In this document: positions 1 to 64,000 of the stretch, piece by piece
Position numbering within the stretch: position 1 is the first letter of the stretch
How the letters are laid out: each line of letters starts with the position of its first letter
From: a virus
Taxonomy: Duplodnaviria > Heunggongvirae > Uroviricota > Caudoviricetes
DNA: 64,000 bases
IMG/VR virus record: IMGVR_UViG_3300008255_000107
Reading direction: 5' to 3' (one strand)
Program-made: the position numbers and the translations under genes
Notes under the pieces: model-generated
What the model saw: only the letters and a program-made list of their open reading frames with translations
The model's database searches: none
Told to the model about the DNA's origin: nothing

Positions 1-283
1 TCCCCAAAAGCAATAATAGCGATGGGCTCAGAGTGGGGGAACTTCACACACAGGTCGCTGTTGATCTTTTCCGCGGCCCACGCACGCTTCTGTTCCTTAA
101 GTCTATCCTGGATGAGCTCTGGTAGCTCCCGGTATTTGTGAGCGGGGGTGTCTACCCAAATGAAATCGGATTTGCTTGTCGATTTACATTTTACGCATTC
201 CCATCTTCCGCCGCCGCGAGCGCTGAACTTAGAGCCCCCACATTTACATTCTAAAGGCCGTTCGGTTTCTTGCTCACTCATGG
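1..283 (-). CDS. Partial CDS running off the window start. ATG at 283 (ctcactcatggc on the plus strand). Translation MSEQETERPLECKCGGSKFSARGGGRWECVKCKS... carries a C4 zinc-ribbon pattern.
   Basis: Manual reverse translation of 1..283. CxC...CxxC motif. Not in the ORF track because no stop falls inside the window. Confidence 0.45.
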
Positions 284-431
284 CTTAGCCCCTTTGGTTG
301 TTTACCCTAGTGTACTTTGAAAAACCGATATGTAAAGAGTATTCAAAAATCTAAAGTAGGGGATCCACCCGCGCATTGTTAAAATATTTTAGCGCGATAG
401 TTAAGAGACCTTTGGGTGGGTCATTCAAAAC

Positions 432-1088
432 CTATAGGACGGGGGTGCTTCGTGTGCCCCCAGGTAAATTAAAATGAATGATTCGGTTTATTTCGTCCAC
501 GTCTTCGGGTGTCACCCCCGCACCAAACAGATTGCCTGATTGGCATATATTCTCTGCAAGTACCTTTTCCAGATCATCGCTTGACCCTAGATAGTCGGTG
601 GGGCATAGCTGCACTTCCCTGGATAAACGCTCCAGATAAGTTCCCGCCAATCGGTCACCGGCGTTCATGGCGTATAGCAGGGTACCTGGTGCAATGATAT
701 GTTCCCTGGGATCACTTAGGGCGTGAAGCAATACCCCAAGTAGTAGCGGTTTCTCAACTATGTGGTAGTTATGAGTGGGATTGCGCTGCAGGTGCCTTTC
801 ACCCAGGTTCATTTCTATTTGCCAGTACCTGTAATCCTCGTCCGGGCTTCCCCTCGTTTCCCGTAGTAGCATTTGGAGGCGGGGTTGTCGGGATGGGGTG
901 TCTAGTTCCTTGCTGTACACATCTCCTAGATGGTGACACCTATCTATGAATCCTTCACCGCAGTCTGGCACAAGGTACACCATACGGTGGGATCGATTAC
1001 CGAACAGTCCTAACCAAAAGTTCTCTTCGAAAACTTTGGAACATATTTCTTGTTCCCAGCGATGTTTCGGATGCTCTTCTAAGGGCAT
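432..1088 (-). CDS. hypothetical protein (218 aa)
   Basis: Long ORF on the dominant strand, no recognisable motif. Confidence 0.5.
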   Translation of the reverse strand: MPLEEHPKHRWEQEICSKVFEENFWLGLFGNRSHRMVYLVPDCGEGFIDRCHHLGDVYSKELDTPSRQPRLQMLLRETRGSPDEDYRYWQIEMNLGERHLQRNPTHNYHIVEKPLLLGVLLHALSDPREHIIAPGTLLYAMNAGDRLAGTYLERLSREVQLCPTDYLGSSDDLEKVLAENICQSGNLFGAGVTPEDVDEINRIIHFNLPGGTRSTPVL

Positions 1089-1500
1089 CGTAAGTACCCC
1101 CCTTATTTTTCCCGTTCCAAAGAACCAAAAGGTAATCGGAGCGATCCACTATGTAACCATTCCGGGCCATGTAATATTTTGGGTCGTACTTCGTATCCTC
1201 GAATAGCACGACTGTACTGGCCGCCTTCTCCATAAGGCGATAGTACTTTAGGCGATCCTGAGGATTCCAAGACAACGGTTGCCCAGACATAGGAACTATC
1301 GCGTTGAAGGGTATGCCCACTTCAACGCATACTTCGGCTACAGCCACGTCCATACCCAAAGCCATCCCTGTAAGTACTAGTCTCGGTTTTAAATCCTCAA
1401 GGTTTTCCTGGATCAAATCTTTTAGGACATCGTACCCATCGGGGTGGTAACCCCATGCTTTGGGACGATGCCCAGAGACACCTAGGACCTCAATACACAC
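997..1500 (-). CDS. SLOG/YpsA-like (DUF1273-like) Rossmann-fold protein
   Basis: GHRPK near the N-terminus and LVLTGMALGMDVAVAEV, resembling the YpsA/SLOG TGHRP and GxxGxD signatures. A paralogous pattern occurs at 47200..47649. Confidence 0.45.
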   Translation of the reverse strand: MCIEVLGVSGHRPKAWGYHPDGYDVLKDLIQENLEDLKPRLVLTGMALGMDVAVAEVCVEVGIPFNAIVPMSGQPLSWNPQDRLKYYRLMEKAASTVVLFEDTKYDPKYYMARNGYIVDRSDYLLVLWNGKNKGGTYDALRRASETSLGTRNMFQSFRRELLVRTVR

Positions 1501-3709
1501 GCTTGGTACGGAACGAGTCCGTCCCCCGTACAGGTACTTTGTGGGCGGCAGCTTTTCTGGCGATGTCTTCCCCGCTTATGAAAAGATCCCTGGACAGATC
1601 CCTGGACAGATCCGTCAGGGCTTCCATTAACGCAGGGTCCTTGAATAGCTCAAAAACTTCTTTTAGGGCTACTGATGCTGCCCTCTCGAGTAATTTCCTA
1701 TCCGTGGACGTTTCTAAGATGTACTCATCGCACTCCGTGTCTTTGGCACCTGCAGAAGCATAGGGGATGTTAACGTCGTAGGGAGGTTTTCTAAAGTGTA
1801 GTAGTGCCCTGCGTACAGGGCCGTAAACCTTTTTCTCCAGACGCGGCCGGAAACCTTCGACTCTAACCATACGTACAAGGTCCCTACCCAATTCCGCCAA
1901 ATCACGGGCATGACCGGTGCATGCTGTTGGACCCTGCAACACGTAGTTGGCTGCATAACCAGCCAGGGATATTAACAGGTGGGACCACATGTTTTCGAAA
2001 TTGTTTAGGTACTCCTCCTCGGCTATCGTCTGGGCACCATCTTCATCGACGAAACAACACACTGGGGCTTTCCCTGTGCAGACCCACACGGCCAAGGCGT
2101 GTCCAATCTCATGAACAGACTTCATGTATGTCTCGGATTCGCTGCCCAAGATCACATCAGCCACACGATCCCTGTCACCTAACATAGGGTAGTACCCATT
2201 CAATTCCGTGTCGCAATTGATAACGAGGGCTTTGTGAAATCTGCTGTATGACACCGTGACGGGCGACTGGGGGTTTTGCTGGTAAAGTGTGGTAAGTATG
2301 AAGGTGCATGTGTCTTGAATGGAGGAGAACACCGGCCGCACACCCTGAACGGGGTATACACCGTTTCTGTACACGTAGTCGTAGACGGATGAGTCAATGT
2401 GTTTGATCTCGAACTCACCCTGAACAGTTCCCAGCACCTGTTCGTCTAGGTTCCGTTTGATCAATTCGCGGAAGTGGGCCTCACCAAGGGTGGGGTACAC
2501 AATATGAATGTTGCCCAGTCTAGCAACTTGTTCTGGAAAAAACAGTTTGGACAGCTCTTTTTTTACGTCGAAGATCGTTATGCGACGGCACCAATCTCGG
2601 TATATGTCTGCTGGAATGAACGGAGAAGTGCTGGGCAAGTTTTCCTCATACACACCATCTAGGTTACCCAGGACAAAAATAAGGTTTTTCCTGAAATCAT
2701 TTTCATAACTGATACGATTGGAAGGGGAGCTGTTGATAACTTTCTCCACGGCCTCCATCAGGCCCTCTACGGTACCATCGTGTGGGTACCCTTTATTGGT
2801 GATGAACTTTGATATTTTTCTAAAGTTTGCACCCAAATCCATTATGTTCTCAGTGCCCCTTCTAGAGTACTCACACATGTAGTACACATTCTCAGGATCA
2901 CGGTATTTCAGATTTTCTAGGAGGTACTCTCTAAGCCAAGGTTCCATGCTAAGCTTGGCTTGGATTAGAGATACTTTTTCCTCTTCCTTGCTAGACTCCT
3001 GGATGCTATCGTAGAACTTATCGGCAGCCTCATCGGTGAGATGCATACCACCGTCCATAACGGATTCCACAAAGGCAGGACTTTCCTTCGCTACCACGGG
3101 ATCTGGGGGTTCCCCCGCTAGATCCTCCAGCATCCTCTCCAAAGCGCTTTCGGCTCTTTTGGAGAACCTAGACACCTGAAAACCGTGAAAGGGGACATAA
3201 CCGAAGTCCCTGCAAGCAGAGTACAGATCGCCCTTGTCCATAGTCTGGACAATGACCCCATCTGACAATATCTGCCAAACGTCTTTGTAACCCAAACCGC
3301 GACGGGACGTACCGTCATTCTCTTTGGTCTTGTATCGTTGGAACTCGTCCAGGACCATGATGCCTGGTAACCCTAGTGATAGATCCATGCAATCCTCATG
3401 CACGGAGTCCAGCAGGGAGTGCTCACCCTCGTGGTCTGAGAATATTTGTTCCAGGAACCTATCTTCCATACCAAGAAACATTTTGAGGTCTCGGACCAGG
3501 TCAGTCTTACCCACACCCGTTGGACCCCACAGATTGATTATGAGGGGGCGGTGCACTCTTTCTGGGGTGACGTACCAGAAGGATATACGGTCGACGATTG
3601 AATCGATCTGATCATCGATACCTATGAACTTATTCTTAAGTTCACTACGTGCGACTTTTAAACGATCCCTGCGCTCAGAGGCCGTTTTAGGGTAGGGGTA
3701 TTGACTCAA
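1490..3709 (-). CDS. AAA+ ATPase fused to an HEXXH zinc metalloprotease (FtsH/M41-like, no TM segment)
   Basis: Walker [14 protein letters not shown] near residue 60 and Walker B-like [16 protein letters not shown] (the FtsH-type HExGH) near residue 540. The 12-nt tandem duplication ccctggacagat x2 at about 1585..1610 encodes LSRDLSRDL. Confidence 0.55.
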
Positions 3710-3927
3710 TTTTTGTACCTGAATGTGATACGACCACGAGAGAGGTCGTAGGGGCTTAACTCAATGACCACACGGTCATCAGGAAGAATGCGAATGAAAT
3801 GCTTACGGATCTTTCCGGAGATGTGCGCCAGCACTTCTGACCCATTGTCCAGCTTTGCTTTGAACCGGTCGCCGCCCAAGGCCTCTGTCACAACCGCTTC
3901 TACTTGGATGCCTTCTTCTTTAGCCAT
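3706..3927 (-). CDS. infA: translation initiation factor IF-1
   Basis: [73 protein letters not shown] aligns residue-for-residue with bacterial IF-1 (AHISGKMRKNYIRIL..GD.V.VELTPYDL..GRI.FR). 73 aa. Confidence 0.9.
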
Positions 3928-4020
3928 GTTTCCTCGTACCCCCTTTGGGGATGGTGTTTGAACTAGTTACTTGAAAACTACAAAGTATATATAGAAACCC
4001 AGTGGTTTTTTAACAAAGCC

Positions 4021-4743
4021 CTATGCTTTTTTACGTACTTCCAGTACAAGGCCACTTCCTGTGTGGACAAACTGAACATCGTAGTCCTCGGGGGACCCGT
4101 CCAAGCTTAACCTTACAAAAGTTCTGTAAACAGGTACACTGCGTGGTGGGTTCTTAACCTTAGTCGCAGGCTTAGCCGATACCCTAGGTTCCTTCTTAGG
4201 GATCTTTTCTGTATTCTTATCCAGGGGTTTGACTCCACCCTCGGGGTAAAGTTTGTGGAATCTTTCTGACGACAAGGCGTCACAGCGATAAGCTACACCG
4301 CGTTGGTCACCCACTACGTCTATGATGTCCTTGTCCTTCATAGAGTAAGGACTGCGGCCCTTGCTTATAAGGTACTCAGCGGTGGCTACGATGCGGTCGA
4401 AGATCTCTCGCTGAAATTTGTTGACAACCCCAATGGCCATCTGAGACCTTCTGAAACAGTCCTGGGAAACTTTGTGCCCTAAGACTGCTTCCACATCGTG
4501 CCTTTTCATATGGGGGTTGTTAGCGATTACTCTGGCGCACTCGTCCCTTCTTTGCGACGATCGGAACCAAGAGTTAACCAGTGGGGGTATTTTTTCCTTC
4601 GCAACTTTTGGCGGAGGAGCTACTGCCGCTAGGGCCATGTCCCAGATGGGGTTGGGTAAGGGATACCCTATCTTGGATTCCAAAACGGATCTTTCCATTT
4701 TTGGATTCTTTTTCAAAAATTTAATGGCCAGAGTTAGGGACAT
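4021..4743 (-). CDS. hypothetical protein (240 aa)
   Basis: ORF on the dominant strand, basic C-terminus. Confidence 0.5.
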   Translation of the reverse strand: MSLTLAIKFLKKNPKMERSVLESKIGYPLPNPIWDMALAAVAPPPKVAKEKIPPLVNSWFRSSQRRDECARVIANNPHMKRHDVEAVLGHKVSQDCFRRSQMAIGVVNKFQREIFDRIVATAEYLISKGRSPYSMKDKDIIDVVGDQRGVAYRCDALSSERFHKLYPEGGVKPLDKNTEKIPKKEPRVSAKPATKVKNPPRSVPVYRTFVRLSLDGSPEDYDVQFVHTGSGLVLEVRKKA

Positions 4744-4791
4744 AGCTTCTCCTAAAGGTGTAGGACAATGTACAGACCCTTACACTTTTTT

Positions 4792-5166
4792 TTAACCATT
4801 TTTCTGCGGACCCCTACGGCGACGGGGTCTGTCCCTCTCAGGACGTTCCCCTTCGGCAGTCGGTTTACGTGGTGGTCTAGGTTTTTCCTTAGAGGCTTCC
4901 TCAGGCTTTCGTGGAGGTGTCCTTACAGTTAGGTTACCGCCTGACCCCATGTTCGCAAAACCAGCCCCTAGGGCTGACCGCTCCCAATGGGATACACTGT
5001 GGTAGGTAGACTTGCACTCGGAGCACACGTGGCGCCAAACAGTTATGCCGCTACCGGGAACCATTATAGGGTCACCTGTTTCGGATTTTTTGGAGAAGTG
5101 CTTGTTCTTGTACTCGGCTACTATCTCCGAGGTGAATATGCACTTGTGGATCTTTATCTTGTTCAT
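4792..5166 (-). CDS. hypothetical small basic protein with a putative zinc ribbon (CSECKS...H..H)
   Basis: ORF only. Arg/Pro-rich C-terminal tail. Confidence 0.4.
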   Translation of the reverse strand: MNKIKIHKCIFTSEIVAEYKNKHFSKKSETGDPIMVPGSGITVWRHVCSECKSTYHSVSHWERSALGAGFANMGSGGNLTVRTPPRKPEEASKEKPRPPRKPTAEGERPERDRPRRRRGPQKNG

Positions 5167-5765
5167 TTTGAATTCCTACGGGCAAAGAGCCCACCTCCTG
5201 CATTCTTCCAACGGGAGTTGGATCGCAGGGGCATGTCTTCTCTGCTAAGAGTGTTTATGGTGTCCGCCACTAGGCGTAACACCTCATCGGGGTCGCCATC
5301 TATCGCAGCATACTCCCGAATTTCTTCTAAAATTTGGCGGGCCCTGTCTTGGTCTATAACGACCAAAGGGTCAGGGTTGACGGGTTGGAAGTACCAATCC
5401 TTTTCCAAAGGTTTGTCGATCGCTGAATCCAGAATCTCCAACCACTGACGCTGTGAAGCTAACCCTTCATTGAATCCCGGTATGATCCTTCCACGGGCGG
5501 CAAGCATCCTCTTAATTTTAGAGGTCATGTACCCGTTGACAGTACCACCTTTTATAGTCTCCAGGATGTAAGGCTTCATGCCGAACTGGCGTATCATCAG
5601 AAGAGTGGTGTCCTCGTCTACACCGGAGAGCCTAGCCACATCGGGTAAAAGTAAAAAGTCTCTCTCAGACAGGTGGACGGCCAGCTTCAGAGGAGGAGCT
5701 TTTTGGCGATGAATTAACTTACGAGGTGGCATCCTATATGTATACCTTTCCTGATACATCCGCAA
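5163..5765 (-). CDS. hypothetical protein (200 aa). The true start may be an internal Met, because the ORF overlaps the upstream gene by about 30 nt.
   Basis: ORF, stop overlaps the next start as ATGA. Confidence 0.45.
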   Translation of the reverse strand: MRMYQERYTYRMPPRKLIHRQKAPPLKLAVHLSERDFLLLPDVARLSGVDEDTTLLMIRQFGMKPYILETIKGGTVNGYMTSKIKRMLAARGRIIPGFNEGLASQRQWLEILDSAIDKPLEKDWYFQPVNPDPLVVIDQDRARQILEEIREYAAIDGDPDEVLRLVADTINTLSREDMPLRSNSRWKNAGGGLFARRNSK

Positions 5766-6987
5766 ACTTAACGGTATCGTTTAACCTGTATAGAGCCCAG
5801 TACTTCTGGGGGTCCAAGGGTCCCTCCCCTAGGAACTTGGTTATCTCCGTGGCTATGATACCCTTTACGTACCTGTCCAGGGTACGGTAGTTGTGCATAA
5901 GCCAGAGTAGGAATAAGTCATACTCCTTTGTGCCGGCATTCCTGATAATAGCAGGAAGTGCCAGACTCAACAAACTGATGGGAAGCTGCACCGACCTACG
6001 CAACTCGATGGATAGGGCCTTAGCTTCTTCAGTGCGCCTACCAAAAGTGGAACTGTAGAAACCCATGTAAGGTATACCGGACTTCTTGGCTACGTACCCG
6101 TTTATTCTGTTGCGGAAGTACAACCCAACATCCGTTAGCTTCTCTTCCCACCAAGGGTCTCCATTAGGCATACCACCTTCAAAGGAACTAGCCTGCTCCA
6201 TCTTGTCATTCACCGCCCACCCACACCAACTAAGGCTGTGTGCGGATATGAGGTCAAGCCAGGCATCGAAGCTATTGAAGTCGGGTACTCCGTCGCCATC
6301 CGCCTCAGACACGCCACACTCACTTATGAATACGGGTAGCTCCGCCTGCAAAGCCCTTAGCAAGCTATTACGATCGGCGTCCTTGTGGGTGGCTGAGTAA
6401 AAGTGAAAGGTGTACATGATGTTTGGCCTGTCTACAGGGTTGTGTAGGGGTGATTCCAGATCCTTACACCAATCAAGAGTACCCACGAGGCACACAGCAC
6501 TGGGGGCAAATGACCTCACTGTGTCTATGGCTTGCTCCGAGTAATGCTTCACGGCCTCCCATATATCCAGTAGGGGCTCGTTCAGAACTTCGTAAATGAT
6601 GTTAGGGATATCCCCGTACTTGGATGCCACTGCTTCCAGAAGGTTTAGGCTTGCACCCAGGTCCCGGAGAGCGTGATGGTTATGAACATCCATGATGACG
6701 TACACCCCCGCAGCAATGGCGGCATCGATGACGGGGAATAGCTGTTCGAGCTCGGCGGCCAAATGCCCAACGTAACCAGTCTCTACCTCATGGGAACCCA
6801 CGGGCAAGCGGATAACATCGCAACCCCATGTTTTGGAAAGATGCTCCACCGATTGGGGGCTCCAGTACTTCTTACCCCACATGCTCCAATACAGGCTCAT
6901 ACCCCGGAGGGATATAACTTGGGGCCCTTGATCTGTAAGTGCTGTGAGTTTACAGTCGATAACCTGTAAAGGCGATATTGTCGTCAT
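5734..6987 (-). CDS. glycoside hydrolase family 5 (cellulase-like) protein
   Basis: VYVIMDVHNHH and NIIYEVLNEP (the GH5 catalytic NEP motif), with a GH5-like (beta/alpha)8 layout. Confidence 0.65.
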   Translation of the reverse strand: MTTISPLQVIDCKLTALTDQGPQVISLRGMSLYWSMWGKKYWSPQSVEHLSKTWGCDVIRLPVGSHEVETGYVGHLAAELEQLFPVIDAAIAAGVYVIMDVHNHHALRDLGASLNLLEAVASKYGDIPNIIYEVLNEPLLDIWEAVKHYSEQAIDTVRSFAPSAVCLVGTLDWCKDLESPLHNPVDRPNIMYTFHFYSATHKDADRNSLLRALQAELPVFISECGVSEADGDGVPDFNSFDAWLDLISAHSLSWCGWAVNDKMEQASSFEGGMPNGDPWWEEKLTDVGLYFRNRINGYVAKKSGIPYMGFYSSTFGRRTEEAKALSIELRRSVQLPISLLSLALPAIIRNAGTKEYDLFLLWLMHNYRTLDRYVKGIIATEITKFLGEGPLDPQKYWALYRLNDTVKFADVSGKVYI

Positions 6988-7050
6988 TGTGGTCCTGCAG
7001 GGGGGTTCATACTTAAGCTAATGTAAAGCTTATTTATGGATTTTTAAACT

Positions 7051-7085
7051 AAAAAGCGCCCTGGAGTACCAGGGCGCCCTAAAAA
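7051..7085. terminator. bidirectional rho-independent terminator hairpin (gcgccctgg agta ccagggcgc) flanked by A/T runs
   Basis: Perfect 9-bp stem at 7056..7077 with A5 upstream and A5 downstream (T-runs on the minus strand). Lies between two convergent or tandem minus-strand genes. Confidence 0.7.
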
Positions 7086-8495
7086 TTATTGGAAGTTTCT
7101 ACGGTAATCAACCAACCAACTGGTACCGTCGTCGTAGGTTACACCTTCTACGCGGTCTACTTCGTTGGGGCCCTGTGAAGGACTGTAACCGGTGCTGCCG
7201 GGGAACTTCCACTCTGCGGGGTTTGCCCATGACCATCCACCAGACCCATCCTGAGACACTCTCATATCAAAAGTATTAACCACACCTGGAGTCACGCCTG
7301 TGATACCGATGGAGGTAACATTTTCAGTAAGGACAATGTCGAAGTAAGAGTCTTGGTACAAGTCCAAAATAAGTTCACCAGACGAGCTTGCAGGTGTGCC
7401 CATGGTCATAACAGGGTACGACCCCGTGACACCTTGAGCACCAGTATCGCCCTGAACACCTGTTTCTCCCATGGGCCCAACAGGTCCTGTGGACCCATCT
7501 ATACCAGTTTCACCCTGTGATCCAGTATCACCTTGTATACCAGTTTCTCCTTGAGATCCGGTTTCACCTTGGGTACCAGTATCACCTTGTGATCCCGTCT
7601 CACCTTGGGGGGCACCTGACGGTCCTGTGGCTCCAGGAGCACCAGTTTCACCTTGTGACCCTGTCTCTCCTTGAGGAGCTCCTGCAGGGCCAGTAGCCCC
7701 TGCTAGGCCTGTATCACCCTGTGGGCCTGTTTCGCCCACACCAGTTTCACCTTGAGAACCCATGGCACCAGTTTCACCAAGAGCTCCGGTAAGACCGCGA
7801 GCCCCTGTGTCACCTTTAAAACCTGTGGCACCCTTAGCACCAGTGGGTCCTGGGAAACCTAGAGGTCCCTGGATACCTTGTACACCTTGGATACCCTGAG
7901 TACCGGTTTCACCTTTGGAACCATCAGTACCCGCGGCACCGGTTTCACCTGGGGCCCCCGTCTCTCCCTGAGATCCGGTTTCACCTTGTGACCCTGTTTC
8001 ACCTTGGGGTCCAGGCCACCCTTGGTATCCTGGGATACCTTGGACACCCGTTTCTCCCTGAGATCCCGTTTCACCTTGAGATCCAGTTTCACCTTTGGGT
8101 CCTACGGGTCCTCCGCTGGGGCCAGTAGCACCAGCTAAACCCGTGTCACCTTGGGATCCTGTTTCACCTTGAGAACCAGTTTCACCCTGAGGGCCAGTTG
8201 CTCCAGCTAAACCAGTTTCACCCTGAGATCCAGTTTCACCCTGGGACCCAGTTTCCCCTTGCGATCCAGTAGCGCCTTGGGGTCCAGTGGACCCTTCAAT
8301 GCCTGTCTCGCCTAGAGGGCCTGTAGCTCCAGGACCCGTATGGCCTTGAGGACCGGTAGCACCAGGTTCACCAGTAGAGCCGGCTTCACCCGTAGCACCC
8401 CATCCTGTTTCTCCTCGCACACCATCAGGTCCGGTGGACCCTACACCGGTCTCTCCTTTCGAATTGGAGATCCATTCTGGTTTAATCTTAGCCAT
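7086..8495 (-). CDS. collagen-like triple-helix repeat protein: about 330 aa of G-X-Y (GETGSQ/GATGPQ) repeats followed by a roughly 110-aa C-terminal globular domain
   Basis: Uninterrupted Gly-X-Y repeats in the translation. N-terminus [16 protein letters not shown] upstream of 8495. Confidence 0.85.
7430..8460. repeat. tandem degenerate 18-nt (6-codon) repeats encoding the collagen-like G-X-Y array
   Basis: Repeated ccagtttcaccttgagatcc, ccagtttcaccctgggaccc and related units visible in the sequence. Confidence 0.8.
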
Positions 8496-8738
8496 ACTAG
8501 CACAGGTCCTTGTTAATTACGTACGATGGGTTGTCTGCTGATAGCGATGGGGTTATGTATGTGGGAGTTGTTCGCAGCACCCGCACGGGATACCTTAAAC
8601 TCTTCCACAGCTTCCGTGGGAGAAACCCCGGCGCGATTACCAGAAGTGGCCTGGGGTACAGGAGACCCCAGTCCTTTCAAAGCACGTGTAGTTCCATTGG
8701 CGATTCCGCCTGGTCTTGAACGGGACATAGAAAACTCC

Positions 8739-9047
8739 TTAAGCCCCGCCTTCCACAAGTCCATCTTCCGTGGCACCTGCTGGAGGTGGGGGTGTGGTAG
8801 GTGGCGCTTCCTGGATGGTAGCAGAGGTTTGTTGGGCAGGTTTTTGAATCCTGATAGGGTTGACGGTAGCAAGAAGCTTCTCAACACGTTCCACCACATG
8901 AGTGTGCACTATGGGCAAACTGTTCTGGAGGTCTTCCAGGATGGCCAGAACCACAAAACCCTTGATGGCGTAATCGCCACTGGGGTGGATTTCTTTGGCG
9001 CCAGGTGGCACTTCTAAAGGCTGTTTTTCTTTTTGTTCTTCGGACAC
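8739..9047 (-). CDS. hypothetical protein (102 aa), Pro/Thr-rich C-terminus
   Basis: SD AAGAGG 8 nt upstream of the ATG at 9047. Preferred over the overlapping ORF 8513..8899. Confidence 0.45.
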   Translation of the reverse strand: MSEEQKEKQPLEVPPGAKEIHPSGDYAIKGFVVLAILEDLQNSLPIVHTHVVERVEKLLATVNPIRIQKPAQQTSATIQEAPPTTPPPPAGATEDGLVEGGA

Positions 9048-9080
9048 GTGTTACCTCTTGTATTTGGATTTGTGATAAAC

Positions 9081-9115
9081 AGAGGGACATAGCCCTCTTC
9101 AGACTATGTCCCTCT
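9081..9115. terminator. hairpin terminator (agagggacatag ... ctatgtccctct) downstream of the 9139..11118 gene
   Basis: 12-bp perfect stem. On the minus strand it is followed by a T-rich stretch. Confidence 0.55.
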
Positions 9116-9138
9116 CGATTAGAAGATTATCCCAAAAA

Positions 9139-11118
9139 TCAGGTCACAACGGCTTCCAAGGTGAAGCTGCTGGAGTAGGTTGCGTTAGCCAACCACAGGT
9201 AATGGTAACCCGTAGATCTTGCTAGGAAAGGTCCTACTTCAGGGTTGTCTGTGATGGCTTGGGCATGGTACCCCTTTGAGTACTTATACCTGGCATCAGA
9301 GCTACTGGAAGAGAAACCAGTTCGGACGTTCTCGGTAGCCTGCCGGGGGCTCATAAGGAACAGCTGTTGCTGGGTCCCCCCTCCAGAGGTTATTTGGAGG
9401 GTGTACCTAGAACCAGCGGTCAGAAGCATGGCATATACTTTATAGCTGTTTGAAGCTACTGTGTCCACCAGTGGTGAAAGGTTCCATAGGGTGGCGCCCG
9501 CGCTGATGGCGGTGGTAGTAACCTGGAAGCTACCTGAAAGGTTCAAATTAGTACAACCGGAGAATGTGGCGTTATACACATTACAACCTCTAAAGGTGGA
9601 CCCCACTAAGTCTAGGCCGTCAAAGTTGGCGTGGCTCAAGTCACACCCTATAAAGTCACAGAAGGCAAATCTGGTTAGGGCGGAGAAGTCCACACCCTTC
9701 ATGTCTACACCCATAAATTTGGTATAAGGTAGAGTGTCCCCAGCCCCGGTTATAGCCGTGGCATTTTGGATACTCCCACCACTGTGGGTACCGCCACCAC
9801 CACCTATGGTGAGCTGGGAGTTACCGTAGTCTTCTCCGTTAGAACGGGAGGTGTTTACGTCATGGCACCAGTTCACCCAACATGCAGATGCAGTTACAGC
9901 CTCATTATAGCCATAACCGTTCCAGGAGCTATTAGCGGGTGAGAAAGCACCCCGAGCCTGCGTACCAGGTTCTACGGCTACTCGGGTCATGGAGCTAGTC
10001 CCTGCGGAAGTGACCATACTAGCCGGTAGCACACTGTCGCACAGGGTGGAAGGGTAAGCACTCACATTGTTGTGAGTGAATGTTATGTTACCTACGATGG
10101 TACTTTCCTCGGCAATAAACTGGGATACTCTGCAATCCACGAAGTAAAGGCTACCCAGAAAACCTATGAGGGAAACATCAAGAGCATCTATAGTGCATTT
10201 AGTGAAGGTAAGACTTCCTAAGTAAGACCCAATCATGGTCATGGTGCTGGGACCGTATAAGGAGCATTTTGTAAAAGAGGTACTACTCAAAGTGGTGCCT
10301 GAGCCGAACACCTGAGCGGATATGTGGGAATCGTAAAAGTTTGAGGAGGAGAGGTCACAGTTAAGGGCGCTGTTGGCGTTAAAGTCGCATCGGTAGAAAT
10401 TACAGCTTGTCAAGTTTCTGCTGGTCATACTTGTTAGGAAGGTACAACCAGTAAAGGTAGCTGAAGCAAAAACAGCATCGTTACCCACAAAATAGGGGTC
10501 CAGGAATGTAGTCCCCTCAAAACTAACCTGATAGTATACACCACTAGTAGCCTTCAGGGTTCCACCGTAAAAATATTGACCGGGAGCTATAGTCATGTCA
10601 ACAGCGTGAACATTCGAACCGTTCCAGGTACCGGACCAAGTACCCGTACCTGTCATGGTAGCACTCCACATACCAGCATCGCTCATGTCAAACGATACAG
10701 CCGTGAAGTTCCCAAAAGCGTTACTACCAAAAGTGGTGGCTACGCAGGACCAACCGGTAACTGTTGTCGGAGAGGAGAATGTGAAGGTCGAACCATTCAT
10801 GACGGCCTGGTCGAGGACTATGTTGTCGTACCCCGTTAAGTCGGCCCAGGTGCACCCTGTCACCGTAGCACCCGTGAAGTCGGCGCCCGTTAGGTTAGCA
10901 CCCGTGAAGTCGACCCCACTAAGATAGGCGAAAGAGAAAATAGCCCCACTCAGGTTGGTACCCACAAAGCTAGCACCACTGAGGTTAGACTCGGAACTAG
11001 GGGCACCCGTAGTCATCATGCCCATAAACACGCCGTTGGATAGATCCAGACCGGCCATGCCCGAGGCGGCACCACTGTAAATGATGCTGCCATCGTTCTT
11101 ATTTTTAACGACTGCCAT
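9139..11118 (-). CDS. beta-helix / pentapeptide-like repeat fibre protein (659 aa)
   Basis: Multiple A(N/D)(L/F)xx-type repeats (ANLTGADFTGATVTGC, SGASFVGTNLSGAIFSFAYLSGVDFTGANL) typical of right-handed beta-helix or pentapeptide repeats. Gly/Ser/Thr-rich. Confidence 0.6.
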   Translation of the reverse strand: MAVVKNKNDGSIIYSGAASGMAGLDLSNGVFMGMMTTGAPSSESNLSGASFVGTNLSGAIFSFAYLSGVDFTGANLTGADFTGATVTGCTWADLTGYDNIVLDQAVMNGSTFTFSSPTTVTGWSCVATTFGSNAFGNFTAVSFDMSDAGMWSATMTGTGTWSGTWNGSNVHAVDMTIAPGQYFYGGTLKATSGVYYQVSFEGTTFLDPYFVGNDAVFASATFTGCTFLTSMTSRNLTSCNFYRCDFNANSALNCDLSSSNFYDSHISAQVFGSGTTLSSTSFTKCSLYGPSTMTMIGSYLGSLTFTKCTIDALDVSLIGFLGSLYFVDCRVSQFIAEESTIVGNITFTHNNVSAYPSTLCDSVLPASMVTSAGTSSMTRVAVEPGTQARGAFSPANSSWNGYGYNEAVTASACWVNWCHDVNTSRSNGEDYGNSQLTIGGGGGTHSGGSIQNATAITGAGDTLPYTKFMGVDMKGVDFSALTRFAFCDFIGCDLSHANFDGLDLVGSTFRGCNVYNATFSGCTNLNLSGSFQVTTTAISAGATLWNLSPLVDTVASNSYKVYAMLLTAGSRYTLQITSGGGTQQQLFLMSPRQATENVRTGFSSSSSDARYKYSKGYHAQAITDNPEVGPFLARSTGYHYLWLANATYSSSFTLEAVVT

Positions 11119-11136
11119 AAACCTAATCTCCTATGA

Positions 11137-14100
11137 TCAGAATGAAACCTTGGATACGGTCACGTGTGCCATCCATCTGGTATCCACCCCTGCTGTACTT
11201 GGTACTGAAATGTCAAACAAAAGCCCAGTAGCACCGATACCCACGTCGACTCCCTGCAACAAGTTATCGTTTGAGCAACCCGTGTAGGAAGCCAGCACAC
11301 TGCTGGTATCAATGTAACTTTCATCCGTGGTCAGGATGCCTTCAAAATGCTGCACAGCACCAATAGCACCCGTGTAACCCTTGGCCACCACTTGGGCTCT
11401 TACCGAGTAAGAGGTATTTGGGAGCAGGTTGTACTGGGCATCAGCGTGGATACCTGTGGTACCCTCAAGCAGCAACGACTGCCCGGTGATACCGGTGTCG
11501 TCTGTGAAACCACGAAGGATGAAGTCTGAGGTTTGGGCATCACCACGGTTCTCGAACTTTCCGTTAGCGTGGGCTATTTCGGAAATGTGGGTGGCCTTGG
11601 CACCCCTACTACCCAGAACTGTGGCGTAGTCAGCCCCTAAGGTATCCGAGTCGTTGGAGTTATAGATACCCTGATGTGTACCCGTGCCACCTACGTCACA
11701 ATCACTAACATTGTGCAAGGATAGATTGGTACCAGACCCCATGGTAGACCTGTTGAAGGCCGTCATGGCTGACGTGATGGTACCACCTGAGACGTAACCG
11801 GACATACCCGCTTCCACTACGGAGTTGGTGACATTCCTTACGTTCGAATAGGACACTGCTCGGATTGCAGCCATGTTGCCCGTGAAAAGGGTAGTGTGCT
11901 CGGAGGATGCCACCGAGGATTTCTCTGACCCACCAGCTCCGGTTATACCGCGAGAAGAATCAATACTAACTGAGTTGGGTCCTTCCAGAAGGTTACAATC
12001 CCGAGAACTACTTATCCTACTGTACTCTCCACTGTGTATTCTGCTGTTCCCAAAGGAAGCCATAGAACTGAAGTTAGAGGATTCCATCGCACCCGAGTAA
12101 CCCGCTTCCATGGAAGCGAATGACGTACTGACCATAAGACCGTTCTTAACAGAACGTAATGAGTCCATGTTAGTACTCTTGGCCGTTATATCCTGGGACG
12201 CGGATATGCTGGTATTGTGGGCGCCCCACATACCGGTGATACCTTGAGAGGAGTCCACGTGCATGTAAGAGTTGGAGTCAGAAAAGTTAACGATCTGCGA
12301 GGACGATACATCGATATGGTTAGAACTGCTAGTTACTCGTACATCCCTGGAACTACCCACCTCAACATAGGCAGCACCACTGCTTAGCTGTACCTGGTGA
12401 GCTGACCTGACTGACGAGTATTGTACTGAGGATATGATGCTGGATTCTAGGACTCCGGACAGAGTGCTGCTGGTAGACCCTGAAATGGCGCCTGAGTAAC
12501 CGGCTTCAATCATGCATTGCTCAGATCCAGTGATATAGGACTGCCTGGAACTAAGCACTGTGCTGTTATGGGAATCAATGTTTTGGCAATCTTCGGAAGA
12601 TGCTAGGAAAAGCATTTCAGATCCATTGGCCACATTCCTGCGCCCGCCAACCATACCGCTGGCACGAACGGCATTAGTCATGCTGTTCTGCTCACCACCT
12701 ATGATAACGGACTCTTCACAGAAGTAAGCCATAAGGTGTTCACGGCCTCCTGCTATGAGGGAGTTGTGGGAGTACCCTGTAATAACACCGCGGTCTACTG
12801 CAAGTATGGAGGAACCCTCGGTGTTACCAGAAACGATAGAGTTCATAGACGATTTTATGGAGCTCCGGGAGCTCATTTCGGATATGGAACTCTCACTGCT
12901 GTTGTGGATGGAGGCATGGTAGGACCCCCCAGAAATGGACACAGAGTAACTGTTGAAGATGCCACTGTAGTCGGTAGCAGGACGAATGAAAGATCCAGCG
13001 GAACCCATAATTACGGCGCTGTTAGATGATTGGACCGTAGAGGCGAAGCAGGCAGCCAGGACAGACTTAGTGGAGTTATCCAGTGTGCTGCTTTCGCTGG
13101 CGGCTATCAAGGAGTCCTTAGCGGAATCCATATTATTGTCTGTGGACAGGGCCAACGCCACGGAGCGATAACTACCCATTACCCGTAAGCCGCTGTCCGA
13201 GCTACTCTGGGTGCAAGCTAGTACAGCGATATCGGTGCTCTTGTCCAGAGTAACGTACGAAGAGGCTGCGGTAAGGATACGGTGGGATGCCGTCAATTTA
13301 ACTTCTGAGCTAGCCGCAATCGAAGCAAAACTTGAAGAAGCCATGTACGTTGATGCCGAAGCACCTATGGTGGCGGTCGCACTATAATACACTTTATTAC
13401 CGGAGGAGGAGCCCGCCACAGATACAGAGGTGCTGTCTATGATGCTGGCCCCGGCTGATCCCGCAATATGGGCGAGACTAGCTGCGGTGATATTCGAATC
13501 ACGGGTACCGTCCATGGACGACACAGCCGCAGACTTTATATAACCACCTGAGGAGGCTTTAATGGAGGTTAGGTTAATGACGTTAGCATAGGTGTTGTAA
13601 ACAGCGGATACGTCGGACCATACTGCATCGTTTACGTAACCAGACACACCTGACCGCACTCCTGAGAATCGGCTATTACGGATGTGACCCCCATCTGAGT
13701 TTCTGAAATCCGCAAAGGTGTTCGCCACCATGGCGCTTCCTACTCTGGAAGTAGCTGCACGGAAAAAGGCGTTAGCCTGTAGGGTAGCACCGTCAGAACT
13801 GTCCACGCCCGAGTAGGTGTTGGACGATTGCATCTGTACATTTCGACTCTGGCCGGCATGGCTATAGGAACTGTTGTAGAAGTATGTATTTTCTGTACCC
13901 TGAGCACTGGAGTGGTGAGAGTACTCCCTAAGGTAAGTGCTTTGTACACCCTGAAGGGTAGAGTAGTTGGTGTTGTACACCTGCCCATTGTAGGAGGCTT
14001 GCACCACGGACTGATGGCTGTAGTCCGTAATCACACAGTCATGGGAAGCTGCCATAAAGGCTTCGTTGGAATCCTGAATGGACGAGTCAGCGGTAGCCAC

Positions 14101-16527
14101 AACCGCTGATCTATCTGACCCCGAAACTTGGGCATTGGATGTACCCAAAAGGGCAGACGTGTTGCTGTGGTCCACATTTCCTTGGTAGGAAGCTAGTATG
14201 GCCACGGCGTTGGTGCTGGAGGTGTTTGAGTCTATGCTGGACTGCATAGAAGAGTTAGTGTCGTCGGTACTGTTGGCATTTGAGGAAGCCTGAATGTAGC
14301 TACGTATACCGTTTACGATCGATGCGTACCTAGACCCACCAATAAAGGATTCTGTGGAATCTTCCATGTGGGTTTCTGAAGAAGCCACCATACCACCGCG
14401 TACAGTTCGCAAGGACGAAGAAGCCAAGTTCCCTAGCAACACACCGCCAAGTCCCATACGGAAGTCACTATCGTGGTTGGCGAAACCAGCACTTAACATC
14501 ATTTCTTTGTAGTTAGTGCTTTGGCCTCCCCCAAAAGAGGATTGGTGGGAGTAGGGTCCCACTCTTAGGCTCCTACCACCAGTAACTGTGGTGGAATCGC
14601 AGTACATAGCAATAAGGTCATTACCGGCAATAGCACCAAATTCGTGGTTAGCCGGTCCTATTATGGACCGGGTCTGGGCCATAACCACTGAGGCAGCGTT
14701 ACCTACCACACTAGTGGACTCTCTAACCCCTGCTATCATGGTTTCAGTGTTACCCGCCATGGAGGTGCCTAGGTAGTTAGCTATGCTTTCATTGGGGAGA
14801 CTCGAAGAACCCTGGAAGAAGTCAGAGTAAGCCCCTGTAAATCCGTCTGGGATTACACCCGATGAAGAGTTCCCTGACGAACGCATCTCTGTCCTTGCCC
14901 CGTATCTTAAATCAGCTACGCTGGAGCTTGCTATCTGAGAAGTACTGGCCAGAGATATGCGAGCACTCTCTGAGGTTCCTATCATGGCCACAGAGCTACC
15001 AGTAATACCTAAATCTCCGGTTCCTACACTTGAACGGGATGAAATAATAGTGCTGAGTTCCGATAATCCTATGTAGGTGCTACTATTGGCTGAGCTGTAA
15101 GAGGATAGGATGGCGGATTCCCTGGATAGGATAATCTGTACCTTGGCGTACCTAGGAGTCCAAGGAGCCTGGGGTATGCCACTATTCATAACGGAGTCAT
15201 AACCCTTGGAAGCGGCGATCAGAGAAGACGTGGTCCCCTCGAGACCGGCGGCAGAGGAACTTGCCAAAATGGAGGAGTACTTTGTGTTTTGGGTTCCGGT
15301 ACCGTTGGACACAGCACATCCCTGCGCGGCGCCTATGAGTACACCATTAGCATTATGGACGTCCACTGCTGATGATCCTAGTACAGCTATCCGCTCAGGG
15401 TAACCTATACCGTAATTGGAGTAACCCTTAGATGCCAAGTCACCTACATTGACACCTATTGAACCCATAATGGCTATGGACTTACCTGCATTAATAAGGG
15501 AGGAAAGAGACGAATGTATGCTGGCGTAGGAAGGGGTCCCCTCATTTACGGCTATGATACGAGATTCGGACGAAGATCCTATATGGGAGGCCGAGGCGTT
15601 CTCTAACCAGGAGTTTTCGGAGGAATCTATGGAAGACACACGGGAACCAGGTACCAAACCTGGAGCAGCTGGTATGGTACCATGAGTGATAGCTGAACCT
15701 GCCGATGCAGTAATGGCTACACTCTGTACGGCTCCCTTTACGTGGGAGTCCGTAGTGGCGGAGATAGCCACGTTTCTAGCGGGACGGCTTGTGGTGATGC
15801 TGGAGGTATCTTCCCCCTCTACGAGGGTATATGTAGAGGCCAATATGGAGGTTTCATCCGTGTAATGGGCCAACACATGTTGGGAGGCCTGTAGAGCGGT
15901 ATTGTACGAGTAAATGGGGTAACTGTACTCTGTAGCTCCACGGATTTCAGCGAGCCCACTGTACCCCGGCATTTGGTTTGAATAGCCTGGTTGTATGGAC
16001 GGAGTGCTTGGTACCCCATTATTGTTCCAAGTAACTGGATCGGATTTGTCAGATTGAGTGATGTCTATGAAATACCGGTTGTCACCCACGGCCCCAGTGT
16101 AACCTGTGGTGGCTTGGATGATGCCACGATTAGCCAGAGAAATGCGAGCGTTACTGGAACTGTAGATACCGCTTGCTATGGCTAATTCTTCGGCCAGGTT
16201 GTCATTTCCACCGATGATAACGGTGTCGTTTGACTCCCCACGGATGATACCCCGTACACCTGCCATAACTGATGAATGTATGGCGTGCTCCACAGTACTG
16301 TCCTGAGTGGATATTTTGGAGCTGTACGCAGTTATAACGGTGGAAGGTTCCACGCCCGTGTAACCGGCGGTTAGAATGGGAGCGTCCCAGGTGCCCGTGG
16401 CACCCCGGAGATCTAAAGATCCTCGCGCTTGGTCTAGGAGGATGGACCCATCGGAGGAAAGGTCGTACGCCAGCTGGAGATCTCCACCGAGTTCTCCGTC
16501 AATCCATTCAGGTTTTACTTTTGCCAT
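11137..16527 (-). CDS. giant (1796 aa) Ser/Thr/Gly-rich repetitive structural (fibre or surface) protein
   Basis: Single uninterrupted ORF of low-complexity S/T/G/A/N-rich degenerate repeats. N-terminus MAKVKPEWI, shared with the collagen-like protein. Confidence 0.7.
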   Translation of the reverse strand: MAKVKPEWIDGELGGDLQLAYDLSSDGSILLDQARGSLDLRGATGTWDAPILTAGYTGVEPSTVITAYSSKISTQDSTVEHAIHSSVMAGVRGIIRGESNDTVIIGGNDNLAEELAIASGIYSSSNARISLANRGIIQATTGYTGAVGDNRYFIDITQSDKSDPVTWNNNGVPSTPSIQPGYSNQMPGYSGLAEIRGATEYSYPIYSYNTALQASQHVLAHYTDETSILASTYTLVEGEDTSSITTSRPARNVAISATTDSHVKGAVQSVAITASAGSAITHGTIPAAPGLVPGSRVSSIDSSENSWLENASASHIGSSSESRIIAVNEGTPSYASIHSSLSSLINAGKSIAIMGSIGVNVGDLASKGYSNYGIGYPERIAVLGSSAVDVHNANGVLIGAAQGCAVSNGTGTQNTKYSSILASSSAAGLEGTTSSLIAASKGYDSVMNSGIPQAPWTPRYAKVQIILSRESAILSSYSSANSSTYIGLSELSTIISSRSSVGTGDLGITGSSVAMIGTSESARISLASTSQIASSSVADLRYGARTEMRSSGNSSSGVIPDGFTGAYSDFFQGSSSLPNESIANYLGTSMAGNTETMIAGVRESTSVVGNAASVVMAQTRSIIGPANHEFGAIAGNDLIAMYCDSTTVTGGRSLRVGPYSHQSSFGGGQSTNYKEMMLSAGFANHDSDFRMGLGGVLLGNLASSSLRTVRGGMVASSETHMEDSTESFIGGSRYASIVNGIRSYIQASSNANSTDDTNSSMQSSIDSNTSSTNAVAILASYQGNVDHSNTSALLGTSNAQVSGSDRSAVVATADSSIQDSNEAFMAASHDCVITDYSHQSVVQASYNGQVYNTNYSTLQGVQSTYLREYSHHSSAQGTENTYFYNSSYSHAGQSRNVQMQSSNTYSGVDSSDGATLQANAFFRAATSRVGSAMVANTFADFRNSDGGHIRNSRFSGVRSGVSGYVNDAVWSDVSAVYNTYANVINLTSIKASSGGYIKSAAVSSMDGTRDSNITAASLAHIAGSAGASIIDSTSVSVAGSSSGNKVYYSATATIGASASTYMASSSFASIAASSEVKLTASHRILTAASSYVTLDKSTDIAVLACTQSSSDSGLRVMGSYRSVALALSTDNNMDSAKDSLIAASESSTLDNSTKSVLAACFASTVQSSNSAVIMGSAGSFIRPATDYSGIFNSYSVSISGGSYHASIHNSSESSISEMSSRSSIKSSMNSIVSGNTEGSSILAVDRGVITGYSHNSLIAGGREHLMAYFCEESVIIGGEQNSMTNAVRASGMVGGRRNVANGSEMLFLASSEDCQNIDSHNSTVLSSRQSYITGSEQCMIEAGYSGAISGSTSSTLSGVLESSIISSVQYSSVRSAHQVQLSSGAAYVEVGSSRDVRVTSSSNHIDVSSSQIVNFSDSNSYMHVDSSQGITGMWGAHNTSISASQDITAKSTNMDSLRSVKNGLMVSTSFASMEAGYSGAMESSNFSSMASFGNSRIHSGEYSRISSSRDCNLLEGPNSVSIDSSRGITGAGGSEKSSVASSEHTTLFTGNMAAIRAVSYSNVRNVTNSVVEAGMSGYVSGGTITSAMTAFNRSTMGSGTNLSLHNVSDCDVGGTGTHQGIYNSNDSDTLGADYATVLGSRGAKATHISEIAHANGKFENRGDAQTSDFILRGFTDDTGITGQSLLLEGTTGIHADAQYNLLPNTSYSVRAQVVAKGYTGAIGAVQHFEGILTTDESYIDTSSVLASYTGCSNDNLLQGVDVGIGATGLLFDISVPSTAGVDTRWMAHVTVSKVSF

Positions 16528-16749
16528 AATCTAGACCTAACCGGTTAGTCCCAAGACCAAAAGGGCTTGAAATATCAAATTTTCAACAAAGCCACGCTTT
16601 CTCCCTGCCCTGTACTGTATTAGAAGTTTATTCGAACCATAACCTTCTAATACGGGGCACCTATGAATTGAATTGTCTTTTTCTTATGCCATGAGGTACC
16701 TAACGGGGTTTTAGTCCTTGCTGGGGTATCCCAAAATAGAGGATGTAGT

Positions 16750-18399
16750 ATGGCCACCGGAGTAACTTACCAAGACCTTGACGTGCTTACCCTTAATAGC
16801 AGTGAGAGTTATGTAAACTGTGTTTTCCTTCGAATTAAGAAGATCCAGGTAGCTTCCGCGGGCTCCAATGCCATGGTCACCTGTACATTTACAGACTGCC
16901 CTGACGTACTTTGCGATTTTAGTCTGATGCAAACTTGCGTGGTTACACGCTGTACCTTCACAGTCAACCAAAGCGGCTCTACATTGTACTGGTACTCCAC
17001 GACCGCCACGGATTCTTATTTCTACAAGACTTCGTCCAGGACCGTGTCACTAAGCGCAGGGACTTACACTGGGGGCGTCATAGCGGGAAGGTTCAATGTA
17101 GAGTACAATGGTTCCCCTGTGGTCCTTACGGGTGTTACTGTTAAAGGGTCCCCTGCTTACGACGGGGTACTTTTGGGTAACAACTTGAATATGACGGACT
17201 GTGTTTTCGAAAACATCGTTACTGTGTCCGTAAGTAACCTGAGCCTTGCAAACTGCTCTGGTCCAAAGCCGTCCAAGGTGACTTTGCAGAATTGCTCAGG
17301 AGGAGGTGTCTCCGGGGGTACGTACGACATCCTGATCATGGACGGTGCTAACTCATCTTTTTCTTTCCAGCCCTCTAAAGTTTCGGTGGTAAACTACCCT
17401 AGTTATGGCACATGGAGCTCTGTCCCTCTTACCACCGCCGTGGATACTATACAATACCCCGTACCAATGAACATGACAAGCTGCTCTGTTTATGGTGCTA
17501 AGGGGATAGATGTGCGTAAGCACAGCGTAGCGTGGACTGACGTAACATGGCAGGCTCCCGCCCACAACTTGAAGTTGCCCAGGTTGTCCCGTATCATTCT
17601 AGGCCATCACGCATCCCCCACTACTAACCCTTTTCGAAACTGTGACCTGACGGACTCTCCTCGATTAGAATTCACAGCGGGTGGGTTCTACGTAAGAGAT
17701 TTTGACATGTCCGGCTCCAACCTCTACAACACTCCCTCTGGGGCCATGTTTATGGGGAACAATGTTAAGGGCAGGGGGTGCAACATGAGCAACCTTTTCC
17801 GAGCGGATATCTCCAAGGGTACCACCATTAGGGGTTGGGATTTCCGGGATGCTGTATGGAACGACGCTTATCTAAACGGCCTTAAATTTGTGGATTGCGA
17901 CTTCCGCGGAACAGTGTTTAACGGCGGATACATGCAAAACTGCTCTTTTGCTAATACCTCTTTCAAAGGGGCCAATTTCAATTTTATAGACACCACAGGT
18001 ACGGATTTCTCCGGCGCCGACATGACTTCTGGTTATACCAGGTTCGATGACCAACTATCGGGATGGTCCCCATGGCCATACCAGACCAGCTCCAATGCCT
18101 TTAGCGTTGGATCGGGGCAATCCGCTGCGTTCAGCGTAATTGTTAATTACATAGGACGTAGCATATCCACAGGTCTACTTTCTGGTATCGTCTGGGTCCT
18201 TTCCGAAAAAACGGCAGACAGCCACTATATACAGAGTCTGGTGTCCGTGAATGAGGATTATCTGGATGCGAATGCCATTCAGAAAATCACTGTAAGTGCG
18301 GGTGCATCCATAACTTTCGCTGCGACCCCGGTTGCGGGAAGATATTACCTGGTGGTCAAAAACACAGGAAGCACTACCAGGACTGTGCAGATGCAGTAG
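16750..18399 (+). CDS. pentapeptide-repeat-containing fibre-like protein (549 aa)
   Basis: C-terminal half contains consecutive pentapeptide repeats (FRGTVFNGGYMQNCSFANTSFKGANFNFIDTTGTDFSGADMT). Followed by a terminator. Confidence 0.6.
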   Translation: MATGVTYQDLDVLTLNSSESYVNCVFLRIKKIQVASAGSNAMVTCTFTDCPDVLCDFSLMQTCVVTRCTFTVNQSGSTLYWYSTTATDSYFYKTSSRTVSLSAGTYTGGVIAGRFNVEYNGSPVVLTGVTVKGSPAYDGVLLGNNLNMTDCVFENIVTVSVSNLSLANCSGPKPSKVTLQNCSGGGVSGGTYDILIMDGANSSFSFQPSKVSVVNYPSYGTWSSVPLTTAVDTIQYPVPMNMTSCSVYGAKGIDVRKHSVAWTDVTWQAPAHNLKLPRLSRIILGHHASPTTNPFRNCDLTDSPRLEFTAGGFYVRDFDMSGSNLYNTPSGAMFMGNNVKGRGCNMSNLFRADISKGTTIRGWDFRDAVWNDAYLNGLKFVDCDFRGTVFNGGYMQNCSFANTSFKGANFNFIDTTGTDFSGADMTSGYTRFDDQLSGWSPWPYQTSSNAFSVGSGQSAAFSVIVNYIGRSISTGLLSGIVWVLSEKTADSHYIQSLVSVNEDYLDANAIQKITVSAGASITFAATPVAGRYYLVVKNTGSTTRTVQMQ

Positions 18400-18420
18400 T
18401 CCCCTAATAAATGCTATAGA

Positions 18421-18449
18421 AAAGGCTGCCCCAAAAGCAGCCCTTTTTC
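18421..18449. terminator. rho-independent terminator (ggctgc cccaaaa gcagcc + T5), bidirectional between convergent genes
   Basis: 6-bp GC stem plus ctttttc immediately after the stop of the 16750..18399 gene. An A-run on the other side serves the minus-strand gene. Confidence 0.65.
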
Positions 18450-18452
18450 ATT

Positions 18453-19208
18453 TCAGAAGTTAAACCCTACTTCTTCACCTGGTCCCAAATCACCCCCGCA
18501 TGATCTCTTTTTCCAGGAAGCGTACCCCGGGTTGGTCTCACGAGGGTGAAACACCTTGGCATCTTCCAAAACGGGAACATTCAAATGTTCTTTGAAGCAG
18601 TCCCGCATGAAAAAAGCGTCGTTTCCCCCGTAAGTGCTGTGGGGGACAGTCTTGTACCCACCTATCTTTTCCCACACAGGAACGGGTATCAGAATCACAC
18701 CCCCGGCGACACCCTGGTTCTCCCGGTAATAACGCAGGGTGTAATCCCCCTTATGACAAACTTCACTGTTGTGCTTCCAGTGGCAGCAGTTACCAACCTG
18801 TTCTGCCGCTACCCCACCTAGCCCACCAACTTTTCGAAAGGCACCAATCATTTTCGTGAGGAAATCGGGATCGGGGTATGTGATGTCGGAGTCGGCGCTT
18901 AACAGAAAATCGTAGCCATTATCCTTGCACTCCTGGTAGATCCTGTTTACGGCCGGACCCTTACCAATATTTTTATCAAAATCTTTTACCGCCACGGATC
19001 GGAAGCATCCCGCTGACACCAGCTCAGGTAGATAGTACCCCAAGGCTTTGGCTATGGTGTCGTCTACGCCGTTTAAACCAAAAACCAAATCTATTGATAC
19101 ACCAGGATCCACCTTAAGCGTGGCCATACTCTCCAGAGCCTTGACCACCTTTTCAGACTGGTAGTAAACAGGTACACACATCAGTATAGAGATTTTATCG
19201 AGGGACAT
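18453..19208 (-). CDS. glycosyltransferase family 2-like protein
   Basis: N-terminal ISILMCVPVYYQSEKVV... Rossmann-like GT-A start, and a DxD-like SADSDITYPD motif. Confidence 0.5.
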   Translation of the reverse strand: MSLDKISILMCVPVYYQSEKVVKALESMATLKVDPGVSIDLVFGLNGVDDTIAKALGYYLPELVSAGCFRSVAVKDFDKNIGKGPAVNRIYQECKDNGYDFLLSADSDITYPDPDFLTKMIGAFRKVGGLGGVAAEQVGNCCHWKHNSEVCHKGDYTLRYYRENQGVAGGVILIPVPVWEKIGGYKTVPHSTYGGNDAFFMRDCFKEHLNVPVLEDAKVFHPRETNPGYASWKKRSCGGDLGPGEEVGFNF

Positions 19209-21252
19209 ATTGCTCTGAATTCCTTGAGAAGTTCGGATTGAAAAAGGGGTCGTTCTGTATCTCGTGCATCCACGTGTCGTGCATGTATTTTATAGAGGAT
19301 GCGAAAGATGTATCCTTGTGATTGTCCTTACCACGTGAAATCGACTCGTGATGGTAAAGCATTACCCAAGGGTTGTATATGATACGGTGACCGGCTTTGC
19401 GGATCTTTAGGCAAAGGTCTACATCGTTGAAAGCCTGGGGAAGATCCTCATTGAAACCCCCCACTTTGTCGAAGACACTTTTTCTAACAAGCATGCAAGC
19501 ACCGGTGACAGCCGACACCTCATGGACGGTCATAGCCCTGCAGAAATATCCTCCGCTTCCATAAGGAGTACCCCTTAGCGTGTGGCCGGCTACTCCTCCT
19601 ACCCCCATATCAACCCCACCGTGCTGCAGGGTACCGTTAGGGTACAGAAGTCTGGCGCCAACGGCACCTATGTCTGGATAAACCTCCATCCACGAAACCA
19701 TCTCCCTAAGCCAGTGGTGGTCCATTATTTCAGTGTCGTTGTTAAGGAACAGGACGTAGTCAGTGTTGAACATTCCTGCTCCCGCATTGGATTGCTTGGA
19801 GAAATTGAAGGGGTATTCACCTAAAGAGATGGCGTAATCCAGGGGCTTAAGGGTGGTGTCGTATTCCGGATTCAAACAACCCTCGTAAAAAGATTTAGCC
19901 TTTTCGGCAGGACTACCGTTATCCACTATGCTTACACAAGCGCTATCGTACTGGGTCTTGTATAGGGACTCCAAGCAATTGGCTGTAACATCAAATTGGT
20001 CTTTAGCTGGAATCACGATATTCACCGTAGGTTCGCTGGGTAGGTAAAGAACGGGTCGGTACACACTTAGGTTAGTGGTGTTGAAAACATCCCCATCACC
20101 GGTACTAAGCACCAAGAGCTCAGTAAGAGCCTCACGGGCCACTCTAAGGGCGTACGGCTTGGCAGATAGGCTCGAGGCTACCGACGTGGGTAAAGTTCTC
20201 CAGTGGTACAGAATACGGGGTATGTGCACCACCTTAGCAATCGGAAGCAAGGTGTCCTGATCCTCACCCCATAGGTATTTGATCAGAAAGCGGTAATCCT
20301 GGGAACCGTTGTACTTGGTCTCATAACCAAAGGCATGGCTTCGTACGCGGTCCATTCTGAAAGCTGTTAGGTGATTTATGTAGTTTTGGCACATAAACAA
20401 GGCAGGGGACCAATCAGGTTTGAAGAACGGGGCACTTCTCACACCGTCCTCACCCACCTTGTCCTCGTCAGTGTATATGAGGTCCACACCGGGGTTACTG
20501 TCCACGCACAACGCTATCTCCATAAGGGCTGTCCTTTCAAGGAGGTCATCGTGGTCTAGAACCACCATCCATTCACCCTTTACTTTCTCAAGGGCTTTAT
20601 TTTGAGCTTCGGATATCCCCTCGTTGTTTTTTGATAGAACGACTTGGATACCCTTTTCTTTACGGGCTAGGGAGCTAAGGTACTTGGACAACTCTTCATC
20701 TTGAGATCCGTCATCTACGATCACCCATTCCCAATTACTGTAGGACTGGGATAGCACTGACTGCACCGTTTCCTGCAAAACTGCCATAGGTGTCTTGTAG
20801 GTGGCCGTGATGATACTTATCAAGGGCATGCCCATAGGACCCATGGCCACTTCTTTTTCTTTGAGTAAACGATGGGAGGGAACATTGTTCCCGTACCATA
20901 ACGCTAAGCTAGTGGTGGGGTCTGTGTACTGGGGGACCAAAGTTATTTCTACAGCTGCCCCTACGAAGTGGTCCCCTAGGTCGAACATAAATGGTTCGTT
21001 GTCCTGGATGACAGACATATCAAACTTGAAAGCTTTTTCTTCCTCTCCAATCTTAAAGGAAGAGTACAGAACGCCTTGGGGTACACGGCAGTATGTAGCA
21101 AATACCAATTCCACATACCTGACTGGTTTTCCATCGGGTACCGCTAGCTGCACCTTGTGCTGGGCACCCAAAAGAACAGGAAGTTTTGCTACCTGTTCTT
21201 CGGACACCACTTCCGTGGATGGAACGCTACTTTCCTGAGGATCCGAAGCCAT
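19195..21252 (-). CDS. two-domain glycosyltransferase (tandem GT2/GT-A domains). The start is probably Met58 (MASDPQ) of the 742-aa ORF, which avoids overlap with the dUTPase gene.
   Basis: ISIITATYKTP ... VVDDGSQDE and VNIVIPAKDQ ... VDNGS GT2 signatures. DxD motifs HDD and TDED. Confidence 0.55.
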   Translation of the reverse strand: MASDPQESSVPSTEVVSEEQVAKLPVLLGAQHKVQLAVPDGKPVRYVELVFATYCRVPQGVLYSSFKIGEEEKAFKFDMSVIQDNEPFMFDLGDHFVGAAVEITLVPQYTDPTTSLALWYGNNVPSHRLLKEKEVAMGPMGMPLISIITATYKTPMAVLQETVQSVLSQSYSNWEWVIVDDGSQDEELSKYLSSLARKEKGIQVVLSKNNEGISEAQNKALEKVKGEWMVVLDHDDLLERTALMEIALCVDSNPGVDLIYTDEDKVGEDGVRSAPFFKPDWSPALFMCQNYINHLTAFRMDRVRSHAFGYETKYNGSQDYRFLIKYLWGEDQDTLLPIAKVVHIPRILYHWRTLPTSVASSLSAKPYALRVAREALTELLVLSTGDGDVFNTTNLSVYRPVLYLPSEPTVNIVIPAKDQFDVTANCLESLYKTQYDSACVSIVDNGSPAEKAKSFYEGCLNPEYDTTLKPLDYAISLGEYPFNFSKQSNAGAGMFNTDYVLFLNNDTEIMDHHWLREMVSWMEVYPDIGAVGARLLYPNGTLQHGGVDMGVGGVAGHTLRGTPYGSGGYFCRAMTVHEVSAVTGACMLVRKSVFDKVGGFNEDLPQAFNDVDLCLKIRKAGHRIIYNPWVMLYHHESISRGKDNHKDTSFASSIKYMHDTWMHEIQNDPFFNPNFSRNSEQYVPR

Positions 21253-21835
21253 CTTCGCCTCTGGAAGTTTCCCCAAGTTCCTCGGGACTCTTGACCCGTT
21301 CCAACTCGGGCATAGGAACCTCTGCAGGCACCAATTGGGCGATCTTGTCCCCCAAGGTGATCCTTTGGGCATTCCCGCTGGTGTTGGTGATGCACACACA
21401 GATTTCACCCCTGTAGGGGTCATCTACGGTTCCAGGGGTATTGGTGACGACCAGGCCCTGCTTCGTAGCGTTCCCACTACGAGGACGCACCTGTAGCTCA
21501 TATACCTTACCGGGATCACCGGTAACATGAGCTTTGATCCCAGTACCCATCATGACTCTGTCCCCAGGATTCACGACGACTGCATGCGGCTTTAAGTTGT
21601 CACGGATTTCCTTGGGGGTCTGCCCTGGGGTGCCATCTCCGTCCAAAGGTATGGAGATACCTTCAATGATACCACGCTCGTCGGATTCCAGCATCTCTTC
21701 TTTAAAGCTGCCTCGGATCCAGGCTTTTTTGAACGAATGCACGAACACGTCGAATCCCGAATCAGTAGGGTTAGCTTTGACTGGGGCTAGTGCCTTGTCG
21801 TCCAGTAGGTAGTAGCGGAACTTAAGCTTGCTCAT
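21227..21835 (-). CDS. dut: dUTP diphosphatase (trimeric dUTPase family)
   Basis: Motifs DSGFDVF (motif 1), RPRSGNATKQGL (motif 3) and GTVDDPYRGEI (motif 4). Strong SD AAGGAGG before MSKLKF at 21835. Confidence 0.75.
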   Translation of the reverse strand: MSKLKFRYYLLDDKALAPVKANPTDSGFDVFVHSFKKAWIRGSFKEEMLESDERGIIEGISIPLDGDGTPGQTPKEIRDNLKPHAVVVNPGDRVMMGTGIKAHVTGDPGKVYELQVRPRSGNATKQGLVVTNTPGTVDDPYRGEICVCITNTSGNAQRITLGDKIAQLVPAEVPMPELERVKSPEELGETSRGEDGFGSSGK

Positions 21836-22574
21836 CGTTGGAGACCTCCTTATCCTTCCAGGTACGCAACTCATGGTAGCGGGAAGAGGGGCAGGGGAAT
21901 TCCAGATCAATCTTCATGCGGTCAGAGTCATTCCCCAGAAAACTATTTTGGATAAGGGTGATGGCCTTTTTGGCATTTTCTTCCAATGACCCCTCACCGG
22001 TGATTATTTCCACGGGACCCCGTACGAATTGCTGAGTGCTGAGGTAGGCATCACGGATGCCATTCAAGCGATCCATGGAAACTTCGGGCTCACGTTGGTG
22101 GCAAAGTTCCACGGGGGTGTCCACAAAAATGGTAAGGTCAGGCATGATAAAGATGTCTTCCTGTGTGTAGAGCTTGGTGGTGAAGTCGAAGCATGAAGGG
22201 GAGAACATCTTGGCGTAGGCCATGCCTGTCCATAGGTAACGATCCAGAATGGTAGAGCGAAGGGAATAGGTCCTTTGCTGCCTAAGGCGGCTAGCCAGGA
22301 AAAGAACTTCACGTTCGTTTTGGTCCATTTTAACTTTGGGGTCGTTGAGGCGATCGGCTTCTTCGGTTGAGAAGGTAGGTTCTTTCTGCCATTGCCAAGA
22401 GTTTCGGGAGGTACCAATGTATTTGGACAAAAATTCGTCGGTGTTTTCTCTGGCATGCAACATGCTCACGCCAATGGCGTCGTCGCGAAGGATACGGTGA
22501 ACTTCCTGGGAGATGGAGGTCTTGCCGCTGTTGTCAATTCCTTCGAATACCACTAATAAGGGTTTCACGTTCAT
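21822..22574 (-). CDS. tmk: thymidylate kinase-like dNMP kinase
   Basis: P-loop LLVVFEGIDNSGKTSIS matches the dTMP kinase EGxDGxGKT pattern. The start is taken at MNVKP (SD AAGGAGAGC upstream). Confidence 0.55.
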   Translation of the reverse strand: MNVKPLLVVFEGIDNSGKTSISQEVHRILRDDAIGVSMLHARENTDEFLSKYIGTSRNSWQWQKEPTFSTEEADRLNDPKVKMDQNEREVLFLASRLRQQRTYSLRSTILDRYLWTGMAYAKMFSPSCFDFTTKLYTQEDIFIMPDLTIFVDTPVELCHQREPEVSMDRLNGIRDAYLSTQQFVRGPVEIITGEGSLEENAKKAITLIQNSFLGNDSDRMKIDLEFPCPSSRYHELRTWKDKEVSNDEQA

Positions 22575-23461
22575 TTGCTCTCCTTGTCTGAGCTTACTAT
22601 GGATTTGATATCTGGTTGGTACTCTTTCAGCCCTTCCGAAAAATCTTCCCACCTACCCTTTACTTCAGGGACATAGTCCGCTGTCTGCTTGCTGAGCTTG
22701 GGGTTTTTGGTCTTATAGTACAGGGCACTCCACGGACCACCATTATACTCTGCTAAAACCAGTTCCCAGTCCCCGTACAGGGAGTAGGAAATGTCCAGGT
22801 ACTTAGCTGCCATTTCCGTGCTGATCTTGTCGTCGTCCAGCATGTTTTGTGAAAAGGATATACCCATAGCGTCTGCTAGAAGTTTACCGGTAAGGGGCAT
22901 GATATGGTTTAGACCCGTGGCCCCCACTTCACTCTTGCGATGGATACCCCATCGGGATTCCTGGTATTGCAGAGAGGTGAGTAGCAGGGCATCCACGTTG
23001 GGGTAAATCTCTGCCACCTCCACATTACGCCTTGCTAGGTTAAAAGCTTTATCGATCGAATAATTCTTGGCGGGTTGTTTAAGATCCCGAGTGATCACCG
23101 TGATATTCTTCTGCCAGTATTCGTAGACCATGTCCCTAATGAACAAGATTATCCTTTGGCGTTCTTCCCCGTAGGTGATCTGTGAAACCAAAAAGTGCTT
23201 TTGCTGGGTCTGCTGAAGTTCTATGTTCTCTAACTTCACAGCGATGGCTTGGCTCCGTTGTTCACTGGCTTGCTGCGTGGATTTCCCCATGTAGTAGAAA
23301 ACCACGGACACCAGGGCTATGAATATAAATAGGGTTGCCCCTATTATCGTCCAAATCTCCTTCAACTCCATCCGCATGATGAACTGTGTGTTCTTGGGGC
23401 TTTCCTTAATAGGGGGTGCGTCGATGCTTTTATCTTCGATGTTTTCACCTTCTATGTGCAT
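22571..23461 (-). CDS. membrane-anchored lytic transglycosylase (SLT domain)
   Basis: N-terminal TM helix IIGATLFIFIALVSVVFYY. SLT catalytic region ESRWGIHRKSEVGATGLNHIMP ... AEYNGGP. Confidence 0.7.
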   Translation of the reverse strand: MHIEGENIEDKSIDAPPIKESPKNTQFIMRMELKEIWTIIGATLFIFIALVSVVFYYMGKSTQQASEQRSQAIAVKLENIELQQTQQKHFLVSQITYGEERQRIILFIRDMVYEYWQKNITVITRDLKQPAKNYSIDKAFNLARRNVEVAEIYPNVDALLLTSLQYQESRWGIHRKSEVGATGLNHIMPLTGKLLADAMGISFSQNMLDDDKISTEMAAKYLDISYSLYGDWELVLAEYNGGPWSALYYKTKNPKLSKQTADYVPEVKGRWEDFSEGLKEYQPDIKSIVSSDKESK

Positions 23462-23462
23462 A

Positions 23463-24200
23463 TCACATCCTTAGTTTGGGGTCCACAGGGACGAAAGTGT
23501 CCATATCCGTGATTTCATAGGTGTACGGTTCTCCGTAACCTGCTTTTCGGGGATCGTCCTTGATGTCCTCTTCGGAGTATCCCCAATTTTTTGTTTGGCC
23601 CTTGTGCAAGCAATACATGTCCCTACAAAAGGCGACCTTGTACGACTTCTCTCGAACAAGCTGAGACACAAGTCCATCGTCTCCGAAGGCATCCATACTT
23701 TGGGGATAGCCCTCAACTGGGTACGCTTCACGACGAACCATCTTAAAGGTATTGCCTACAGCCTTACAGTATACCAAGTCTTCGGAGGCTTGGGTAGGCA
23801 TCTGCAGCCATTGAGGAGGGAGCTGAGGAGTCAGAAAAGCCACATCCTGATGCTTATTCATGAGCTCCACCATACGGGCTAGCCAGTCCTTACCTTCCAA
23901 ACGAGGTGGGATGACGTCATTATCCGTTACCACATAATAGGGGTTGGATGAATCCACCATGGCGTGGAATACGTACTTACCCCATAGGCACCTGGTGTTG
24001 GTTTTGTGGGAGATGACAGCTTCCACTAATCCTTCATCCATCAAATTGGATAGCAAAGAACGAGTCACCGGAGTGCATTCGTTGTCCAGCACTGTGATCT
24101 TAAAGGTGCCTGGGGCGGTGCGATCGTGGATGCTGCGAATAACTTCTTCCGTCATGTGGGGGCGGCGCCAAGAGGTAATGAAAATGTCGATGGGCTTCAT
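23463..24200 (-). CDS. glycosyltransferase (GT-A fold, GT2-like)
   Basis: MKPIDIFITSWRRPHMTEEVIRSI ... VLDNECTP, typical of an N-terminal GT-A nucleotide-binding region. A DxD-like motif is present. Confidence 0.45.
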   Translation of the reverse strand: MKPIDIFITSWRRPHMTEEVIRSIHDRTAPGTFKITVLDNECTPVTRSLLSNLMDEGLVEAVISHKTNTRCLWGKYVFHAMVDSSNPYYVVTDNDVIPPRLEGKDWLARMVELMNKHQDVAFLTPQLPPQWLQMPTQASEDLVYCKAVGNTFKMVRREAYPVEGYPQSMDAFGDDGLVSQLVREKSYKVAFCRDMYCLHKGQTKNWGYSEEDIKDDPRKAGYGEPYTYEITDMDTFVPVDPKLRM

Positions 24201-24739
24201 AGGTAGATCCTTGTCAACTCTCGCAGAGTTTTACGATGGGAATCAAGTAGGTTTTTGGAACGAACGTCCGTTTTCTTGGAAAGCATATCTATGAGGTTTC
24301 TCAGTATGGTAGTAGTCCCAGCTATGGTCTTCCTGTTAACAGCAGTGTGGCTTTCCGTTAGGCGCCATGCTCCAGGAATTGACAGGGTGCCGTCCGAGTG
24401 CACTATGATGCGAGGGAAGATATCCTCAGTATTTGGTTTAGCCTCAGGAGGCTTAGAAGTCACAATGGGCCTCCGTGGCCTAGGTGTGGTTTCTTGAATG
24501 GGTGCCGGCCTCGGTGCAGGTTTCTTTTCCTTAGGGGACGGTCCCCTCAGTGGGGGCATGGGTACAGGGTCAAAAGCTTTCTGAAGCGAGCTTCTCTCGT
24601 CTGCTTTAGGATTGTACCGCTTACGGCGAGGTGGTTCTATTAGGGCATTGGCACTCACACGAACCCCTAGCTTCCTCAAATCCTCTTTGATCTTAAGCTT
24701 CCACTCTTCCAGTTCTTTTTCGTGCTCTTCGGGCGTCAT
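24197..24739 (-). CDS. hypothetical Pro-rich basic protein
   Basis: ORF. Pro/Lys/Arg-rich low-complexity centre. Confidence 0.4.
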   Translation of the reverse strand: MTPEEHEKELEEWKLKIKEDLRKLGVRVSANALIEPPRRKRYNPKADERSSLQKAFDPVPMPPLRGPSPKEKKPAPRPAPIQETTPRPRRPIVTSKPPEAKPNTEDIFPRIIVHSDGTLSIPGAWRLTESHTAVNRKTIAGTTTILRNLIDMLSKKTDVRSKNLLDSHRKTLRELTRIYL

Positions 24740-24763
24740 GTGTCTCCTGTATAATTCGGGGGC

Positions 24764-25894
24764 TCAAAACCCTAAAACGGATAGGGCCGCCTGGATCTTG
24801 GATAGTATACGACTCCTGATCGATTTTTTAAACGAACCTTGCAGATAATCGTACACAAAGTCACCTACTCGGATGCAGCCATTACTGGATACTGACACTG
24901 TTCCTGACAGGGGACCCTTTCTTTCAAAAGATCTTCCCTTTATTATAATTGTTCTGGGGTTGACATCAATATCCCCTAGTGAGATGGAGGATACGTCAGC
25001 AACAGGTTTATCCTCCAAATGCTGGAGAATGTGCCGGTACCGCTCCATGATGAGATGCTTACCGTGGACATGGGCAAATAGGTCATCACCTCTTCCGTGC
25101 ATGAAATGTATCACGCGGCTTTGGTCCTGGATGTGCACATCAACACCGGCGTAAAGAGCGTCCACACCGAAGGCTATATCCTCGTAACCCCACTGTTCCC
25201 TGAAGGCTACCTCGTCGAAGTGCATACCCTCCAGGCCGTAGACCTTTTTCATGAAAAGTTGGACTAGGTCCAGGGCGGACCGCGTAACTGCGAAATTACA
25301 GGACCAGCTAACCATACCCGTCAGCATGTAGTCAATCTTATCGTTAAAGTCTGACAATGCTTCGAACCCATTTACAACACCGGCCACTTCCCGCAGATCC
25401 CTGTGGTCCAGGGGCAGCCCGTCTCGTAAATTGTCCATGTTAGCTGTCAAAAGGTCAGATGGCTTGTTCTTGTACCTCTCGTAAAAAACATTTTCCCCAT
25501 TCAACCATTTGTCGAAATCGTAGGGACGCTCCACGTGGACCCGGGTTCCGAACAACAAGGTGGGTACCGAGGGGTCGTCAAAGTAGGTGGACAGACGATC
25601 AAAATAAAGGTCGTCCTCAGCTATGCTGTCCCCATCCATGAAAACCACAATATCGGCGCCTATGGCCAACGCTTCTTGTATGCCACGGTTACGGGTGGAT
25701 GAGCGCCCTCTCTCATCACCGCGAACAACACGCAGCCAACCATCTTCGGAGGATCTCAGGGTCTGCACATCACTGTGGTCATCTATCACAACCACGTGGT
25801 CCGGCTTAGTGGTCATTTTCCTAAGGATACCCAAATGAAATTGGACGATATCTTCTTGGTTATGGCACGGTAGAACTAATACTGTTTTTCTCAT
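24764..25894 (-). CDS. glycosyltransferase family 2
   Basis: VLVLPCHNQEDIV ... VVVIDDHSD ... DxD. Classic GT2 N-terminal signature. Confidence 0.6.
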   Translation of the reverse strand: MRKTVLVLPCHNQEDIVQFHLGILRKMTTKPDHVVVIDDHSDVQTLRSSEDGWLRVVRGDERGRSSTRNRGIQEALAIGADIVVFMDGDSIAEDDLYFDRLSTYFDDPSVPTLLFGTRVHVERPYDFDKWLNGENVFYERYKNKPSDLLTANMDNLRDGLPLDHRDLREVAGVVNGFEALSDFNDKIDYMLTGMVSWSCNFAVTRSALDLVQLFMKKVYGLEGMHFDEVAFREQWGYEDIAFGVDALYAGVDVHIQDQSRVIHFMHGRGDDLFAHVHGKHLIMERYRHILQHLEDKPVADVSSISLGDIDVNPRTIIIKGRSFERKGPLSGTVSVSSNGCIRVGDFVYDYLQGSFKKSIRSRILSKIQAALSVLGF

Positions 25895-25918
25895 TTTTGA
25901 GTAATTCTCATTGATAGT

Positions 25919-26269
25919 TTATGGCCTGACATCTTCGGGTTTAACAATGAACTCCTCGAAAGGGGCATTCAATCCATAAACATTCTTCATCAACCCGTTT
26001 TGCTCCGACCTAGGGTATATGTACCGATAGGGTTCAATACCATCTTCAAACACTTTACAAATATGCTCCAAATTCTTTAGGGGGTCAATTAGCATCTCCC
26101 CCAGTAGCGACATATCCTCACGAGGCCCCCCTAATAGACTTAGACCCGTGCCGGCATTTAGGTGCTCCAGGGATATATAGCAAAACATGTTTCCTGAGTG
26201 GGGTGGCACCCCCTTGATAAAATACAGAACACCACCCATGCACACGAATGATGGTACCGCATCTTCCAC
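25919..26269 (-). CDS. hypothetical protein
   Basis: ORF on the dominant strand. Confidence 0.4.
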   Translation of the reverse strand: MEDAVPSFVCMGGVLYFIKGVPPHSGNMFCYISLEHLNAGTGLSLLGGPREDMSLLGEMLIDPLKNLEHICKVFEDGIEPYRYIYPRSEQNGLMKNVYGLNAPFEEFIVKPEDVRP

Positions 26270-26293
26270 TACATTGTCGGGGTCCGCTTTGAT

Positions 26294-26518
26294 TTATTTC
26301 CTATGCGATCGGGGAGGACGTGGGAACATCACCCTTATCTCACGCACCTTACCACCCCTGGGGTAGGGCACTCCAGAGGTTCTCATATTATTAGCCAAGC
26401 GGCAAGTTTCCGAATCGATTAGGGTAGAACCCATGTAGACACCAACATAATTGGAACCGTCCACACCCTTATCCACTTTTCTCAGATCGGGATCCATGTA
26501 GTCCCCCCAATCACTCAT
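26294..26518 (-). CDS. hypothetical protein (74 aa)
   Basis: ORF, overlaps the next gene by 8 nt. Confidence 0.35.
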   Translation of the reverse strand: MSDWGDYMDPDLRKVDKGVDGSNYVGVYMGSTLIDSETCRLANNMRTSGVPYPRGGKVREIRVMFPRPPRSHRK

Positions 26519-27011
26519 ACTTATCCATCATTTTTTCCCGGGCGCTAAACAGCTCGGGTAGGGTTACTTCGTAATCCCGGAACTTACCCTGGGGGTACTT
26601 TAGGTCCAACATTTTCAGGGGGACTTTACTAAAGTCCGCTCCTGCGTACGGGTTTTCATCATAAACACGTGCTACTTTACCATGCCCCAGCCGGGGGTCT
26701 AGGATGTACTCCCCCAGGAGCCTGTGCCATGGTAGCATCTCAGCAACCAATGTAGTCGCCATAAGGGACGCACCCGGGAACCTTTCGTACAAACCTATAC
26801 GCCCTTCATTATCGTAGTTAGCATGGAACCAGAATATATGACCGTTGTACAGAACCAGATGGGGGTAGGAACCACCCCAAGTCGTGGCTGGAAAACAAGC
26901 GCACAAAAAAGTCGTATCGTAGGACCCAGTCAAAGGGATTCTCAAGCGCTCCACCAGCGCAGGTTTATTGCCCTGCTCAATTTTTACAAAATACCCTGGT
27001 CTCATTATCAT
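26511..27011 (-). CDS. hypothetical protein
   Basis: ORF, ATGA overlap with the upstream gene. Confidence 0.45.
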   Translation of the reverse strand: MIMRPGYFVKIEQGNKPALVERLRIPLTGSYDTTFLCACFPATTWGGSYPHLVLYNGHIFWFHANYDNEGRIGLYERFPGASLMATTLVAEMLPWHRLLGEYILDPRLGHGKVARVYDENPYAGADFSKVPLKMLDLKYPQGKFRDYEVTLPELFSAREKMMDKYE

Positions 27012-28195
27012 GATACGTGGTAATCCCTCCCCACCACCTCTTCCACGACACCCTTTCCTTTTGAGTAGGGCTCGATCCAGGTCATGCGACGGAGACTTCT
27101 TTCAGGCCCGTGAGCCTGATTGCGCCAGTGACCCCGAACCACCCAGTGGGGTGAGCTAATGGTGAATGTCTTGAGGGTACCGTTTCTGTAGGCTTGGCGG
27201 AAATCGTGGGTGATGTGCACTGAGGAACCTACAGTCACCACATCTATGTGGCTAAGACCATCGATAACGGGAACCTTACCCTTAACGGCCTTCTTAAACT
27301 TTGCATGGGTCCGGACAAGGTCCGCTGATGGGTTGGTGATGTACATAAGGGCATTCAGTACAAAAGAGAACAGCTTGTGCATGTACTGCTTCTGATCCTC
27401 TCCCCCATCCATTTGTGTGTAACGGTCTGCTGCTGCCTTCACTTGTGGGAATACATCACCAGGGGCCAGGAAAAAGGTCATGTAGAAAGTTGCGTCATCT
27501 AAGGCATTGTCAGAGTTTGCGTTCGGGCCAGCAACCGCTAGGATGCGGATAACCTTGTTGGCGGGTACCCCGTCAAACTTTAGGGCCGGGTGTATACCGT
27601 CCCTGTCCGGTCCACCCTCAAGGGGGAGATTGACTCCCTTCACATCGATGTCGTGCCCGTAGGAGACGTATATACCCTTGACTTTGTGTAACCCCGTCAA
27701 ATGGTTTGGGATGAAAAGCTCTTCATTGTACGGCAGGTCGATGTAAATGGATTCGAAGGGGCTGGTGAGGAAAGAGCTATCCACCTTGGTAAGATCGGTG
27801 TGCAGCAACTTGGCAGTAAGGGCTTCTTCAAAACGGAAGATCATTCGGTTCTTGGAAAACCTGTACGTGTGGTGGAGTACATTCATGACGGAACGATATT
27901 CATTCAGGATGTTGGGGTCTCCCTCATAGATCGTTTTGTAGGCCAGATTCGGACCTTTGTACCCCATGCTGCGGAGCCGGGAGTTGAATATGATTACTGC
28001 CGCTTCCTGGTACGGTGTGTCGTCCAGTGTACTGGGCTCGTAACCGGTCATGTCCCTGAGGGTATTGATTACATCTTGGACGATTTTTAGGGGGCTGACC
28101 CCTAGCATCTTCTTGTATACCCGTACGAATTCCTCGTAATGGGTCTCTTTGAGCTTGGCTGTGGCGCCTTTGTCGGAAATAGCGAGATTAGGCAC
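27008..28195 (-). CDS. hypothetical protein (395 aa)
   Basis: Long ORF, no motif recognised. Confidence 0.5.
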   Translation of the reverse strand: MPNLAISDKGATAKLKETHYEEFVRVYKKMLGVSPLKIVQDVINTLRDMTGYEPSTLDDTPYQEAAVIIFNSRLRSMGYKGPNLAYKTIYEGDPNILNEYRSVMNVLHHTYRFSKNRMIFRFEEALTAKLLHTDLTKVDSSFLTSPFESIYIDLPYNEELFIPNHLTGLHKVKGIYVSYGHDIDVKGVNLPLEGGPDRDGIHPALKFDGVPANKVIRILAVAGPNANSDNALDDATFYMTFFLAPGDVFPQVKAAADRYTQMDGGEDQKQYMHKLFSFVLNALMYITNPSADLVRTHAKFKKAVKGKVPVIDGLSHIDVVTVGSSVHITHDFRQAYRNGTLKTFTISSPHWVVRGHWRNQAHGPERSLRRMTWIEPYSKGKGVVEEVVGRDYHVS

Positions 28196-28247
28196 GTAGG
28201 TCTCCTTTGCGTACTTTCAGTATATAAAGGAGACCGCTGATTTTAAC

Positions 28248-28745
28248 TTAGAAAGCAGCAGCCCCCACTAAGCCACCCAGCAGGAAAATGCCAACCGCGT
28301 AGGTTACTTTTTCCATGAAAGTGAGTTTGCTCTCCTCACACCTGGCAAGCTGGCCTTCTGTAAGGGCCCGGATCTGTTTCATGTCACCCTGAATGGTGTC
28401 CGTTAGAAAAAGGACCTTTCGAAGCGTGTCCACTTGCTGCTGCATTTTGGAGTCGACCAAAACCATTGCCTTGTAGGCAGAGTCCGATTGTAAAATGATA
28501 TTGTTTTGAAGAGCTATGGTGGTGTCCCTGCGGAGGATCCTCACACGGCGTTCTTCAGAAACCCTCATGAGGTCTTCAAGCTGTCCCTGGTTCATGCAAG
28601 TGTAAATGGTTTTACCCGACTGCACGATAGCTGTGGTGTCTATTTTACCTTCAACAGTGGTCGAAGTGTCCGTGGCTACCACGGAGCACTTATCTGCGGT
28701 CCATGCGGCCGAGGCCAGCATTAGAAAAAGTACAACGATCTTCAT
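28248..28745 (-). CDS. secreted or periplasmic hypothetical protein (signal peptide MKIVVLFLMLASAAWTA)
   Basis: N-terminal signal-peptide-like sequence and a C-terminal hydrophobic helix. Confidence 0.45.
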   Translation of the reverse strand: MKIVVLFLMLASAAWTADKCSVVATDTSTTVEGKIDTTAIVQSGKTIYTCMNQGQLEDLMRVSEERRVRILRRDTTIALQNNIILQSDSAYKAMVLVDSKMQQQVDTLRKVLFLTDTIQGDMKQIRALTEGQLARCEESKLTFMEKVTYAVGIFLLGGLVGAAAF

Positions 28746-29236
28746 AGTCTACCATCCTTTCTTCTTTGCTTCAATGCTTCCAGCAGAGCCTTGGAGTCCG
28801 CCATGGCGTCACCAGTGTTCGGGGGTAGGCCTGCGTCTACGGGGGCGTCCTGGTTGACAATCTGGCTCTTAACCAGGCTATTGAGGGAGTCCACGTTTTT
28901 CTTGTACTCCTGGGCCTTTTTTCGAAGATCTTCTGCTTCCTTCTCAATAGCATCCGCGGAGGCTACCCCTTCGTTCTTTTTGGTTTCCAAGTCCTTGATG
29001 TTCTTGTCAAGTTCCTCAATCTTGCTGTCTGCAAATCTATCCTTCACCCAAGCAATAATGTTGCTGATGATGGGGATACGACGCTTCATGCTGATAAGCA
29101 CTAGAACACCGATAACCACAAAGATGGCCACCATACCTACTTTTCTACCGGTGGGGGTGTCCTTGGTGGCGAACCACGCTATACCGGCCGCTGCCATAAC
29201 GACAAAGGCCAAGATGTATATGGTCAGGTCTTGCAT
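28742..29236 (-). CDS. membrane protein with two TM helices and a coiled-coil C-terminus
   Basis: Hydrophobic N-terminal segments followed by a KEEL-rich coiled-coil region. ATGA overlap with the neighbouring gene. Confidence 0.45.
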   Translation of the reverse strand: MQDLTIYILAFVVMAAAGIAWFATKDTPTGRKVGMVAIFVVIGVLVLISMKRRIPIISNIIAWVKDRFADSKIEELDKNIKDLETKKNEGVASADAIEKEAEDLRKKAQEYKKNVDSLNSLVKSQIVNQDAPVDAGLPPNTGDAMADSKALLEALKQRRKDGRL

Positions 29237-29817
29237 ACGAAATCCTCCTTGGTGATGAGTATGTATTTATAACGGTACCCTGCATCACCCGGACCTACAT
29301 AGTACTTGAGGTTTTCCCCAGTGTAGGCCTCTACTGCCTCTAGGTAGCCGTTAGCTAATGTATGTGACGAGATGAAATGATCGTGCTCGCTGTCTGCGGA
29401 AAACCCGTTCCCAAAGATACGAAGAACCCCCTCCACATTTTCCTTAAGAAACTTATCGGAATCAGCCTTAGCGGATTCTATGCTACTGAGATACCTTTCC
29501 TGGGCTCCTCTTACGATGCTTAGGTCCGCATCGTGGGATTCCGTCGTCATGGTAAAGTACAAGTATATCGGTGGGATAGGGTTAGCTTTCAAGTAGCGGG
29601 TAAAAGCGTGCATATCCATTTGGGAACTGTGCACCTTAAAAAATCTGGCACACATCTTGAAACGGTTAGGTTCCAGGTTTTCCGACAAGGGTCGGGAAAG
29701 TGCTAAGGAGTAGAACACATCTCCATCCAAAGCGCTTTTGGTGTGATCCCCAGCTGCTTGCCTTAACTTTTCCTCCGCGGCGACCTTGTTCCTGGTGAAT
29801 AAACTTAGGAGCCCCAT
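29224..29817 (-). CDS. hypothetical protein
   Basis: ORF. Confidence 0.45.
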   Translation of the reverse strand: MGLLSLFTRNKVAAEEKLRQAAGDHTKSALDGDVFYSLALSRPLSENLEPNRFKMCARFFKVHSSQMDMHAFTRYLKANPIPPIYLYFTMTTESHDADLSIVRGAQERYLSSIESAKADSDKFLKENVEGVLRIFGNGFSADSEHDHFISSHTLANGYLEAVEAYTGENLKYYVGPGDAGYRYKYILITKEDFVCKT

Positions 29818-29819
29818 GG

Positions 29820-30707
29820 TTACACACTCAGCGGGTAAACGGTGTACATGAAGGACGGGTGGGCCGTACTTATGATGAAAGTCGTATCCCTGAACGGGTT
29901 ACGAAATTTTATAAACCCCTTCTCTGGGACGGTAACCCCCTCGGTTCCTATGTACTCTACCACCTCAGACCCGCTACCATTTTTGACACGCACGACACCG
30001 CCCACAAACATTTCCATAAACCTGTCAGCTTCATTCAGAGTATTCTGAATGTAGCTAAGATGGGAGTCCAACGCCGTCTTCACCTTTTCCGCGTTCAGGT
30101 TGGAGTCCCCAGCTACGGCGGATATACCCCCCACCTCTATGGAGTGGAACTTAGGTAGTTTGTTGACTTCTATGTATTCTTTGACATGGCCTGGAAGGTC
30201 CCTAGAGAAATAGAAGTATATGGAGGCGCTTGCTCTTTCCCGTGGATTGATGCCTAAATTGATATCGTTTAGTACCACGTTACTGTTTTCAAAACTAATG
30301 GGTACTTCGGGAAATACTTTTAATCCATTTTCTATGATGGCCTTAATTTTTCTCTCGATGGCATACCCTATGTGGTCTAAGGGTGCTTCACTTAGGATGA
30401 CTTTACGATCATCCGTAGACAGCACAAGGGGTTTGTCACTTATATGAGGAATCAACCCTTGCATATCACCTTTGGTACCCGGTATAGGTGTGTTTGAGAT
30501 TACACCATTTAGTGCGTACCAACAAGGCATAACATGGCCACGATAGTGGAAAGACACCATACCGTTTTCTCGGGACATGGTAGCCCCTGGAAGCAATCCA
30601 TCCAGTTCACCTTCGATTATATCGAGGCACCTGTTCAATTCCTTCTTGAATTTTTTAGTTCTGTTGAAAATCATTGGAAAATATCCTCCCACTTTTCTTC
30701 CTTCCAT
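29820..30707 (-). CDS. hypothetical protein
   Basis: ORF. Confidence 0.45.
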   Translation of the reverse strand: MEGRKVGGYFPMIFNRTKKFKKELNRCLDIIEGELDGLLPGATMSRENGMVSFHYRGHVMPCWYALNGVISNTPIPGTKGDMQGLIPHISDKPLVLSTDDRKVILSEAPLDHIGYAIERKIKAIIENGLKVFPEVPISFENSNVVLNDINLGINPRERASASIYFYFSRDLPGHVKEYIEVNKLPKFHSIEVGGISAVAGDSNLNAEKVKTALDSHLSYIQNTLNEADRFMEMFVGGVVRVKNGSGSEVVEYIGTEGVTVPEKGFIKFRNPFRDTTFIISTAHPSFMYTVYPLSV

Positions 30708-31531
30708 ACCACTGTGTACGACCTAACACCCCCATTTAATAGGATGAACTGGGGTACACCGGGTGGAGGGTCAGTAATGGTTATTAAACCCTTCCCGTCT
30801 GCTGGCATTTCGAAGTCACTATAGAAAGGATAGTTCACCACATCACCGGAATGGTAGGTAACTCGTATGACCCCTAGAGCGCTATCAAGTGACTCTATAG
30901 CCTTGCTGGTGGCCGCGGCTACAGCACGCCGATACTTCTCAATGGTCGCACTCACCATTTTCTGGTTACCGCCGAGGGTCTTGTTACGGACCATGAGGCT
31001 TACCGTTTCTTCCACACTTGGACTAAGAACCTTTTCTAGCTCCTTTTTAAGAGCTGGGTGGTGTGCCGACCAACTCATCTGGAGATGTAGGAGACCACCA
31101 TCGTCCATAGGCACACCCTTAACAAAAATGCATACGCCACTGCAGGCTAATACACTACTGGGTACCTCATAGGATTCTTTGATACCGTCAAGCACTTGCC
31201 CCACCAGATTACGGATTGCCCCACTGACATTGAGTTGGTAATCATCCATTTCAAACCACACAAGGGGTATGCCTATAAGTGCAAGGGTAACCTTACGGGT
31301 TTTTTTGACCTGTACACTAAATTCGTAGCCCGCGTAGGACAATAAAGCATTGTCCCCGTTTCTTCTCAAAGAAACAGATTCACCCTCGAGGGAACTAGGT
31401 GTGCTTTTGTGCAACTTCTCGGTGAGGACTTCCAAACCTTTTTGGAGATATTCGCCTTGCTCCCGTATAAACTCTTCTTCAGACTTACTATAAATAATCA
31501 CCCGGCACCTACTTATTAATGAGGATCCCAT
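30671..31531 (-). CDS. hypothetical protein
   Basis: ORF. Confidence 0.45.
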   Translation of the reverse strand: MGSSLISRCRVIIYSKSEEEFIREQGEYLQKGLEVLTEKLHKSTPSSLEGESVSLRRNGDNALLSYAGYEFSVQVKKTRKVTLALIGIPLVWFEMDDYQLNVSGAIRNLVGQVLDGIKESYEVPSSVLACSGVCIFVKGVPMDDGGLLHLQMSWSAHHPALKKELEKVLSPSVEETVSLMVRNKTLGGNQKMVSATIEKYRRAVAAATSKAIESLDSALGVIRVTYHSGDVVNYPFYSDFEMPADGKGLITITDPPPGVPQFILLNGGVRSYTVVWKEEKWEDIFQ

Positions 31532-32075
31532 TAGGGGTTTGAGTTTTAAAAATCAGATCTTCCCTAGAATATCTGGTCATGAGCTGTATGCTTAAGCTCC
31601 TAAAAGATAATCTATCATACGTCACAAATCCAAGGTCCAAAGCGGACCCCATAGGGAAAAAGGTATCGCACTTATGGGTACCATCTAGTTTGGTAACGTA
31701 AATCTCCGAAACTTCTGGTATGGTGAGGGACTGACCATAAACTGATCCGCCCCCTATGACAAAGACCTTGCCTACACCCGAGATAGTTTTTAGAGCTACA
31801 CTAAGGTTGGCAAACACCCTCACTTCCTCGGTAGCCCCATCGACCTTGCCTGAGTGGGAAATAACCACATTGACGCGGTCCTTGAGAGGTCCTGGTAAAC
31901 TTTTCCACGTATTGTACCCCATGACCACAGCATTTGGTTTACCCTCGACAAAGGGGTACGTGGTAAGCGTACGGAACCACTTGAAGTCGTCCTTATTGTG
32001 CCAGGGCATAGCCCCGTCTTTCCCTATACCGTACTCGTCATCGACGGCGGTAACCAATGCTATGTCATTTCTCAT
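31509..32075 (-). CDS. folA: dihydrofolate reductase
   Basis: IALVTAVDDEYGIGKDGAMPWH..DFKWFRTLT ... VVMGYNTWKSLPGPLKDRVNVVIS matches the DHFR fold signature. Adjacent to thyA, as in the T4 frd-td arrangement. Confidence 0.8.
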   Translation of the reverse strand: MRNDIALVTAVDDEYGIGKDGAMPWHNKDDFKWFRTLTTYPFVEGKPNAVVMGYNTWKSLPGPLKDRVNVVISHSGKVDGATEEVRVFANLSVALKTISGVGKVFVIGGGSVYGQSLTIPEVSEIYVTKLDGTHKCDTFFPMGSALDLGFVTYDRLSFRSLSIQLMTRYSREDLIFKTQTPNGILINK

Positions 32076-32087
32076 GGGTCTTACGTC

Positions 32088-33065
32088 CTAAATGGCGATG
32101 GGCATCTTAACAGCTTCCTGGGGATCGTAACCCTTGAGGATGTCTGAAGCCTTTTCCGGTGGTTCCCATGAAAAGATATCAATCTTTTCAGGAAGTTCCA
32201 GAGTGGGCAGCTTACCCGGTGTCCTGGACAACAAGATGTCCACACCTTCCTGCTGGTTCACATAGTAATGAACATCTGCCAGGAACCCAATCAACTTACG
32301 TGGAATCATACCCACGTGCCGGGCGATGAGTTCCAGGATCAGTCCATAACTGGCGATGTTGAAGGGGAGCCCTAGGGGGGTATCCACGCTGCGTTGGTTC
32401 CACAGCAGGTCCACGTGCTTACCATCGGAAAGGATCTGAAAGCTGTAGTGGCAAGGAGGTAAAGCCATTTGGTCAAGTTTTGCTGGGTTCCAGGCACTGA
32501 CGATCATGCGGCGATCAAACGGATTGGTCTGGAGCTTTTCAATCACATTTTTGAGTTGGTCCACACCAAGATTTGGCTGCATCTCTCGGTCCATGTATTC
32601 CTTAATGACCCTCCGGGTATCAATAGAACTGGAGGGTAGGCTATCGATAGCCACGAGCATAGCAGCCATGGCGCTGAACTTGCGATTCATCTCGTGTGTC
32701 GTGTCACGGTTAAAACCGCGCCATTGTACACCGTAGATCTCCCCAAGATCGGTTTCCTCTGCCATCTTGGCCTGGGTGGCCTCATCGGTACCGTATGGTA
32801 CCTTCTTGGGGTTTGCCCATTGGTTCCAGATGTTACAGTTGCGGTCCTTGAGCCACTGCTTGTTGTTGTACCCGCGAAGAAAGAAAACAGCTTCAGTAGC
32901 TACCGTCTTGAATCCCACCTTCTTGGTGGTCTGCAGAGGGAACCCTTCACGCATGTCATGTTCGAACATGGCACCTGTGATGGAAATGGTATCTATGCCC
33001 GTACGGTTTTCCTTTAGAATACCGTTTTCCTTAATCTTACGTAAGATGTCTAAATAGGATTTCAT
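32088..33065 (-). CDS. thyA: thymidylate synthase (ThyA type)
   Basis: RRMIVSAWNPAKLDQMALPPCHYSFQ (active-site Cys within the ALPPCH motif), NIASYGLILELIA and DVHYYVNQ. Confidence 0.9.
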   Translation of the reverse strand: MKSYLDILRKIKENGILKENRTGIDTISITGAMFEHDMREGFPLQTTKKVGFKTVATEAVFFLRGYNNKQWLKDRNCNIWNQWANPKKVPYGTDEATQAKMAEETDLGEIYGVQWRGFNRDTTHEMNRKFSAMAAMLVAIDSLPSSSIDTRRVIKEYMDREMQPNLGVDQLKNVIEKLQTNPFDRRMIVSAWNPAKLDQMALPPCHYSFQILSDGKHVDLLWNQRSVDTPLGLPFNIASYGLILELIARHVGMIPRKLIGFLADVHYYVNQQEGVDILLSRTPGKLPTLELPEKIDIFSWEPPEKASDILKGYDPQEAVKMPIAI

Positions 33066-33085
33066 CTCGTTTCCTTTTTTAAAAA

Positions 33086-33901
33086 TTACTTGAACATACC
33101 ACTGCGGAATATGTGACTCTTAGGAAGTGAATCGGTATCGTAGTGTGATGTGCCGCTAACCGCCTGGTCTGAGGTAACACCCACATGCCTATCAAGCGCG
33201 TGGTGAGGCCCAGTTACACCATGGTGGTACAACGCAGGCCCAGTTACACCCCGATCCGACAGGCCTTCTTCCGATGGGTCGTTGTATCCTTGTATTCCCA
33301 AGGTGGCTATTTTCCCATCTTTGGCGATAGCAGCAGTCTCGTGTTGCATCACGTGGTAGTACAGGTCCCTGGTCCACTTGGCATCCACAAGGGCATTGTG
33401 AGCCCCTACGGGGTCAGGTAGCGAACTAGCACCACTGGCGTCCATGATCTGTTTAACGTCCCTGCAGTACATGGGGAATCCCTTAGGTAGATCCACCATC
33501 TTACCAAAAAGCCAGCAAAACACGACCCAGTCATATGCCGCATAATAGCCCCAGAACTCTGGATTGGTGGTTTCCGCATGGACGAATTCAATGATCTCCT
33601 GAGCGATAACCCTCTTAGGCTTACGCAGCCTTCGGACGGGAAGATCTTTCAGAACATTAGCCTTTACCCAGGAGTCTGCTTTGGATGAGTCAAATTCCTG
33701 GGATACAGCATAATACTCCCTGCCTGAATCGCTCACTATCCCTATGGATACCAAATCGATGCTGCAGGGGTATTCTATGAATTCAGTGTCCAGGAAAAAC
33801 TTCACATTCCCACGTCCACCCATGTGGACCCGGGAAGCCCTGGGGGCAGAAGTTTCTTCCTGGTATAACCATTCTTCTTTGATCTTAGCCATCTTCTTCA
33901 A
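33086..33901 (-). CDS. DEDDh-family 3'-5' exonuclease
   Basis: Exo I FLDTEFIEY, Exo II AYDWVVF and Exo III HNALVDAKW motifs. N-terminus MAKIKEEWL. Confidence 0.6.
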   Translation of the reverse strand: MKKMAKIKEEWLYQEETSAPRASRVHMGGRGNVKFFLDTEFIEYPCSIDLVSIGIVSDSGREYYAVSQEFDSSKADSWVKANVLKDLPVRRLRKPKRVIAQEIIEFVHAETTNPEFWGYYAAYDWVVFCWLFGKMVDLPKGFPMYCRDVKQIMDASGASSLPDPVGAHNALVDAKWTRDLYYHVMQHETAAIAKDGKIATLGIQGYNDPSEEGLSDRGVTGPALYHHGVTGPHHALDRHVGVTSDQAVSGTSHYDTDSLPKSHIFRSGMFK

Positions 33902-34148
33902 CAGCCAGGATGTCGGTACGTTCCAGCACGGCTACAGTTTCACCACCATGGGTGATTTCCATAGCCTTATCCACCGCGTAGAAAACGGTTTTACCTACCA
34001 GTGGGTCTTCTTCGTTGGAAAACATGACCACACCCTTACGGACACGGCTATCGTCCCTTGGGTTGGTGATGGTGAGACCGGATGCGGTTACAGTTTCTTT
34101 TTCGTCGTCCACAGTTACTAGGACGCGACCGTTCATGGGCTTGAGCAT
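33885..34148 (-). CDS. groES: co-chaperonin GroES
   Basis: 87 aa. Pattern RVLV..DE.ET.T.SGL.I ... DILAV matches GroES. Immediately upstream of groEL. Confidence 0.8.
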   Translation of the reverse strand: MLKPMNGRVLVTVDDEKETVTASGLTITNPRDDSRVRKGVVMFSNEEDPLVGKTVFYAVDKAMEITHGGETVAVLERTDILAVEEDG

Positions 34149-34202
34149 GATACTCTCCTCGTGTAAAATGAAAAGGGGCCTGGATCGACCCCTTTATGGT
34201 TT

Positions 34203-35828
34203 TCAGTAATGGTTGAGATCGGTTGCCTGAGTAGAAGCACGATCGTAGGTGATGGCGCAACTGGCTGTAAGCAACATACCTGCGATGGATACCGCGTTAC
34301 GGAGAGCCGTTACAGTTACCTTCACGGGGTCAATGACACCAGTCTCCAAAAGATCCTCGTACTTACCAGTATGGGCATTAAAACCCTTCTCGATACCTTC
34401 GTTGATCTTTTCGATGATGATGTCAGGGCTTTGGCCGGCATTCAGAAGAATGTTACGGATAGGTGCTTCGATGGCCTTTAACACGATATTATAGCCACGA
34501 ACCTGTTCAGGGCTCATGTCCACAGGAGCCTGGAGATTTTTACGGGCCAATATCAAAGCTGTTCCGCCACCGGGCACGATGCCTTCTTCCACGGCGGCGC
34601 GAGTGGCATGCATGGCATCTTCCACACGGTCGCGAAGTTCCTTGGCTTCCACTTCCGATCTACCACCAACATAAACCACGGCCATGGCTCCGGAAAGCTT
34701 TGCCACACGGTTCAAGATCTTTTCGCGATCATACTCGGACTCAGTGCTCTTTGCTGAAGCCTGCAGGGCTTCCACACGTGCATGCACTTGTTCGGGGTCA
34801 CCCATGGGTTCGAAGATGGTTGTGGTCTTGCTGGAGATGCGTACGCGGCCAGCTTGGCCCATCTTTTCTACACTGGCTTCGGATAGGGGTAAACCACCTG
34901 AGGAGGCGTCACCAAACACTTCACCACCCAATGCAGTGGCCATGTCATACATGTTGTCATTTTTCTGATCACCGAAACCGGGGATACGAATGACAGTCAT
35001 GTTCACAGCACCCTTAAGCACGTTGGCCAGAATCTGATCCAAAGCGGGCTTGCTGATATTGTGGCAGACTAACACGATTGGAGGACGTTCCTTCACCTTG
35101 AGAACTGATTCGATGCCCGGCAAAATTTCCTGGATGGTGGCCACGTTCTTGTTCACCAAGAAAAACACAGCATCGCTGATGTTGATTTCCGAGGAGTTTT
35201 CTGCAGTGATGAAATGAGGAGAAACCATACCCTCAGGAAGTTCCATACCTTCAATGAATTCCAAGCGGATACCCGGTTCACTACCTTCTTCGATAGTCAC
35301 CACGCCCGCTTGACCCACCTTATCAATGGCTTCAGCCAGTACCGCCCCAATCTTGGGTTCGTTGTTGGCGGAGATGGTTCCCACACGAGCCACAGTTTCC
35401 AGATCGTCGGCAGGTTTTGCCATATGGCGAAGTACCACTTCCAGGTCGTCGACGGCACGGTCCATACCGCGCTTGAGTTCCACAGGAGAACCACCATTCA
35501 GAATGACTCGAACGCCTTCGTCCGTGACAGCTTGTGCCAGCACCGTAGCGGTAGTCGTACCGTCACCGGCTTCGTCACAAGTCTTGGCGGCTACATCCTT
35601 GGCCATTTGGGCACCAAGGTTTTCAAAGGGGTCTGCGAGATCGATCTCTTTGGCTACAGAAACACCGTCTTTCGTTACAGATGGTGATCCGTACCCACGT
35701 TCGATGATTACGTTTCTGCCACGGGGTCCCAAGGTTTCCTTAACGGCATCAGCCAATTGGTCCAGGCCGGACTTCAGGGCTTTGATGGCTTGGTCTCGGA
35801 AAATGAGATTCTTGGGTCTATCTTGCAT
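34203..35828 (-). CDS. groEL: chaperonin GroEL (Hsp60)
   Basis: LGPRGRNVIIERGYGSPSVTKDGVSVAKEI ... AGDGTTTATVLAQA. Full 541-aa GroEL without the GGM tail. Confidence 0.9.
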   Translation of the reverse strand: MQDRPKNLIFRDQAIKALKSGLDQLADAVKETLGPRGRNVIIERGYGSPSVTKDGVSVAKEIDLADPFENLGAQMAKDVAAKTCDEAGDGTTTATVLAQAVTDEGVRVILNGGSPVELKRGMDRAVDDLEVVLRHMAKPADDLETVARVGTISANNEPKIGAVLAEAIDKVGQAGVVTIEEGSEPGIRLEFIEGMELPEGMVSPHFITAENSSEINISDAVFFLVNKNVATIQEILPGIESVLKVKERPPIVLVCHNISKPALDQILANVLKGAVNMTVIRIPGFGDQKNDNMYDMATALGGEVFGDASSGGLPLSEASVEKMGQAGRVRISSKTTTIFEPMGDPEQVHARVEALQASAKSTESEYDREKILNRVAKLSGAMAVVYVGGRSEVEAKELRDRVEDAMHATRAAVEEGIVPGGGTALILARKNLQAPVDMSPEQVRGYNIVLKAIEAPIRNILLNAGQSPDIIIEKINEGIEKGFNAHTGKYEDLLETGVIDPVKVTVTALRNAVSIAGMLLTASCAITYDRASTQATDLNHY

Positions 35829-35913
35829 ATTATCCTCTCGATTTCGGGGTTCCCCCGGTATGTTGTTCGATGGGATAATATAGAGGACTAATGCTATTTT
35901 TTAAACCAACATC

Positions 35914-36975
35914 CTAGAAAATAATTTTCACCATAGCGGAGTAACCGTACACAGCTTCGTAGTCCGAGTATTCCTCGGTGAATTGGTCCTTGTACTCCTG
36001 CAGGTCGTGGCCAACGGGTACGTGCCCTTCGTTTACTCCCACGGGGTAAATCTGAGATGCGGGTGCCGCGTAAGATGTCTTAACGAAGGCTTCTGCAGAG
36101 GCCCTCATACGGAAGTTACCCAGTCTGAAATTCATACCGACTATGACAGATGCATCGAGGTTAGCCAGAAGATCATATTCTTCATGACTAAGGTAATAGC
36201 CATCCAGTCCCACATCCTGATTTTCACCGAGGGGGCTTTCCGAAACACCGACGGTACCCTGAAAGGTATAGGTTAAGTACAATCGTCCCGAGGGGTCGGG
36301 AGCACGGAATATGCCGGCAACAAACCCATTCACTTCCTTATTGTATGGTCCACGGGTGCTGAGTACCTTCACATTACCGTTGTCGTCCACCTGGCCTATG
36401 CGGAGCAAACGAAGTGTTCGAAAGCGCTGATACTCTGCCACCATACCTACGGCACCAGGTCTTGATCTACCATAAGCCTTTAACCCCACTTTAAGCATGC
36501 TGGAGGTATAAGCCTTGTGTGAGTCGGATCCTAAGGTGTATGTTCCGTACCTATTGAAGCTACGAAGCAGGTACAGGTCCACTTGGTCGTTACTAAGTCC
36601 TAACTCCAAAAACTTGGCCAGATCCTCTTTTCGAAAAAAGTCTTCACGAGTTGTACCGTTTTTGAATCGTTGGATGGCGGAACTTACCTGCTCATCATAG
36701 TAGGCAGCCCGAAGGGTGTACTGGCGGGAAATGACTTCAGCCTTGATGCCCTGGCGGTCATCCCACTTGGAGTCAACTTTCATCTTCTGGGTTTCCCCAT
36801 CAGAGTAGACGTAGTGGTCTCCGTCCACATACTTGTACCCACTACCCTCCGTTACTATGGCTACCCCAAAGTATAGGGTGTCGTCTTCGCCCTGGATGTC
36901 CAAGTCGAAGTCCATGGTATTGGAGGCGCTGCATAAACCGGCTAAAATGATCAGTGTTGTGAATAGATTTTTCAT
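35914..36975 (-). CDS. secreted protein or lipoprotein, hypothetical
   Basis: Signal peptide MKNLFTTLIILAGLCSASN (possible lipobox LAGLC). Confidence 0.5.
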   Translation of the reverse strand: MKNLFTTLIILAGLCSASNTMDFDLDIQGEDDTLYFGVAIVTEGSGYKYVDGDHYVYSDGETQKMKVDSKWDDRQGIKAEVISRQYTLRAAYYDEQVSSAIQRFKNGTTREDFFRKEDLAKFLELGLSNDQVDLYLLRSFNRYGTYTLGSDSHKAYTSSMLKVGLKAYGRSRPGAVGMVAEYQRFRTLRLLRIGQVDDNGNVKVLSTRGPYNKEVNGFVAGIFRAPDPSGRLYLTYTFQGTVGVSESPLGENQDVGLDGYYLSHEEYDLLANLDASVIVGMNFRLGNFRMRASAEAFVKTSYAAPASQIYPVGVNEGHVPVGHDLQEYKDQFTEEYSDYEAVYGYSAMVKIIF

Positions 36976-37051
36976 ACTTACCTTTCCCTGTGTGTAAGTA
37001 TATAGAAAGGGTCCCCGCTTTTAACGAGGACCCCCACGGTTACTACTCTAA

Positions 37052-38644
37052 TCAGGAACAGGAATCGGGCTCGAGGTTAACGGATTCGTCCACTAAGCGC
37101 CCCCTGACACGTGTTAAATGGGCATTTCTTGAGGTAGCCGATACTTTATCCACAGCTTTCATTAAGTCATCCAGCGTCAGAGCTTTGGAGGAGTAAACCT
37201 CTGCAGTCTCAAATACCGAGAATATCTGCACGTGGGTGAAATTGTTTTGCAACATAGCTGCCTTGAGCTGCTCCACCTCTTCCACGTTTAGGGTGTTTAC
37301 ATACAAACCCATATGATACTCCACCAGATACTTGATTTCCTCCACACCAGGCCTTGTAAGCTCGATGACCTCATCAAACCTTTTACCTCTATCCAGTAAA
37401 GAACTTTCCACTGCTCTGGGGTCGTTTAAAGTGGCTATGAGAAAGAAGTTGTTCTCCTTGTACGCCATACATTGGATAAGGGTGGTCACCTCACTGGTCT
37501 TATCGCGAAGAGTCTTGTGGCTGTCCATGTCATCGATGAAAACCACGGCACCGGGTACGGAACGGATGTGTGCGAAAACAGTGTTGATGGTCTCACTGTT
37601 TAAGAAACATTCAGGGGCCAACCATATCACGGGTACATTCCCCATGTGTTTAATGATAGCCTTACCTGCTTCCGTTTTACCGACACCGGGATCACCTATG
37701 AGGGCAACACCTCTCTTACCACCCCTTTTAAGGACTTTAAGGGCTGCGGATGCCATCTCCTTGACATCCAAATTCTGGATGGTGTATACGGAATCCAATT
37801 CATGAAGACTCCTCATAGCCATCTTGCTACCACGGATCTCCAGGTAACCCTTAGTGAAATCGCAGGATGTGAAGAATGCCCTAGGAAGTATTTGTTTTTC
37901 CAACAATTCACAACCATCAATCATAAACTCTGATCCGTAAACTTTCCCATCTTTAGTAATGGCCCTACACTCTATCTGACTGTCCGCATAGTAGCTATGA
38001 ACTACTGTACTACCCCAGGCCGTGGCCACCTCTTTAATTTGGAGCATAAAGGATGAGGGGTTCACCAATTCTATTCGGGGTGGTAGAAGGTGCTTTAGAT
38101 TTTCAATCCGGAAGATGTACTCCTCCTCCGAGCCACCATCGGACTTTTTGTGCTCGTGGGATACACGTGTGATACCCATTTCATCCATCATTTTTTTGGG
38201 AGGGATCTTTATAAAGGATTCCACGTATTTGTTGTTTTGTGCGTACACCTGGTTGTGTTGCAGGGACCACCCGCTTTTCATACCAAGTTTTAACGCGATA
38301 TCGTGGTGGGGGGCCTCAGACTCCTTCGCGTAGAACGGGCAGAATACATCCTGAAGTATTACACCTAGAGATACGATGTCCAAGGCAGTACCTAGGGTAC
38401 CCGCGTACTTACTTACTTCCCTACTGGATGACGCCTTGGCAGCCACCTTTAAAGAGGTACTAATAATGCTTTCTAGAAAAGGCCAAGATTTACTGTCAAG
38501 GGTTACATTGCCATTGGTATAGGATTCCCATAGCAGAATGGCTTTTTTAGTCAAACCCCGTACTTTCTTAATTTTATTCATGTCCACATAGATTGTGGGC
38601 AGATTCTTAAATAGGTCCAGGGCGTCGTTTGGTTCAAGTCGCAT
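37052..38644 (-). CDS. AAA+ ATPase
   Basis: Walker A GDPGVGKTEAGKAI and Walker B VVFIDDMD. Confidence 0.6.
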   Translation of the reverse strand: MRLEPNDALDLFKNLPTIYVDMNKIKKVRGLTKKAILLWESYTNGNVTLDSKSWPFLESIISTSLKVAAKASSSREVSKYAGTLGTALDIVSLGVILQDVFCPFYAKESEAPHHDIALKLGMKSGWSLQHNQVYAQNNKYVESFIKIPPKKMMDEMGITRVSHEHKKSDGGSEEEYIFRIENLKHLLPPRIELVNPSSFMLQIKEVATAWGSTVVHSYYADSQIECRAITKDGKVYGSEFMIDGCELLEKQILPRAFFTSCDFTKGYLEIRGSKMAMRSLHELDSVYTIQNLDVKEMASAALKVLKRGGKRGVALIGDPGVGKTEAGKAIIKHMGNVPVIWLAPECFLNSETINTVFAHIRSVPGAVVFIDDMDSHKTLRDKTSEVTTLIQCMAYKENNFFLIATLNDPRAVESSLLDRGKRFDEVIELTRPGVEEIKYLVEYHMGLYVNTLNVEEVEQLKAAMLQNNFTHVQIFSVFETAEVYSSKALTLDDLMKAVDKVSATSRNAHLTRVRGRLVDESVNLEPDSCS

Positions 38645-38924
38645 CGTTTAATAACCCCTCTCCCATAAGGGTGGACATACTTACGTGGTGGATTTCATTA
38701 TTAACTGCTTTAGCCATCTCTGGCATATCAGCCTCTACTCCATTAGACCTCTTTTTATTGATGTACCCCTCTGGGTCTCTGTACACTGATACCCAGCGGC
38801 GCAGGGTTACCACTGCTACCCCTAGTATGCTCGCTAATATGACGGCTTGGCGTACTCGATCGTGTTTGTTCAAAATTGGTTCTCCTTTAAAAAATGCCTT
38901 AATGTCCAATAATATGCGGACCAC
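38634..38924 (-). CDS. hypothetical small membrane protein
   Basis: ORF. Hydrophobic segment AVILASILGVAVV. Confidence 0.35.
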   Translation of the reverse strand: MVRILLDIKAFFKGEPILNKHDRVRQAVILASILGVAVVTLRRWVSVYRDPEGYINKKRSNGVEADMPEMAKAVNNEIHHVSMSTLMGEGLLNDAT

Positions 38925-38989
38925 GGGACTCGAACCCGCATCTTCCCCTTGCGTCCGTAGGGTGGTGCTAGACGGACACGCTTATCCGC
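38915..38989 (-). tRNA. tRNA-like gene. Acceptor GCGGATA/GGTCCGC, T-arm GCGGG-TTCGAGT-CCCGT, candidate anticodon GAC (Val). D-loop is non-canonical.
   Basis: Manual fold of the reverse complement. T-loop and acceptor are good, D-arm is irregular, so the isotype is uncertain. Confidence 0.5.
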
Positions 38990-39282
38990 CCCTACTTAAC
39001 CTGGAGAAGTGATTCGTCCCCGCTCTCTCAAGCATGGGTACCCCCGCCAGGTGGGCCCTCGTGGACCACTTCGGCCTCATTTGTACCAAATCCGCAAATC
39101 CTTATCCCTTAGATCCGCCGGATATCTCCCTCCATATAATGAGGAGTACCGCGTATCCCATTATGCCCGAGGTTAATAACAGGGCAACAAAAAACGAGAC
39201 TACCTTCCAAATACCATGGAAAAAGAACTTAACATAGCCCAGCATCACACACCTACCTTTTTCCTGGGGTACCCCGCAATAA

Positions 39283-39729
39283 CTAATTATTACGGCGGCT
39301 AAGATCGTCTTGAGACCCCGTAAGCAACTTCTTGATCAGATGCAGAACACCTGATTGCTTCTCCTTCACTTCCTCTGTGATCTTGACATTTCCGCTGGTA
39401 CCATTCAAATTAATGGGGGTACTGATTTCTGTAACGGTAGTTCGAATCGCTGAGGGTGTCAGAAACTCCTGAGGTATTTCCACGTTAACCACATGTGGTT
39501 GGAATAGACTCAAGGGAAGCATGACTCGCAAGTTGATGTTGGCGTGCTCGTCCCCCGGCTCAGGGTTATCAAGACATAGGTCATCCCAGTCCTCAACAGC
39601 ATGCATGATGTCCTGATCCAAGGAGATGCACATGCTAGTGTTAACCAGTACCACTCCTCTTTCCCTATCCACAAAAATTCCTTCATGGGTGGGGAGGGAT
39701 CCATCTTCTAGGGTGGCTTTTAAACTCAT
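39283..39729 (-). CDS. hypothetical protein
   Basis: ORF. Confidence 0.4.
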   Translation of the reverse strand: MSLKATLEDGSLPTHEGIFVDRERGVVLVNTSMCISLDQDIMHAVEDWDDLCLDNPEPGDEHANINLRVMLPLSLFQPHVVNVEIPQEFLTPSAIRTTVTEISTPINLNGTSGNVKITEEVKEKQSGVLHLIKKLLTGSQDDLSRRNN

Positions 39730-39968
39730 TTGGCACTCTCCTCTAAGGGTACAATGTTGGCTTTAAAAATTCGGTGTTCCTTGGAGTCCTCGGTGCACCC
39801 CTCGACTAAGCAGAACAACCCCGAGCTGTATCCGTCTTCGTAGACCACATGCACATTGTGCATATCGCTGCAGTCCACGATCTTACCGGTCATTCCTTCG
39901 TTGTCAAATACGTGCATGCCCCTTCGGACATCTTTACCTGTTAAAGCTTTCAATCGCGACCCGCCCAT
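39726..39968 (-). CDS. hypothetical protein (80 aa)
   Basis: ORF, ATGA overlap. Confidence 0.35.
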   Translation of the reverse strand: MGGSRLKALTGKDVRRGMHVFDNEGMTGKIVDCSDMHNVHVVYEDGYSSGLFCLVEGCTEDSKEHRIFKANIVPLEESAK

Positions 39969-41940
39969 GGGCTACCTCCACAAATTGTGATTCTGTCAAA
40001 AGAAGAGTGCCGTACTCACGAGCTTTGTCAAGCTTCGATCCAGCCCCTTCTCCGTATACCACAATAGTGGTCTTTTTGGAAACAGACCCGGTGGTCTTGC
40101 CACCAAGGCTTTTAACCAGGTCCTGGGCTTCTTCCCTGTCCATGGTTTCGAGTCCACCGGTAAAAACTACAGTGTGCCCAAATAAGACCCCGCCCTTCAC
40201 TACTTCCGCAGCCTTGGTACTGAGTCCGAGATCCTTAAGCTCCTGGATGATGCCAGGATTCTCCTTGAAAAACTTTACCACATTCTTGGCGGCCACTTCA
40301 CCTACATCTCGGATCTTGGCGATGTCCTTCATGGGGGTTTCAGCCAATACCTCAAAGTCGTTGTATACGGCTAGGATACGACCGGATGTGCCGGCGCCCA
40401 CATGACGTATACACATACTGGCCAGCACACGATCGGCTCCGGACCTCTTGGCCGCGTCGATACCGTCAAGAGCTCTCCCTACGCTACTGGCCCCCATACC
40501 CTCCACATCTTCAAAGTCCAACGGGGTCAGCCTGAAGATATCCAGAGGCTTCTGGAGGATTCCAAGTTTGATCAACTTGGCGAGAAGTGAAGGACCTACG
40601 TTCATCACATTCATGACCTTGCGGGAAACCACATAGTCCATGGCCTTCTGCAAACGGTCGGGGCACAACTCGTTCGTGCAATACAAGTCAACGTCGTCCC
40701 CACGCTCCACGGTCGTTCCACAACAGGGGCATTTGCTGATGGGGACCACTTTAATGGCATCCTCATCACGTGCGGAGGTATCCACACCAATAACCTTGGG
40801 TATGATCTCTCCACCCTTTTCGATGTACACCTCATCACCAAGGTGAAGATCCAATCTCTCGATCTCATCACAGTTGTGCAGGGTAGCACGTCTAACCGTG
40901 GTCCCACACAGAAAAACCGGGTCCAACTCGGCCACGGGGGTTATCCTCCCCGTGCGACCAACTTGCCAAGTCACGGAATGAGCAGGAGTACGGGCCTGCT
41001 CTGCTTCGAACTTGAAAGCTTTCGCCCACTTAACATGCTTCGAGGTTCTTCCCAACCTCTCGCGTAGGGCCTTGTCGGTTACCTTGATCACGACACCATC
41101 AATGTCAAATGGTAAGATGTGTCGGGCATTCCCGATCTTACCCATAGAAGAATCAAAATTGGTTTTGTCCAGGGCAAAGGCCCCGTTAACATTGGGGAAA
41201 CCCATAGCCTTCATGGCTGCGATTTCTTCTTGCTGGTTTTTGGTATCCGTGCCACGGGCGATGCCGAAGGCAAAGAACTGAAGTCGTTTGCGGGCAACTT
41301 CCCGTGGATCGCTACTTTTCAGGATACCTGCGGCAGCATTACGGGTATTTTGGTAGATAGTCTCTTTGGTCTTAGCGTTAGCAGCGTTGATCGCCTCAAA
41401 CTGCTTTTTACCCAAGATAACTTCACCACGGACTTCGATAGTTCCACCCGTATCGTTTTTAATGATGAGGGGGATATCCGCGATGGTTCGTGCGTTTTTC
41501 GTGACATCGTCGCCCACTGCACCATCACCACGGGTTACTGCCCTGACCAGATTACCTGCAGCGTCGTATTCGACGCCAAGGGATAGTCCATCAAGTTTGA
41601 ACTCCGCAGTGTACTCAGGTGTGACCCCTAGCTCGTTCTCCACGGAATTGGTAAATGCCAGAAATTCTTCGTAAGTGTGTATGTTGTCGATACTGATCAT
41701 GGGGACCACGTGGGTCACCTTTTCGAAACGTGACGACAAATCACTACCCACCCGCTTAGTGGGGGAGTGGGGGTCTGCAAATTCAGGATGATCTTCTTCG
41801 AGAGCAGCAAGTTCGCGGAGCTTACCGTCGAACAGCTGGTCACTCATACGAGAAACACCCTCCTGGTAATAGGAGTCCGATGCGTTCTTTAGCTCCATCG
41901 AGAGGATAGTTATCTGGGCTTTAGCCTCGGCTTTATCCAC
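39934..41940 (-). CDS. ligA: NAD-dependent DNA ligase
   Basis: Adenylation motif EFKLDGLS (KxDG). OB-fold, Zn-finger CPCCGTTVERGDDVDLYCTNELCPDR, HhH region and C-terminal BRCT. 668 aa. Confidence 0.9.
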   Translation of the reverse strand: MDKAEAKAQITILSMELKNASDSYYQEGVSRMSDQLFDGKLRELAALEEDHPEFADPHSPTKRVGSDLSSRFEKVTHVVPMISIDNIHTYEEFLAFTNSVENELGVTPEYTAEFKLDGLSLGVEYDAAGNLVRAVTRGDGAVGDDVTKNARTIADIPLIIKNDTGGTIEVRGEVILGKKQFEAINAANAKTKETIYQNTRNAAAGILKSSDPREVARKRLQFFAFGIARGTDTKNQQEEIAAMKAMGFPNVNGAFALDKTNFDSSMGKIGNARHILPFDIDGVVIKVTDKALRERLGRTSKHVKWAKAFKFEAEQARTPAHSVTWQVGRTGRITPVAELDPVFLCGTTVRRATLHNCDEIERLDLHLGDEVYIEKGGEIIPKVIGVDTSARDEDAIKVVPISKCPCCGTTVERGDDVDLYCTNELCPDRLQKAMDYVVSRKVMNVMNVGPSLLAKLIKLGILQKPLDIFRLTPLDFEDVEGMGASSVGRALDGIDAAKRSGADRVLASMCIRHVGAGTSGRILAVYNDFEVLAETPMKDIAKIRDVGEVAAKNVVKFFKENPGIIQELKDLGLSTKAAEVVKGGVLFGHTVVFTGGLETMDREEAQDLVKSLGGKTTGSVSKKTTIVVYGEGAGSKLDKAREYGTLLLTESQFVEVAHGRVAIESFNR

Positions 41941-42538
41941 GGTGTTTACCCCCGAACAATTTCAATTGGCCAGAATCCACCTTCTGGGAACAGAACTCCA
42001 TCAGGGCTTCCAGAGCATCATCACAAAGGTATGTGGTGGTGTCGTTTCCTGTGAGAGCCCGCATGCGTCCCTTTAGGATCTTACGAGTCTCACTGTTTTG
42101 TTCCGTGACTTCCCCCTGGGTACTAGTCAGGATGTCATTCATCATGGCCGAGGATAGCTCGTCCAGGACGGAGCTCATCTCCGTAAACGTGATGAGGTCA
42201 GCATGGGTCAAGGAACACTTCAAACCTTTTTTGTCTCCCAGGTAGGGGACTGTGTTTCCGCCACCATAGGCTAAGGCCAGGTGTTTCACAAAACCGGTCT
42301 TACCCGATTCCCAGAGACGTTCCAGTTCCACAAAGGCTTTGAACTTCAAAGGGTTTTCCTTTTGAAGGTTGGCATAAGCCATGCGAGCTTTTTCCCTGTG
42401 GATACGATCCTGGAGTTTCCTCTCCTTGGCACGCTCCACCTCTTGGGCTTCAAGACCCTTGGCGAATTCCACACTGGCACGGTCACCCACACCTTTAAGA
42501 ACACGCTGCATCTGCTTAAGACTTTTGAATTCCCTCAT
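41933..42538 (-). CDS. hypothetical protein
   Basis: ORF. Confidence 0.45.
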   Translation of the reverse strand: MREFKSLKQMQRVLKGVGDRASVEFAKGLEAQEVERAKERKLQDRIHREKARMAYANLQKENPLKFKAFVELERLWESGKTGFVKHLALAYGGGNTVPYLGDKKGLKCSLTHADLITFTEMSSVLDELSSAMMNDILTSTQGEVTEQNSETRKILKGRMRALTGNDTTTYLCDDALEALMEFCSQKVDSGQLKLFGGKHRG

Positions 42539-43743
42539 GTCATCATTCCTTTTTGTTTTGCGAACTCGTAAAGGGCCTTTAGAGCTACCATGTTTAGTAA
42601 TTCATTGGATTCCTTGCTACCTATGGCCAGACGTAGCAACTCATGCTCCGTCAGGCTAGCCAAGGAATTATAGCTAAAGTACTTAGACTTTATGATAGAT
42701 TTCACCCTATAGGGTAGGTATGGGCCTGCTGCGGGAAATATCCTTAAAAAGGATAGGGGGCATTGCCTGGATAAACTCGCACTCGTGGTAGGGTGGTCGG
42801 ACTTCAGAACAAAGAGTTCCCCGTTATAAAATTCGTTGAACAGCCTCTGGATGTAGGCCTTACCCAGTCCATTTGGGTGTTTCCATGTCTTTCGAAGATG
42901 GGTCACAGTCCTTTTTTCATAATTATTCATGGGGCCTTGTCTGGAGCTTATTTCTTGTATGACCCTTTCCCTAATCCTCTGGTTCTCGGAGGAGTCTTCC
43001 GAGTAGGCAAACTCTGCAGATATTTCTTTGGGTGCTACGTGGGCTTCGTCCAGTATGCCCAAACCCCTGTAGTAATCGGATACGTCCATGGATTCAGAAG
43101 CACTCTTGGCCCAGACTACCACGGCGAACAACTCATGGGGCCGACCCCTGTTGGACTTGTCCTGCCTGATTTTATCTACCCACGACCTAACGTACTGGGT
43201 TATGCTCTTAGTGCCTGTGAGGGCTTCCTGGGTTCCGTACTGGAGGCTGAATAAGTCGTCCACCTCGCTTAGCTGAACCCACGCTTCGGTTCTTCGCTCT
43301 ACGTGGCCCTCGGGGTAAACCAGGGTGAACTTAATCCTAGGATTTTTGGAAGAAGCTATCAACCCGTTCCGAATAAGTTGCTCGGTAGCTTTAACTTTGT
43401 TTTCGGAAAGATTCACAGCATGCTTTTGAGTGGCATAGATTTCTTCCGTTAGCACAGTCTTGACCCCGCCATCCTGTCCTATGATCACCACAAACCATTT
43501 CTTGTTTTCTGTGTAGTACAGGAAATGGAAAGAGTCCTTTCCGTTCAGGTGCGCCTCTGCACGACACATAAAGAACAGTCCGTGGTTGTCCACATGGTAT
43601 TTAAACCTTTCCCATGATCCAGGGTTACGTTCTTCCCACCTTTCCGCAAAATGGTTGGTAACAAAAACCTCACGGATACTTGGGGCACTAAGGTAGTCCC
43701 CCAACTTCAATTCCGTGGTTATGGTGCTATGTACTTCTTGCAT
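42535..43743 (-). CDS. hypothetical protein (402 aa)
   Basis: ORF. Confidence 0.5.
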   Translation of the reverse strand: MQEVHSTITTELKLGDYLSAPSIREVFVTNHFAERWEERNPGSWERFKYHVDNHGLFFMCRAEAHLNGKDSFHFLYYTENKKWFVVIIGQDGGVKTVLTEEIYATQKHAVNLSENKVKATEQLIRNGLIASSKNPRIKFTLVYPEGHVERRTEAWVQLSEVDDLFSLQYGTQEALTGTKSITQYVRSWVDKIRQDKSNRGRPHELFAVVVWAKSASESMDVSDYYRGLGILDEAHVAPKEISAEFAYSEDSSENQRIRERVIQEISSRQGPMNNYEKRTVTHLRKTWKHPNGLGKAYIQRLFNEFYNGELFVLKSDHPTTSASLSRQCPLSFLRIFPAAGPYLPYRVKSIIKSKYFSYNSLASLTEHELLRLAIGSKESNELLNMVALKALYEFAKQKGMMT

Positions 43744-43753
43744 GTTTCCCTTA

Positions 43754-43827
43754 TGATCGCAACTGGATTCGAACCAGTGGCCTGCTCCTTAGGAGGGAGC
43801 CGCTCTATCCAACTGAGCTATGCGACC
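43754..43827 (-). tRNA. tRNA-Arg (anticodon CCT)
   Basis: Reverse complement GGTCGCA TA GCTCAGTTGGATAGAGC G GCTCC CTCCTAA GGAGC AGGCC ACTGG TTCGAAT CCAGT TGCGATC A. Canonical cloverleaf, 74 nt. Confidence 0.85.
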
Positions 43828-43847
43828 TGTTGTACACCCCTATATAA

Positions 43848-44171
43848 TCAAAAACCAGTTTTGTAACGAAATTGAGACCTTAATTGGTCTTCAAAACTCG
43901 GACTAGGACCAGACGAAGCGTGTATGGGTTTGTACGGCCCTTTATGCCACTCACCTTCCAGAACTTTGTGATCCTCAAAGACTACGCTCTCTATCATGGC
44001 CACTGGAAGAACTAGGGAAGCCCCTTGAGCCATGGGTATTTTCAAAGACTTATCGGCATAGGAAGGATCAGCCATCATCCTTTCACAGGAATCACGAAAG
44101 GACATCTCCCTCTCGAAAGACGATAGGTTGAAGACATGGAGCCTTCCCTTTTTCATTTGTAATCGGATCAC
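43848..44171 (-). CDS. hypothetical protein
   Basis: ORF. Confidence 0.4.
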   Translation of the reverse strand: MIRLQMKKGRLHVFNLSSFEREMSFRDSCERMMADPSYADKSLKIPMAQGASLVLPVAMIESVVFEDHKVLEGEWHKGPYKPIHASSGPSPSFEDQLRSQFRYKTGF

Positions 44172-44258
44172 GTTACCCCTACAGTACCAGGTTCTGACCT
44201 AATGTATGACAAAAGCCCCATGGATTTAACCACGGGGCTCTAGTTTTTTGAGAAAAAC

Positions 44259-45113
44259 TTATGAGATGGGGCCCAATCGTGATACGGAGTTAACCCCATC
44301 CACGTAACGACCACTAAAGGTAGCACCGCGGGGTAAGAAACCTTTGAACCCATCGGCGATTGCCTTAGCATTCCATTCCTCGAAATTAGACCACACGTTA
44401 TCCTGGCAGTGGTATAGCCACATCTTGGCTTTAACCTCAGCGGGGAAAGTACGAAGATCGTCGTAGTGGGCGTGGACACCCGAACGGAATCCAGTTTCAC
44501 AATCATGGAAGATCACATCCGACTCCCCATAATAGGCCCTCATGGTGGTCTCAGGGCTAAACTGGGTGTCGGTGGTCAGAAAATATCGTATACCCACGTC
44601 GGGGTCATTCCACATCAGTCCGTACGAGCTGCAGGTCATGTACTTGGCTGTCACATGGGTAGTCTGGACGATGTCAAACGTAATGTCCTTCCAGGTGAAA
44701 CTTTCATTTCTGTTCACAGGTCGAAGGTCAAAATAGGTGGACAGGGATACGATACGCTCACCTTCCAAGTAGCTGGTACCTTCTAAACCTTCTAGGCCAC
44801 CACGTAATGACTTCTCCCAGGCCTCATTCATTAAGCCACCTTCCATGTAAAGGGTAGGCTTTTCTCGTCCCGGTATAAATTTAGTGACCTGCCCCAAATT
44901 CTCCACCCCACCAATGTGGTCGTTGTGAAGATGGGACACGAAGAAAGCGTTGATGTCGTTGATAGTCTTACCCTGCTGCCTAAGGGCATGCCTGGCGTCC
45001 CCACCACAATCCACTAGGAAATTCTCATTATCCCTAGTGATCAATAAGTTGGAATGCCAATTGTACTCGTAGCTGCAATTGGCGGAACCTGTTCCAATGA
45101 AGTTTAAAATCAT
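44259..45113 (-). CDS. metallo-beta-lactamase-fold hydrolase
   Basis: HLHNDHIGG (the HxHxDH motif) and downstream His/Asp ligands. Confidence 0.6.
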   Translation of the reverse strand: MILNFIGTGSANCSYEYNWHSNLLITRDNENFLVDCGGDARHALRQQGKTINDINAFFVSHLHNDHIGGVENLGQVTKFIPGREKPTLYMEGGLMNEAWEKSLRGGLEGLEGTSYLEGERIVSLSTYFDLRPVNRNESFTWKDITFDIVQTTHVTAKYMTCSSYGLMWNDPDVGIRYFLTTDTQFSPETTMRAYYGESDVIFHDCETGFRSGVHAHYDDLRTFPAEVKAKMWLYHCQDNVWSNFEEWNAKAIADGFKGFLPRGATFSGRYVDGVNSVSRLGPIS

Positions 45114-45208
45114 GGTGTATCCTTGGGTTTGCTATTTCCTTATATAAAGATAGGGCTCCCTTTTATCTAAAAAAGAGAGCCCCATCACACTGTGTTGTTC
45201 TTCACACC

Positions 45209-46105
45209 TTATATTCTTCTTCGGAACTTGTCCCAGAACCAATCTTTCTGCCAACCCCTTCCGTCATGTGGACTCACGGGGTCCACGGGGTCCACGGGGT
45301 CTGGATCGGGAGGAACCACCGGATCTACGGGATCTGGGTCTGGGGGTACCACGGGATCTGGTTCAGGAGGGATTACAGGATCAGGCTCCGGCGGCACCAC
45401 AGGGAGAGAACCTGAGTCTGCATCGATGGTAGTCCACACTTCCCAATGATCACCCCAATCCGAGTAGGGGAACAACGTGAGTCCTTCTACGCCCCAATAG
45501 TTACCCCAGCTGTTCCGGATTATGAATCCAAAGGGGTTGTACCCCACTACCGCCATAGCATGCCCGCCTATGTAGGTATCCCCTTCAAAGGCATGCCATA
45601 ACCTTGTAGTGGTATTGAGCACGGGTACAGCCATGACACAAGGTCCATTCGCATACAAAGCGTTTTTCAGCCCTTCAATAGTTAGGACCTGGGCATAGGC
45701 GCTGATCTTATACTGGGCAGCTTTGCCTAGCACAGTAGCATTGGGCTCAGACAGATTCCAGTAAACAAAGTCCTCTTCGAAGCAATCCCCGTAATTCCTT
45801 AGGATGTTCATGAGATCCCTCATGTACATTCCCTCGGCTGGGGCGTTACTTCTCAAGTTGTAAATGAACTGAGGGGACATGTAACCACCGTAGGCCACAT
45901 CCTGTTTCTCTTGCCATTCCTTCATGGCGGCGCCGGCCATCGCCGCACAAGTTCCCTGTGAACCTTGGTCCCTAATCGGATTCATCTCTGAAGCGTAGGA
46001 CAGGTACATAGGGAGTTGTGTGCTATAGGGTACGAGGTTTTCCGAGATATAATCTCGTCTGTCCACCGGACTCTTGATTACGTTAAGATGAAATTGCATT
46101 ACCAC
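45209..46105 (-). CDS. papain-like (C1 family) cysteine peptidase with a C-terminal Pro-rich PEPDPV repeat tail
   Basis: QGSQGTCAAMAGA (catalytic Cys in QGxCGSC-like context), a downstream His in GGHAMAVVGYN, and NSWG. C-terminal (PPEPDPV)n. Confidence 0.65.
   Translation of the reverse strand: MVMQFHLNVIKSPVDRRDYISENLVPYSTQLPMYLSYASEMNPIRDQGSQGTCAAMAGAAMKEWQEKQDVAYGGYMSPQFIYNLRSNAPAEGMYMRDLMNILRNYGDCFEEDFVYWNLSEPNATVLGKAAQYKISAYAQVLTIEGLKNALYANGPCVMAVPVLNTTTRLWHAFEGDTYIGGHAMAVVGYNPFGFIIRNSWGNYWGVEGLTLFPYSDWGDHWEVWTTIDADSGSLPVVPPEPDPVIPPEPDPVVPPDPDPVDPVVPPDPDPVDPVDPVSPHDGRGWQKDWFWDKFRRRI
45270..45400. repeat. tandem degenerate repeats (ggatctgg/ggtccacgggg units) encoding the PEPDPV proline-rich tail
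   Basis: Visible direct repeats in the sequence. Confidence 0.6.
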
Positions 46106-46881
46106 CCCTTAAGCGAAGGCCAGTCAGTCAACAAGTAGGTTAGCAATTCCACAATCTTATCGAACCAGCTACGCTTTTTGACGGGCTTGATGCTGTTTTC
46201 GTCAATCGTGGTCCAGGCTTCCCAAATCCATCTCCAGTCTTCGTAGGGGAGTATCGTGTAACCCTTGTCTCCCCACTCTGGTCCCCAACTGTTTCTGAGT
46301 ATGAACCCCTCATAGTTGTAGCCTACCACAGCCATGGCATGCCCACCGAGCATCAACTCCCCATATTCCTTAAGCCACATGCGGGGACCGTTGTTGTAAA
46401 CCGGTACGGCCACGAGGCACACACCATTGGTGTTCAGGGCCAGCTTCATGTTATCGATGTCCTCGATCTTGGCATACCCCTTTATCTTGAAGTTGGAGGC
46501 TTTAGCCAACACATCCTCATTAGCCGCCTCCGTAGACCCGTAGGGGTAGTCCTCTTCAGGACAATCACCGAACTTATTCAGGATCCTCATGAGATCACGC
46601 GGATACATACCTTCTACTGAGGTATTCTCCCTTAGGTTGTAAATGAACTGAGGGGAGAAGTACCCCTCGTGTTGGATGTCCAATTGCTCCTGCCATTCTT
46701 TCATGCAGGCAGCCGACATCGCCACACAGCTACCCTGGACCCCTTGGTTCCTGATGGGGGGCAGCTTAGGTCTTAAATCCAAAACGCTAGGGAGTTCCTG
46801 GCCTTGGGTTAGTAATTTTCTGGTTTTCCAATCCCTTTCGTCTACTGGACTTTTTTCCAGTTTCAGCAAGTTAGCGTTCAT
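46099..46881 (-). CDS. papain-like (C1 family) cysteine peptidase, tandem paralogue of 45209..46105
   Basis: QGVQGSCVAMSAA, GGHAMAVVGYN, NSWG. The same domain order as the downstream gene, which indicates tandem duplication. Confidence 0.65.
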   Translation of the reverse strand: MNANLLKLEKSPVDERDWKTRKLLTQGQELPSVLDLRPKLPPIRNQGVQGSCVAMSAACMKEWQEQLDIQHEGYFSPQFIYNLRENTSVEGMYPRDLMRILNKFGDCPEEDYPYGSTEAANEDVLAKASNFKIKGYAKIEDIDNMKLALNTNGVCLVAVPVYNNGPRMWLKEYGELMLGGHAMAVVGYNYEGFILRNSWGPEWGDKGYTILPYEDWRWIWEAWTTIDENSIKPVKKRSWFDKIVELLTYLLTDWPSLKGW

Positions 46882-47199
46882 GGGACCCTCCTAGGTTCTG
46901 AGTGGGTCCCTCACATAAAAACATTATTGTTCAAAAAATGGGCATCAACAGGTATATTGTAGGACCATGGCACTTTTTTTCACAAAAATGAGGGGATCCG
47001 TCCAGATGGACGGTCTTCGAAACGCTACCGCTACTGATGCTATCACTGAGGCTCTCACCTTGTCACGCACCACGGGGCTTATAGTTGAGCTCACCTTGTT
47101 TACCGGTGAGGTTTGCTTGATCAACCCCACAGATAAAAGGGCAGACCTATTGGCGCCCTTTTGTAGTGAAAAGATTTTTCATTCCAGTGATTCGGGTCG

Positions 47200-47649
47200 C
47201 TAGACGACCAACCCCCGCAAGCTTTTGATGAACTCCTGTGCTGCCCGCTTGCTCATACCTTGGACAGCACTTAGGACTCCGCGGCGGATGATGTTTTGGT
47301 GAGTTCCGCTTCCTTCTCTGCCCGCTTCCACAAAAGCGATATCGAAGTCGGAGGCCAAAGTCATAGCCAGGTCTCTTTCGTGATCGGTCTTAAAACCACC
47401 CACGGTAGGAAACCCTCCCACGTTAGCACGTGGGGTCCCAAGCATGTGGTAGACGGTGACATCCACGTTAGTACCCTCGTCACGGATATCGCTCAGATAA
47501 CTCTGGGCAGCTTGGTCCACACCATAATAGTCTCCTACCACAAAGCGGGCACTTGGATCGGTCCCCAACACCTTTGTTATGCGGTCAAAATATAGGAGTT
47601 TTGTTTCTGGGTAAACTTCTCTGTGACCTGATATGAAGTATGTAGCCAT
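47200..47649 (-). CDS. SLOG/YpsA-like Rossmann-fold protein (second paralogue)
   Basis: ISGHREVYP and FVVGDYYGVDQAAQSYL, paralleling GHRP ... TGMALGMDVAVAEV in 997..1500. Confidence 0.4.
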   Translation of the reverse strand: MATYFISGHREVYPETKLLYFDRITKVLGTDPSARFVVGDYYGVDQAAQSYLSDIRDEGTNVDVTVYHMLGTPRANVGGFPTVGGFKTDHERDLAMTLASDFDIAFVEAGREGSGTHQNIIRRGVLSAVQGMSKRAAQEFIKSLRGLVV

Positions 47650-47663
47650 GTGGTTACCTCTCT

Positions 47664-47697
47664 AAATAAAAATCCCCCTCCCGGCCAGGAGGGGGAT
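47664..47697 (-). terminator. rho-independent terminator closing the minus-strand Y-RNA-like array (stem atccccctcc / ggagggggat followed by T-run on the minus strand)
   Basis: 10-bp perfect stem at 47672..47697 with loop cggcca. Plus-strand A-run 47664..47671 gives U-run on the minus transcript. Confidence 0.7.
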
Positions 47698-47844
47698 TTC
47701 ATCAAAGTACGCTAGTGTTATCGGTCAGCCCAGCAACCCTTGTGCACCAAGCTGCTTTGCTGTTTTAGGGACAGTATCCTCCAAGGGAGCTTACCCCCAG
47801 AGTCCCACCAAGCCCGCAGTAACCTTTTTTCGCGTACCTCAAAT

Positions 47845-48003
47845 AAATCAGAGTCTGGAATAGTCGGGTAAAGATTCGTTTTCAGGTGCGTCTACCAATT
47901 CCGCCACTCTGACATGTACGCCAGAGAAAGGATTCGAACCCCTACGCCTTACGGCCCCTGATTGGGTATAGAAGTAACTCTACCCTACGCCAAGACTCTA
48001 AAC
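47845..48003 (-). ncRNA. Y-RNA-like (YrlA-like) unit D. Carries a circularly permuted Leu-type (class II D-arm) tRNA-like domain: T-arm AGGGG-TTCGAAT-CCTTT 47943..47927, 3' acceptor CTCTGGC 47926..47920, 6-nt loop, 5' acceptor GTCAGAG 47913..47907, D-arm GCGGAATTGGTAGACGC 47904..47888.
   Basis: Minus-strand reading. The acceptor strands pair 7/7 (one G-U). The T-arm precedes the D-arm. Terminal stem TTAGAGTCTTGG / CCAGACTCTGA. Conserved flanks TTGGCGTAGG ... TTACTTCTATACC and CGACTATTCC. No anticodon arm. Confidence 0.6.
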
Positions 48004-48007
48004 TAAA

Positions 48008-48160
48008 AATATGCCTGGAATTGTCGGAAAAAGGTATTTATCGTGCTCTACCAACTGAGCTAACCCCCATCAGTTTTTCAAGTTACTGGGGGTGCAGGAC
48101 TCGAACCTGCGACCACGTCGTTATCAGCGAAGTATCTCTTTCCTGCGCCAAGGCACACTA
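48008..48160 (-). ncRNA. Y-RNA-like unit C with a permuted tRNA-like domain: T-arm GCAGG-TTCGAGT-CCTGC 48110..48094, 3' acceptor ACCCCCA 48093..48087, 17-nt loop GTAACTTGAAAAACTGA, 5' acceptor TGGGGGT 48069..48063, D-arm GCTCAGTTGGTAGAGC 48060..48045. A CTGATAA (Ile-type) loop lies upstream of the T-arm.
   Basis: 7/7 Watson-Crick acceptor pairing between the upstream 3' strand and the downstream 5' strand. Conserved CTTGGCGCAG-GAAAGAG-ATACTTCGC 5' element and ...AATACC 3' element. Terminal stem TGTGCCTTGG / CCAGGCATA. Confidence 0.6.
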
Positions 48161-48170
48161 AAAATCAAAA

Positions 48171-48320
48171 CCTTAAAAGTACCTGGTATAGTCGTGAAGG
48201 CGACTATTACGGTGTCCTAACCACTAGACGAACCCACGGTGGGGTAGGGGATTCGAACCCCTGTAACCGGCTTGACTTGCGAAGTATGCCTTCACTGCGC
48301 CAAGATACTTTTAGGATCCT
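48171..48320 (-). ncRNA. Y-RNA-like unit B with a permuted Glu-type tRNA-like domain: T-arm AGGGG-TTCGAAT-CCCCT 48262..48246 (identical to the E. coli tRNA-Glu T-arm), 3' acceptor ACCCCAC 48245..48239, 1-nt loop, 5' acceptor GTGGGTT 48237..48231, D-arm GTCTAGTGGTTAGGAC 48229..48214, then hairpin ATAGTCG-CCTTCAC-CGACTAT.
   Basis: As above. Terminal stem CCTAAAAGTATCTTGG / CCAGGTACTTTTAAGG. Conserved CTTGGCGCAG-TGAAGGC-ATACTTCGC and CGACTATACC elements. Confidence 0.6.
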
Positions 48321-48490
48321 GATTCTTGATAGGCCCCGGTATAGTCGAACAGAGGACTGTAACCTTGCTCTACCAGCTGAGCTAACCCCCTAAGTTTTTC
48401 AAGTTACGGGGGTGCGGGATTCGAACCCGCGACCAAGGGCTCCTAAAGCGAAGTATCTCTAATCTGCGCCAGGGGCCTATCAAGAATCAA
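48319..48490 (-). ncRNA. Y-RNA-like unit A with a permuted tRNA-like domain: T-arm GCGGG-TTCGAAT-CCCGC 48430..48414, 3' acceptor ACCCCC 48413..48408, 16-nt loop GTAACTTGAAAAACTT, 5' acceptor (A)GGGGGT 48390..48385, D-arm GCTCAGCTGGTAGAGC 48382..48367. Closed by an 18-bp perfect terminal stem TTGATTCTTGATAGGCCCC (48490..48472) / GGGGCCTATCAAGAATCA (48337..48320).
   Basis: Direct base-pair inspection. The 18-bp terminal helix and conserved CCTGGCGCAG-ATTAGAG-ATACTTCGC / CGACTATACC elements define a discrete 172-nt RNA. Confidence 0.6.
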
Positions 48491-48526
48491 TATAAGAGAT
48501 GGGATGGTCGGTAACGGTGCTTTTGG

Positions 48527-48576
48527 TATAACAAGAAAGGTATAGAAGTAACCGTTACCTGCGCCAATCTCTTGTA
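48527..48576 (-). ncRNA. stem-only element (GGCGCAG-GTAACGG-TTACTTCTATACC) lacking a tRNA-like module. It may be a degenerate or minimal unit at the head of the Y-RNA-like array.
   Basis: Contains the conserved 5' and 3' flank motifs directly juxtaposed. Short terminal pairing ACAAGAGA / TTTCTTGT. Confidence 0.35.
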
Positions 48577-48703
48577 CACCAATATAGTATCTCCTCCCAC
48601 GTTTTTTAACAAAAAAAATAAAAAATGTGAATTTAGTTAAAAAAGCACTTGTCTTCTATATAATGTAGCAGCATATTTAAAGGTTCCACTGGAGGACACC
48701 ACC

Positions 48704-48922
48704 ATGGCTAAAACTTCGAGAATCCCACCGATTATCAAAGGACTGCCTGATGAAAGACTCCGGGCAGCTATTAGGGAACTAGGTAACATGACCTGGGACG
48801 ATGATGCAGAACTCCGCAAGGTCTCGAAAGAGGTCTACGGTGAAGAAGAAGGTGACCTAGTTATGCAGATGTTGTCATTGGCTATACCAATGGCAAGAGA
48901 AATTGAAGAACGCACACGTTGA
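48704..48922 (+). CDS. hypothetical protein (72 aa), first gene of the rsr operon
   Basis: SD GGAGGA before the ATG. Acidic small protein. Confidence 0.45.
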   Translation: MAKTSRIPPIIKGLPDERLRAAIRELGNMTWDDDAELRKVSKEVYGEEEGDLVMQMLSLAIPMAREIEERTR

Positions 48923-48941
48923 AATACCATAGGAGATATCA

Positions 48942-50270
48942 ATGGCAACTTCCTTGAATCAAGCCCGCCACAATAAGGTGCATACCCACGAAGGGGCACC
49001 TGTCATTAAAGTTGGCGCCCACGAAGAACTTACCCGTACCGTGTGTTCCTGCTTGCTTTTCGAAAAAACTTTCTACGAAAGTGGTCAATCTGTCGCGGAC
49101 CGCATCCGGGGTCTGGTACCCCGGTGTGACCCACTGTTCGTCGCTGACACGGCTATCCGTGCCCGTAACGAAATGAAACTACGTCACGTGCCCCTTCTCC
49201 TGGCACGTGAGCTGGCTCGGGAACCTAAGAGCCGCAATCTGTTGGTGTCGTTGCTCCCCAACATCATCAACCGTGCCGACGAACTCGCTGAGTTCATGGC
49301 CATCTACTGGAGCGAAGGCCGTTCACCTGTGGCCTACGCTGTACGCCGTGGCCTTGGAGCAGCTTTCAACAAGTTTGACGAATACCAATTCGCCAAATAC
49401 AACCGTGACAAGGATATCAAGCTTCGTGACGTCCTCCGTGTGGTGCATCCTGTGCCCAAGGATGACGCTCAGTCAGCTATCTTCAAGAAATTGAAGGAAG
49501 GTACCCTTGCTACTCCCGATACCTGGGAAGTAGCTCTGTCCGCATGCAGTGACAAGTCCGCCGAGTGGACTCGTCTTTTGAAGGAGCATAAACTCGGAGC
49601 TATGGCCCTCCTTCGGAACTTGCGTAACATGGGAGAAGCAAACGTGGATCGTGCCTTGGTACGAGAAGAACTGGCTAACGCCAGAACTGACAAGATCCTA
49701 CCTTTCAGATTCATCTCCGCTGCGGACCACAATCCCCATCTGGAAGATGTGCTGGAAACTATGATGCTCAAGAACCTGGAAGGAATTAAAAAGCTTCCTG
49801 GTAAAACTGTACTCCTATCTGATGTTTCCTGGTCTATGGACGACAAGCTGTCCGCCAAGTCCACTATGAAACGAGATGACGCTGCCAGTGGCATCGCCGT
49901 CATCACCCGGGAATTGTGCGAGGAAGTAGAGATCTACGCCTTCGGCAACAATATCTATGCAGTGCCTAACCGCCGGGGTTTCGCTCTTCGCGAACGTCTC
50001 AAAGCCAAACAGGAAGGAACCAAACTGGGTCAGGCTGTCGAGTACATTCAAAAAAATGTACCCTGTGACCGAATCATCGTCTTCACTGACGAACAAACCC
50101 AAGACCGTATCCCTAATGCCGCAAAAGGTGTCAAGGGCTACATCGTGAATGTGGCCGCTAACCAAAATGGCGTGGGGTACGACGGTGGCTGGGTCCATGT
50201 ACACGGTTGGAGCGAATCCGTGATGCGCTACATTTCCGAGTACGAAGACCTGGGGTCCAAAGATGCGTGA
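48942..50270 (+). CDS. rsr: Ro60/Rsr homologue (TROVE domain plus von Willebrand A domain with MIDAS)
   Basis: N-terminal NQ..N...G ... TFYESGQ, LRDVLRVVHPVP (human Ro60 LLRLSHLKP), ALLRNLRNMGEA (Ro60 ALLRNLGKM), ILPFRFISA (IHPFHILIA). vWA MIDAS VLLSDVSWSMDD (Ro60 LLAVDVSASMN) and IVFTDEQT (IVFTDNET). SD AGGAGA upstream. Confidence 0.8.
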   Translation: MATSLNQARHNKVHTHEGAPVIKVGAHEELTRTVCSCLLFEKTFYESGQSVADRIRGLVPRCDPLFVADTAIRARNEMKLRHVPLLLARELAREPKSRNLLVSLLPNIINRADELAEFMAIYWSEGRSPVAYAVRRGLGAAFNKFDEYQFAKYNRDKDIKLRDVLRVVHPVPKDDAQSAIFKKLKEGTLATPDTWEVALSACSDKSAEWTRLLKEHKLGAMALLRNLRNMGEANVDRALVREELANARTDKILPFRFISAADHNPHLEDVLETMMLKNLEGIKKLPGKTVLLSDVSWSMDDKLSAKSTMKRDDAASGIAVITRELCEEVEIYAFGNNIYAVPNRRGFALRERLKAKQEGTKLGQAVEYIQKNVPCDRIIVFTDEQTQDRIPNAAKGVKGYIVNVAANQNGVGYDGGWVHVHGWSESVMRYISEYEDLGSKDA

Positions 50271-50565
50271 GTGTACACCAGAGGAGTTGGCCTTCTTTCG
50301 CTTGAACAAGGAGCATAACGAGCTCCTTGAGAAACAAGGCCAAATGGTTTCCGTGGAATTTGATTTCCAGGGGGATACTCTCAAGGTACTCAAGAAGATG
50401 GCCAAGGATATGGGTGTTAGTATCGACGATGTCGTGTCAGGCGCCCTACGCATCACTTTGGCTAGGCTCGAACAGAAAGGTGTGAAGAAAGGGCCCGCGG
50501 CCCTGAAAAATACTCCTACGCACATCGAGCTTCTTACCAAGAAGAAAACGAAGAAAGCCCGGTAG
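50263..50565 (+). CDS. hypothetical protein (100 aa), co-transcribed with rsr (start overlaps the rsr stop)
   Basis: ORF. Lys-rich C-terminus. Followed by a terminator. Confidence 0.45.
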   Translation: MRECTPEELAFFRLNKEHNELLEKQGQMVSVEFDFQGDTLKVLKKMAKDMGVSIDDVVSGALRITLARLEQKGVKKGPAALKNTPTHIELLTKKKTKKAR

Positions 50566-50586
50566 CTACTTCGTGGACTAAAAGGA

Positions 50587-50617
50587 AACCCAGGTTTTTG
50601 ACCTGGGTTTTTCTTTT
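50587..50617 (+). terminator. rho-independent terminator (aacccaggt ttttg acctgggtt + T-run) ending the rsr operon
   Basis: 9-bp stem plus ttttcttt tail. Confidence 0.7.
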
Positions 50618-50909
50618 ATCTGCAGATGAGCTCTAAAAGTTTACGCCACAGACTTTTGCTACCGAACCTTACAGGTAGAGGCTTGCTCATAGCCCTTTTA
50701 AGTTCCCGTTCTGAGGGTCTCGGTGGAAGCGTCTTCATAATCTCGCCTCTTAGGTAACCCCAAGCGGCAAACTCACTATCAAAAAAAAGACCCCTCCAGG
50801 ACAAGCCATCCGACACTAGGATGTCCTGCTCTTTTGGGGTGATCACCTCATACACGATCCACATAGTGGGTAAATGTATGAGGCAAAATTTGGGGAAGTC
50901 GTCAGACAT
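50616..50909 (-). CDS. hypothetical protein
   Basis: ORF. Confidence 0.35.
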   Translation of the reverse strand: MSDDFPKFCLIHLPTMWIVYEVITPKEQDILVSDGLSWRGLFFDSEFAAWGYLRGEIMKTLPPRPSERELKRAMSKPLPVRFGSKSLWRKLLELICR

Positions 50910-51183
50910 CGTCTACGATTTTACCCACATACTCCTTCAGTCTCTTCCTTTCGGAGTACGCGGCCAGTAGCACAACGCCCACCATCGAAACTTGAATAAC
51001 AGTTCGTACGAATGAAGGGATACGCCCACCAACGTCCATGGCTACCTTGGCTTCGTCAGAATCTTCTAACTGGGCCACGGCCAGCTGGTTGGTTAGCAGC
51101 ACATCGCTGTTGTTATCGAGGAACGTAAGCGTAAGCTTGGCACCCAAAAGAAAAACCACGAGTAGAACAATCTTCGTCTTCAT
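50902..51183 (-). CDS. small membrane protein (N-terminal TM helix)
   Basis: MKTKIVLLVVFLLGAKL hydrophobic start. Confidence 0.4.
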   Translation of the reverse strand: MKTKIVLLVVFLLGAKLTLTFLDNNSDVLLTNQLAVAQLEDSDEAKVAMDVGGRIPSFVRTVIQVSMVGVVLLAAYSERKRLKEYVGKIVDDV

Positions 51184-51185
51184 GG

Positions 51186-52160
51186 CTATTTACCTGTTGT
51201 GATCTTCATAGCTGCCAAACCCATCAGGTCGCCGGCCATGGATGTTGGGTACACACCATTCCACTTGTTGAGGTAGTTGGCCTGGGCATGCATAAGGGCG
51301 ATATTGGCGTCCAGCATCTTTTGGGCCTCAATAGCGCTCTTAGCCTTCAAGAACTCTTTAGCAGCCTCTGCTTCGTCCTTGGCAGCCTTTACCTTCATCT
51401 CCGCGGAGAACTTGCTATTGATGGCTTCCTGGATCTCTTTTTCAGTGTAGATGAATTGACCGGCGGCACCGATGTTTTCGATGTAGATACCCTTCTTCAA
51501 AAAGAACTGACGGGCTTCTGTGCGTAAGTTATCGAACACTTGAGCTTTCTTTGTCCGGGCGGTATCTAGCACAAAAGCGACGAATGACTTGGATAGGTAG
51601 TCCTGAACAAAGGAACGTACGTTCTTATCCATGATATCTGCCAAAGTCTTACCACTGTAATTGTACAAGAACTTGGATGTCATTTCCTCGGGGATACTGG
51701 CTGAAACGGTCACACCTACTCCAAACCCGATGGACTCTTTGGATTCTACTTCGATGGCCTCATTCTTATTTGTGGTACCCTTGGAAGGGTCTGCAGTCCA
51801 TTCACGAGTGACAGGGCTACGATCCACCTTGATGACCATCACTGTGGGGATCCACTCACCTTCCCAGTCACGGCGACCATTCTGATGGAAGCGGGTAGGG
51901 ATCTCGATACGCTTGGCAGCAACCTTGCTTTCCTGAAGATATTCCTCAGAACCGAACTTACCCTGGTTCGTCTTGTTGGCACCTTCCAGTGGAATAACAA
52001 AGGCGGTTTCATTGGGGGCAATCACCTCGTATCGCTTTTCTTGATACGGACGCCGGCAACTTACCAGGGCGAGAACCAAAAGCATGGCAACCAGTAGTAA
52101 ACTATTCTTCTTCATCTGAATCTCCTTATGATTCTTGTGTGCAGTAGTTACAATGTACAC
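51186..52160 (-). CDS. lipoprotein, possibly SPFH/band-7-like
   Basis: Signal peptide with lipobox (LALVSC). Overall composition reminiscent of the SPFH domain. Weak call. Confidence 0.4.
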   Translation of the reverse strand: MYIVTTAHKNHKEIQMKKNSLLLVAMLLVLALVSCRRPYQEKRYEVIAPNETAFVIPLEGANKTNQGKFGSEEYLQESKVAAKRIEIPTRFHQNGRRDWEGEWIPTVMVIKVDRSPVTREWTADPSKGTTNKNEAIEVESKESIGFGVGVTVSASIPEEMTSKFLYNYSGKTLADIMDKNVRSFVQDYLSKSFVAFVLDTARTKKAQVFDNLRTEARQFFLKKGIYIENIGAAGQFIYTEKEIQEAINSKFSAEMKVKAAKDEAEAAKEFLKAKSAIEAQKMLDANIALMHAQANYLNKWNGVYPTSMAGDLMGLAAMKITTGK

Positions 52161-52189
52161 GTATGTCCCCGGTATTTAAACCAGTTTTT

Positions 52190-54484
52190 CTAAAAAGATC
52201 CGCGTCCGGCACCTTGAGGAAGCCTGACCGTCACTAGGGGGTGCCTTACCACTTTTTCTTCAGGGAAGTACTTTGATGCAAGCCCCGTGATGTAGTGGCC
52301 ATCAGCCGCAGCACATGAGGGCCAGTGCCCTTTTTTAGCTATCGAAGCATCCATCACAAAACAGGGGGTACCTATCTTACCTATCTCAATGACCTTGGTA
52401 CCCAAATCCCAAGCGGGGATTACTGCCCTGTTTTTTTGTTCATTCACCATCTGGAAAACGTGCAGCTTGTCCCTACCTTCTAGGACCTTAGCCATATCGT
52501 TAAGAGTGTGGTTGTCGAATAACACATCGTCATCGTCCATGAAGAACACCCAGCCTTCTTCCACCTCTGCTAGCAAGGTGTTCATGTAGCCGTTGTAGAA
52601 GTGAGTGCCCTCGCCGGGAGTGACACGAACCACTTTGTTGGCCCTACCGTCACCATCCACATAAACTTGGGTGCTATCGTTATCCACAGACACTATGATA
52701 TTAAGGTCAGGGTAGCATTGGTCCGTTAAACAATCCATCAACCGAGTGTAATACGCTTGCCTGGACGAAGTTCTCACCAACATGTTTATCTTGGGCCTGT
52801 TACCGTAACCATCCGGAATAAAGGGGTTGGTCGCGGGTATGTCCCTAAGGACTTTGGTGGCAAGTACCCCTGAGAATCTGCCAGACTCATACACAGCTCT
52901 CATATCACTTCCTGCACTTGCTCTTTGTACGGGCCTAAGCAAATCCATTAGAGCCCTCTGCCACTCATCATCACTGTGACAGAGTTTACCTGACCCCCTA
53001 AGCAACCTGATGGAGTTTGGACCCCTAGCAGCCAGTACAGGTACACCCTTAGCAAATAGGTAGGCTTCCGGTATGGGTAGGGAAGGGGTATCGTCTAACA
53101 AGATGGCGTCCACCTTAAGTCTCATAAAAAGTTCGGGATCTGCTGCATGCGTTCGGTACTCTCCATCTGTCATTCTCAGAAGCTGGAAGTTGTTGCTGGG
53201 AACATATTTCATAATGTTCTCCATCCGATAAGCTTCCAAATCTGTACCCAGAAAAAGAACCCTTATGCACCAATCTTCTTTACTCACAGGGGTCATGGAC
53301 AAGCCAGGTACCGGTGTAGCCACATAGGTGCTATTTATTCCGTCCAACCCAAACAAGTTGGATGCCACTGGGGAATTACCCGATATAACCGACGAAAACT
53401 TTGGTAGCATACTCCGGTAAGGAGCAAAGTCGTAATTTGTGTCCGTCACGTCCAGAATGACTTTCTTACCCATCCTTATAAGATACTGGGTTAGAGCATG
53501 CATTTCAGGAAACGTGTAGGTTATCACAATGGTGTCAAATTCACGAAGATCCCTAAGAGAATCCATCAGTGTGGTGAATCCGAACTGGTTAACTCCGGGT
53601 CGGGTAGTTCTGAGAACTGATTTACCCTGCCTCTCCAATATATCGGACAGCTCCGCCCATCGGCGCCATACGGGGTAGGGGCCATTGTACTTGGGAGCCA
53701 CTAAAAAGCAGAAGTCTTCAACAGAGGCTTGGTCATGGCCAAAGTTTGTAGGGATACTAAGTTTCATGTTCCGAGGACTAATCTGCCCATGTATGCGATG
53801 CATGAGATCCACATCACGCTTACGATTCCCTTTGGTGTTTTTGCAACGGAAGTGGTAAACGTCCTCACAGGCCAAACCTAGTTCCTCATAGTCCACAGAG
53901 CCATCGAAACCTACACAGTCGTACCTGTTTAAAGCCGTTAGGGGTAGGCGGTGACCTCGGGCTAGCACCCCCACCGTCACATCATCAGGCCTACCCTCTC
54001 CCCATGTCTGTTCTTGGTTATGGGTTATAGCAGATACCGCTTCCCTACTTAGGAAGTATCCACTTCCGGAGGCATAGATCAAGTGTTCCCGTTCGGCGTT
54101 GTAATAGCATTTCCCCTTTTTAGGAACTCCGGCGTATGGTGCCCTAGCTAAATGTAGGGCTTCGCCTACTTTACGCATGAGACCCATGTTTATGTATGAG
54201 CTGGTGTTGGTCCGATAGATGTAATCGAACTGCTCATTTTCCAGAAGATATTCGAAAGCTGCTTTGGTCTTTAGTGCTATGTTTTCGGACCCCTCGGGTA
54301 TGTTGAAGAATAGACGATCTCCTTCTCTATGCGAGAAAGCCCCCTCACCAACCCCTGGGAAAGATCCACCGTAATAGTAAAGGACATCCTCGGCATCCTT
54401 AGCCCAGGTCTTTCTAATGCCCTCATCTTCTATGTAGTCCCAGGGTTCTTGCCTGAAGGACAGGACCAAAGTAATGATTCTCAT
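52190..54484 (-). CDS. large multi-domain glycosyltransferase (764 aa)
   Basis: Several GT-A-like regions (DxD motifs DDDD and VDND, NIIVSVDNDS). Length and composition consistent with fused glycosyltransferase modules. Confidence 0.5.
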   Translation of the reverse strand: MRIITLVLSFRQEPWDYIEDEGIRKTWAKDAEDVLYYYGGSFPGVGEGAFSHREGDRLFFNIPEGSENIALKTKAAFEYLLENEQFDYIYRTNTSSYINMGLMRKVGEALHLARAPYAGVPKKGKCYYNAEREHLIYASGSGYFLSREAVSAITHNQEQTWGEGRPDDVTVGVLARGHRLPLTALNRYDCVGFDGSVDYEELGLACEDVYHFRCKNTKGNRKRDVDLMHRIHGQISPRNMKLSIPTNFGHDQASVEDFCFLVAPKYNGPYPVWRRWAELSDILERQGKSVLRTTRPGVNQFGFTTLMDSLRDLREFDTIVITYTFPEMHALTQYLIRMGKKVILDVTDTNYDFAPYRSMLPKFSSVISGNSPVASNLFGLDGINSTYVATPVPGLSMTPVSKEDWCIRVLFLGTDLEAYRMENIMKYVPSNNFQLLRMTDGEYRTHAADPELFMRLKVDAILLDDTPSLPIPEAYLFAKGVPVLAARGPNSIRLLRGSGKLCHSDDEWQRALMDLLRPVQRASAGSDMRAVYESGRFSGVLATKVLRDIPATNPFIPDGYGNRPKINMLVRTSSRQAYYTRLMDCLTDQCYPDLNIIVSVDNDSTQVYVDGDGRANKVVRVTPGEGTHFYNGYMNTLLAEVEEGWVFFMDDDDVLFDNHTLNDMAKVLEGRDKLHVFQMVNEQKNRAVIPAWDLGTKVIEIGKIGTPCFVMDASIAKKGHWPSCAAADGHYITGLASKYFPEEKVVRHPLVTVRLPQGAGRGSF

Positions 54485-54502
54485 ATGTGTTATCCATAAA
54501 AG

Positions 54503-54529
54503 GAGAGAGGCGCATTAACACGCCTCTCT
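54503..54529. terminator. hairpin terminator (gagagaggcg cattaaca cgcctctctc) downstream of the nrdJ stop
   Basis: 10-bp perfect stem. T-run on the minus strand (plus-strand aaaa at 54497..54500). Confidence 0.65.
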
Positions 54530-54536
54530 CAGTGTA

Positions 54537-57500
54537 TCAGCTACATTTTGAATAACCACACCTGGCTTCACAGGTGAGGCATTTTTCCACGAAGATCATC
54601 CGGGCGCCGCAGGATGGACACTTCTCCTGGAACAGAAGCTTATCGTTCATCTTATCGGGCTTGGCCGGAGCCACATTCGCCGTCACGGGGGAACCAGTGG
54701 TTACCGGAGGTAAACCCGGCTTCTTGTGCAATTCCTCAGGAGTCAACTCCCCAAGTAAAAGCTTGGACAATCCGTGGTGCTTGGCATTGCGGTACTTGGT
54801 CAGAGCCTTGGCTAGTGCATCGGCCAAACTGCCAACAGTACCTTCCCTGGTGGGGATGGTCTTGGAGCTTCCGATTCCTTCCAACTGATTGACGATCTCC
54901 CCCATGTCCCCACCCATACGGAGGAATAGACTGGCGAGGCGGCAGATGGCTTCCAGATCCGAGGACATCACGTCACCGGCCTTACCGAGTTGTGCAAATA
55001 CTTCGCTTTCCTTGCCGTTAACAGGGTCCACCGACACATTGACATGCATATGACCAAAAGGAGTGTTCTGGCGTAGGCGGACAGAAGTAGTGATGTCTGG
55101 GGTCTTTAGGGGCTTGCGGATCTTGTAATCTTCCTTGGACCTCTTCTCTACGACTTCTTCTTTCTTCTTGTCGTTGACGAGGGACATGGGCTGGGAGGCG
55201 CGGCAATTGTTACGGTACACGGTGATACCCTTACACTTGAGCTTCCAAGCCAACATGTAGGTATCCATGACATCTGCACGAGTGGCTTCCTCAGTGAAAT
55301 TGATTGTCTTGGATATGGACGAATCGCAATGCTCTTGGAAGGCAGCCTGCATCTTCACATGCCATTCAGGAGAAATGTCATGTGTGCACACGAACAGATC
55401 CTTGACATCCTGGGGCACTTCGTCGATATGGGCCACAGATCCCTCACGAATGATGCGATCCATCATTTCCTCGCTGTAGAATCCTCGGTCTTGGGCAACC
55501 TTCTTGAAGTGCTTGTTCACTTCGTACATCACCTTACCGTTCAGAACTTGGCGTTTAAAGGCCAGGCTGAACAGGGGTTCTATACCACCGGAGCAGTCGG
55601 CAATGATGGAGATGGTACCAGTAGGTGCTACCGTGGTCACGGCACTGTTACGCATGGGCTTCACACCGTCATACATGCTTCCCACGTAATTTGGGAAATT
55701 GCCACGTTCACTAGCCAAGGCTCCCGAGGCCTTGTGGCCTTCTTCATTGATGATCTTCATGATGTGCCGGCCCATGTTCACACCTGCTTCGGTGTTATAG
55801 GCAATACCCATGTTGAAGAGGGCGTCTGCAAAACCCATGAGCCCTAAACCGATCTTTCGGTTGCTCTTGCAGATGTGGTCGATCTGCGGGATAGGGTAGG
55901 GGTTGATTTCAATGATGTCTTCGAGGAAACGCACAGAGTGCCTGATGGCTGCCCTGAGTCTCTTCTCATCCAGCTTGCCTTGGACCACGAACTTGGAAAC
56001 ATCGATGGACCCCAGGTTACAGGCTTCGTAGGGAAGCAGAGGTTGCTCGCCACAGTTCCCTGCGCCGATACAGCCAAACACTCCCCTGTGCCTCTTGGGT
56101 TCTGTAAAGCAATAAACCTTTGGAGCTTTTTTCTCCAGTTTATCCACGCTCACTACTCTCACTGAAAAGTTTTTCTGTTGAGAATCACGGGAGATATCAA
56201 CGCGGTGGCACTCCAACCCGTTCTCTTTGAGAATGCTCATTCCCCAAAGAGGGATAAGAAGCCTCCAGGATTCCTGGCAACTGTACTCTTTGCTTCCACC
56301 TAATCCGTCGGGCATCATCTTCCGACAGGCGGACTTCCCAGGAATGATGGAGGAGTGCGTGCCGGAAATAAAGAGCATCTCTTTTACTTCCTGTAAAAAA
56401 TCCTTATCCACTGACCAGATCTGCACACCACCGTCTTTAGTCACCGAACCGTCAGAGTCTACGAGACCGGCGAGCCAAGCCATACGAGAAGTAACATCCC
56501 ATGTTACAGGGGGGACAAAACTCTTTCTCCACCCACCCGCTATGTTCCTACTCAAAGACACAAAAATACGATCGTGTCCACATTCGTTAGCATGCTCGTA
56601 CTTTAGCTTATCCAGGAGATCTTTCTTTTCACCATAGAGCCAAACGGAATCCCTATCTCTCCCAGACTCGCTAGAACCGTCACCACTGAAGAATCCGTGG
56701 GTGTACGCCTCTTCCACGGAAACTACTACCTCTCCTGAAATAACAGGATGATCCCAGCTGGCAAGGCGGTGCCCAGGCTTCAAATACTTGGCCTCTACTT
56801 TGATATCAGATTTATTATCACGGGGTGCACCATCTTGCAAGTAAAAAGAATGGTAGGGGGTACAATCCAAAGAAGATCCGTCACTGAAAGCTACTCGAAG
56901 GAGATCTTGGTTCTCACCCGTTACGGAGGGGGTAACTGTGCTCCACTCTTCTCCGTTCCACACACCAACCCGTTGGTCAACAAGGGAGTCAATACGCTTG
57001 AAACCTTGATTGGTGAGAATTTTGGTTTCACCCGTGACACAGGGGTTTGTAGCTTCGATCTCACCAATATGGGGAGTGGGGTTTTTGGCATTGATTTCAT
57101 CAATGAAGATCAGACCGGGTTCACCGGTACGCCACGCACAGTCCACAATGACATCGAACACTTGCTTGCGGGTCCAATACTCTTCGGGGTTGTACGAACC
57201 ATTGGGGTCGTACTCCACCAAATCCACCAGGCCGTAATTCATGATGTTGATGTTCTCGTTGCGGAACTTACGCGGAACGATGAACCTCTTACCACTATGG
57301 GTGTTGGTGACCACGTGGATGCCCTCGGGATCCAAGTCGTAGGACAGCATCCACAGCTCGGGTATCTTGACGGAGATGTTGTAGTTGTTGAAGACATTGA
57401 GGTCTTGCTTGGCATGGATGAATTTCAGGATGTCGGGGTGAGTTACCGTCATCATGCCCATGTTGGCGCCACGGCGGAAGGCACCCTGCTGGATGGCATT

Positions 57501-59147
57501 GGTGGCTTCTGAAAGCACTTTCCAAAAACTGATGGGGCCCGAAGTGGTTCCACCAGAGGACTTGATGTACTCGCCAGTTGGGCGGAGCTTATCGAAGGAG
57601 AAACCGGTACCCCCACCAGCCTTCTGGATAATAGCAGTGTCCTTGACAGTGTCAAAGATACCATCGATGGAGTCTTCAATAGGTAAGACAAAACAGTTAT
57701 GAACAAGAACTCCATCTACCACAAACGAACCGTTACCATCATCGGCTGTCTGTATATCGTACACCTCCATATCACCCAGGTACTCGCACCCCCTGTACTT
57801 CATGCGTACAGGCCCCGAACCTTCCTCCGTGGTAAGATTACCCAGTATTTCATTTTTACGATCGGAGATGAAACCAATTCTACTTCTAAAATTAAGGATA
57901 TGGTCCCTATGGTTAATTTGTACAGTCCACCCGTCCAGACGGTTGGGTCTTCCATCCCTTTTCAGGTTCACTTGGTTGTACACACCAAAAAGATCTAGCA
58001 TTCTGGACACCCCGAAAGCCAGTTCCTTTGAAACTGTTTGGAAACCTATACCTGTACTACTAATACACCCGTCTGCTTCAAAAATAACCTTAAGGAATTC
58101 TTTTTTGGTCAAGTAATTGGATGACTCCACCTGAGGTGGTAGGGTCTTGGTGTCTTTACGGGAAAATAGTCCATATTTTTCACATAGAACAGCAAGATTT
58201 CTGTCGTAAGAGCGTATGCGCGTGAATCTTTCCACACCACCTACCCCTTCCTCTTCTTTCTGGGTATAGCTAAAACCTAGCTTATCCATAAGATTGACAA
58301 CATGGTCCAGGGATTTACTGTCAATAACTTGGATCTCTCCTACAAAAAACTCGCTATTACCTTTCGACTGAGGGTACCAGTTACAACCCCCATCTGTCAA
58401 AATCCATGCAGCTAGTGCTATTTCAAGATCCAAAGTTTGTTCCATACGGGGGTATTCCCCCTGAACACCCTCTTTTATGTACTTACCCTCGGGTATCTTA
58501 CCTATCTCCTCCCACACAAACTCACCGGGGACCCGTTTAGAACCCGACCCTTTACCGGCCTCATAGTACTGATACCGGTGGTCCAAGGTGCTGTCCACGA
58601 CCCTACTAGAGCCCATGTAGTGCCTATACACAGGTCTCACCCCCTGTCTAGCTGCGACACGTACCCTGACCCACGTACCCTGACCGCTAGAAACTATTAC
58701 CGTTTCTCCGCGCTCCACCATTAACACAATTTCTTTCATAGGGACGTACCCGTACCTAGTTAGTACGGGGGCATCGCCGGATATACAGGCACTTAGCAAA
58801 TTGTCGTTGCGGCCTGCATTCATGAGGGTGGGGCTGTTGGGCATGAATTCACCCGTGGCCATTAGATTGTAGAAACGCTTGCGCCATTTCTTCTCGTCAC
58901 CATTGTAGGGACGCTCCCCTGAGGCGGTAGCGGCGGCTACCCTATAGAAAAGGTCCTTGGCTGTCTCCACATTGGCACCTTGCTCATTTTTCTGCAGGTA
59001 GCGGTCCTTGAGGACGGTCATGGCATTGGGGGTGAGCTCGGGCTCCTGGTAAGACGGATCGGTCTCACGGAATTCGTTTGTCATCTGTTCTCCTTTAGAA
59101 TTGTACAAAACACTATATCCCACGTGCGGTGGTGGGTTAAACCACAA
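54537..59147 (-). CDS. nrdJ: class II (adenosylcobalamin-dependent, NrdJ-type) ribonucleotide reductase interrupted by two inteins. The extein is about 840 aa. The true start is possibly Met22 or Met43 of the ORF.
   Basis: Extein motifs LKDRYL, TLMNAGR..LLSA|CFVLP (catalytic Cys region), IGEIEATNP|CGEQPL (NPCGE motif) and a C-terminal Zn ribbon CPSCG...CLTCEARCG. Total 1536 aa. Confidence 0.85.
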   Translation of the reverse strand: MWFNPPPHVGYSVLYNSKGEQMTNEFRETDPSYQEPELTPNAMTVLKDRYLQKNEQGANVETAKDLFYRVAAATASGERPYNGDEKKWRKRFYNLMATGEFMPNSPTLMNAGRNDNLLSACISGDAPVLTRYGYVPMKEIVLMVERGETVIVSSGQGTWVRVRVAARQGVRPVYRHYMGSSRVVDSTLDHRYQYYEAGKGSGSKRVPGEFVWEEIGKIPEGKYIKEGVQGEYPRMEQTLDLEIALAAWILTDGGCNWYPQSKGNSEFFVGEIQVIDSKSLDHVVNLMDKLGFSYTQKEEEGVGGVERFTRIRSYDRNLAVLCEKYGLFSRKDTKTLPPQVESSNYLTKKEFLKVIFEADGCISSTGIGFQTVSKELAFGVSRMLDLFGVYNQVNLKRDGRPNRLDGWTVQINHRDHILNFRSRIGFISDRKNEILGNLTTEEGSGPVRMKYRGCEYLGDMEVYDIQTADDGNGSFVVDGVLVHNCFVLPIEDSIDGIFDTVKDTAIIQKAGGGTGFSFDKLRPTGEYIKSSGGTTSGPISFWKVLSEATNAIQQGAFRRGANMGMMTVTHPDILKFIHAKQDLNVFNNYNISVKIPELWMLSYDLDPEGIHVVTNTHSGKRFIVPRKFRNENINIMNYGLVDLVEYDPNGSYNPEEYWTRKQVFDVIVDCAWRTGEPGLIFIDEINAKNPTPHIGEIEATNPCVTGETKILTNQGFKRIDSLVDQRVGVWNGEEWSTVTPSVTGENQDLLRVAFSDGSSLDCTPYHSFYLQDGAPRDNKSDIKVEAKYLKPGHRLASWDHPVISGEVVVSVEEAYTHGFFSGDGSSESGRDRDSVWLYGEKKDLLDKLKYEHANECGHDRIFVSLSRNIAGGWRKSFVPPVTWDVTSRMAWLAGLVDSDGSVTKDGGVQIWSVDKDFLQEVKEMLFISGTHSSIIPGKSACRKMMPDGLGGSKEYSCQESWRLLIPLWGMSILKENGLECHRVDISRDSQQKNFSVRVVSVDKLEKKAPKVYCFTEPKRHRGVFGCIGAGNCGEQPLLPYEACNLGSIDVSKFVVQGKLDEKRLRAAIRHSVRFLEDIIEINPYPIPQIDHICKSNRKIGLGLMGFADALFNMGIAYNTEAGVNMGRHIMKIINEEGHKASGALASERGNFPNYVGSMYDGVKPMRNSAVTTVAPTGTISIIADCSGGIEPLFSLAFKRQVLNGKVMYEVNKHFKKVAQDRGFYSEEMMDRIIREGSVAHIDEVPQDVKDLFVCTHDISPEWHVKMQAAFQEHCDSSISKTINFTEEATRADVMDTYMLAWKLKCKGITVYRNNCRASQPMSLVNDKKKEEVVEKRSKEDYKIRKPLKTPDITTSVRLRQNTPFGHMHVNVSVDPVNGKESEVFAQLGKAGDVMSSDLEAICRLASLFLRMGGDMGEIVNQLEGIGSSKTIPTREGTVGSLADALAKALTKYRNAKHHGLSKLLLGELTPEELHKKPGLPPVTTGSPVTANVAPAKPDKMNDKLLFQEKCPSCGARMIFVEKCLTCEARCGYSKCS
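56055..57041 (-). mobile_element. intein 2 (329 aa) inserted at the NP^CGE active-site motif of NrdJ. Contains a LAGLIDADG homing-endonuclease domain.
   Basis: Starts CVTGETKIL (Hint block A) directly after EATNP. LAGLVDSDG motif. Ends ...GAGN followed by +1 Cys of CGEQPL. Excision restores the canonical NPCGEQPL. Confidence 0.75.
57696..58787 (-). mobile_element. intein 1 (364 aa) inserted between LLSA and CFVLP of NrdJ. LAGLIDADG-type (two motifs).
   Basis: Starts CISGDAPVLTRYG. LAAWILTDGG and LKVIFEADGC LAGLIDADG-like motifs. Ends VLVHN followed by +1 Cys. Excision restores NAGR..LLSACFVLP. Confidence 0.8.
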
Positions 59148-59312
59148 GATGTTGTGTAGGCGTAGGGGTAAACTTACTCACTACATCACAACACGACAAG
59201 GGTGGCCATTCCATACCCAACAGTGAAAATTCCATGAGACACTATAAAATACTTTCTGTAGTTTTTTAACTTGATACACTGGTTTTACCTTAAAAAACTT
59301 TCCGATAAAATG

Positions 59313-59341
59313 TTACACGTGCCTGACCCCAGTTATATAAT
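59313..59341 (+). promoter_or_regulatory. sigma70-like promoter: -35 TTACAC (59313..59318), 17-nt spacer, -10 TATAAT (59336..59341), then RBS GGGAGA 6 nt before the ATG at 59372
   Basis: Consensus hexamers with optimal spacing in an AT-rich divergent intergenic region between nrdJ (minus) and the plus-strand gene block. Confidence 0.6.
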
Positions 59342-59371
59342 ACCATAGAAAGTAATCCTCGGGAGACACAT

Positions 59372-59854
59372 ATGAATCATGCACACGTCGTAAAATACGG
59401 AGATTGGGACAAAGCTTTAGAGGTCGCGTCCAATGGATTTGCTGGTCCCCTGAGCGAGCACGAAAGAGTATCAGTCATGCGGTCATGGCACATACGCCTG
59501 GAATGGTCTCGAAAAGGAAGGGCCTTTGTTTTAAGTAAAGCCCGAGAAACACTCACCCGCATCTCCAGGTACATCATGGATAACCGAGAGGTATTAGGTG
59601 AGGGGAACGTGGCAAAGCTTTTCTCCAAAACTCTTATACCCCTTGAGGGGGTTTTCACCTCCCCCAAAGACCCCAGTATCTTGGAGGAGGTGGTCAACAT
59701 CGTGGAAGCAGCCAAAGAGTTCCACGGGTACAAGGGGGACCTGATAGAATCTGCACAGTACATCGTCTGGAACCTAAACAGCCTGAAAACATGTGCTCGA
59801 ATAATGGAAGACATCAAGCACGGTCATGGCATTGGGGAGGAATCTCATGCCTAA
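59372..59854 (+). CDS. hypothetical protein (160 aa)
   Basis: ORF with a strong SD. First gene of the plus-strand block. Confidence 0.5.
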   Translation: MNHAHVVKYGDWDKALEVASNGFAGPLSEHERVSVMRSWHIRLEWSRKGRAFVLSKARETLTRISRYIMDNREVLGEGNVAKLFSKTLIPLEGVFTSPKDPSILEEVVNIVEAAKEFHGYKGDLIESAQYIVWNLNSLKTCARIMEDIKHGHGIGEESHA

Positions 59855-60056
59855 GAAAAAAAACATTGTGGATCGATTCAAGAATGGGACCAAAGTTTTG
59901 GAATGCACCCAGACCGAATCCAACACCGTGGTGTGTGACGGCCGCGGAAATATCCTCTTCTCCCTGGGGGAGACTCTTGACGGCGCCTGGTCCGAAAGAC
60001 GTATCCTAAGGGCTATGCACAAAGCCTATTTGCAGGGATTAAAAAAGAATGTATAA
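59826..60056 (+). CDS. hypothetical protein (76 aa)
   Basis: ORF overlapping its neighbours in the operon-like block. Confidence 0.35.
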   Translation: MALGRNLMPKKKNIVDRFKNGTKVLECTQTESNTVVCDGRGNILFSLGETLDGAWSERRILRAMHKAYLQGLKKNV

Positions 60057-60729
60057 AAAGAGCGACCTAGGGGCCCTTAAGAAACTCAAGGGCATCCTTA
60101 CCATAGATACGGGTGCAAAGGTAATCGACCAGCTAATCAGTGGTAAGGGGCTGCCCCGCCACCACTTATCACCACTTATGTCTAGCACCCCCTACAGTGT
60201 CACAAATTTATACTATGGGCAATATGAGGAGTGGTCATCCTTCTGTACACTTCTGGATACAAACGGCATCCTTAATATGGCAGAGAGGGCATCGGAGGGC
60301 ATCCAGAATAAACCTTATCCCGCAGAAGAATGGGAGGTTCCCCTGGAGGAAAACACTGTGCTAAAGGTTTTCACCTCAAACTTTGGTTTTCCTGGTCAAG
60401 ACGTGCCCAGTGAGAAACACCTTATCATTTACCACAATGGGGTGGGACTGGGTAACGCTAAAGCAGTTATACAATCTAGGTCACTTTCGGAATGCTCTTT
60501 CAGGGTGTTTCACAGAATTTGGAGTATACGCAGGAGCGATGGGGAACCGTACCCGGAGGGGTGCCTGGTGGAATTGTGTAGGGTACTCTACCCAGAACTC
60601 TTGAATATTCTTTTAACTAGGAGCCCCGGGGACAACATCGCAGCCATGGACGATCGCCCCGGAAAAGGTACTACAGCCCTAAACGATCTTATAGCGGAAG
60701 GTGTTAAGACTTCGTGGGGAAGACTATGA
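60049..60729 (+). CDS. hypothetical protein (226 aa)
   Basis: ORF. Confidence 0.5.
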   Translation: MYKKSDLGALKKLKGILTIDTGAKVIDQLISGKGLPRHHLSPLMSSTPYSVTNLYYGQYEEWSSFCTLLDTNGILNMAERASEGIQNKPYPAEEWEVPLEENTVLKVFTSNFGFPGQDVPSEKHLIIYHNGVGLGNAKAVIQSRSLSECSFRVFHRIWSIRRSDGEPYPEGCLVELCRVLYPELLNILLTRSPGDNIAAMDDRPGKGTTALNDLIAEGVKTSWGRL

Positions 60730-61361
60730 GCTCTCTAAAAAAAATTAAAAACTTCAAGGGTAAGTACCTACCTACCTTCATGGAAGAGCAGCTAAGATCC
60801 CCAGAAGAATATGTGATGGGGTACAGCGGATCATATTATCCTACCCAACCAAGGGTGGAAACCTCGAGCCTAGCCTCCAGCACGATCCCCTTTAACATCC
60901 TTAATTTTTTGGATGGGCTCAGCTTGGAATCAGTCTATGACAAGTTGTCCCTTATTGTGGACGCACCCAGGGAGAGACCCCTAGCGATAATTAGGACTAA
61001 TCCCCAGTACTGTCATCAGTACGCTGTATGGTTGGGGGTAGAGTACGGAAGGTACGCCGGCCAGTATAGGGCCTGTATCCTAGTGGACCGCCATCATGTG
61101 CTGACCATTGTAAAACACAAGGATTTGGGTTTAGCCATTCTTACCTCTATCCTAAAGCTGAATGACGGCTTAGGTGGGTGCAGCGTCAACCCCCTAGAGT
61201 TAGCTAGGGCAGTACACCCAGAATACCTGGAAAGCCTACGGAGAAAAGGTACCATTCCCCTTTTGTTCGAGCTACCTTTCCTGGATAACGACAGAGAGAA
61301 CCCCCTCTTCTTTTTAGCAAAACCTATTCTGAATGACAAACACTTCTGGGAGGAACCATGA
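60714..61361 (+). CDS. hypothetical protein (215 aa)
   Basis: ORF. Confidence 0.5.
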   Translation: MGKTMSSLKKIKNFKGKYLPTFMEEQLRSPEEYVMGYSGSYYPTQPRVETSSLASSTIPFNILNFLDGLSLESVYDKLSLIVDAPRERPLAIIRTNPQYCHQYAVWLGVEYGRYAGQYRACILVDRHHVLTIVKHKDLGLAILTSILKLNDGLGGCSVNPLELARAVHPEYLESLRRKGTIPLLFELPFLDNDRENPLFFLAKPILNDKHFWEEP

Positions 61362-61756
61362 GCGATATAGTGATCGATTTTGACGGTACAGTGGTTACTC
61401 ACAACTACCCCAATATGGGGGTGGATATTGGTGCCGTCCCTGTTTTAAAACAGCTGGTGGCCAAGGGACACCGCTTGGTCCTATCCACTATGAGGGGTAC
61501 GCATGGTCCTTACGGGGATACCTTGAAGCCGGCCGTAAAATGGTTTGCGGATAATGGTATTGATCTGTATGGTGTCCAGGAGAACCCCAGCCAGCACACG
61601 TGGACCAACTCACCTAAAGCATACGGGCAGCTCATCATCGATGACGCCGCATTAGGCTGCCCTCTCAAAATGGACCACTCCCTCAGTGATGCTCCCTTCG
61701 TTAATTGGGACGTCGTTAATCAACATCTCGTTATGGGAGGTTTCTTGGGGCCATGA
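61358..61756 (+). CDS. HAD-superfamily phosphatase-like protein
   Basis: Motif I VIDFDGTVV (DxDGT). Motif II LVLST. 132 aa. Confidence 0.55.
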   Translation: MSDIVIDFDGTVVTHNYPNMGVDIGAVPVLKQLVAKGHRLVLSTMRGTHGPYGDTLKPAVKWFADNGIDLYGVQENPSQHTWTNSPKAYGQLIIDDAALGCPLKMDHSLSDAPFVNWDVVNQHLVMGGFLGP

Positions 61757-62217
61757 CCGAAAACACAGTAACGGTTAATACCGACGCTTCCTTTTGCCCA
61801 CACACCAAAGCTGCGGGGTACGCTTTTTGGATATCCTGCAATGGGGGGCGATATAAGAAGCACGGAGTGCTCAAGGGGGTAAAGAACCCCGGTGAAGCAG
61901 AGATGCATGCGATAGCAAACGCTCTGCACTACCTATACAGTAGCCCTTATACGAAGGACCAGGTATTCAGTAAAATCTGGATCAACTCCGATTGCCTGGA
62001 TGCCCTGAGCCGGATCCAGGACGAGTCCGAGGGCACGGAGGCAGAGAGGTTCATCCAGATACGGTTGGCCCTACTCCTCGAAGATAAGGGAGAGCTACTG
62101 TGCCGCCACGTAAGGGCACATAGGCATACCCGCACGCCTCGAAACTACGTAAACGATTGGTGTGATACCATGGCTAAGAAGTCCATGAGGATTAGGCGTA
62201 AAGAGCTACGCGAGTAA
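61753..62217 (+). CDS. rnhA: ribonuclease H (RNase HI-like)
   Basis: NTDASF (catalytic Asp), AGYAFWI, EAEMHAIANAL (Glu), INSDCLDAL (Asp), HVRAHRHT...NDWCD (His/Asp). DEDD(h) RNase H fold order. Confidence 0.65.
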   Translation: MTENTVTVNTDASFCPHTKAAGYAFWISCNGGRYKKHGVLKGVKNPGEAEMHAIANALHYLYSSPYTKDQVFSKIWINSDCLDALSRIQDESEGTEAERFIQIRLALLLEDKGELLCRHVRAHRHTRTPRNYVNDWCDTMAKKSMRIRRKELRE

Positions 62218-62256
62218 CTCAGGTAATACCCGTGATGAACACCACTACCCTAGTTC

Positions 62257-62838
62257 CTATTTTTCAACCAAAGAAAAAAAATGTTCTCGGTTGCAGAACA
62301 CATCTTTTCTGCTTTTAGGTACTTTACCTTTTCTTTTTGAAAAAGTGCAGCCACACCAAGAACAAGTGAAACTTTCGTATTGCATTTTTTTCCTATGTTC
62401 TTTAGAATGCTGGGAGGCGGTCATCACCTCTAGGTTATTGGGTCTGTTATCCTTCTTGTCCCCATTGACATGGTGAACTACCTCTCCAGGTTTTAGTAAC
62501 CTGCCTAAGGACTTCTCAGCAACTAGGCGATGCTCAAGTACGTACCCTGATCCTCGTAGGTCCTTCCCTTCGTATCCCGCAGGAGCCTTAACAGCCCAAT
62601 ACCCCGACCACCAGATTCTTTCTTTTATGGGCACATGTATTCTGCCATTTTGTATCTTTCTTAATCGCTCCCTTTTCTGATGGGATCTGTATTCAGAAGT
62701 AAACTTTTCAGGCTGGGGTATGTCTCGTACCCAAGCGGATACCGAGGACTTAGCTACCCTAAGATTAGCAGCTATAATGGTTATGGGTAAACCCTCTTTC
62801 CTGAGTTTACGTGCCTCTTCTCTTTGCTTTTTCTTCAT
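62257..62838 (-). CDS. HNH homing endonuclease with an N-terminal HTH/NUMOD-like region
   Basis: [42 protein letters not shown] (HNH motif). Basic N-terminus with an HTH. Inserted next to the tRNA cluster. Confidence 0.7.
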
Positions 62839-62839
62839 A

Positions 62840-62910
62840 TGAACCTACAGGGGCTCGAACCCCGACTTAGAGAATCAGAATCTCTTGTGCTACCATTACA
62901 CCATAAGTCC
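62840..62910 (-). tRNA. tRNA-Gln-like (anticodon CTG) with an aberrant acceptor. The 5' strand GGACTTA does not pair with the 3' end GTAGGTT but with TAAGTC in the variable region. Possible pseudo-tRNA or rearranged tRNA.
   Basis: D-arm GTG-TAATGGTAG-CAC, anticodon arm AGAGA-TTCTGAT-TCTCT and T-arm CGGGG-TTCGAGC-CCCCT are good. The acceptor is mismatched. The 3' end abuts the HNH gene ATG. Confidence 0.4.
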
Positions 62911-62949
62911 TAAGATAAGAAATAAGGAAAGGAAGGGTACATTACATAA

Positions 62950-63025
62950 AGGGGCAGCTGGATTCGAACCAGCGACATATGCCGGCGTCAAAGGCCGGAG
63001 TCTTGAACCACTTGACGATACCCCC
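62950..63025 (-). tRNA. tRNA-Gln (anticodon TTG)
   Basis: GGGGGTA TC GTC AAGTGGTTCAAG AC T CCGGC CTTTGAC GCCGG CATAT GTC GCTGG TTCGAAT CCAGC TGCCCCT. Aligns with bacterial tRNA-Gln. Acceptor 7 bp with two G-U pairs. Confidence 0.7.
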
Positions 63026-63027
63026 AT

Positions 63028-63058
63028 TAAAAAACCCCCAGTTTTCACCGGGGGTTTC
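63028..63058. terminator. hairpin (aaaccccc agttttcacc gggggttt), a bidirectional terminator-like structure inside the tRNA cluster
   Basis: 8-bp stem flanked by A-run and T-run. Confidence 0.5.
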
Positions 63059-63159
63059 AGTATTGACATCTTTACACGACAGTCATACCAAACACCCCCT
63101 GGGAGTTTGTTGCTGTTGCTGCTGTTGTGTATTCTTTTTCATTTTCCTATTCCTGTTAT

Positions 63160-63230
63160 CGCTGGAGGGGGACTTGAACCCCCGGCATCCTCCGTATGAA
63201 GGAGGCACTCTACCGGCTGAGTTACCCAGC
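63160..63230 (-). tRNA. tRNA-Met (anticodon CAT; elongator or lysidine-Ile type not distinguishable)
   Basis: GCTGGGT AA CTCA GCCGGTA GAGT G CCTCC TTCATAC GGAGG ATGCC GGGGG TTCAAGT CCCCC TCCAGC G. Canonical cloverleaf. Confidence 0.8.
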
Positions 63231-63244
63231 ACTAAATTTTCCGA

Positions 63245-63318
63245 TGGGGGTGGCGGGACTTGAACCCGCAACTTCGACCTTATAAGAGCCGCGCTCTGAC
63301 CAATTGAACTACACCCCT
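63245..63318 (-). tRNA. tRNA with anticodon TAT (Ile-UAU type), A1:C72 mismatch at the top of the acceptor stem
   Basis: AGGGGTG TA GTTC AATTGGTCA GAGC G CGGCT CTTATAA GGTCG AAGTT GCGGG TTCAAGT CCCGC CACCCCC A. Confidence 0.7.
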
Positions 63319-63478
63319 ATGTGAGGTATGCATCAACTTGGTTCGTATATGTCTTTTGATATGAATCCTCATACCATTTTTCTCCTTCTCAAAATGGAGG
63401 GGTCCAATCTTGCCGTACTTCGATCGGTTGTTGTGCAGGTCTATTATAGTATCGACCTAAACCCCATAAATTTCCTAG

Positions 63479-63551
63479 TGGTACCGATCAGAATTGAACT
63501 GATGACGCGAGGCGTTTCGGACCTCCGCTCTACCTACTGAGCTACGGCACC
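63479..63551 (-). tRNA. tRNA with an unusual anticodon loop CCGAAAC (anticodon GAA/Phe-like with C33, or CGA)
   Basis: GGTGCCG TA GCTC AGTAGGTA GAGC G GAGGT CCGAAAC GCCTC GCGTC ATCAG TTCAATT CTGAT CGGTACC A. Acceptor, D-arm and T-arm are canonical. Confidence 0.65.
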
Positions 63552-63656
63552 AAAGTGCCAGCACGGGTAACGATCCCGATCTCCGCATTTTCAGGGCGGC
63601 GCATTAACCAATCTATGCTATCACTGGCAGATGTAAACTCTGCTTCACTGTCAGTG

Positions 63657-64000
63657 CTAGTAAATCGCTCTAATCCCATCTTTCGTCTCCAGTTCAATTA
63701 CTTCCAGTTGTGCCAGGCACTTATACCTTATCTCCCCGATACTCACTTCCTGCGAGTAGTGGTAGTGTCCGCACAGCCACCACTCGGGTTTGTGCTGGCC
63801 CGCTAGTTCATCCAGTCCCGTGGTAGTCAAGCTACCGTAGTCGCTGTAGGGCACCAACCTCTTTTCAAATTCAGTAGTGGTGCAATGGCTTACAATGATG
63901 TGAGGCTTCGCCTCTACCAGCATCGTGACTGCTTTGTCCAATTCCCGATAGTGGAGCTGTTCCCCAGCCCACCAATCCTGCCCAGGAATTCTGGCATACG
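63657..64000 (-). CDS. calcineurin-like metallophosphoesterase, C-terminal part. The gene start lies beyond the window end.
   Basis: GHYHYSQE (GHxH motif of metallophosphoesterases). The reading frame stays open to position 64000. Confidence 0.45.
   Translation of the reverse strand, partial: YARIPGQDWWAGEQLHYRELDKAVTMLVEAKPHIIVSHCTTTEFEKRLVPYSDYGSLTTTGLDELAGQHKPEWWLCGHYHYSQEVSIGEIRYKCLAQLEVIELETKDGIRAIY

Follow-up and report, generated by a model that had tools for sequence, protein, structure and literature searches.

The window, i.e., the whole 64,000-nt stretch of DNA that was analysed, carries a gene whose 73-aa product is a genuine bacterial-type orthologue of translation initiation factor IF-1. 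The gene probably provides a functional IF-1 on a large, previously unsequenced phage and supports initiation on phage messages. The gene, its start signals and its neighbours were as follows.

997 to 1500, minus strand: YpsA/SLOG-family gene, third in the co-directional array (PF06908, 38.3 bits)
1490 to 3709, minus strand: 739-aa gene, Clp/Hsp100 NBD2-like AAA+ module with a C-terminal FtsH-like HEIGH region (PDB, NCBIfam and PHROG matches)
3706 to 3927, minus strand: IF-1 (infA-type) coding sequence, 73 aa, ATG start (ORF, HMM, structure prediction and Foldseek)
3931 to 3935, minus strand: Shine-Dalgarno sequence GAGGA, 3 nt before the ATG (-8 to -4), read from the sequence
3984 to 4013, minus strand: TTAAAA-18-TATACT, a weak and non-significant match to a sigma-70-like promoter within the 93 nt between IF-1 and the gene upstream
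4021 to 4743, minus strand: 240-aa ORFan immediately upstream of IF-1, position conserved in relatives
4792 to 6987, minus strand: GH5 cellulase (5734 to 6987; PF00150, 154.7 bits), 200-aa ORF and 124-aa ORF, upstream of IF-1

The sequence-only reading had assigned IF-1 to exactly this ORF, omitting its strand, and the assignment was borne out by HMM search. The product matched TIGR00008, the infA equivalog model of NCBIfam, with 104.2 bits (cutoff 61.15) and over model positions 1-69 of 69. In Pfam search it matched PF01176 with 91.1 bits (E 3.4e-26; cutoff 30.2), and 12 solved IF-1 sequences matched it with E values from 4e-26 to 5e-13. The motifs quoted in that reading were nearly right, i.e., the AHISGK-type stretch is present, but the stretch given as VELxPYDL reads differently. 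Generic S1 or cold-shock proteins had been named as the refuting best matches, and IF-1 orthologues were found at the top of both the sequence and the structure searches instead.

By AlphaFold2, the product was modelled with a pLDDT of 91.4 as five strands and a short helix (E7-18, E21-26, E31-36, H38-42, E52-57, and E64-70). It is thus predicted as a single-domain S1-like OB fold of the class of about 70-75 aa, with the helix between strands 3 and 4. When the predicted structure was searched against PDB with Foldseek, the top 11 matches were all bacterial IF-1 (TM 0.75-0.93, with 0.87-0.93 for the best of the solved structures), including ribosome-bound E. coli IF1 (9fco_I, TM 0.93, 0.7 A) and 1hr0_W. 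The OB fold is common to IF-1 and cold-shock proteins. For E. coli IF-1, RNA chaperone activity is known, as is compensation of csp deletions in Bacillus subtilis. Together with a Ro60/TROVE homologue in the same window, these points would favour a protein used mainly as a general, cold-shock-like RNA chaperone and not as an initiation factor. This use is very improbable, because conservation falls on the residues that contact the ribosome, and Pfam reported PF01176 alone, with no CSD or S1 match at E <= 0.01. The top structural neighbours were IF-1, eIF1A, and aIF1A, and no cold-shock or S1 fold was placed above them by Foldseek.

IF-1 would be made during infection from phage mRNA through the Shine-Dalgarno site. 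At the same position, relatives have AAGGAG or GAGAGGAAG. Shine-Dalgarno-type motifs were counted before 27 of the 49 window genes, compared with a background of 14%, which argues for bacterial-type translation of these genes. In the gap upstream of IF-1, one promoter-like site was found, against a mean of 4.1 in shuffled sequences. A regulatory leader RNA was also considered and rejected, because shuffled sequences fold as well as the 93-nt leader does (z = +0.5) and relatives show no conservation of it.

The 739-aa gene downstream has 4 nt (TTGA) in common with the end of IF-1, including its stop, and the two genes are probably co-transcribed and translationally coupled. The 739-aa protein matched ClpB, ClpA, and ClpC in PDB over residues 10-97 and 380-467. 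In NCBIfam it matched ClpA (positions 432-514) and FtsH_fam (414-538), with scores well under the family cutoffs throughout, and in PHROGs it matched phrog_4871, i.e., ATP-dependent protease. Because a Clp NBD2-like module is joined to an FtsH-like HEIGH region, it is considered a putative soluble ATP-dependent protease or unfoldase. A homologue with 38-46% identity directly follows IF-1 in the relatives L111 and L112, and a YpsA/SLOG homologue (38% identical) takes this place in L118 and L119, which are related more distantly. Clp-family genes were found near IF-1 in 20 of 27 IMG/VR viral loci and in the cultured Sinorhizobium phage Phosso (PV764938), compared with none of 80 bacterial infA loci.

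On the upstream side, the 240-aa ORFan was 28-29% identical to the ORFs that stand before IF-1 in L111, L112, and L113, and it had no family match in Pfam, PHROG, or NCBIfam. The GH5 cellulase, the 200-aa ORF, and the 124-aa ORF were placed in the same order in L112, with 42%, 65%, and 48% identity. The IF-1 genes of P0002 and P0005, which have the same gene order, were 79% and 75% identical to that of the window. The neighbours in syntenic relatives are only 28-65% identical, compared with 75-79% for IF-1 itself. The dN/dS of IF-1 was 0.10 between L111 and L112; between the window and its relatives dS was saturated and dN was about 0.19. IF-1 is under purifying selection, and its position has been kept in diverged relatives. 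In GC and GC3 it does not differ from the neighbouring genes.

The donor lineage, which was to be found by phylogeny, was not recovered. The closest bacterial IF-1s were metagenomic sequences of Fibrobacterota with 75-78% identity, and those at 75-76% were assigned to this phylum from the flanking SecY, RpoA, S13, and S11 genes. However, other phyla are within 1-3 residues. In the neighbour-joining tree the phage clade was not nested in Fibrobacterota, and support for the trio was only 56/100 in a smaller set. LigA carried no host signal; it showed 80% and 58% identity to uncharacterised relatives, followed by 45% or less to mixed phyla.

The product was compared with a list of residues that contact the 30S subunit, which includes Pro18 and Ala20 as h44 contacts (bioRxiv 10.1101/2023.10.27.564398), and with a review (PMC4611024). 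Most listed contacts are retained, i.e., A16, R41, R46, R64, R66, Y60, D61, G38, K39, K3, E4, and R70, the last of which corresponds to Arg69 of E. coli. Position 23 is conservatively changed from R23 to K23. The β1-β2 loop is remodelled, from LPNAM to LGGDR or LRGGK in the window clade, and the window IF-1 has GGDR in place of bacterial PNAM. Pro18 is replaced by Gly and Ala20 by Asp, which are two of the seven listed h44 contacts. In addition, Asn19 (Asn in 96%) is replaced by Gly and His30 (His in 91%) by Ser. Because of these four replacements, ribosome binding may be altered and not simply preserved. The loop and His30 changes are specific to the window clade; Gly19 and Ser30 were each found in none of 188 presumed bacterial sequences, and all three syntenic copies have the changes in common. 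LGGDRF was rejected as a pan-viral IF-1 signature, because 80 viral IF-1s from a diverse-alignment scan mostly keep LPN, LPD, or LGN. Its occurrence in the IMG/VR loci L085-L090 and P0026 is largely ascertainment, as this 8-mer was among the search patterns.

These changes raise the rather unlikely alternative of a specialised IF-1, in which the loop and the serine at position 30 would change the kinetics of 30S binding or release. Initiation would then be biased to phage mRNAs, or sustained after depletion or degradation of host IF-1, possibly in cooperation with the Clp/FtsH-like protease coupled to the factor. The two lost h44 contacts, the residues absent from bacteria, and the linkage to Clp-family genes in the window clade and elsewhere favour this alternative, and the purifying selection on IF-1 suggests that the changes are maintained. 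However, Pro is the natural residue at position 30 of T. thermophilus IF-1, and Pro18 is missing in 35% of bacterial sequences, so change is tolerated at both positions. The loop motif is no general viral signature, and the substitutions could equally be co-adaptation to the host ribosome. A further, unlikely proposal is that IF-1 and a Clp-family unfoldase or protease form a conserved takeover module in several huge-phage groups, which would be reduced in the window clade to the overlapping pair of IF-1 and a Clp/FtsH-like AAA+ metalloprotease. The protease would remove a host component, e.g., host IF-1 or another ribosome-bound factor, and the remodelled phage IF-1 would replace it and reprogramme initiation toward phage messages.

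As a functional bacterial-type IF-1, which is the preferred reading, the phage factor would behave like cellular IF-1 and occupy the A site of the host 30S subunit, where h44, the 530 loop, and uS12 would surround it. In concert with host IF2 and IF3, it would promote the assembly and the fidelity of 30S initiation complexes. It may supplement or replace host IF-1, so that phage messages would still be initiated while host expression declines. GroEL (34203-35828), GroES/Cpn10 (33885-34148), and seven tRNAs, which the sequence-only reading had listed as companions of IF-1, are indeed present. GroEL/GroES acts in protein folding and not in translation. It is a reasonable inference that the element manipulates host translation. 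Among the tRNAs, tRNA-Met(CAT) at 63159-63231 was rejected as an initiator tRNA, because U1 pairs with G72 and the three G-C pairs of the anticodon stem are missing. The window also encodes the Ro60/TROVE homologue, a protein of RNA quality control. In Rfam search only tRNAs were matched in the window, so no Y RNA was detected beside it.

The element is highly likely to be a virus and very probably a jumbo phage (>200 kb). The source is a metagenome contig of 208,623 bp (ENA ERZ27293386 k141_252269), and the ENA and Logan assemblies both stop at about window position 63,997. By size and translation genes it agrees with huge phages (>200 kb, tRNAs), i.e., 208,623 bp with seven tRNAs, six of which are clustered beside an HNH endonuclease. 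Phage-type genes were also found, i.e., intein-bearing RNR, LigA, ThyA, dUTPase, RNase H-like genes, SLT lysin, and GroEL/GroES, and about half of the ORFs had no family. The contig also carries a Preiss-Handler NAD+ cluster and an NAD-dependent ligase, a combination known from NAD-jumbo phages.

In positions 1-80 kb of the 208.6-kb contig, Pfam and PHROG searches detected no gene for capsid, portal, terminase, or tail, and for this reason the viral status is probable and not proven. The absence of virion and packaging genes from this part, and the lack of an exact match to the contig in IMG/VR, would fit a plasmid-like or extrachromosomal element, or an unusual bacterial genome fragment, with the gene as its own infA copy. 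[quoted passage not shown] A non-viral contig is nevertheless quite unlikely. The tRNA cluster with HNH endonuclease, the inteins, the nucleotide metabolism genes, the SLT lysin, and the many ORFans are typical of phages. Against 72,556 plasmids, neither similarity at the DNA level nor a match to the 739-aa protein was found, and tblastn of the 1796-aa protein in plasmids gave no match. IF-1 lacks the ribosomal-protein context of the closest bacterial infA genes, and it is carried by no GTDB genome, where no IF-1 was more than 72% identical. Moreover, the sister IF-1, which is the nearest non-syntenic one (68%), sits on the terminase-bearing IMG/VR contig L084, which carries TerL and amidase and has a sigma-factor homologue in common with the window contig. 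Among GenBank phages there was no megablast match to the window DNA and no tblastn match to the 739-aa and 1796-aa proteins, and a pattern search of IMG/VR for the 739-aa protein gave no match.

IF-1 had been called rare in phage genomes. Only 36 of 50,697 GenBank phage records matched, which agrees with this, but the gene is already published and recurrent in huge phages. Because phage IF-1 has been described in the huge-phage literature and occurs among GenBank annotations, the novelty is low; the window IF-1 is a new example of a known but uncommon huge-phage feature, and its presence alone would not surprise a specialist. The kept position in distant relatives, the start-to-stop overlap, the clade-specific residue changes, and the Clp linkage are new here. 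Phage-borne IF-1s have been catalogued, and a functional study of one was not found in the literature. The window gene is compact and strongly conserved and belongs to a phage lineage not sequenced before; its variant residues are defined and lie at listed 16S h44 contacts of the decoding centre or next to them. The association of phage IF-1 with Clp-family chaperone or protease genes is a reproducible genomic one. Together, the conserved gene, its variant residues, and this link lead to testable hypotheses on how large phages take over translation initiation.

Compared with known systems, the window IF-1 is closest to bacterial IF-1 (E. coli 1AH9 and 9FCO chain I, T. thermophilus 1HR0 chain W, and M. 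tuberculosis 3I4O). These have the same length and a single S1-like OB domain, and solved bacterial IF-1s are 53-67% identical to it, with the contact residues for h44, the 530 loop, and uS12 mostly retained. Bacterial infA is placed in the secY-infA-rpsM ribosomal cluster, whereas the window gene lies in an ORFan-rich array and is overlapped by a Clp/FtsH-like gene. The archaeal and eukaryotic factors, aIF1A and eIF1A, have the OB core in common (Foldseek TM 0.8-0.84, query-normalised), but they are 95-145 aa with a helical subdomain and tails, which the 73-aa product does not have. The corresponding NCBIfam models scored 16-33 bits against cutoffs of 91-202. Cold-shock and S1-domain OB folds have only the general five-stranded RNA-binding barrel in common with it.

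The huge-phage factors are the other known group. IF1 was reported in huge phages (Al-Shayeb et al. 2020, PMC7162821), in Lak megaphages, and in huge phages of a glacier foreland (PMC11748809), and the IF-1 of Phosso is annotated in GenBank. The huge-phage IF1s are likewise bacterial-type, in genomes >200 kb with tRNAs, and their proposed role is to redirect host translation. However, those compared, including Phosso, are only 44-57% identical to the window IF-1, and the genomes carrying them showed no detectable relationship to the window contig. In Phosso and many IMG/VR contigs IF-1 adjoins Clp-family genes, as in the window. Here the Clp partner is not a full ClpA/C or ClpP; it is a single-module Clp/FtsH-like chimera that overlaps IF-1.

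The gene predicted by the sequence-only reading as translation initiation factor IF-1 was located with its ribosome binding motif as follows:
3706-3927, minus strand, 73-codon IF-1 ORF starting with ATG
3 nt 5' of the IF-1 ATG, minus strand, GAGGA Shine-Dalgarno (SD) motif

The IF-1 stop overlaps by 4 nt (TTGA) with the next ORF, which starts with TTG and encodes 739 aa (1490-3709, minus strand). The search with PF01176 of Pfam, which that reading had proposed, gave 91.1 bits (cutoff 30.2). The infA equivalog TIGR00008 of NCBIfam was matched from end to end with 104.2 bits against a cutoff of 61.15, and the archaeal and eukaryotic IF-1A models of NCBIfam scored far under their cutoffs. Twelve distinct solved IF-1 sequences matched the protein (E 4e-26 to 5e-13). 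The AlphaFold2 model, made from a 42-sequence alignment (pLDDT 91.4), had five strands, the third and fourth being joined by a short helix. Its best 11 PDB neighbours were all bacterial IF-1, T. thermophilus 1hr0_W among them, and E. coli IF1 on the 30S subunit (9fco_I) was matched at TM 0.93 and 0.7 A. eIF1A and aIF1A ranked next, and no cold-shock or S1 protein stood above these three groups in the fold search. Therefore, a generic S1/OB-fold cold-shock protein, the alternative named in the sequence-only reading, is excluded by the HMM, solved-sequence and fold matches, and the identification as bacterial-type IF-1 is correct. The motif quoted there was essentially right, except that its VEL is IEL in the sequence.

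Among 5.8 billion proteins, P0002 (79%) and P0005 (75%) were the most similar. Both loci share the window order, i.e., GH5 cellulase, three small ORFs, IF-1, and the 739-aa protein, with the start-stop overlap, and the genes around IF-1 are only 28-65% identical to those of the window. By this comparison, the sources are distant relatives in which IF-1 was kept in place. The dN/dS of IF-1 was 0.10 for the sole pair without synonymous saturation (the relatives' loci L111 and L112); between the window and the relatives, dN was about 0.19 and dS was saturated. GC and GC3 of the gene equal those of its neighbours. In a more distant relative, P0026 (L118/L119), a YpsA/SLOG gene directly follows IF-1 and is 38% identical to window 997-1500. 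In the neighbour-joining tree, the three syntenic copies clustered with support of 56/100, next to the IF-1 of IMG/VR contig UViG_3300024519_000011 (68% identity). This contig encodes a terminase large subunit (TerL) and an amidase, and has a sigma-factor homologue in common with the window's contig. On this contig (L084), which has the nearest non-syntenic IF-1, TerL lies in two matching ORFs with a 416-aa ORF between them (312-4697), which may be an intron or homing-element insertion.

The next-closest IF-1s (75-76%) came from infA genes of the ordinary bacterial kind, which lie in secY-infA-rpsM-rpsK-rpoA clusters and were assigned to Fibrobacterota by their flanking genes. IF-1s of other phyla come within a few residues as well, the donor phylogeny suggested in the sequence-only reading did not nest the phage clade within Fibrobacterota, and LigA gave no host signal. 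For these reasons, Fibrobacterota may be taken only as a lead to the source.

The 30S contacts of IF1 in T. thermophilus are listed in a preprint (bioRxiv 10.1101/2023.10.27.564398, citing Carter et al. 2001), and the positions map one-to-one to window numbering from Ile7 on. The contacts to h44 (Ala16, Arg41, Arg46, and Arg64), uS12 (Tyr60 and Asp61) and the 530 loop (Gly38, Lys39, and Arg66) are kept. Arg64 and E. coli Arg69, singled out in a review (PMC4611024), are both retained, the latter as window R70. The beta1-beta2 loop is altered at or beside h44 contacts: the window IF-1 has Gly for Pro18, Gly for Asn19, Asp for Ala20, and Arg for Met21, and the relatives have Arg at position 18, Gly at 20, and Lys at 21. 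Elsewhere, Ser stands for His30 and Ile for Met40. Among 188 presumed bacterial sequences, which conserve Asn19 (96%) and His30 (91%), none had Gly19 or Ser30. T. thermophilus IF-1 has Pro at position 30, so the changed positions are not absolutely constrained. The preprint has an unnamed IF1 loop entering the h44 minor groove; because it is unnamed, we only infer that it is the altered beta1-beta2 loop. Judged from the aligned residues, the retained contacts and the altered, maintained loop point to an intact core binding surface and one functional loop that was remodelled and kept so.

The 739-aa protein is remotely similar to ClpB, ClpA, and ClpC in their second AAA+ module and D2-small domain. 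Its C-terminal region contains a HEIGH motif and is similar to the peptidase domain of FtsH, every score being far under the family cutoffs. In Phosso, a 469-kb cultured Sinorhizobium phage, an annotated IF-1 lies just 3' of ClpP-like and MutT-like genes (L205, PV764938 112147-120362). The ClpP-like gene is annotated there as 'ATPase domain-containing Clp family protein', and its sequence is ClpP-like. At least one Clp-family gene was near IF-1 (10-kb flanks) in 20 (L091-L110) of 27 IMG/VR loci, which were chosen by peptide patterns drawn from the window IF-1 and probably represent few lineages only. A complete ClpA/C-type Hsp100 gene lay downstream on the same strand in 19 of the 27 (0.8-2.7 kb away in 15, about 8 kb in four), the domain set being confirmed by Pfam in two. 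A ClpP-like gene was about 0.5 kb upstream in five loci; such proteases are also common prohead proteases. No Clp-family gene was found near IF-1 in two Lak phages, two other GenBank huge phages, L084-L090, or L118, nor within 5-kb flanks of 80 bacterial infA loci. The link of IF-1 with Clp-family genes is recurrent in phages. A comparative review of jumbo phages names ClpP, ClpS, ClpA, ClpX, and IF3, and neither IF1 nor this linkage.

An identical IF-1 protein was found on ENA ERZ27293386 contig k141_252269 (208,623 bp), a 20.8-kb JGI contig (3300025018), and one Logan contig. When reverse-complemented, the window matches about the first 64 kb of the ENA contig (99.99% identity). Two independent assemblies, k141_252269 and Logan SRR6053076_137272, stop within a few bases of the same point at window ~63,997-64,000, just beyond the tRNA cluster; the point may be a physical end of the genome or an assembly-breaking repeat. 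The window also encodes an NAD-dependent ligase, glycosyltransferases, thymidylate synthase, RNase H-like exonuclease, SLT-domain protein, dUTPase, and many family-less ORFs, besides the following, of which the last lies on the contig past the window:
5734-8495, minus strand, GH5 cellulase with a ~150-aa C-terminal extension, beside a collagen-like protein with GETGSQ-type repeats
9139-11118, minus strand, large pentapeptide-repeat protein
11137-16527, minus strand, 1796-aa ORF without Pfam or PHROG family
16750-18399, plus strand, large pentapeptide-repeat protein
33885-35828, minus strand, GroEL and Cpn10 pair
45209-46881, minus strand, two neighbouring paralogous peptidase genes, both phrog_16701
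48942-50270, plus strand, Ro60/TROVE and vWA homologue, phrog_850 'RNA-binding protein'
54537-59147, minus strand, ribonucleotide reductase (RNR) large subunit, 1536 aa, with an internal LAGLIDADG-type intein and C-terminal TSCPD domain
62257-63628, minus strand, six tRNAs in 790 bp (Gln-CTG, Gln-TTG, Met-CAT, Ile-TAT, two Phe-GAA)
L201 1-6533 (contig stretch beyond the window, ENA contig ~73-80 kb), Preiss-Handler NAD+ cluster, i.e., NAPRTase, NAD synthase, adenylyltransferase-like gene, and NUDIX/NrtR

The GH5 cellulase and collagen-like protein are both kept in the distant relative L112, and the cellulase is of note because the nearest bacterial IF-1s come from cellulolytic Fibrobacterota. 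The 1796-aa ORF, with pentapeptide-repeat proteins on either side, had no tblastn match among 50,697 GenBank phage records. Cpn10/GroES (87 aa) comes after GroEL, so that the usual groES-groEL order is inverted, and a 353-aa ORFan is directly 5' of GroEL. The same 353-aa/GroEL/~82-aa order occurs in the relative L200 (13764-15705), where an IS605-family TnpB and Y1 transposase pair lies between the RNR and ligase genes (3551-5261). The Ro60/TROVE homologue is among the few plus-strand genes, and Rfam at the gathering threshold found no Y RNA in the whole window. An HNH endonuclease directly adjoins the tRNA cluster, and a seventh tRNA sits elsewhere. The second tRNA-Phe (63555-63628) was called by ARAGORN only, without an Rfam match, and tRNA-Met(CAT) was not initiator-like.

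SD-type motifs preceded 27 of 49 window genes against a background of 14%; the genes are thus made for translation by bacterial ribosomes. The 16 kb of contig past the window adds a sigma-70-type factor and phosphoesterases to the NAD+ cluster. Nothing resembling the window DNA or the 739-aa protein was found among GenBank phages and PLSDB plasmids, and contig positions 1-80 kb had no recognisable gene for a capsid, portal, terminase, or tail. From the gene content, weighed with this lack of structural genes, the element is therefore considered in all likelihood a virus. A plasmid-like element, which the same lack would suit, is improbable, and a cellular origin is still more so. The element very probably belongs to a hitherto unsequenced lineage of jumbo phages.

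Phage-borne IF-1 as such is already known, and the window gene is a further example. Huge phages were reported to carry IF1 and IF3 (Al-Shayeb et al. 2020, PMC7162821), and a 2025 study (PMC11748809) stated the same for soil huge phages. IF-1-like genes were present in GenBank in Lak megaphages, Phosso, and two uncultured huge phages, and shorter ones in Bacteroides phages that also carry GroEL. In the cultured Bacteroides phages DAC16-23 and SJC03, the record starts with an IF-1-like ORF that is not annotated as such (627-932 in DAC16, MT074137, L204) and ends with a GroEL (~176.5-178.1 kb); circularising the linear record would bring the two side by side. The only annotation of either is hypothetical protein. 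IMG/VR held at least 225 matching stretches, some of them host flanks. Three testable features add slightly to its interest, i.e., the conservation of the operon, the residue changes of this clade at or next to h44 contacts, and the repeated association of IF-1 with Clp-family genes. The Preiss-Handler cluster and NAD-dependent ligase of the contig match the arrangement described for 'NAD-jumbo phages' (PMC11662467).

Follow-up and report, generated by a model that had tools for sequence, protein, structure and literature searches.

A short N-terminal peptide common to two fibre-type proteins and an exonuclease of an uncultivated huge phage: a candidate docking hook

Introduction

What leads proteins that are otherwise unrelated to begin with the same few residues? 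This question is raised by a window of 64,000 nucleotides (the whole stretch of DNA that was analysed, itself part of a 208.6 kb contig) from an uncultivated huge phage, in which three minus-strand genes open with the near-identical nine-residue peptides MAKIKPEWI, MAKVKPEWI and MAKIKEEWL. They encode a collagen-like protein, a giant Ser-rich protein and a DEDDh exonuclease. The original prediction had noticed this common N terminus and read it as an anchor or targeting tag of the first two proteins, with a packaging or secretion signal as alternatives, while coincidence or a recombination footprint was suggested for the third copy.

Occurrence of the motif

The motif is present as it had been described, and the region singled out for it, 7086..16527, correctly spans both fibre genes. 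Its copies occupy codons 1-9 of the collagen-like gene (MAKIKPEWI, 8469..8495, minus strand), the giant protein gene (MAKVKPEWI, 16501..16527, minus) and the exonuclease gene (MAKIKEEWL, 33866..33892, minus). In a six-frame translation of the 64 kb window, the pattern K[IVL]K[PEDQA]EW[ILVM] has exactly three matches, each directly after M-A at the start of an ORF, and is found at no other site. A comparison of N termini across 263,558 pairs of ATG-started frames, each of at least 50 codons, yields only 6 pairs that match at 6 or more of the 9 residues after Met; four of the six arise from internal Mets in a pair of true paralogues (papain-like proteases), and the remaining two are the motif pairs. 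Outside the nine residues, the three proteins have no significant similarity to each other. The motif is therefore a real observation and not the product of chance, and these counts also dispose of coincidence as the source of the third copy.

Start codons are well constrained. Each copy is preceded by an in-frame stop at a distance of 4-16 codons (4-11 codons for both fibre genes), so that a longer ORF is impossible, and no alternative start codon removes the motif. The suggestion of a secretion signal finds no support, as none of the three proteins has a hydrophobic N-terminal stretch. An artefact, whether of chance similarity, wrong starts or a nucleotide-level element such as a translation enhancer or promoter, can draw on the fact that MAK is a common N terminus, and on large metagenome scans, where unrelated proteins carry exact MAKVKPEWI about as often as had been estimated for chance from the information content of the pattern. 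Against it stand the window statistics, the upstream stops that fix the starts, and third-position variation in orthologues that keep the motif; nor is any upstream sequence common to the motif genes. This reading is largely refuted, and we consider it very improbable.

Two fibre-type carriers and their relatives

The collagen-like protein (7086..8495, minus, 469 aa) matches the Pfam Collagen family with an E value of 4.4e-47, and its PF01391 score of 158.1 bits is far above the gathering threshold of 27.2. Its layout is simple: a 13-aa N terminus made up of the motif and SNSK, then a repeat region of about 111 G-x-y triplets (aa 19-360), and last a non-collagen C-terminal domain of about 109 aa. 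The motif and four further residues thus form the entire non-collagen N terminus. Matches to PHROG tail fibres stem from the collagen repeats only. The second carrier is a giant orphan protein of 1796 aa (11137..16527, minus), with 19% Ser and 27% Ser plus Thr, presumed to be a fibre or adhesin. Searches of Pfam, PHROGs, PDB sequences and GenBank phages gave no match to it.

Three remote orthologues of the giant protein, of 1258-1662 aa, were found on other metagenome contigs in syntenic clusters, where the gene order is SLT, Tmk, dUTPase, pentapeptide protein, giant protein, a protein of about 88 aa and collagen-like protein, followed by cellulase and IF1. In all three related phages both fibre genes retain M[AS]K[IV]xxEWI, so that absence of the motif from orthologues, which would have spoken against the original prediction, is not what is seen. 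The collagen-like orthologues, which also score positive for collagen, begin with MSKVKPEWI, MAKVKPEWI and MSKIKPEWI, and the giant-protein orthologues with MAKVQPEWI, MSKVTAEWI and M-KVKPEWI. Synonymous codons differ between copies (GCA/GCT, AAA/AAG, GTA/GTT/GTC/ATT/ATA/ATC, CCT/CCA/CCC, GAA/GAG and ATT/ATC/ATA) and the residues stay constant. Since synonymous sites vary freely, selection appears to act on the peptide, and the alignments show the motif to be conserved at the peptide level in both fibre genes of all four phages.

Conservation is concentrated at the start of each protein. Among the collagen-like orthologues 12 of the first 17 residues are invariant (M1, K3, K5, P6, E7, W8, I9, S12, K13, G14, T16 and G17), while the C-terminal domains defy alignment from one phage to another. 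The giant protein is 34-37% identical to its orthologues over the N-terminal ~200 aa, 22-26% in the centre and 25-28% over the C-terminal ~165 aa, and the best HMMER stretch covers residues 1-156. Its motif opens a conserved N-terminal domain (about aa 1-200; 15928..16527, minus) in which M1, K3, V4, E7, W8, I9, D10, G11, G14, G15, L17, Q18, A20, Y21 and further columns are invariant. An AF2 model of this domain was unusable (mean pLDDT 37). These best-conserved N termini lend support to the earlier idea of an N-terminal anchor on the two structural proteins.

The tagged exonuclease

The third carrier is an Rv2179c-like/RNase T-like DEDDh exonuclease of 268 aa (33086..33892, minus). It matches PF16473 (E 9.3e-11; 42.2 bits against a cut-off of 27) and phrog_2259 (E 3.7e-52), and D35, E37, D121, H165 and D170 are invariant in a 50-sequence alignment. 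The ORF had been taken as 33086..33901; the motif in it stands, and the TTG start at 33901 is probably wrong, since the ATG at 33892 overlaps with the stop of the Cpn10/GroES gene that lies upstream (ATGGCTAA) and is also used by the public gene call (P0001, 268 aa). The protein thus most likely starts at this ATG, with MAKIKEEWLY, and once the start is corrected the motif sits at Met1 in all three proteins.

Tag and linker form an N-terminal extension (aa 1-30; 33803..33892, minus) that is predicted to be disordered. The Pfam domain starts at residue 31, and in an AF2 model aa 1-30 are coil with a pLDDT of about 50, while the core (aa 31-192) exceeds 90. The C-terminal tail (aa ~193-268) is an orphan and disordered. 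Homologues number 3925 and are typically 152-175 aa long. Neither the motif nor the 29-aa disordered extension that bears it occurs in any of 119 homologues (0/119), most of which start about 5 residues ahead of the D-x-E motif. A syntenic orthologue (P0002) lacks the tag, yet also adjoins GroES. From the homologues and the model, the motif copy is best described as a secondary, lineage-specific addition on a putatively flexible linker. It may either recruit the enzyme to the partner of the fibres or be a functionless footprint of gene conversion.

The second option belongs to a broader alternative, in which the peptide is a relic of common descent with no common partner: the 5' ends of both fibre genes would go back to one ancestral start and have been kept for local reasons, for example folding or trimer registration, and the exonuclease would have received its copy from the collagen-like gene as a short footprint of gene conversion. 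The starts of these two genes are identical at 21/24 nt, including the same synonymous choices (GCT, AAG, AAA and GAA), and nothing matches beyond; the exonuclease tail, too, has a weak likeness to collagen, its score being reached by 18 of 1000 shuffles. A short conversion from the collagen-like gene is therefore possible, and to that extent the suspected recombination footprint survives. However, synonymous sites are saturated between the two fibre genes and the residues are kept in both across four phages, which argues for the same constraint on both. The exonuclease also keeps K, [IV], E, W and [IL]; these are exactly the positions at which the eight fibre copies show no change or, for I9, a conservative replacement, and their retention is unexpected for a neutral footprint. 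We regard descent without a common partner as unlikely.

Cluster neighbours and a possible assembly factor

The surroundings of the cluster are nucleotide-metabolism and glycosyltransferase genes, with no recognisable tail module. Two pentapeptide-repeat proteins lie nearby, and neither carries the motif: one of 659 aa within the cluster (9139..11118, minus; Pfam Pentapeptide E 2.8e-24; N terminus MAVVKNKNDG), and one of 549 aa that is divergently transcribed (16750..18399, plus) and syntenic in the relatives, with orthologues of 826-1205 aa at the same position. Gene order and an alignment with 16 invariant columns also point to a small conserved protein of 102 aa (8739..9047, minus; 87-89 aa in relatives), for which no family match was found. 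In the relatives its gene is flanked directly by the giant gene and the collagen-like gene; in the window it shares the interval between these two with the 659-aa pentapeptide gene and a 71-aa ORF. This protein is a candidate adaptor or assembly factor.

Instead of a structural docking site, the peptide could be a recognition tag for a shared assembly or modification factor that binds the nascent N terminus, be it the cluster protein of about 88-102 aa, a neighbourhood glycosyltransferase or the phage GroEL/GroES. The small gene belongs to the fibre cluster in 4/4 phages, several GT2 glycosyltransferases flank the cluster, and the tagged exonuclease gene overlaps the GroES stop codon. We found nothing that ties any of these candidate factors to the peptide, however, and adjacency to GroES is also seen for the untagged exonuclease orthologue. 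In addition, the fibre chaperones known from other phages usually act on C-terminal domains. Such a tag seems doubtful.

Comparison with known docking and targeting peptides

Short N-terminal addresses are known from several systems. The tailspikes of K1E, K1-5 and SP6, like the second receptor-binding proteins (RBPs) of Klebsiella phages, attach to an adaptor or branching domain through conserved N-terminal peptides that are 7-11 residues long (PMC6872550), and experimental validation of N-terminal docking peptides has been reported (PMC13352976). The present case resembles the RBPs of K1E, K1-5, SP6 and the Klebsiella phages (KP32, KP34, Menlow and PhiK64-1 groups) in that a very short peptide (in the known systems 7-11 residues and upwards) stands at the extreme N terminus of different fibre or spike proteins and is kept within a phage group while distal parts vary, a pattern found here for both fibre genes. 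There is no resemblance in sequence to the known peptides (for example, KP34-type MALxxLV versus M[AS]K[IV]xxEWI), and the carriers differ: beta-helical depolymerases in the known RBP systems, collagen-like and orphan 1796-aa Ser-rich proteins here. Unlike in those systems, an exonuclease carries the peptide. The scan of the window proteins recognised no virion structural gene, no T4gp10-like branching domain and no other partner.

A comparable layout exists outside phages. One account of the collagen-like trimer BclA of Bacillus describes attachment of the exosporium filament to its base, BxpB, by a short N-terminal domain and not by the collagen region or the C-terminal globular domain (PMC10470788). 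BclA, however, belongs to bacterial spores and its N-terminal domain is 38 residues long, whereas ours is a phage case, and homology is not expected.

Phage T4 provides a second model. All that its diverse internal proteins have in common is a conserved N-terminal capsid targeting sequence (CTS), which also brings foreign proteins, a nuclease among them, into the head (PMC3012670). As with the CTS, a peptide of about ten residues is the sole likeness of unrelated proteins here, with an enzyme among the carriers. The peptide could by analogy be a general tag for virion incorporation or packaging, by which fibres and exonuclease alike would be addressed into or onto the assembling particle and the enzyme deliberately co-delivered; its presence on three otherwise unrelated proteins, one of them an enzyme with an added flexible extension, speaks for this. 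But the T4 carriers reach the inside of the head by way of the scaffolding core and lose the CTS to the prohead protease, whereas the conserved carriers here are very long fibrous proteins (469 and 1796 aa) rather than small internal ones. The T4 CTS ends in a prohead-protease cleavage motif, [LI]-x-E. This site is missing in all eight fibre copies, which read [IV]-x-[PA]-E-W ([IV]-K-P-E in the two fibre proteins of the window), and only the exonuclease has I-K-E. No head, scaffold or prohead protease gene was recognised in the window, and the exonuclease tag is missing from the sole available syntenic orthologue, which leaves conservation to the fibre copies. A packaging role of this kind is not likely.

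A proposed docking hook and its implications

The reading that we favour is that M[AS]K[IV]xxEW[IL] may well be a docking hook for two fibrous proteins on the virion of an uncultivated huge-phage lineage. A conserved N terminus with a variable tip is usual for phage receptor-binding fibres, and a short docking peptide is therefore the best reading of the pattern; the disordered extension outside the exonuclease fold fits what is expected of a portable linear motif. By their architecture, the collagen-like and giant proteins are probably virion fibres, and we infer that the peptide binds a partner which both of them share. Each fibre would plug its N-terminal peptide into one kind of site, be it on a virion adaptor or on a baseplate, neck or capsid protein. 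The collagen-like protein, as a trimer, would present three copies of the peptide, and two different fibres with variable distal ends could thereby be mounted on one particle. Several points count against the docking hook: no partner was recognised among the window proteins scanned, the cluster does not lie in a recognisable tail module, the four collections searched revealed no known fibre with homology to the giant protein, whose N-terminal domain also gave no usable model, and the exonuclease has no obvious reason to dock beside fibres. More speculatively, the peptide could be a portable virion-addressing tag that works as a plug-in system, such that any carrier with it on a flexible N terminus is mounted on or loaded into the particle, and the recently tagged exonuclease travels with the virion. 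This would be a natural counterpart of T4 CTS cargo loading, with an address common to external fibres; we hold it to be a speculative extension with a small chance of being right.

The practical consequence is modest, namely a search motif and a candidate engineering module, and the docking principle itself is already known. If the docking hook is true, the nine residues would help to assign virion-attached proteins in a lineage of huge phages with no cultured member or recognisable fibre homologues. The principle of the short N-terminal docking peptide, familiar from small coliphages and Klebsiella phages, would then apply to collagen-like and giant fibres as well, and the tagged exonuclease would allow one to test whether the same address has recruited an enzyme.

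The Shared N Terminus and Its Start Codons

Three proteins encoded in the window open with the same nonapeptide, M[AS]K[IV]xxEW[IL]. These are a collagen-like protein (7086..8495, minus strand) and a giant protein of 1796 amino acids (11137..16527, minus strand; N terminus MAKVKPEWID), whose genes are referred to here as the fiber genes, as well as an exonuclease (minus strand, from an ATG at 33892; N terminus MAKIKEEWLY). As the original prediction held, the three are unrelated outside the nine residues. The exonuclease had been taken to start at a TTG at 33901 (MKKMAK…), which is probably not its start: the upstream gene, a Cpn10/GroES homolog, ends in a stop codon that shares bases with the ATG at 33892 (…GATGGCTAAG…), and the public gene call (P0001, 268 aa) also uses this ATG, so that the motif is the exact N terminus of all three proteins. 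The phage's own GroEL/GroES pair lies at 33885..35828 (minus strand).

A coincidental origin, which had been entertained for the third copy, is ruled out by two counts. When the window is translated in all six frames, K[IVL]K[PEDQA]EW[ILVM] turns up three times, each time directly behind M-A at the start of an open reading frame. At least six of nine residues after the Met are common to only six of the 263,558 pairs of ATG-started frames compared; four of these pairs come from two genuine papain-like protease paralogs (45209..46881) and the other two are the motif pairs. The protease genes, at 45209..46105 and 46099..46881 (minus strand), are tandem, overlapping members of the papain family (Peptidase_C1), which is unusual for a phage.

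Conservation in Related Phages

An exhaustive HMMER search of representative proteins, for which the giant protein's residues 1-1200 served as query, recovered three remote orthologs (P0121, P0122 and P0123; 1258-1662 aa, 28-29% identity, E 2e-23 to 2e-17), and the best-matching stretch was the N terminus, residues 1-156. Their contigs (ERZ27247350 k141_1544409, JGI 3300001533 MLSed_10004890 and JGI 3300045339 Ga0490012_000090) are syntenic with the window and share the gene order SLT, Tmk, dUTPase, a divergent pentapeptide-repeat protein, giant protein, an ~88-aa protein, collagen-like protein, cellulase, IF1 and a protein of ~722-739 aa. The original prediction would have failed had the motif been absent from orthologs in related genomes or lost with a corrected start. 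It is kept in both fiber genes of all three relatives, the giant proteins beginning MAKVQPEWIDG, MSKVTAEWIDG and M-KVKPEWIDG and the collagen-like proteins MSKVKPEWIADSKG, MAKVKPEWIADSKG and MSKIKPEWIHNSKG. Every fiber-gene copy has an in-frame stop 4-11 codons upstream, and the exonuclease has one 16 codons upstream, making an upstream start impossible, and AGGAG is found 8-12 nt upstream of the relatives' collagen-like genes.

Third codon positions vary freely among the copies (GCA/GCT/TCT, AAA/AAG, GTA/GTT/GTC/ATT/ATA/ATC, CCT/CCA/CCC/GCG, GAA/GAG and ATT/ATC/ATA), while residues K3, [IV]4, E7, W8 and I9 are invariant in the fiber-gene copies, a pattern that indicates selection on the peptide and not on a nucleotide element. 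Sharing of the motif between the two fiber genes is thus old, and not the product of recent recombination between them. That the motif stems from chance, wrong starts or a nucleotide element is extremely improbable: frame-pair statistics and upstream in-frame stops effectively refute chance similarity and wrong starts, and the varying third positions rule out a nucleotide-level element. A second, separate case of a shared N terminus, within one paralog family, is found on a related phage contig (L017 2553..5712, minus strand), where three of five tandem paralogs of ~115-216 aa start MNKQTFEIIDG and two have diverged (…FEIINGVY…, …FTIIDGMY…), followed by Y-x-GPE-x-W.

Searches beyond these relatives were negative within their scope. 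GenBank phages gave no match to the giant protein at the protein level or to window positions 30000-40000 as near-identical DNA, and IMG/VR gave no relatives when queried with the C-terminal domain of the collagen-like protein, with the pentapeptide protein of 659 aa, or with profiles of the giant N-domain and of the small protein. When the motif was sought as degenerate DNA in IMG/VR, JGI metagenome contigs and GTDB genomes, the matches were all unrelated, in numbers close to the chance estimate from the pattern's information content; the JGI metagenome scan missed this genome's own JGI contig and so does not exclude relatives there. With a motif-only profile, true copies score 17-24 bits in a local test, equivalent to E of ~100-2000 at a size of 5.8 billion proteins. 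Two unrelated metagenome proteins of ~150-190 aa start MAKVKPEWIE (contigs L014 1887..1912 and L015 459..484); the scan that found them gave six matches, about the number estimated for chance, their context is unrelated, and their C-terminal part looks like an RpoA C-terminal domain.

Genome Background

The window corresponds to roughly the opening 64 kb of a metagenome contig 208,623 bp long (ENA ERZ27293386 k141_252269), and one JGI and one Logan assembly also contain pieces of the same genome. The sample accessions gave no match in a search of the literature. Encoded are GroEL, GroES, thymidylate synthase, an IF1-like protein, a ribonucleotide reductase with LAGLIDADG inteins, GT2 glycosyltransferases, a GH5 cellulase, an NAD-dependent ligase, Ro60/TROVE, an Apyc1-like metallo-beta-lactamase, papain-like proteases, dUTPase, thymidylate kinase, an SLT domain protein, a sigma-70-like factor and seven tRNAs, a content that fits an uncultivated huge phage of bacteria. 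No virion structural genes were recognized within the window.

Several of these genes can be described further. The ribonucleotide reductase large subunit (54537..59147, minus strand) carries LAGLIDADG/homing-endonuclease (intein-type) insertions and a C-terminal TSCPD domain. The Ro60/TROVE protein, which has a vWA domain (48942..50270, plus strand), is encoded on the strand opposite to most genes, and an Rfam gathering scan found no Y-RNA-like RNA near it. The metallo-beta-lactamase-fold protein at 44259..45113 (minus strand) scores 86.6 bits (E 2.4e-24) for the anti-Pycsar Apyc1 family, whose cut-off is 50, making it a candidate anti-defense cyclic-nucleotide phosphodiesterase. A six-tRNA cluster (Gln-ctg, Gln-ttg, Met, Ile-tat and Phe twice) lies at 62840..63628 and a separate tRNA-Arg(cct) at 43754..43827, both on the minus strand, as is the gene for the IF1/eIF-1A-like protein of 73 aa (3706..3927). 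The sigma-70-like gene (contig L007 12294..13076) is just past the left edge of the window.

The Tagged Exonuclease

By sequence families and alignment, the exonuclease is clearly an Rv2179c-like/RNase T-like DEDDh enzyme. Most of its 119 best homologs start ~5 residues before the catalytic D-x-E (MKYFLDTEF…), and none of the 119 has the motif. The closest, P0002 (64% identity, 169 aa), starts MYMPDTSKPVKFFLDTEF and lacks both the tag and the C-terminal tail; its gene comes directly after one for Cpn10 and a few kb ahead of one for thymidylate synthase, a neighborhood that marks it as a syntenic ortholog in a related phage. In an AF2 model the core of the window's enzyme, residues 31-192, has pLDDT >90, and pLDDT is ~50 for residues 1-30 and 193-268, which are modeled as coil; the motif is thus predicted to sit on an added, flexible 29-residue extension, as would be expected of a portable linear motif. 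The tail itself (aa ~186-268; 33086..33340, minus strand) is an orphan of ~80 aa, predicted to be disordered and absent from homologs of 152-175 aa.

The exonuclease start is identical to that of the same genome's collagen-like gene at 21 of 24 nt, with the same synonymous choices and nothing past codon 8, and the extension shows no DNA similarity to the fiber genes beyond the motif. This match could reflect a copy made from the collagen-like gene, or the same peptide having been selected for. The tail, which contains GIQG as well as two copies of GVTGP, is only marginally collagen-like, with 18 of 1000 shuffles reaching the observed score against the collagen-like protein, and the exonuclease core might lie between remnants of a collagen-like paralog. 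Common descent of the two fiber-gene starts, together with a gene-conversion footprint in the exonuclease, would account for the 21/24-nt identity; it leaves unexplained, however, why both fiber genes have kept identical residues after saturation of synonymous sites, and we consider it unlikely. We are similarly doubtful of a general virion-addressing tag akin to the capsid targeting sequence of T4, which is the sole feature common to diverse internal proteins and can bring a nuclease into the head (PMC3012670). Such a tag would explain the tagged exonuclease naturally, but it is a poor fit with very long fibrous carriers, and the fiber copies are without the [LI]-x-E cleavage motif.

A Proposed Docking Peptide for Two Fiber-Type Proteins

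The collagen-like protein consists of 13 residues, ~111 G-x-y triplets and a C-terminal domain of ~109 aa. Across the four phages, 12 of its first 17 residues are invariant, and the C-terminal parts outside the collagen repeats are of unequal length and defy alignment. The giant protein (19% Ser) has no family, PDB or phage match in protein searches, and a profile of its N-domain found nothing significant among PDB sequences. Its identity to the orthologs is 34-37% over the first ~200 residues, 22-26% in the center and 25-28% over the last ~165 residues. The motif opens this conserved N-domain, whose invariants include K3, V4, E7, W8, I9, D10, G11, G14, G15, L17, Q18, A20 and Y21; an AF2 model from the four-sequence alignment was unusable (pLDDT 37). 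Phage receptor-binding fibers are typically built with a variable distal end and a conserved N terminus, the latter being the virion-proximal end by which they are attached. A secretion signal, one alternative in the original prediction, is ruled out by the lack of a hydrophobic N-terminal stretch.

We infer that both proteins are virion fibers and that the peptide binds a partner shared by the two; the peptide is most likely a docking hook, a reading to which we give an even chance. The N-terminal nonapeptides of both fibers would fit one type of site on an adaptor of the virion, giving two fibers with different distal ends a common mounting point. An alternative role as a tag read by a chaperone or a modifying enzyme seems improbable. 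One candidate for the docking partner, or possibly for an adaptor or assembly factor of the fibers, is a small protein encoded in the fiber cluster (8739..9047, minus strand), whose ~60-aa core is conserved and whose tail is Pro-rich. It is present in the cluster of all four phages (in the relatives at L017 13023..13292, L019 8821..9090 and L021 10311..10574), its gene is in the three relatives immediately flanked by the giant gene on one side and the collagen-like gene on the other, and it has no family match.

There is precedent for such hooks. Tailspikes of K1E, K1-5 and SP6 are attached to the adaptor by conserved N-terminal hepta- and undecapeptides, and in Klebsiella phages ‘conserved peptides’, sometimes of only seven residues, join a second receptor-binding protein to the first one at the latter's T4gp10-like branching domain (PMC6872550). 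Experimental validation is reported in PMC13352976. In its behavior the motif resembles these docking peptides and is a putative member of their class, with which it agrees in two features at the sequence level: a short conserved peptide at the extreme N terminus and a diverging distal part. In sequence it is unlike the published examples. The carriers also differ, one being collagen-like and the other an orphan giant, and here an enzyme is tagged too. The motif is a real, conserved and probably functional feature; the docking principle itself is already familiar, and the tagged exonuclease is the one odd extra.

Follow-up and report, generated by a model that had tools for sequence, protein, structure and literature searches.

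Viral DNA that encodes several large repetitive proteins and, next to them, a series of glycosyltransferases raises the question of whether the two belong together, i.e., whether the enzymes decorate the proteins or merely lie beside them. The stretch analyzed here (the window, 64 kb in its entirety) had been interpreted, in a sequence-only reading, as a module for glycosylated fibres. What remains of that interpretation is a conserved viral fibre-type module with adjoining glycosyltransferases; the mucin-like substrate, the likeness to giant viruses and a conserved link between enzymes and fibres do not. With reasonable though far from full confidence, we propose that the region from 5.7 to 18.4 kb (Table 1) is a host-recognition fibre module, accompanied by a separable glycosyltransferase cassette, of an uncultivated jumbo phage of ~209 kb.

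A proposed fibre module in a phage genome

A phage-like contig of 208,623 bp from a metagenome (k141_252269) begins with the 64 kb of the window; its phage-type genes include an intein-bearing RNR, GroEL, an NAD-dependent ligase, ThyA/DHFR, HNH and a sigma factor. All the previously listed ORFs exist at the positions given and agree with the public gene calls of the contig (549, 1796, 659, 102, 71 and 469 aa, and the GH5 enzyme). The viral, rather than host-chromosomal, setting of the glycosyltransferases is robust, given the 209-kb contig with its 7 tRNAs and its replication and nucleotide genes. The phage is most likely a jumbo phage, and looks lytic rather than temperate. Because capsid, portal, tail and baseplate genes were not seen in the window and the 10 kb past it (~74 kb), we infer, rather than observe, the attachment of the fibre proteins to the virion.

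Table 1. Genes and non-coding elements of the proposed fibre module and glycosyltransferase cassette
Feature	Position	Strand	Remarks
GH5 glycoside hydrolase ('cellulase'), 371 aa	5734..6849	-	PF00150 E=4e-45
Terminator-like hairpin	7053..7080	-	12-bp GC-rich stem and T-run; end of the p102-p71-collagen unit
Collagen-like fibre protein, 469 aa	7086..8495	-	PF01391 E=4e-47
71-aa ORF (p71)	8513..8728	-	ribosome-binding site AAGGAG
102-aa ORF (p102)	8739..9047	-	between giant and collagen genes; conserved in both lineages
Terminator-like perfect 12-bp inverted repeat, then T's	9081..9115	-	after the giant-pp659 unit
Pentapeptide-repeat (Rfr) protein pp659, 659 aa	9139..11118	-	PF00805 E=2.8e-24
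Ser-rich fibre protein ('giant'), 1796 aa	11137..16527	-	three-part: N-terminal region, repeat shaft, tip
15-nt inverted repeat	16617..16653		divergent promoter region of giant and pp549 genes
Pentapeptide-repeat protein pp549, 549 aa	16750..18399	+	PF00805 24.4 bits (cutoff 20.2)
Bidirectional terminator-like GC hairpin between an A-run and a T-run	18424..18442		between convergent pp549 and GT251
GT-A glycosyltransferase GT251, 251 aa, soluble	18453..19208	-	sub-threshold PF13506; no TM segment
Two-GT2-domain glycosyltransferase (GT742)	19195..21252 (ORF to 21423)	-	E=7e-36; 685 aa from internal ATG
dUTPase, thymidylate kinase, SLT lytic transglycosylase	21227..23461	-	inside the glycosyltransferase block; start codons uncertain
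Probable GT-A glycosyltransferase, 245 aa	23463..24200	-	PF00535 E=9e-4, 19.6 bits (cutoff 23.3), sub-threshold
GT2 glycosyltransferase, 376 aa, soluble	24764..25894	-	GT2 E=3e-9
764-aa protein, GT31-like (Galactosyl_T) and GT2 domains	52190..54484	-	both above cutoff; 26 kb from the module

The four repeat proteins do form one conserved, virus-encoded, fibre-type module, as had been suggested. The related lineages L001, L010 and L011 have their genes arranged in the same way (pentapeptide / giant / small ORF / collagen ... GH5), at 26-47% identity. In the sister lineage (L001/L011) a GH5 homologue (47% identity) lies downstream of the collagen gene and pp659 is missing, and an 89-aa ORF of L001 is 39% identical to p102. 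The inverted repeat between the giant and pp549 genes, which occurs once in the window, is kept in L001 with compensatory base changes; it is a candidate operator or regulatory hairpin.

The giant protein is indeed 1796 aa long and Ser-rich (S 19.2%, A 10.1%, G 9.9%, T 7.5%), and has no match in Pfam, PHROG or NCBIfam. It consists of a conserved N-terminal region of ~200 aa, for which relatives of known function were not detected, a beta-repeat region of ~1,400 aa with an 8/16-17-residue periodicity, and a C-terminal beta-sandwich of 170 aa, the 'GDAQ' tip domain. It had been called an obvious O-glycosylation substrate, which is not borne out: since its hydrophobic residues recur at 8/16-17/24 and no hydrophobic-free stretch exceeds 10 residues, it is not mucin-like, and the shaft looks like folded beta-structure, in the form of a beta-solenoid or a triple beta-helix fibre. 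An AF2 model covering the C-terminal 460 residues is of low confidence (pLDDT 51). An exhaustive HMMER search gave 26 matches to the giant protein, 25 of them confined to the C-terminal 170 aa, and the best structural matches of this tip are phage tailspikes and tail fibres.

Among the closest systems are phage tailspikes and fibres in which a beta-helical shaft joins an N-terminal anchor to a C-terminal beta-sandwich, such as Acinetobacter Fri1 gp49 (6c72), AM24 (5w5p) and APK09 (8oq0), and Klebsiella Kp9 gp42 (7xy1). The giant protein differs from these in that it lacks sequence similarity to them, no pectate-lyase-type catalytic helix was detected in it, and its family-less shaft is unusually long and 19% Ser. 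Homologous tips, sharing the motif YGQxAHASGxFxxxGDAQTS...RWVAxVRTxEV, are found on fibre proteins of uncultured Caudovirales, on bacterial surface proteins and on proteins from giant-virus bins, whose shafts are either collagen-like or YadA-head-like (a GGxxN, 17-residue beta-roll); the shaft described here, however, is not of the GGxxN type, and its tip is divergent (24-39% identity to other members).

The collagen-like protein comprises, as had been recognized, a G-X-Y region (111 triplets in 7 runs), followed by 110 non-collagen residues for which relatives of known function were not detected; its L001 orthologue is 599 aa long. In PHROG, the collagen region has matches among tail-fibre families, in which collagen segments are common. 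The protein starts with MAKIKPEWI, the giant one with MAKVKPEWI and the L001 collagen orthologue with MSKVKPEWI; in both lineages, the tag (M[AS]K[VI][KQ]PEWI) is found at the start of these two kinds of protein, giant and collagen-like, and nowhere else. Since the nonapeptide is common to both, the two proteins probably dock at one common virion site or adaptor.

Mimivirus fibrils (L230 / R699-type) likewise combine collagen-like proteins with several virus-encoded glycosyltransferases, and a greater resemblance to giant-virus fibrils than to phage tail fibres had been claimed. The occurrence of the tip fold on collagen-like and YadA-like proteins of giant-virus bins is in line with this. Collagen glycosylation of the mimivirus type, however, takes place at Lys/Hyl and requires a lysyl hydroxylase, whereas here only 4 of the 111 Y positions are Lys, no 2OG-Fe(II) hydroxylase/oxygenase was detected in family scans of the window, and the genome is prokaryote-virus-like. 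Together with the tip's best matches and the frequency of collagen segments in PHROG tail fibres, these differences leave the claim unsupported.

The adjoining glycosyltransferases

Instead of the at least six glycosyltransferases that had been counted, positions 18453-25894 and 52190-54484 hold five GT-A-type proteins, three of them firm (with five domains) and two below Pfam thresholds; the earlier number holds for catalytic domains (up to seven). GT251 has a homologue, P0038 (56% identity), which carries PF00535, and the 245-aa protein has a DND motif, although hhalign did not confirm its identity as a glycosyltransferase. The distant 764-aa protein, correctly described as a multi-domain glycosyltransferase, has no relatives among phages or in the PDB. 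The enzymes do adjoin the repeat proteins, but their run is interrupted by the genes of a dUTPase, a dTMP kinase and an SLT transglycosylase with an N-terminal TM helix. Intrinsic-terminator-type motifs (hairpin and T-run) set the glycosyltransferase genes apart from the fibre genes. Bounded by the bidirectional terminator-like hairpin, the former appear to be a separate transcription unit, in which the four enzymes seem to be co-transcribed with the three interrupting genes.

Comparison with two or three related lineages in public data, on which few genomes the synteny argument rests, shows that the 9.8-kb block is missing at the syntenic position in the sister lineage (L001/L011), that a closer relative (L015) keeps GT742-GT251 beside its pp549 orthologue, and that in L013 a GT251 homologue lies in a different glycosyltransferase cluster, the visible part of which has no fibre genes. 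Along with the terminator-like elements, this argues for a separable block, and the link between glycosyltransferases and fibres is not a conserved one.

Possible acceptors and other interpretations

The cassette might build or remodel a glycan of the infected cell, either polysaccharide or lipid-linked (such as one of the cell wall, of teichoic-acid-like or EPS type, or one that masks receptors), so as to exclude superinfection or to control when progeny are released, and would then have nothing to do with the fibres. We hold this possible, though on balance unlikely. Among solved structures, GT742 is closest to polysaccharide co-polymerases with two domains (chondroitin synthase K4CP, heparosan synthase) and to TarP/TarS, glycosyltransferases of wall teichoic acid, and its NCBIfam matches, all below the curated cutoff, are of EPS, teichuronic-acid, colanic-acid or PNAG type. 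In the phage collection it comes closest (39% identity) to short contigs without annotation, labelled Listeria or Enterococcus, PHROG matches are 'moron/host takeover' glycosyltransferases, and the membrane-anchored SLT and the GH5 enzyme are close by. Yet the window yielded no membrane glycosyltransferase, flippase, polymerase or exporter, the enzymes are all soluble, and a phage that seems lytic and jumbo, not temperate, fits this role less well.

The O-glycosylation of the fibres themselves, as the sequence-only reading had it, would take place in the cytoplasm, either ahead of assembly or in the course of it, and is, in our view, doubtful. Its targets would be the Thr of collagen G-X-T triplets and the Ser ladders of the giant protein, giving glycan-coated fibres analogous to giant-virus fibrils, BclA or glycosylated mycobacteriophage virions. 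Besides the adjacency of the genes, and its retention in L015, the lack of TM segments and signal peptides in all the glycosyltransferases would suit such a role, as would the failure of family scans to find Wzx/Wzy, an ABC exporter, an initiating phosphoglycosyl transferase or a GtrA/GtrC-type partner in the window. GalT1, a glycosyltransferase of serine-rich-adhesin glycosylation, is among the PDB matches of GT742. BclA, like the protein described here and collagen-like phage tail fibres, has a long G-X-Y region and then a globular C-terminal domain; it is Thr-glycosylated, with Thr frequent at Y in its GPT repeats, and here Thr occupies 45 of the 111 Y positions (41%), and Gln 29. A difference is that genes for the synthesis of rhamnose or of other sugars were not detected in the window. 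According to the account of Freeman et al. 2023 in PMC12619734, phage glycosyltransferases glycosylate the virions of mycobacteriophages Che8, Corndog and Myrna; as here, the enzymes are of GT-A/GT2 type and have no obvious polysaccharide-export partners. The targets known there, however, are not fibres but the C-terminal extensions that capsid and tail-tube subunits carry, and such genes lie outside the window. Against fibre glycosylation are the sister lineage, with its fibre module but no glycosyltransferase block at that position, the hairpin-bounded unit shared with dUTPase, thymidylate kinase and SLT, the non-mucin-like giant protein, a similarity to known protein O-glycosyltransferases that never goes beyond family level, and the GT251 homologue located away from fibre genes.

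The pentapeptide-repeat proteins, one of which had rightly been identified as such while the other (pp659) had been called right-handed beta-helix-like, less specifically than PF00805 allows, could act inside the cell, as DNA mimics or as anti-defence factors of Qnr/MfpA type, and be no part of the virion. Their fold is that of Qnr, MfpA and McbG (PDB matches of Rfr/MfpA/Qnr/McbG type cover residues 20-110, 230-332 and 466-529 of pp659, and matches in the weaker pp549 cover 286-443), there is a weak match to the Hailong effector HalA, and most phage pentapeptide proteins are uncharacterized. To our knowledge, pentapeptide-repeat proteins have no demonstrated structural role in virions, which counts against the fibre-module reading. 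We nevertheless consider the DNA-mimic reading improbable. Although they share tandem repeats above Pfam cutoffs with Qnr, MfpA, McbG and Np275/276, the proteins described here are three to four times longer (549-826 aa, against ~200 aa for DNA mimics), lie in synteny with fibre genes and carry additional C-terminal domains of beta-sandwich or lectin type: a non-repeat one of ~130 aa in pp659, and a ConA-like lectin domain (Laminin_G_3, E=9e-14) in pp549 orthologues. Moreover, pp549 is conserved across all related lineages, divergent from the giant gene wherever the latter is in view, and its C-terminal region is only 42% identical in L015, compared with 66-81% for the flanking glycosyltransferases. 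Such fast divergence is typical of receptor-binding proteins.

Glycosylation of the phage's own DNA, as a base hypermodification against restriction, would account for the interleaving of the glycosyltransferase genes with those of dUTPase and dTMP kinase, and seems quite improbable to us. ThyA, DHFR and RNase H are encoded 7-14 kb away, the GT251 homologue of L013 again adjoins a thymidylate kinase, and TarP-resembling GT-A-fold phage enzymes, associated with ThyS or 5mYOX genes, do glycosylate 5hmC (bioRxiv 10.1101/2023.12.21.572611). On the other hand, ThyA has the canonical dUMP-specific Asn of PFNIASY and an adjoining DHFR, and hence looks like an ordinary thymidylate synthase, not a hydroxymethylase; neither profile scans nor precomputed Pfam detected a TET/5mYOX, C5-methyltransferase or hydroxymethylase in the window; and a two-domain polymerase-like enzyme is atypical of DNA glycosyltransferases. 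Finally, a bacterial adhesin/S-layer island or an assembly chimera is scarcely credible, in spite of the ~74 kb lacking hallmark virion genes and of the GDAQ domains on bacterial surface proteins with signal peptides, as the ENA, JGI and Logan assemblies independently give the identical arrangement, the neighbourhood is densely packed with phage-type genes of one orientation, along with tRNAs and homing endonucleases, and the fibre proteins have no signal peptides.

The host-recognition module we favour would, then, supply the phage with two kinds of fibre. The 1796-aa protein would be a long beta-structured one, probably trimeric, in which a conserved N-terminal anchor is followed by a Ser-rich shaft of perhaps 40-85 nm and by a beta-sandwich tip such as is found at the end of phage fibres that are YadA-like or collagen-like; the collagen-like protein would be the second, with a predicted length of ~95 nm. 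The pentapeptide-repeat proteins may be short rigid rods with C-terminal binding-type domains, to which orthologues add the lectin domain, the 102- and 71-aa proteins are candidate fibre-assembly factors, and the GH5 enzyme, which travels with the module, might depolymerize glycans. Positions 18453-28195, with four soluble GT-A glycosyltransferases, would be a separable accessory cassette whose acceptor could be the fibres, a glycan of the host envelope or DNA.

The repeat proteins as a probable fibre module

The best-supported reading of this region, which we hold to be reasonably probable, is that of a multi-fibre host-recognition module of a jumbo phage, adjoining a separable cassette of glycosyltransferases (GTs). 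As a phage host-range module it is unusual yet recognisable; none of the fibre reading is established yet. Three of its elements are novel: the family of Ser-rich shafts, the occurrence of pentapeptide-repeat proteins in fibre synteny, and a shared N-terminal tag. The open reading frames (ORFs) listed in the sequence-only reading are all there, and agree with the genes called independently on the public contig containing the window.

Coordinates of the features discussed (strand and size where available)
Feature	Position (nt)	Strand	Size (aa)
YpsA-like gene	997-1500		
IF1-like gene	~3706-3927	-	73
GH5	5734-6849	-	
Collagen-like protein	7086-8495	-	469
pp659, pentapeptide-repeat protein	9139-11118	-	
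Giant Ser-rich protein	11137-16527	-	1796
15-nt inverted repeat	16617-16653		
pp549, pentapeptide-repeat protein	16750-18399	+	
Bidirectional terminator-like hairpin	18424-18442		
GT251	18453-19208		
GT742	19195-21252 (ORF to 21423)		
SLT lytic transglycosylase	22571-23461	-	
GT245	23463-24200		
GT376	24764-25894		
Signal-peptide-like/coiled-coil protein	28248-28745	-	165
GroEL-type chaperonin	34203-35828	-	
tRNA-Arg(CCT)	43754-43827	-	
Apyc1-like protein	44259-45113	-	
Papain-family proteases	45209-46105; 46099-46881	-	
TROVE/Ro60-like protein	48942-50270	+	
GT764	52190-54484		
RNR large subunit	54537-59147	-	1515-1536
tRNA cluster	62840-63628	-	

The collagen-like protein matches PF01391 with E=4e-47 and 158 bits against a cutoff of 27.2, which places it in that family. 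It carries 111 G-X-Y triplets (longest run 41), whose Y position is Thr in 45 and Gln in 29, while just 4 have Lys there; its C-terminal domain gave nothing useful when searched against PDB sequences. Between 8513 and 9017, ORFs of 128 and 163 aa were rejected as genes, the publicly called genes supported by ribosome-binding sites there being of 102 and 71 aa.

What had been described as a right-handed beta-helix-like protein (pp659) is indeed a repeat protein, but specifically a pentapeptide-repeat (Rfr) one, with E=2.8e-24 and 84.7 bits against PF00805, canonical repeats at both ends and in the middle, and PDB matches to designed Rfr proteins, MfpA, Qnr and McbG-like proteins. The second such protein, pp549, is weaker but real, with 24.4 bits (both exceed the gathering cutoff of 20.2 bits) and Rfr matches in the PDB. 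A ConA-like lectin domain is appended in its orthologues (Laminin_G_3, E=9e-14 in L015, a closer relative retaining the GTs, and 0.003 in L001, of a sister phage lineage), and in L015 its C-terminal region is only 42% identical, against 66-81% for the flanking GTs. Modular, fast-evolving C-termini are a typical feature of receptor-binding proteins. No related IMG/VR locus was found with pp659, and we know of no pentapeptide-repeat protein shown to be a virion component.

The giant protein (Ser 19%, Ala 10%, Gly 10%, Thr 7.5%) has no match in Pfam, PHROG or NCBIfam, nor by tblastn among the phage records. Exhaustive HMMER searching with its residues 598-1796 against 1.8 billion representative proteins returned 26 matches, 25 of them confined to the last ~170 residues, and a metagenome scan re-found only the L001 lineage. 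IMG/VR searches for related loci, with the giant and with an N-terminal alignment, were empty. Word-indexed homologue searches with the whole giant and with that alignment gave nothing either, which probably reflects candidate-list saturation or index gaps and not absence; they missed even the giant itself and its homologue P0004. The latter (1258 aa, from the sister lineage L001/L010/L011) is the single full-length relative; it shares the tip domain and is 36-39% identical over the N-terminal ~200 residues, against ~24-25% in shaft and tip. A conserved N-terminal attachment-type region followed by more variable distal parts is one mark of tail fibres and tailspikes; another is a C-terminal fold common to solved fibre and spike proteins, which the giant also has.

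That tip domain (YGQxAHASGxFxxxGDAQTS...LFLDG...RWVAxVRTxEV) elsewhere caps shafts of 17-residue GGxxN beta-roll repeats, weakly YadA-head-like, and was modelled by AF2 from a 25-sequence alignment as a beta-sandwich (pLDDT 72.8, pTM 0.73). According to Foldseek against BFVD, it lies C-terminally in many proteins of uncultured Caudovirales whose annotation reads YadA-like, collagen-repeat or tail fibre, and is present in some giant-virus-bin proteins as well (E down to 2e-9). Against PDB sequences the tip profile had a sole, marginal match to the Sf6/HS1 tail-needle knob (E=0.05), and the N-terminal region of the giant gave nothing useful.

In the shaft (~1,400 residues), hydrophobic autocorrelation peaks at 8, 16-17 and 24 residues, and a partial relative (L003) has an obvious octad repeat, SxIxGSxx. 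Read from sequence, this periodicity is the signature of a predicted folded beta-solenoid or intertwined triple beta-helix, and not of a disordered mucin-like region. The idea that the giant is a mucin-like, serine-rich-repeat O-glycoprotein fails, since its hydrophobic residues are periodic and the longest stretch free of them is 10 aa; S+T+P reaches at most 60% per 20-aa window. The AF2 monomer of the last 460 aa is all-beta with low confidence (pLDDT 51), the protein being a probable obligate trimer, so that the shaft fold is predicted and not established.

In L001/L010/L011 the genes run from an 826-aa pentapeptide protein (divergent strand) through the giant homologue, an 89-aa ORF and the collagen-like protein to, further on, GH5. 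The order in the window is the same, the extras being pp659 and the 71-aa ORF. The giant and the collagen-like proteins of both lineages begin with M[AS]K[VI][KQ]PEWI, which is absent from the rest of the window and from all fetched loci; a common site of docking or recognition would be the best explanation for a nonapeptide so shared by two architecturally unrelated fibres. The divergent promoter region between giant and pp549 holds a 15-nt inverted repeat (GTATTAGAAGTTTAT / ATAACCTTCTAATAC), unique in the window and kept in L001 (~9020-9070) with compensatory changes (GTATTAAAAGGTTAT / ATAACCTTTTAATAC), a candidate operator or 5'-UTR hairpin. As a repeated promoter motif it was rejected, other matches in the window being at chance level.

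The phage and its other genes

Reverse-complemented, the window corresponds to the first ~64 kb of contig k141_252269 (208,623 bp; ENA assembly ERZ27293386), and portions of it are also present in JGI and Logan assemblies; the source samples are ERZ27293386, JGI 3300025018 and SRR6053076. Its genes are dense and mostly co-oriented, and include those for an RNR large subunit with intein-type insertions, an NAD-dependent ligase, a GroEL-type chaperonin, a TROVE/Ro60-like protein, an Apyc1-like metallo-beta-lactamase, ThyA, DHFR, RNase H and HNH, with a sigma-70 family gene just beyond the window start. Megablast of 7000-26000 gave zero matches among 50,697 phage records; the source is an uncultivated jumbo phage without near relative in that collection. 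It is probably not a member of the 'moraphage' lineage (PMC12619734), moraphages being without most of the replication and nucleotide machinery found here. No virion hallmark gene, baseplate genes included, was seen within the ~74 kb inspected, so we infer, rather than show, that the repeat proteins belong to the virion.

Several of these genes deserve mention in their own right. The RNR large subunit carries LAGLIDADG and Hom_end insertions and a C-terminal TSCPD domain. The TROVE/Ro60-like protein has a vWA domain and lies on the minority strand between ORF-poor flanks (47650-48941 and 50566-51185); the cellular partners of Ro60 are Y RNAs, and Rfam at gathering thresholds returned tRNAs only and no Y RNAs. 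ARAGORN counts seven tRNAs in the window and Rfam six: besides the isolated tRNA-Arg there is a cluster of Gln-CTG, Gln-TTG, Met, Ile-TAT and two Phe-GAA, abutted by an HNH endonuclease gene. The protein of metallo-beta-lactamase fold matches Apyc1, an anti-Pycsar nuclease (PF23023, 86.6 bits against a cutoff of 50), and is a probable anti-defence gene. Two papain-family (Peptidase_C1) cysteine protease genes are neighbours, a pairing which to our knowledge is unusual in phage. A precomputed eIF-1a/IF1-type match (PF01176) suggests that the 73-aa gene (L004 14569-14790) encodes a translation initiation factor 1-like protein of the phage. The chaperonin is 41-43% identical to the best chaperonins in the phage collection, including those of Bacteroides and Vibrio phages, and no co-chaperonin was noticed near it. 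The SLT transglycosylase has an N-terminal transmembrane helix (residues 33-62), and the 165-aa protein, which is also conserved in L001/L010/L011, begins like a signal peptide, is coiled-coil-like in its middle and ends with a transmembrane segment; together they may be lysis components, hinting at a diderm host.

The glycosyltransferase cassette and its acceptor

Taking a GT-A domain above the Pfam threshold plus a DXD motif as the mark of GT2/GT-A membership, three proteins are firm GTs: GT742 (two GT2 domains), GT376 and GT764 (GT31-like plus GT2). GT251 is sub-threshold alone and enters only through its 56%-identical homologue P0038, which carries PF00535, whilst GT245 is a 'probable', sub-threshold GT whose hhalign comparison with the GT251 family was not significant. 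PDB sequence searches with GT764 and GT245 gave nothing useful, and tblastn of GT376 and GT764 found no match among phages. Apart from GT764, the GTs do follow the fibre genes directly, as was first noticed, but not as an uninterrupted run, since the block (9.8 kb, 18453-28195) also contains a dUTPase, a dTMP kinase and the membrane-anchored SLT enzyme.

The distribution of the GTs among relatives is uneven. The arrangement GT742-GT251-pp549 is kept in L015. L011 runs collinear with the window between ThyA and the fibre module, the 165-aa gene included; the slot of the GT block is taken there by a metallophosphatase and eight small ORFs, for which no GT domain is recorded. In a third phage, L013 (ENA ERZ27301260 k141_1329814; AT-rich, phage-like), genes for a GT2, a GT92-like protein and a thymidylate kinase cluster with that of a 56%-identical GT251 homologue, and the stretch in view holds no fibre genes. 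This shows that the GT251 type moves between unrelated phage backgrounds and recurs beside dTMP-kinase genes.

What these enzymes glycosylate can be apportioned only roughly, the probability remaining after three candidate acceptors being left unassigned. A glycan of the host, or another polysaccharide, is a tentative possibility: among solved structures, GT742 comes closest to teichoic-acid GTs and to polysaccharide co-polymerases with two domains. A Gtr-type serotype-conversion cassette (GtrA flippase, GtrB bactoprenol GT, membrane GtrC) is represented only by weak GtrB-like PHROG matches (E ~1e-6 to 1e-5).

That the virion fibres are the acceptor we consider unlikely. Proximity speaks for it, the GT genes adjoining the fibre genes and staying beside pp549 in L015, but L011 has the fibre module with the syntenic slot empty of GTs, and the GT251 homologue of L013 sits in a different GT cluster. 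The bidirectional terminator-like hairpin sets the GT genes apart from pp549, and further hairpins of terminator type follow pp659 and the collagen gene, so that the GTs appear to be co-transcribed with nucleotide-metabolism genes and not with the fibres. All GTs are soluble, with no transmembrane segment, and family scans of the window turned up no partner for export or flipping, which would suit a fibre substrate, as would the Thr-rich Y position of the collagen; the polysaccharide and teichoic-acid kinship of GT742 would not.

The proposal of giant-virus-like glycosylated fibrils, with the S/T-rich giant as O-glycosylation substrate of the adjacent GTs, is left without direct support, and a mucin-like substrate, one of its premises, does not hold up. 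Mimivirus-type collagen glycosylation needs Lys at Y, a lysyl hydroxylase (2OG-Fe(II) oxygenase) and a Hyl-specific GT, whereas here Lys is rare at Y, and no oxygenase domain was found in any scanned ORF (window scans and precomputed Pfam). We find it improbable that several chemically distinct fibres (a collagen triple helix, pentapeptide rods and a Ser-ladder beta-helix) coat the virion of this lineage and are O-glycosylated in the cytoplasm by the phage's own soluble GT-A enzymes, with MAK[VI]KPEWI as shared docking or recognition signal; if true, giant-virus glycosylated fibrils and BclA-type glycosylated collagen would have a counterpart in a bacteriophage. More improbable still is DNA, a real rival in principle, as 5hmC is glycosylated by GT-A phage enzymes from pathways which place the GT beside an altered-specificity ThyS-type hydroxymethylase, or a 5mYOX/TET plus a methyltransferase (bioRxiv 10.1101/2023.12.21.572611), whereas the ThyA here shows the canonical Asn motif and has DHFR as its neighbour, and no 5mYOX, hydroxylase or methyltransferase was detected in the window.

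Significance of the module

If the multi-fibre reading is true, one receptor-binding module would combine three rod architectures (i.e., collagen-like, very long Ser-rich beta-structured and pentapeptide rods), the second of them almost without relatives among 1.8 billion representative proteins. In that case a single conserved N-terminal tag of nine residues would address two fibres, a compact example of possible shared docking. The presence or absence of the GT cassette among relatives, in turn, offers a natural comparison for the targets of phage GT-A enzymes, be they virion proteins, host glycans or DNA.
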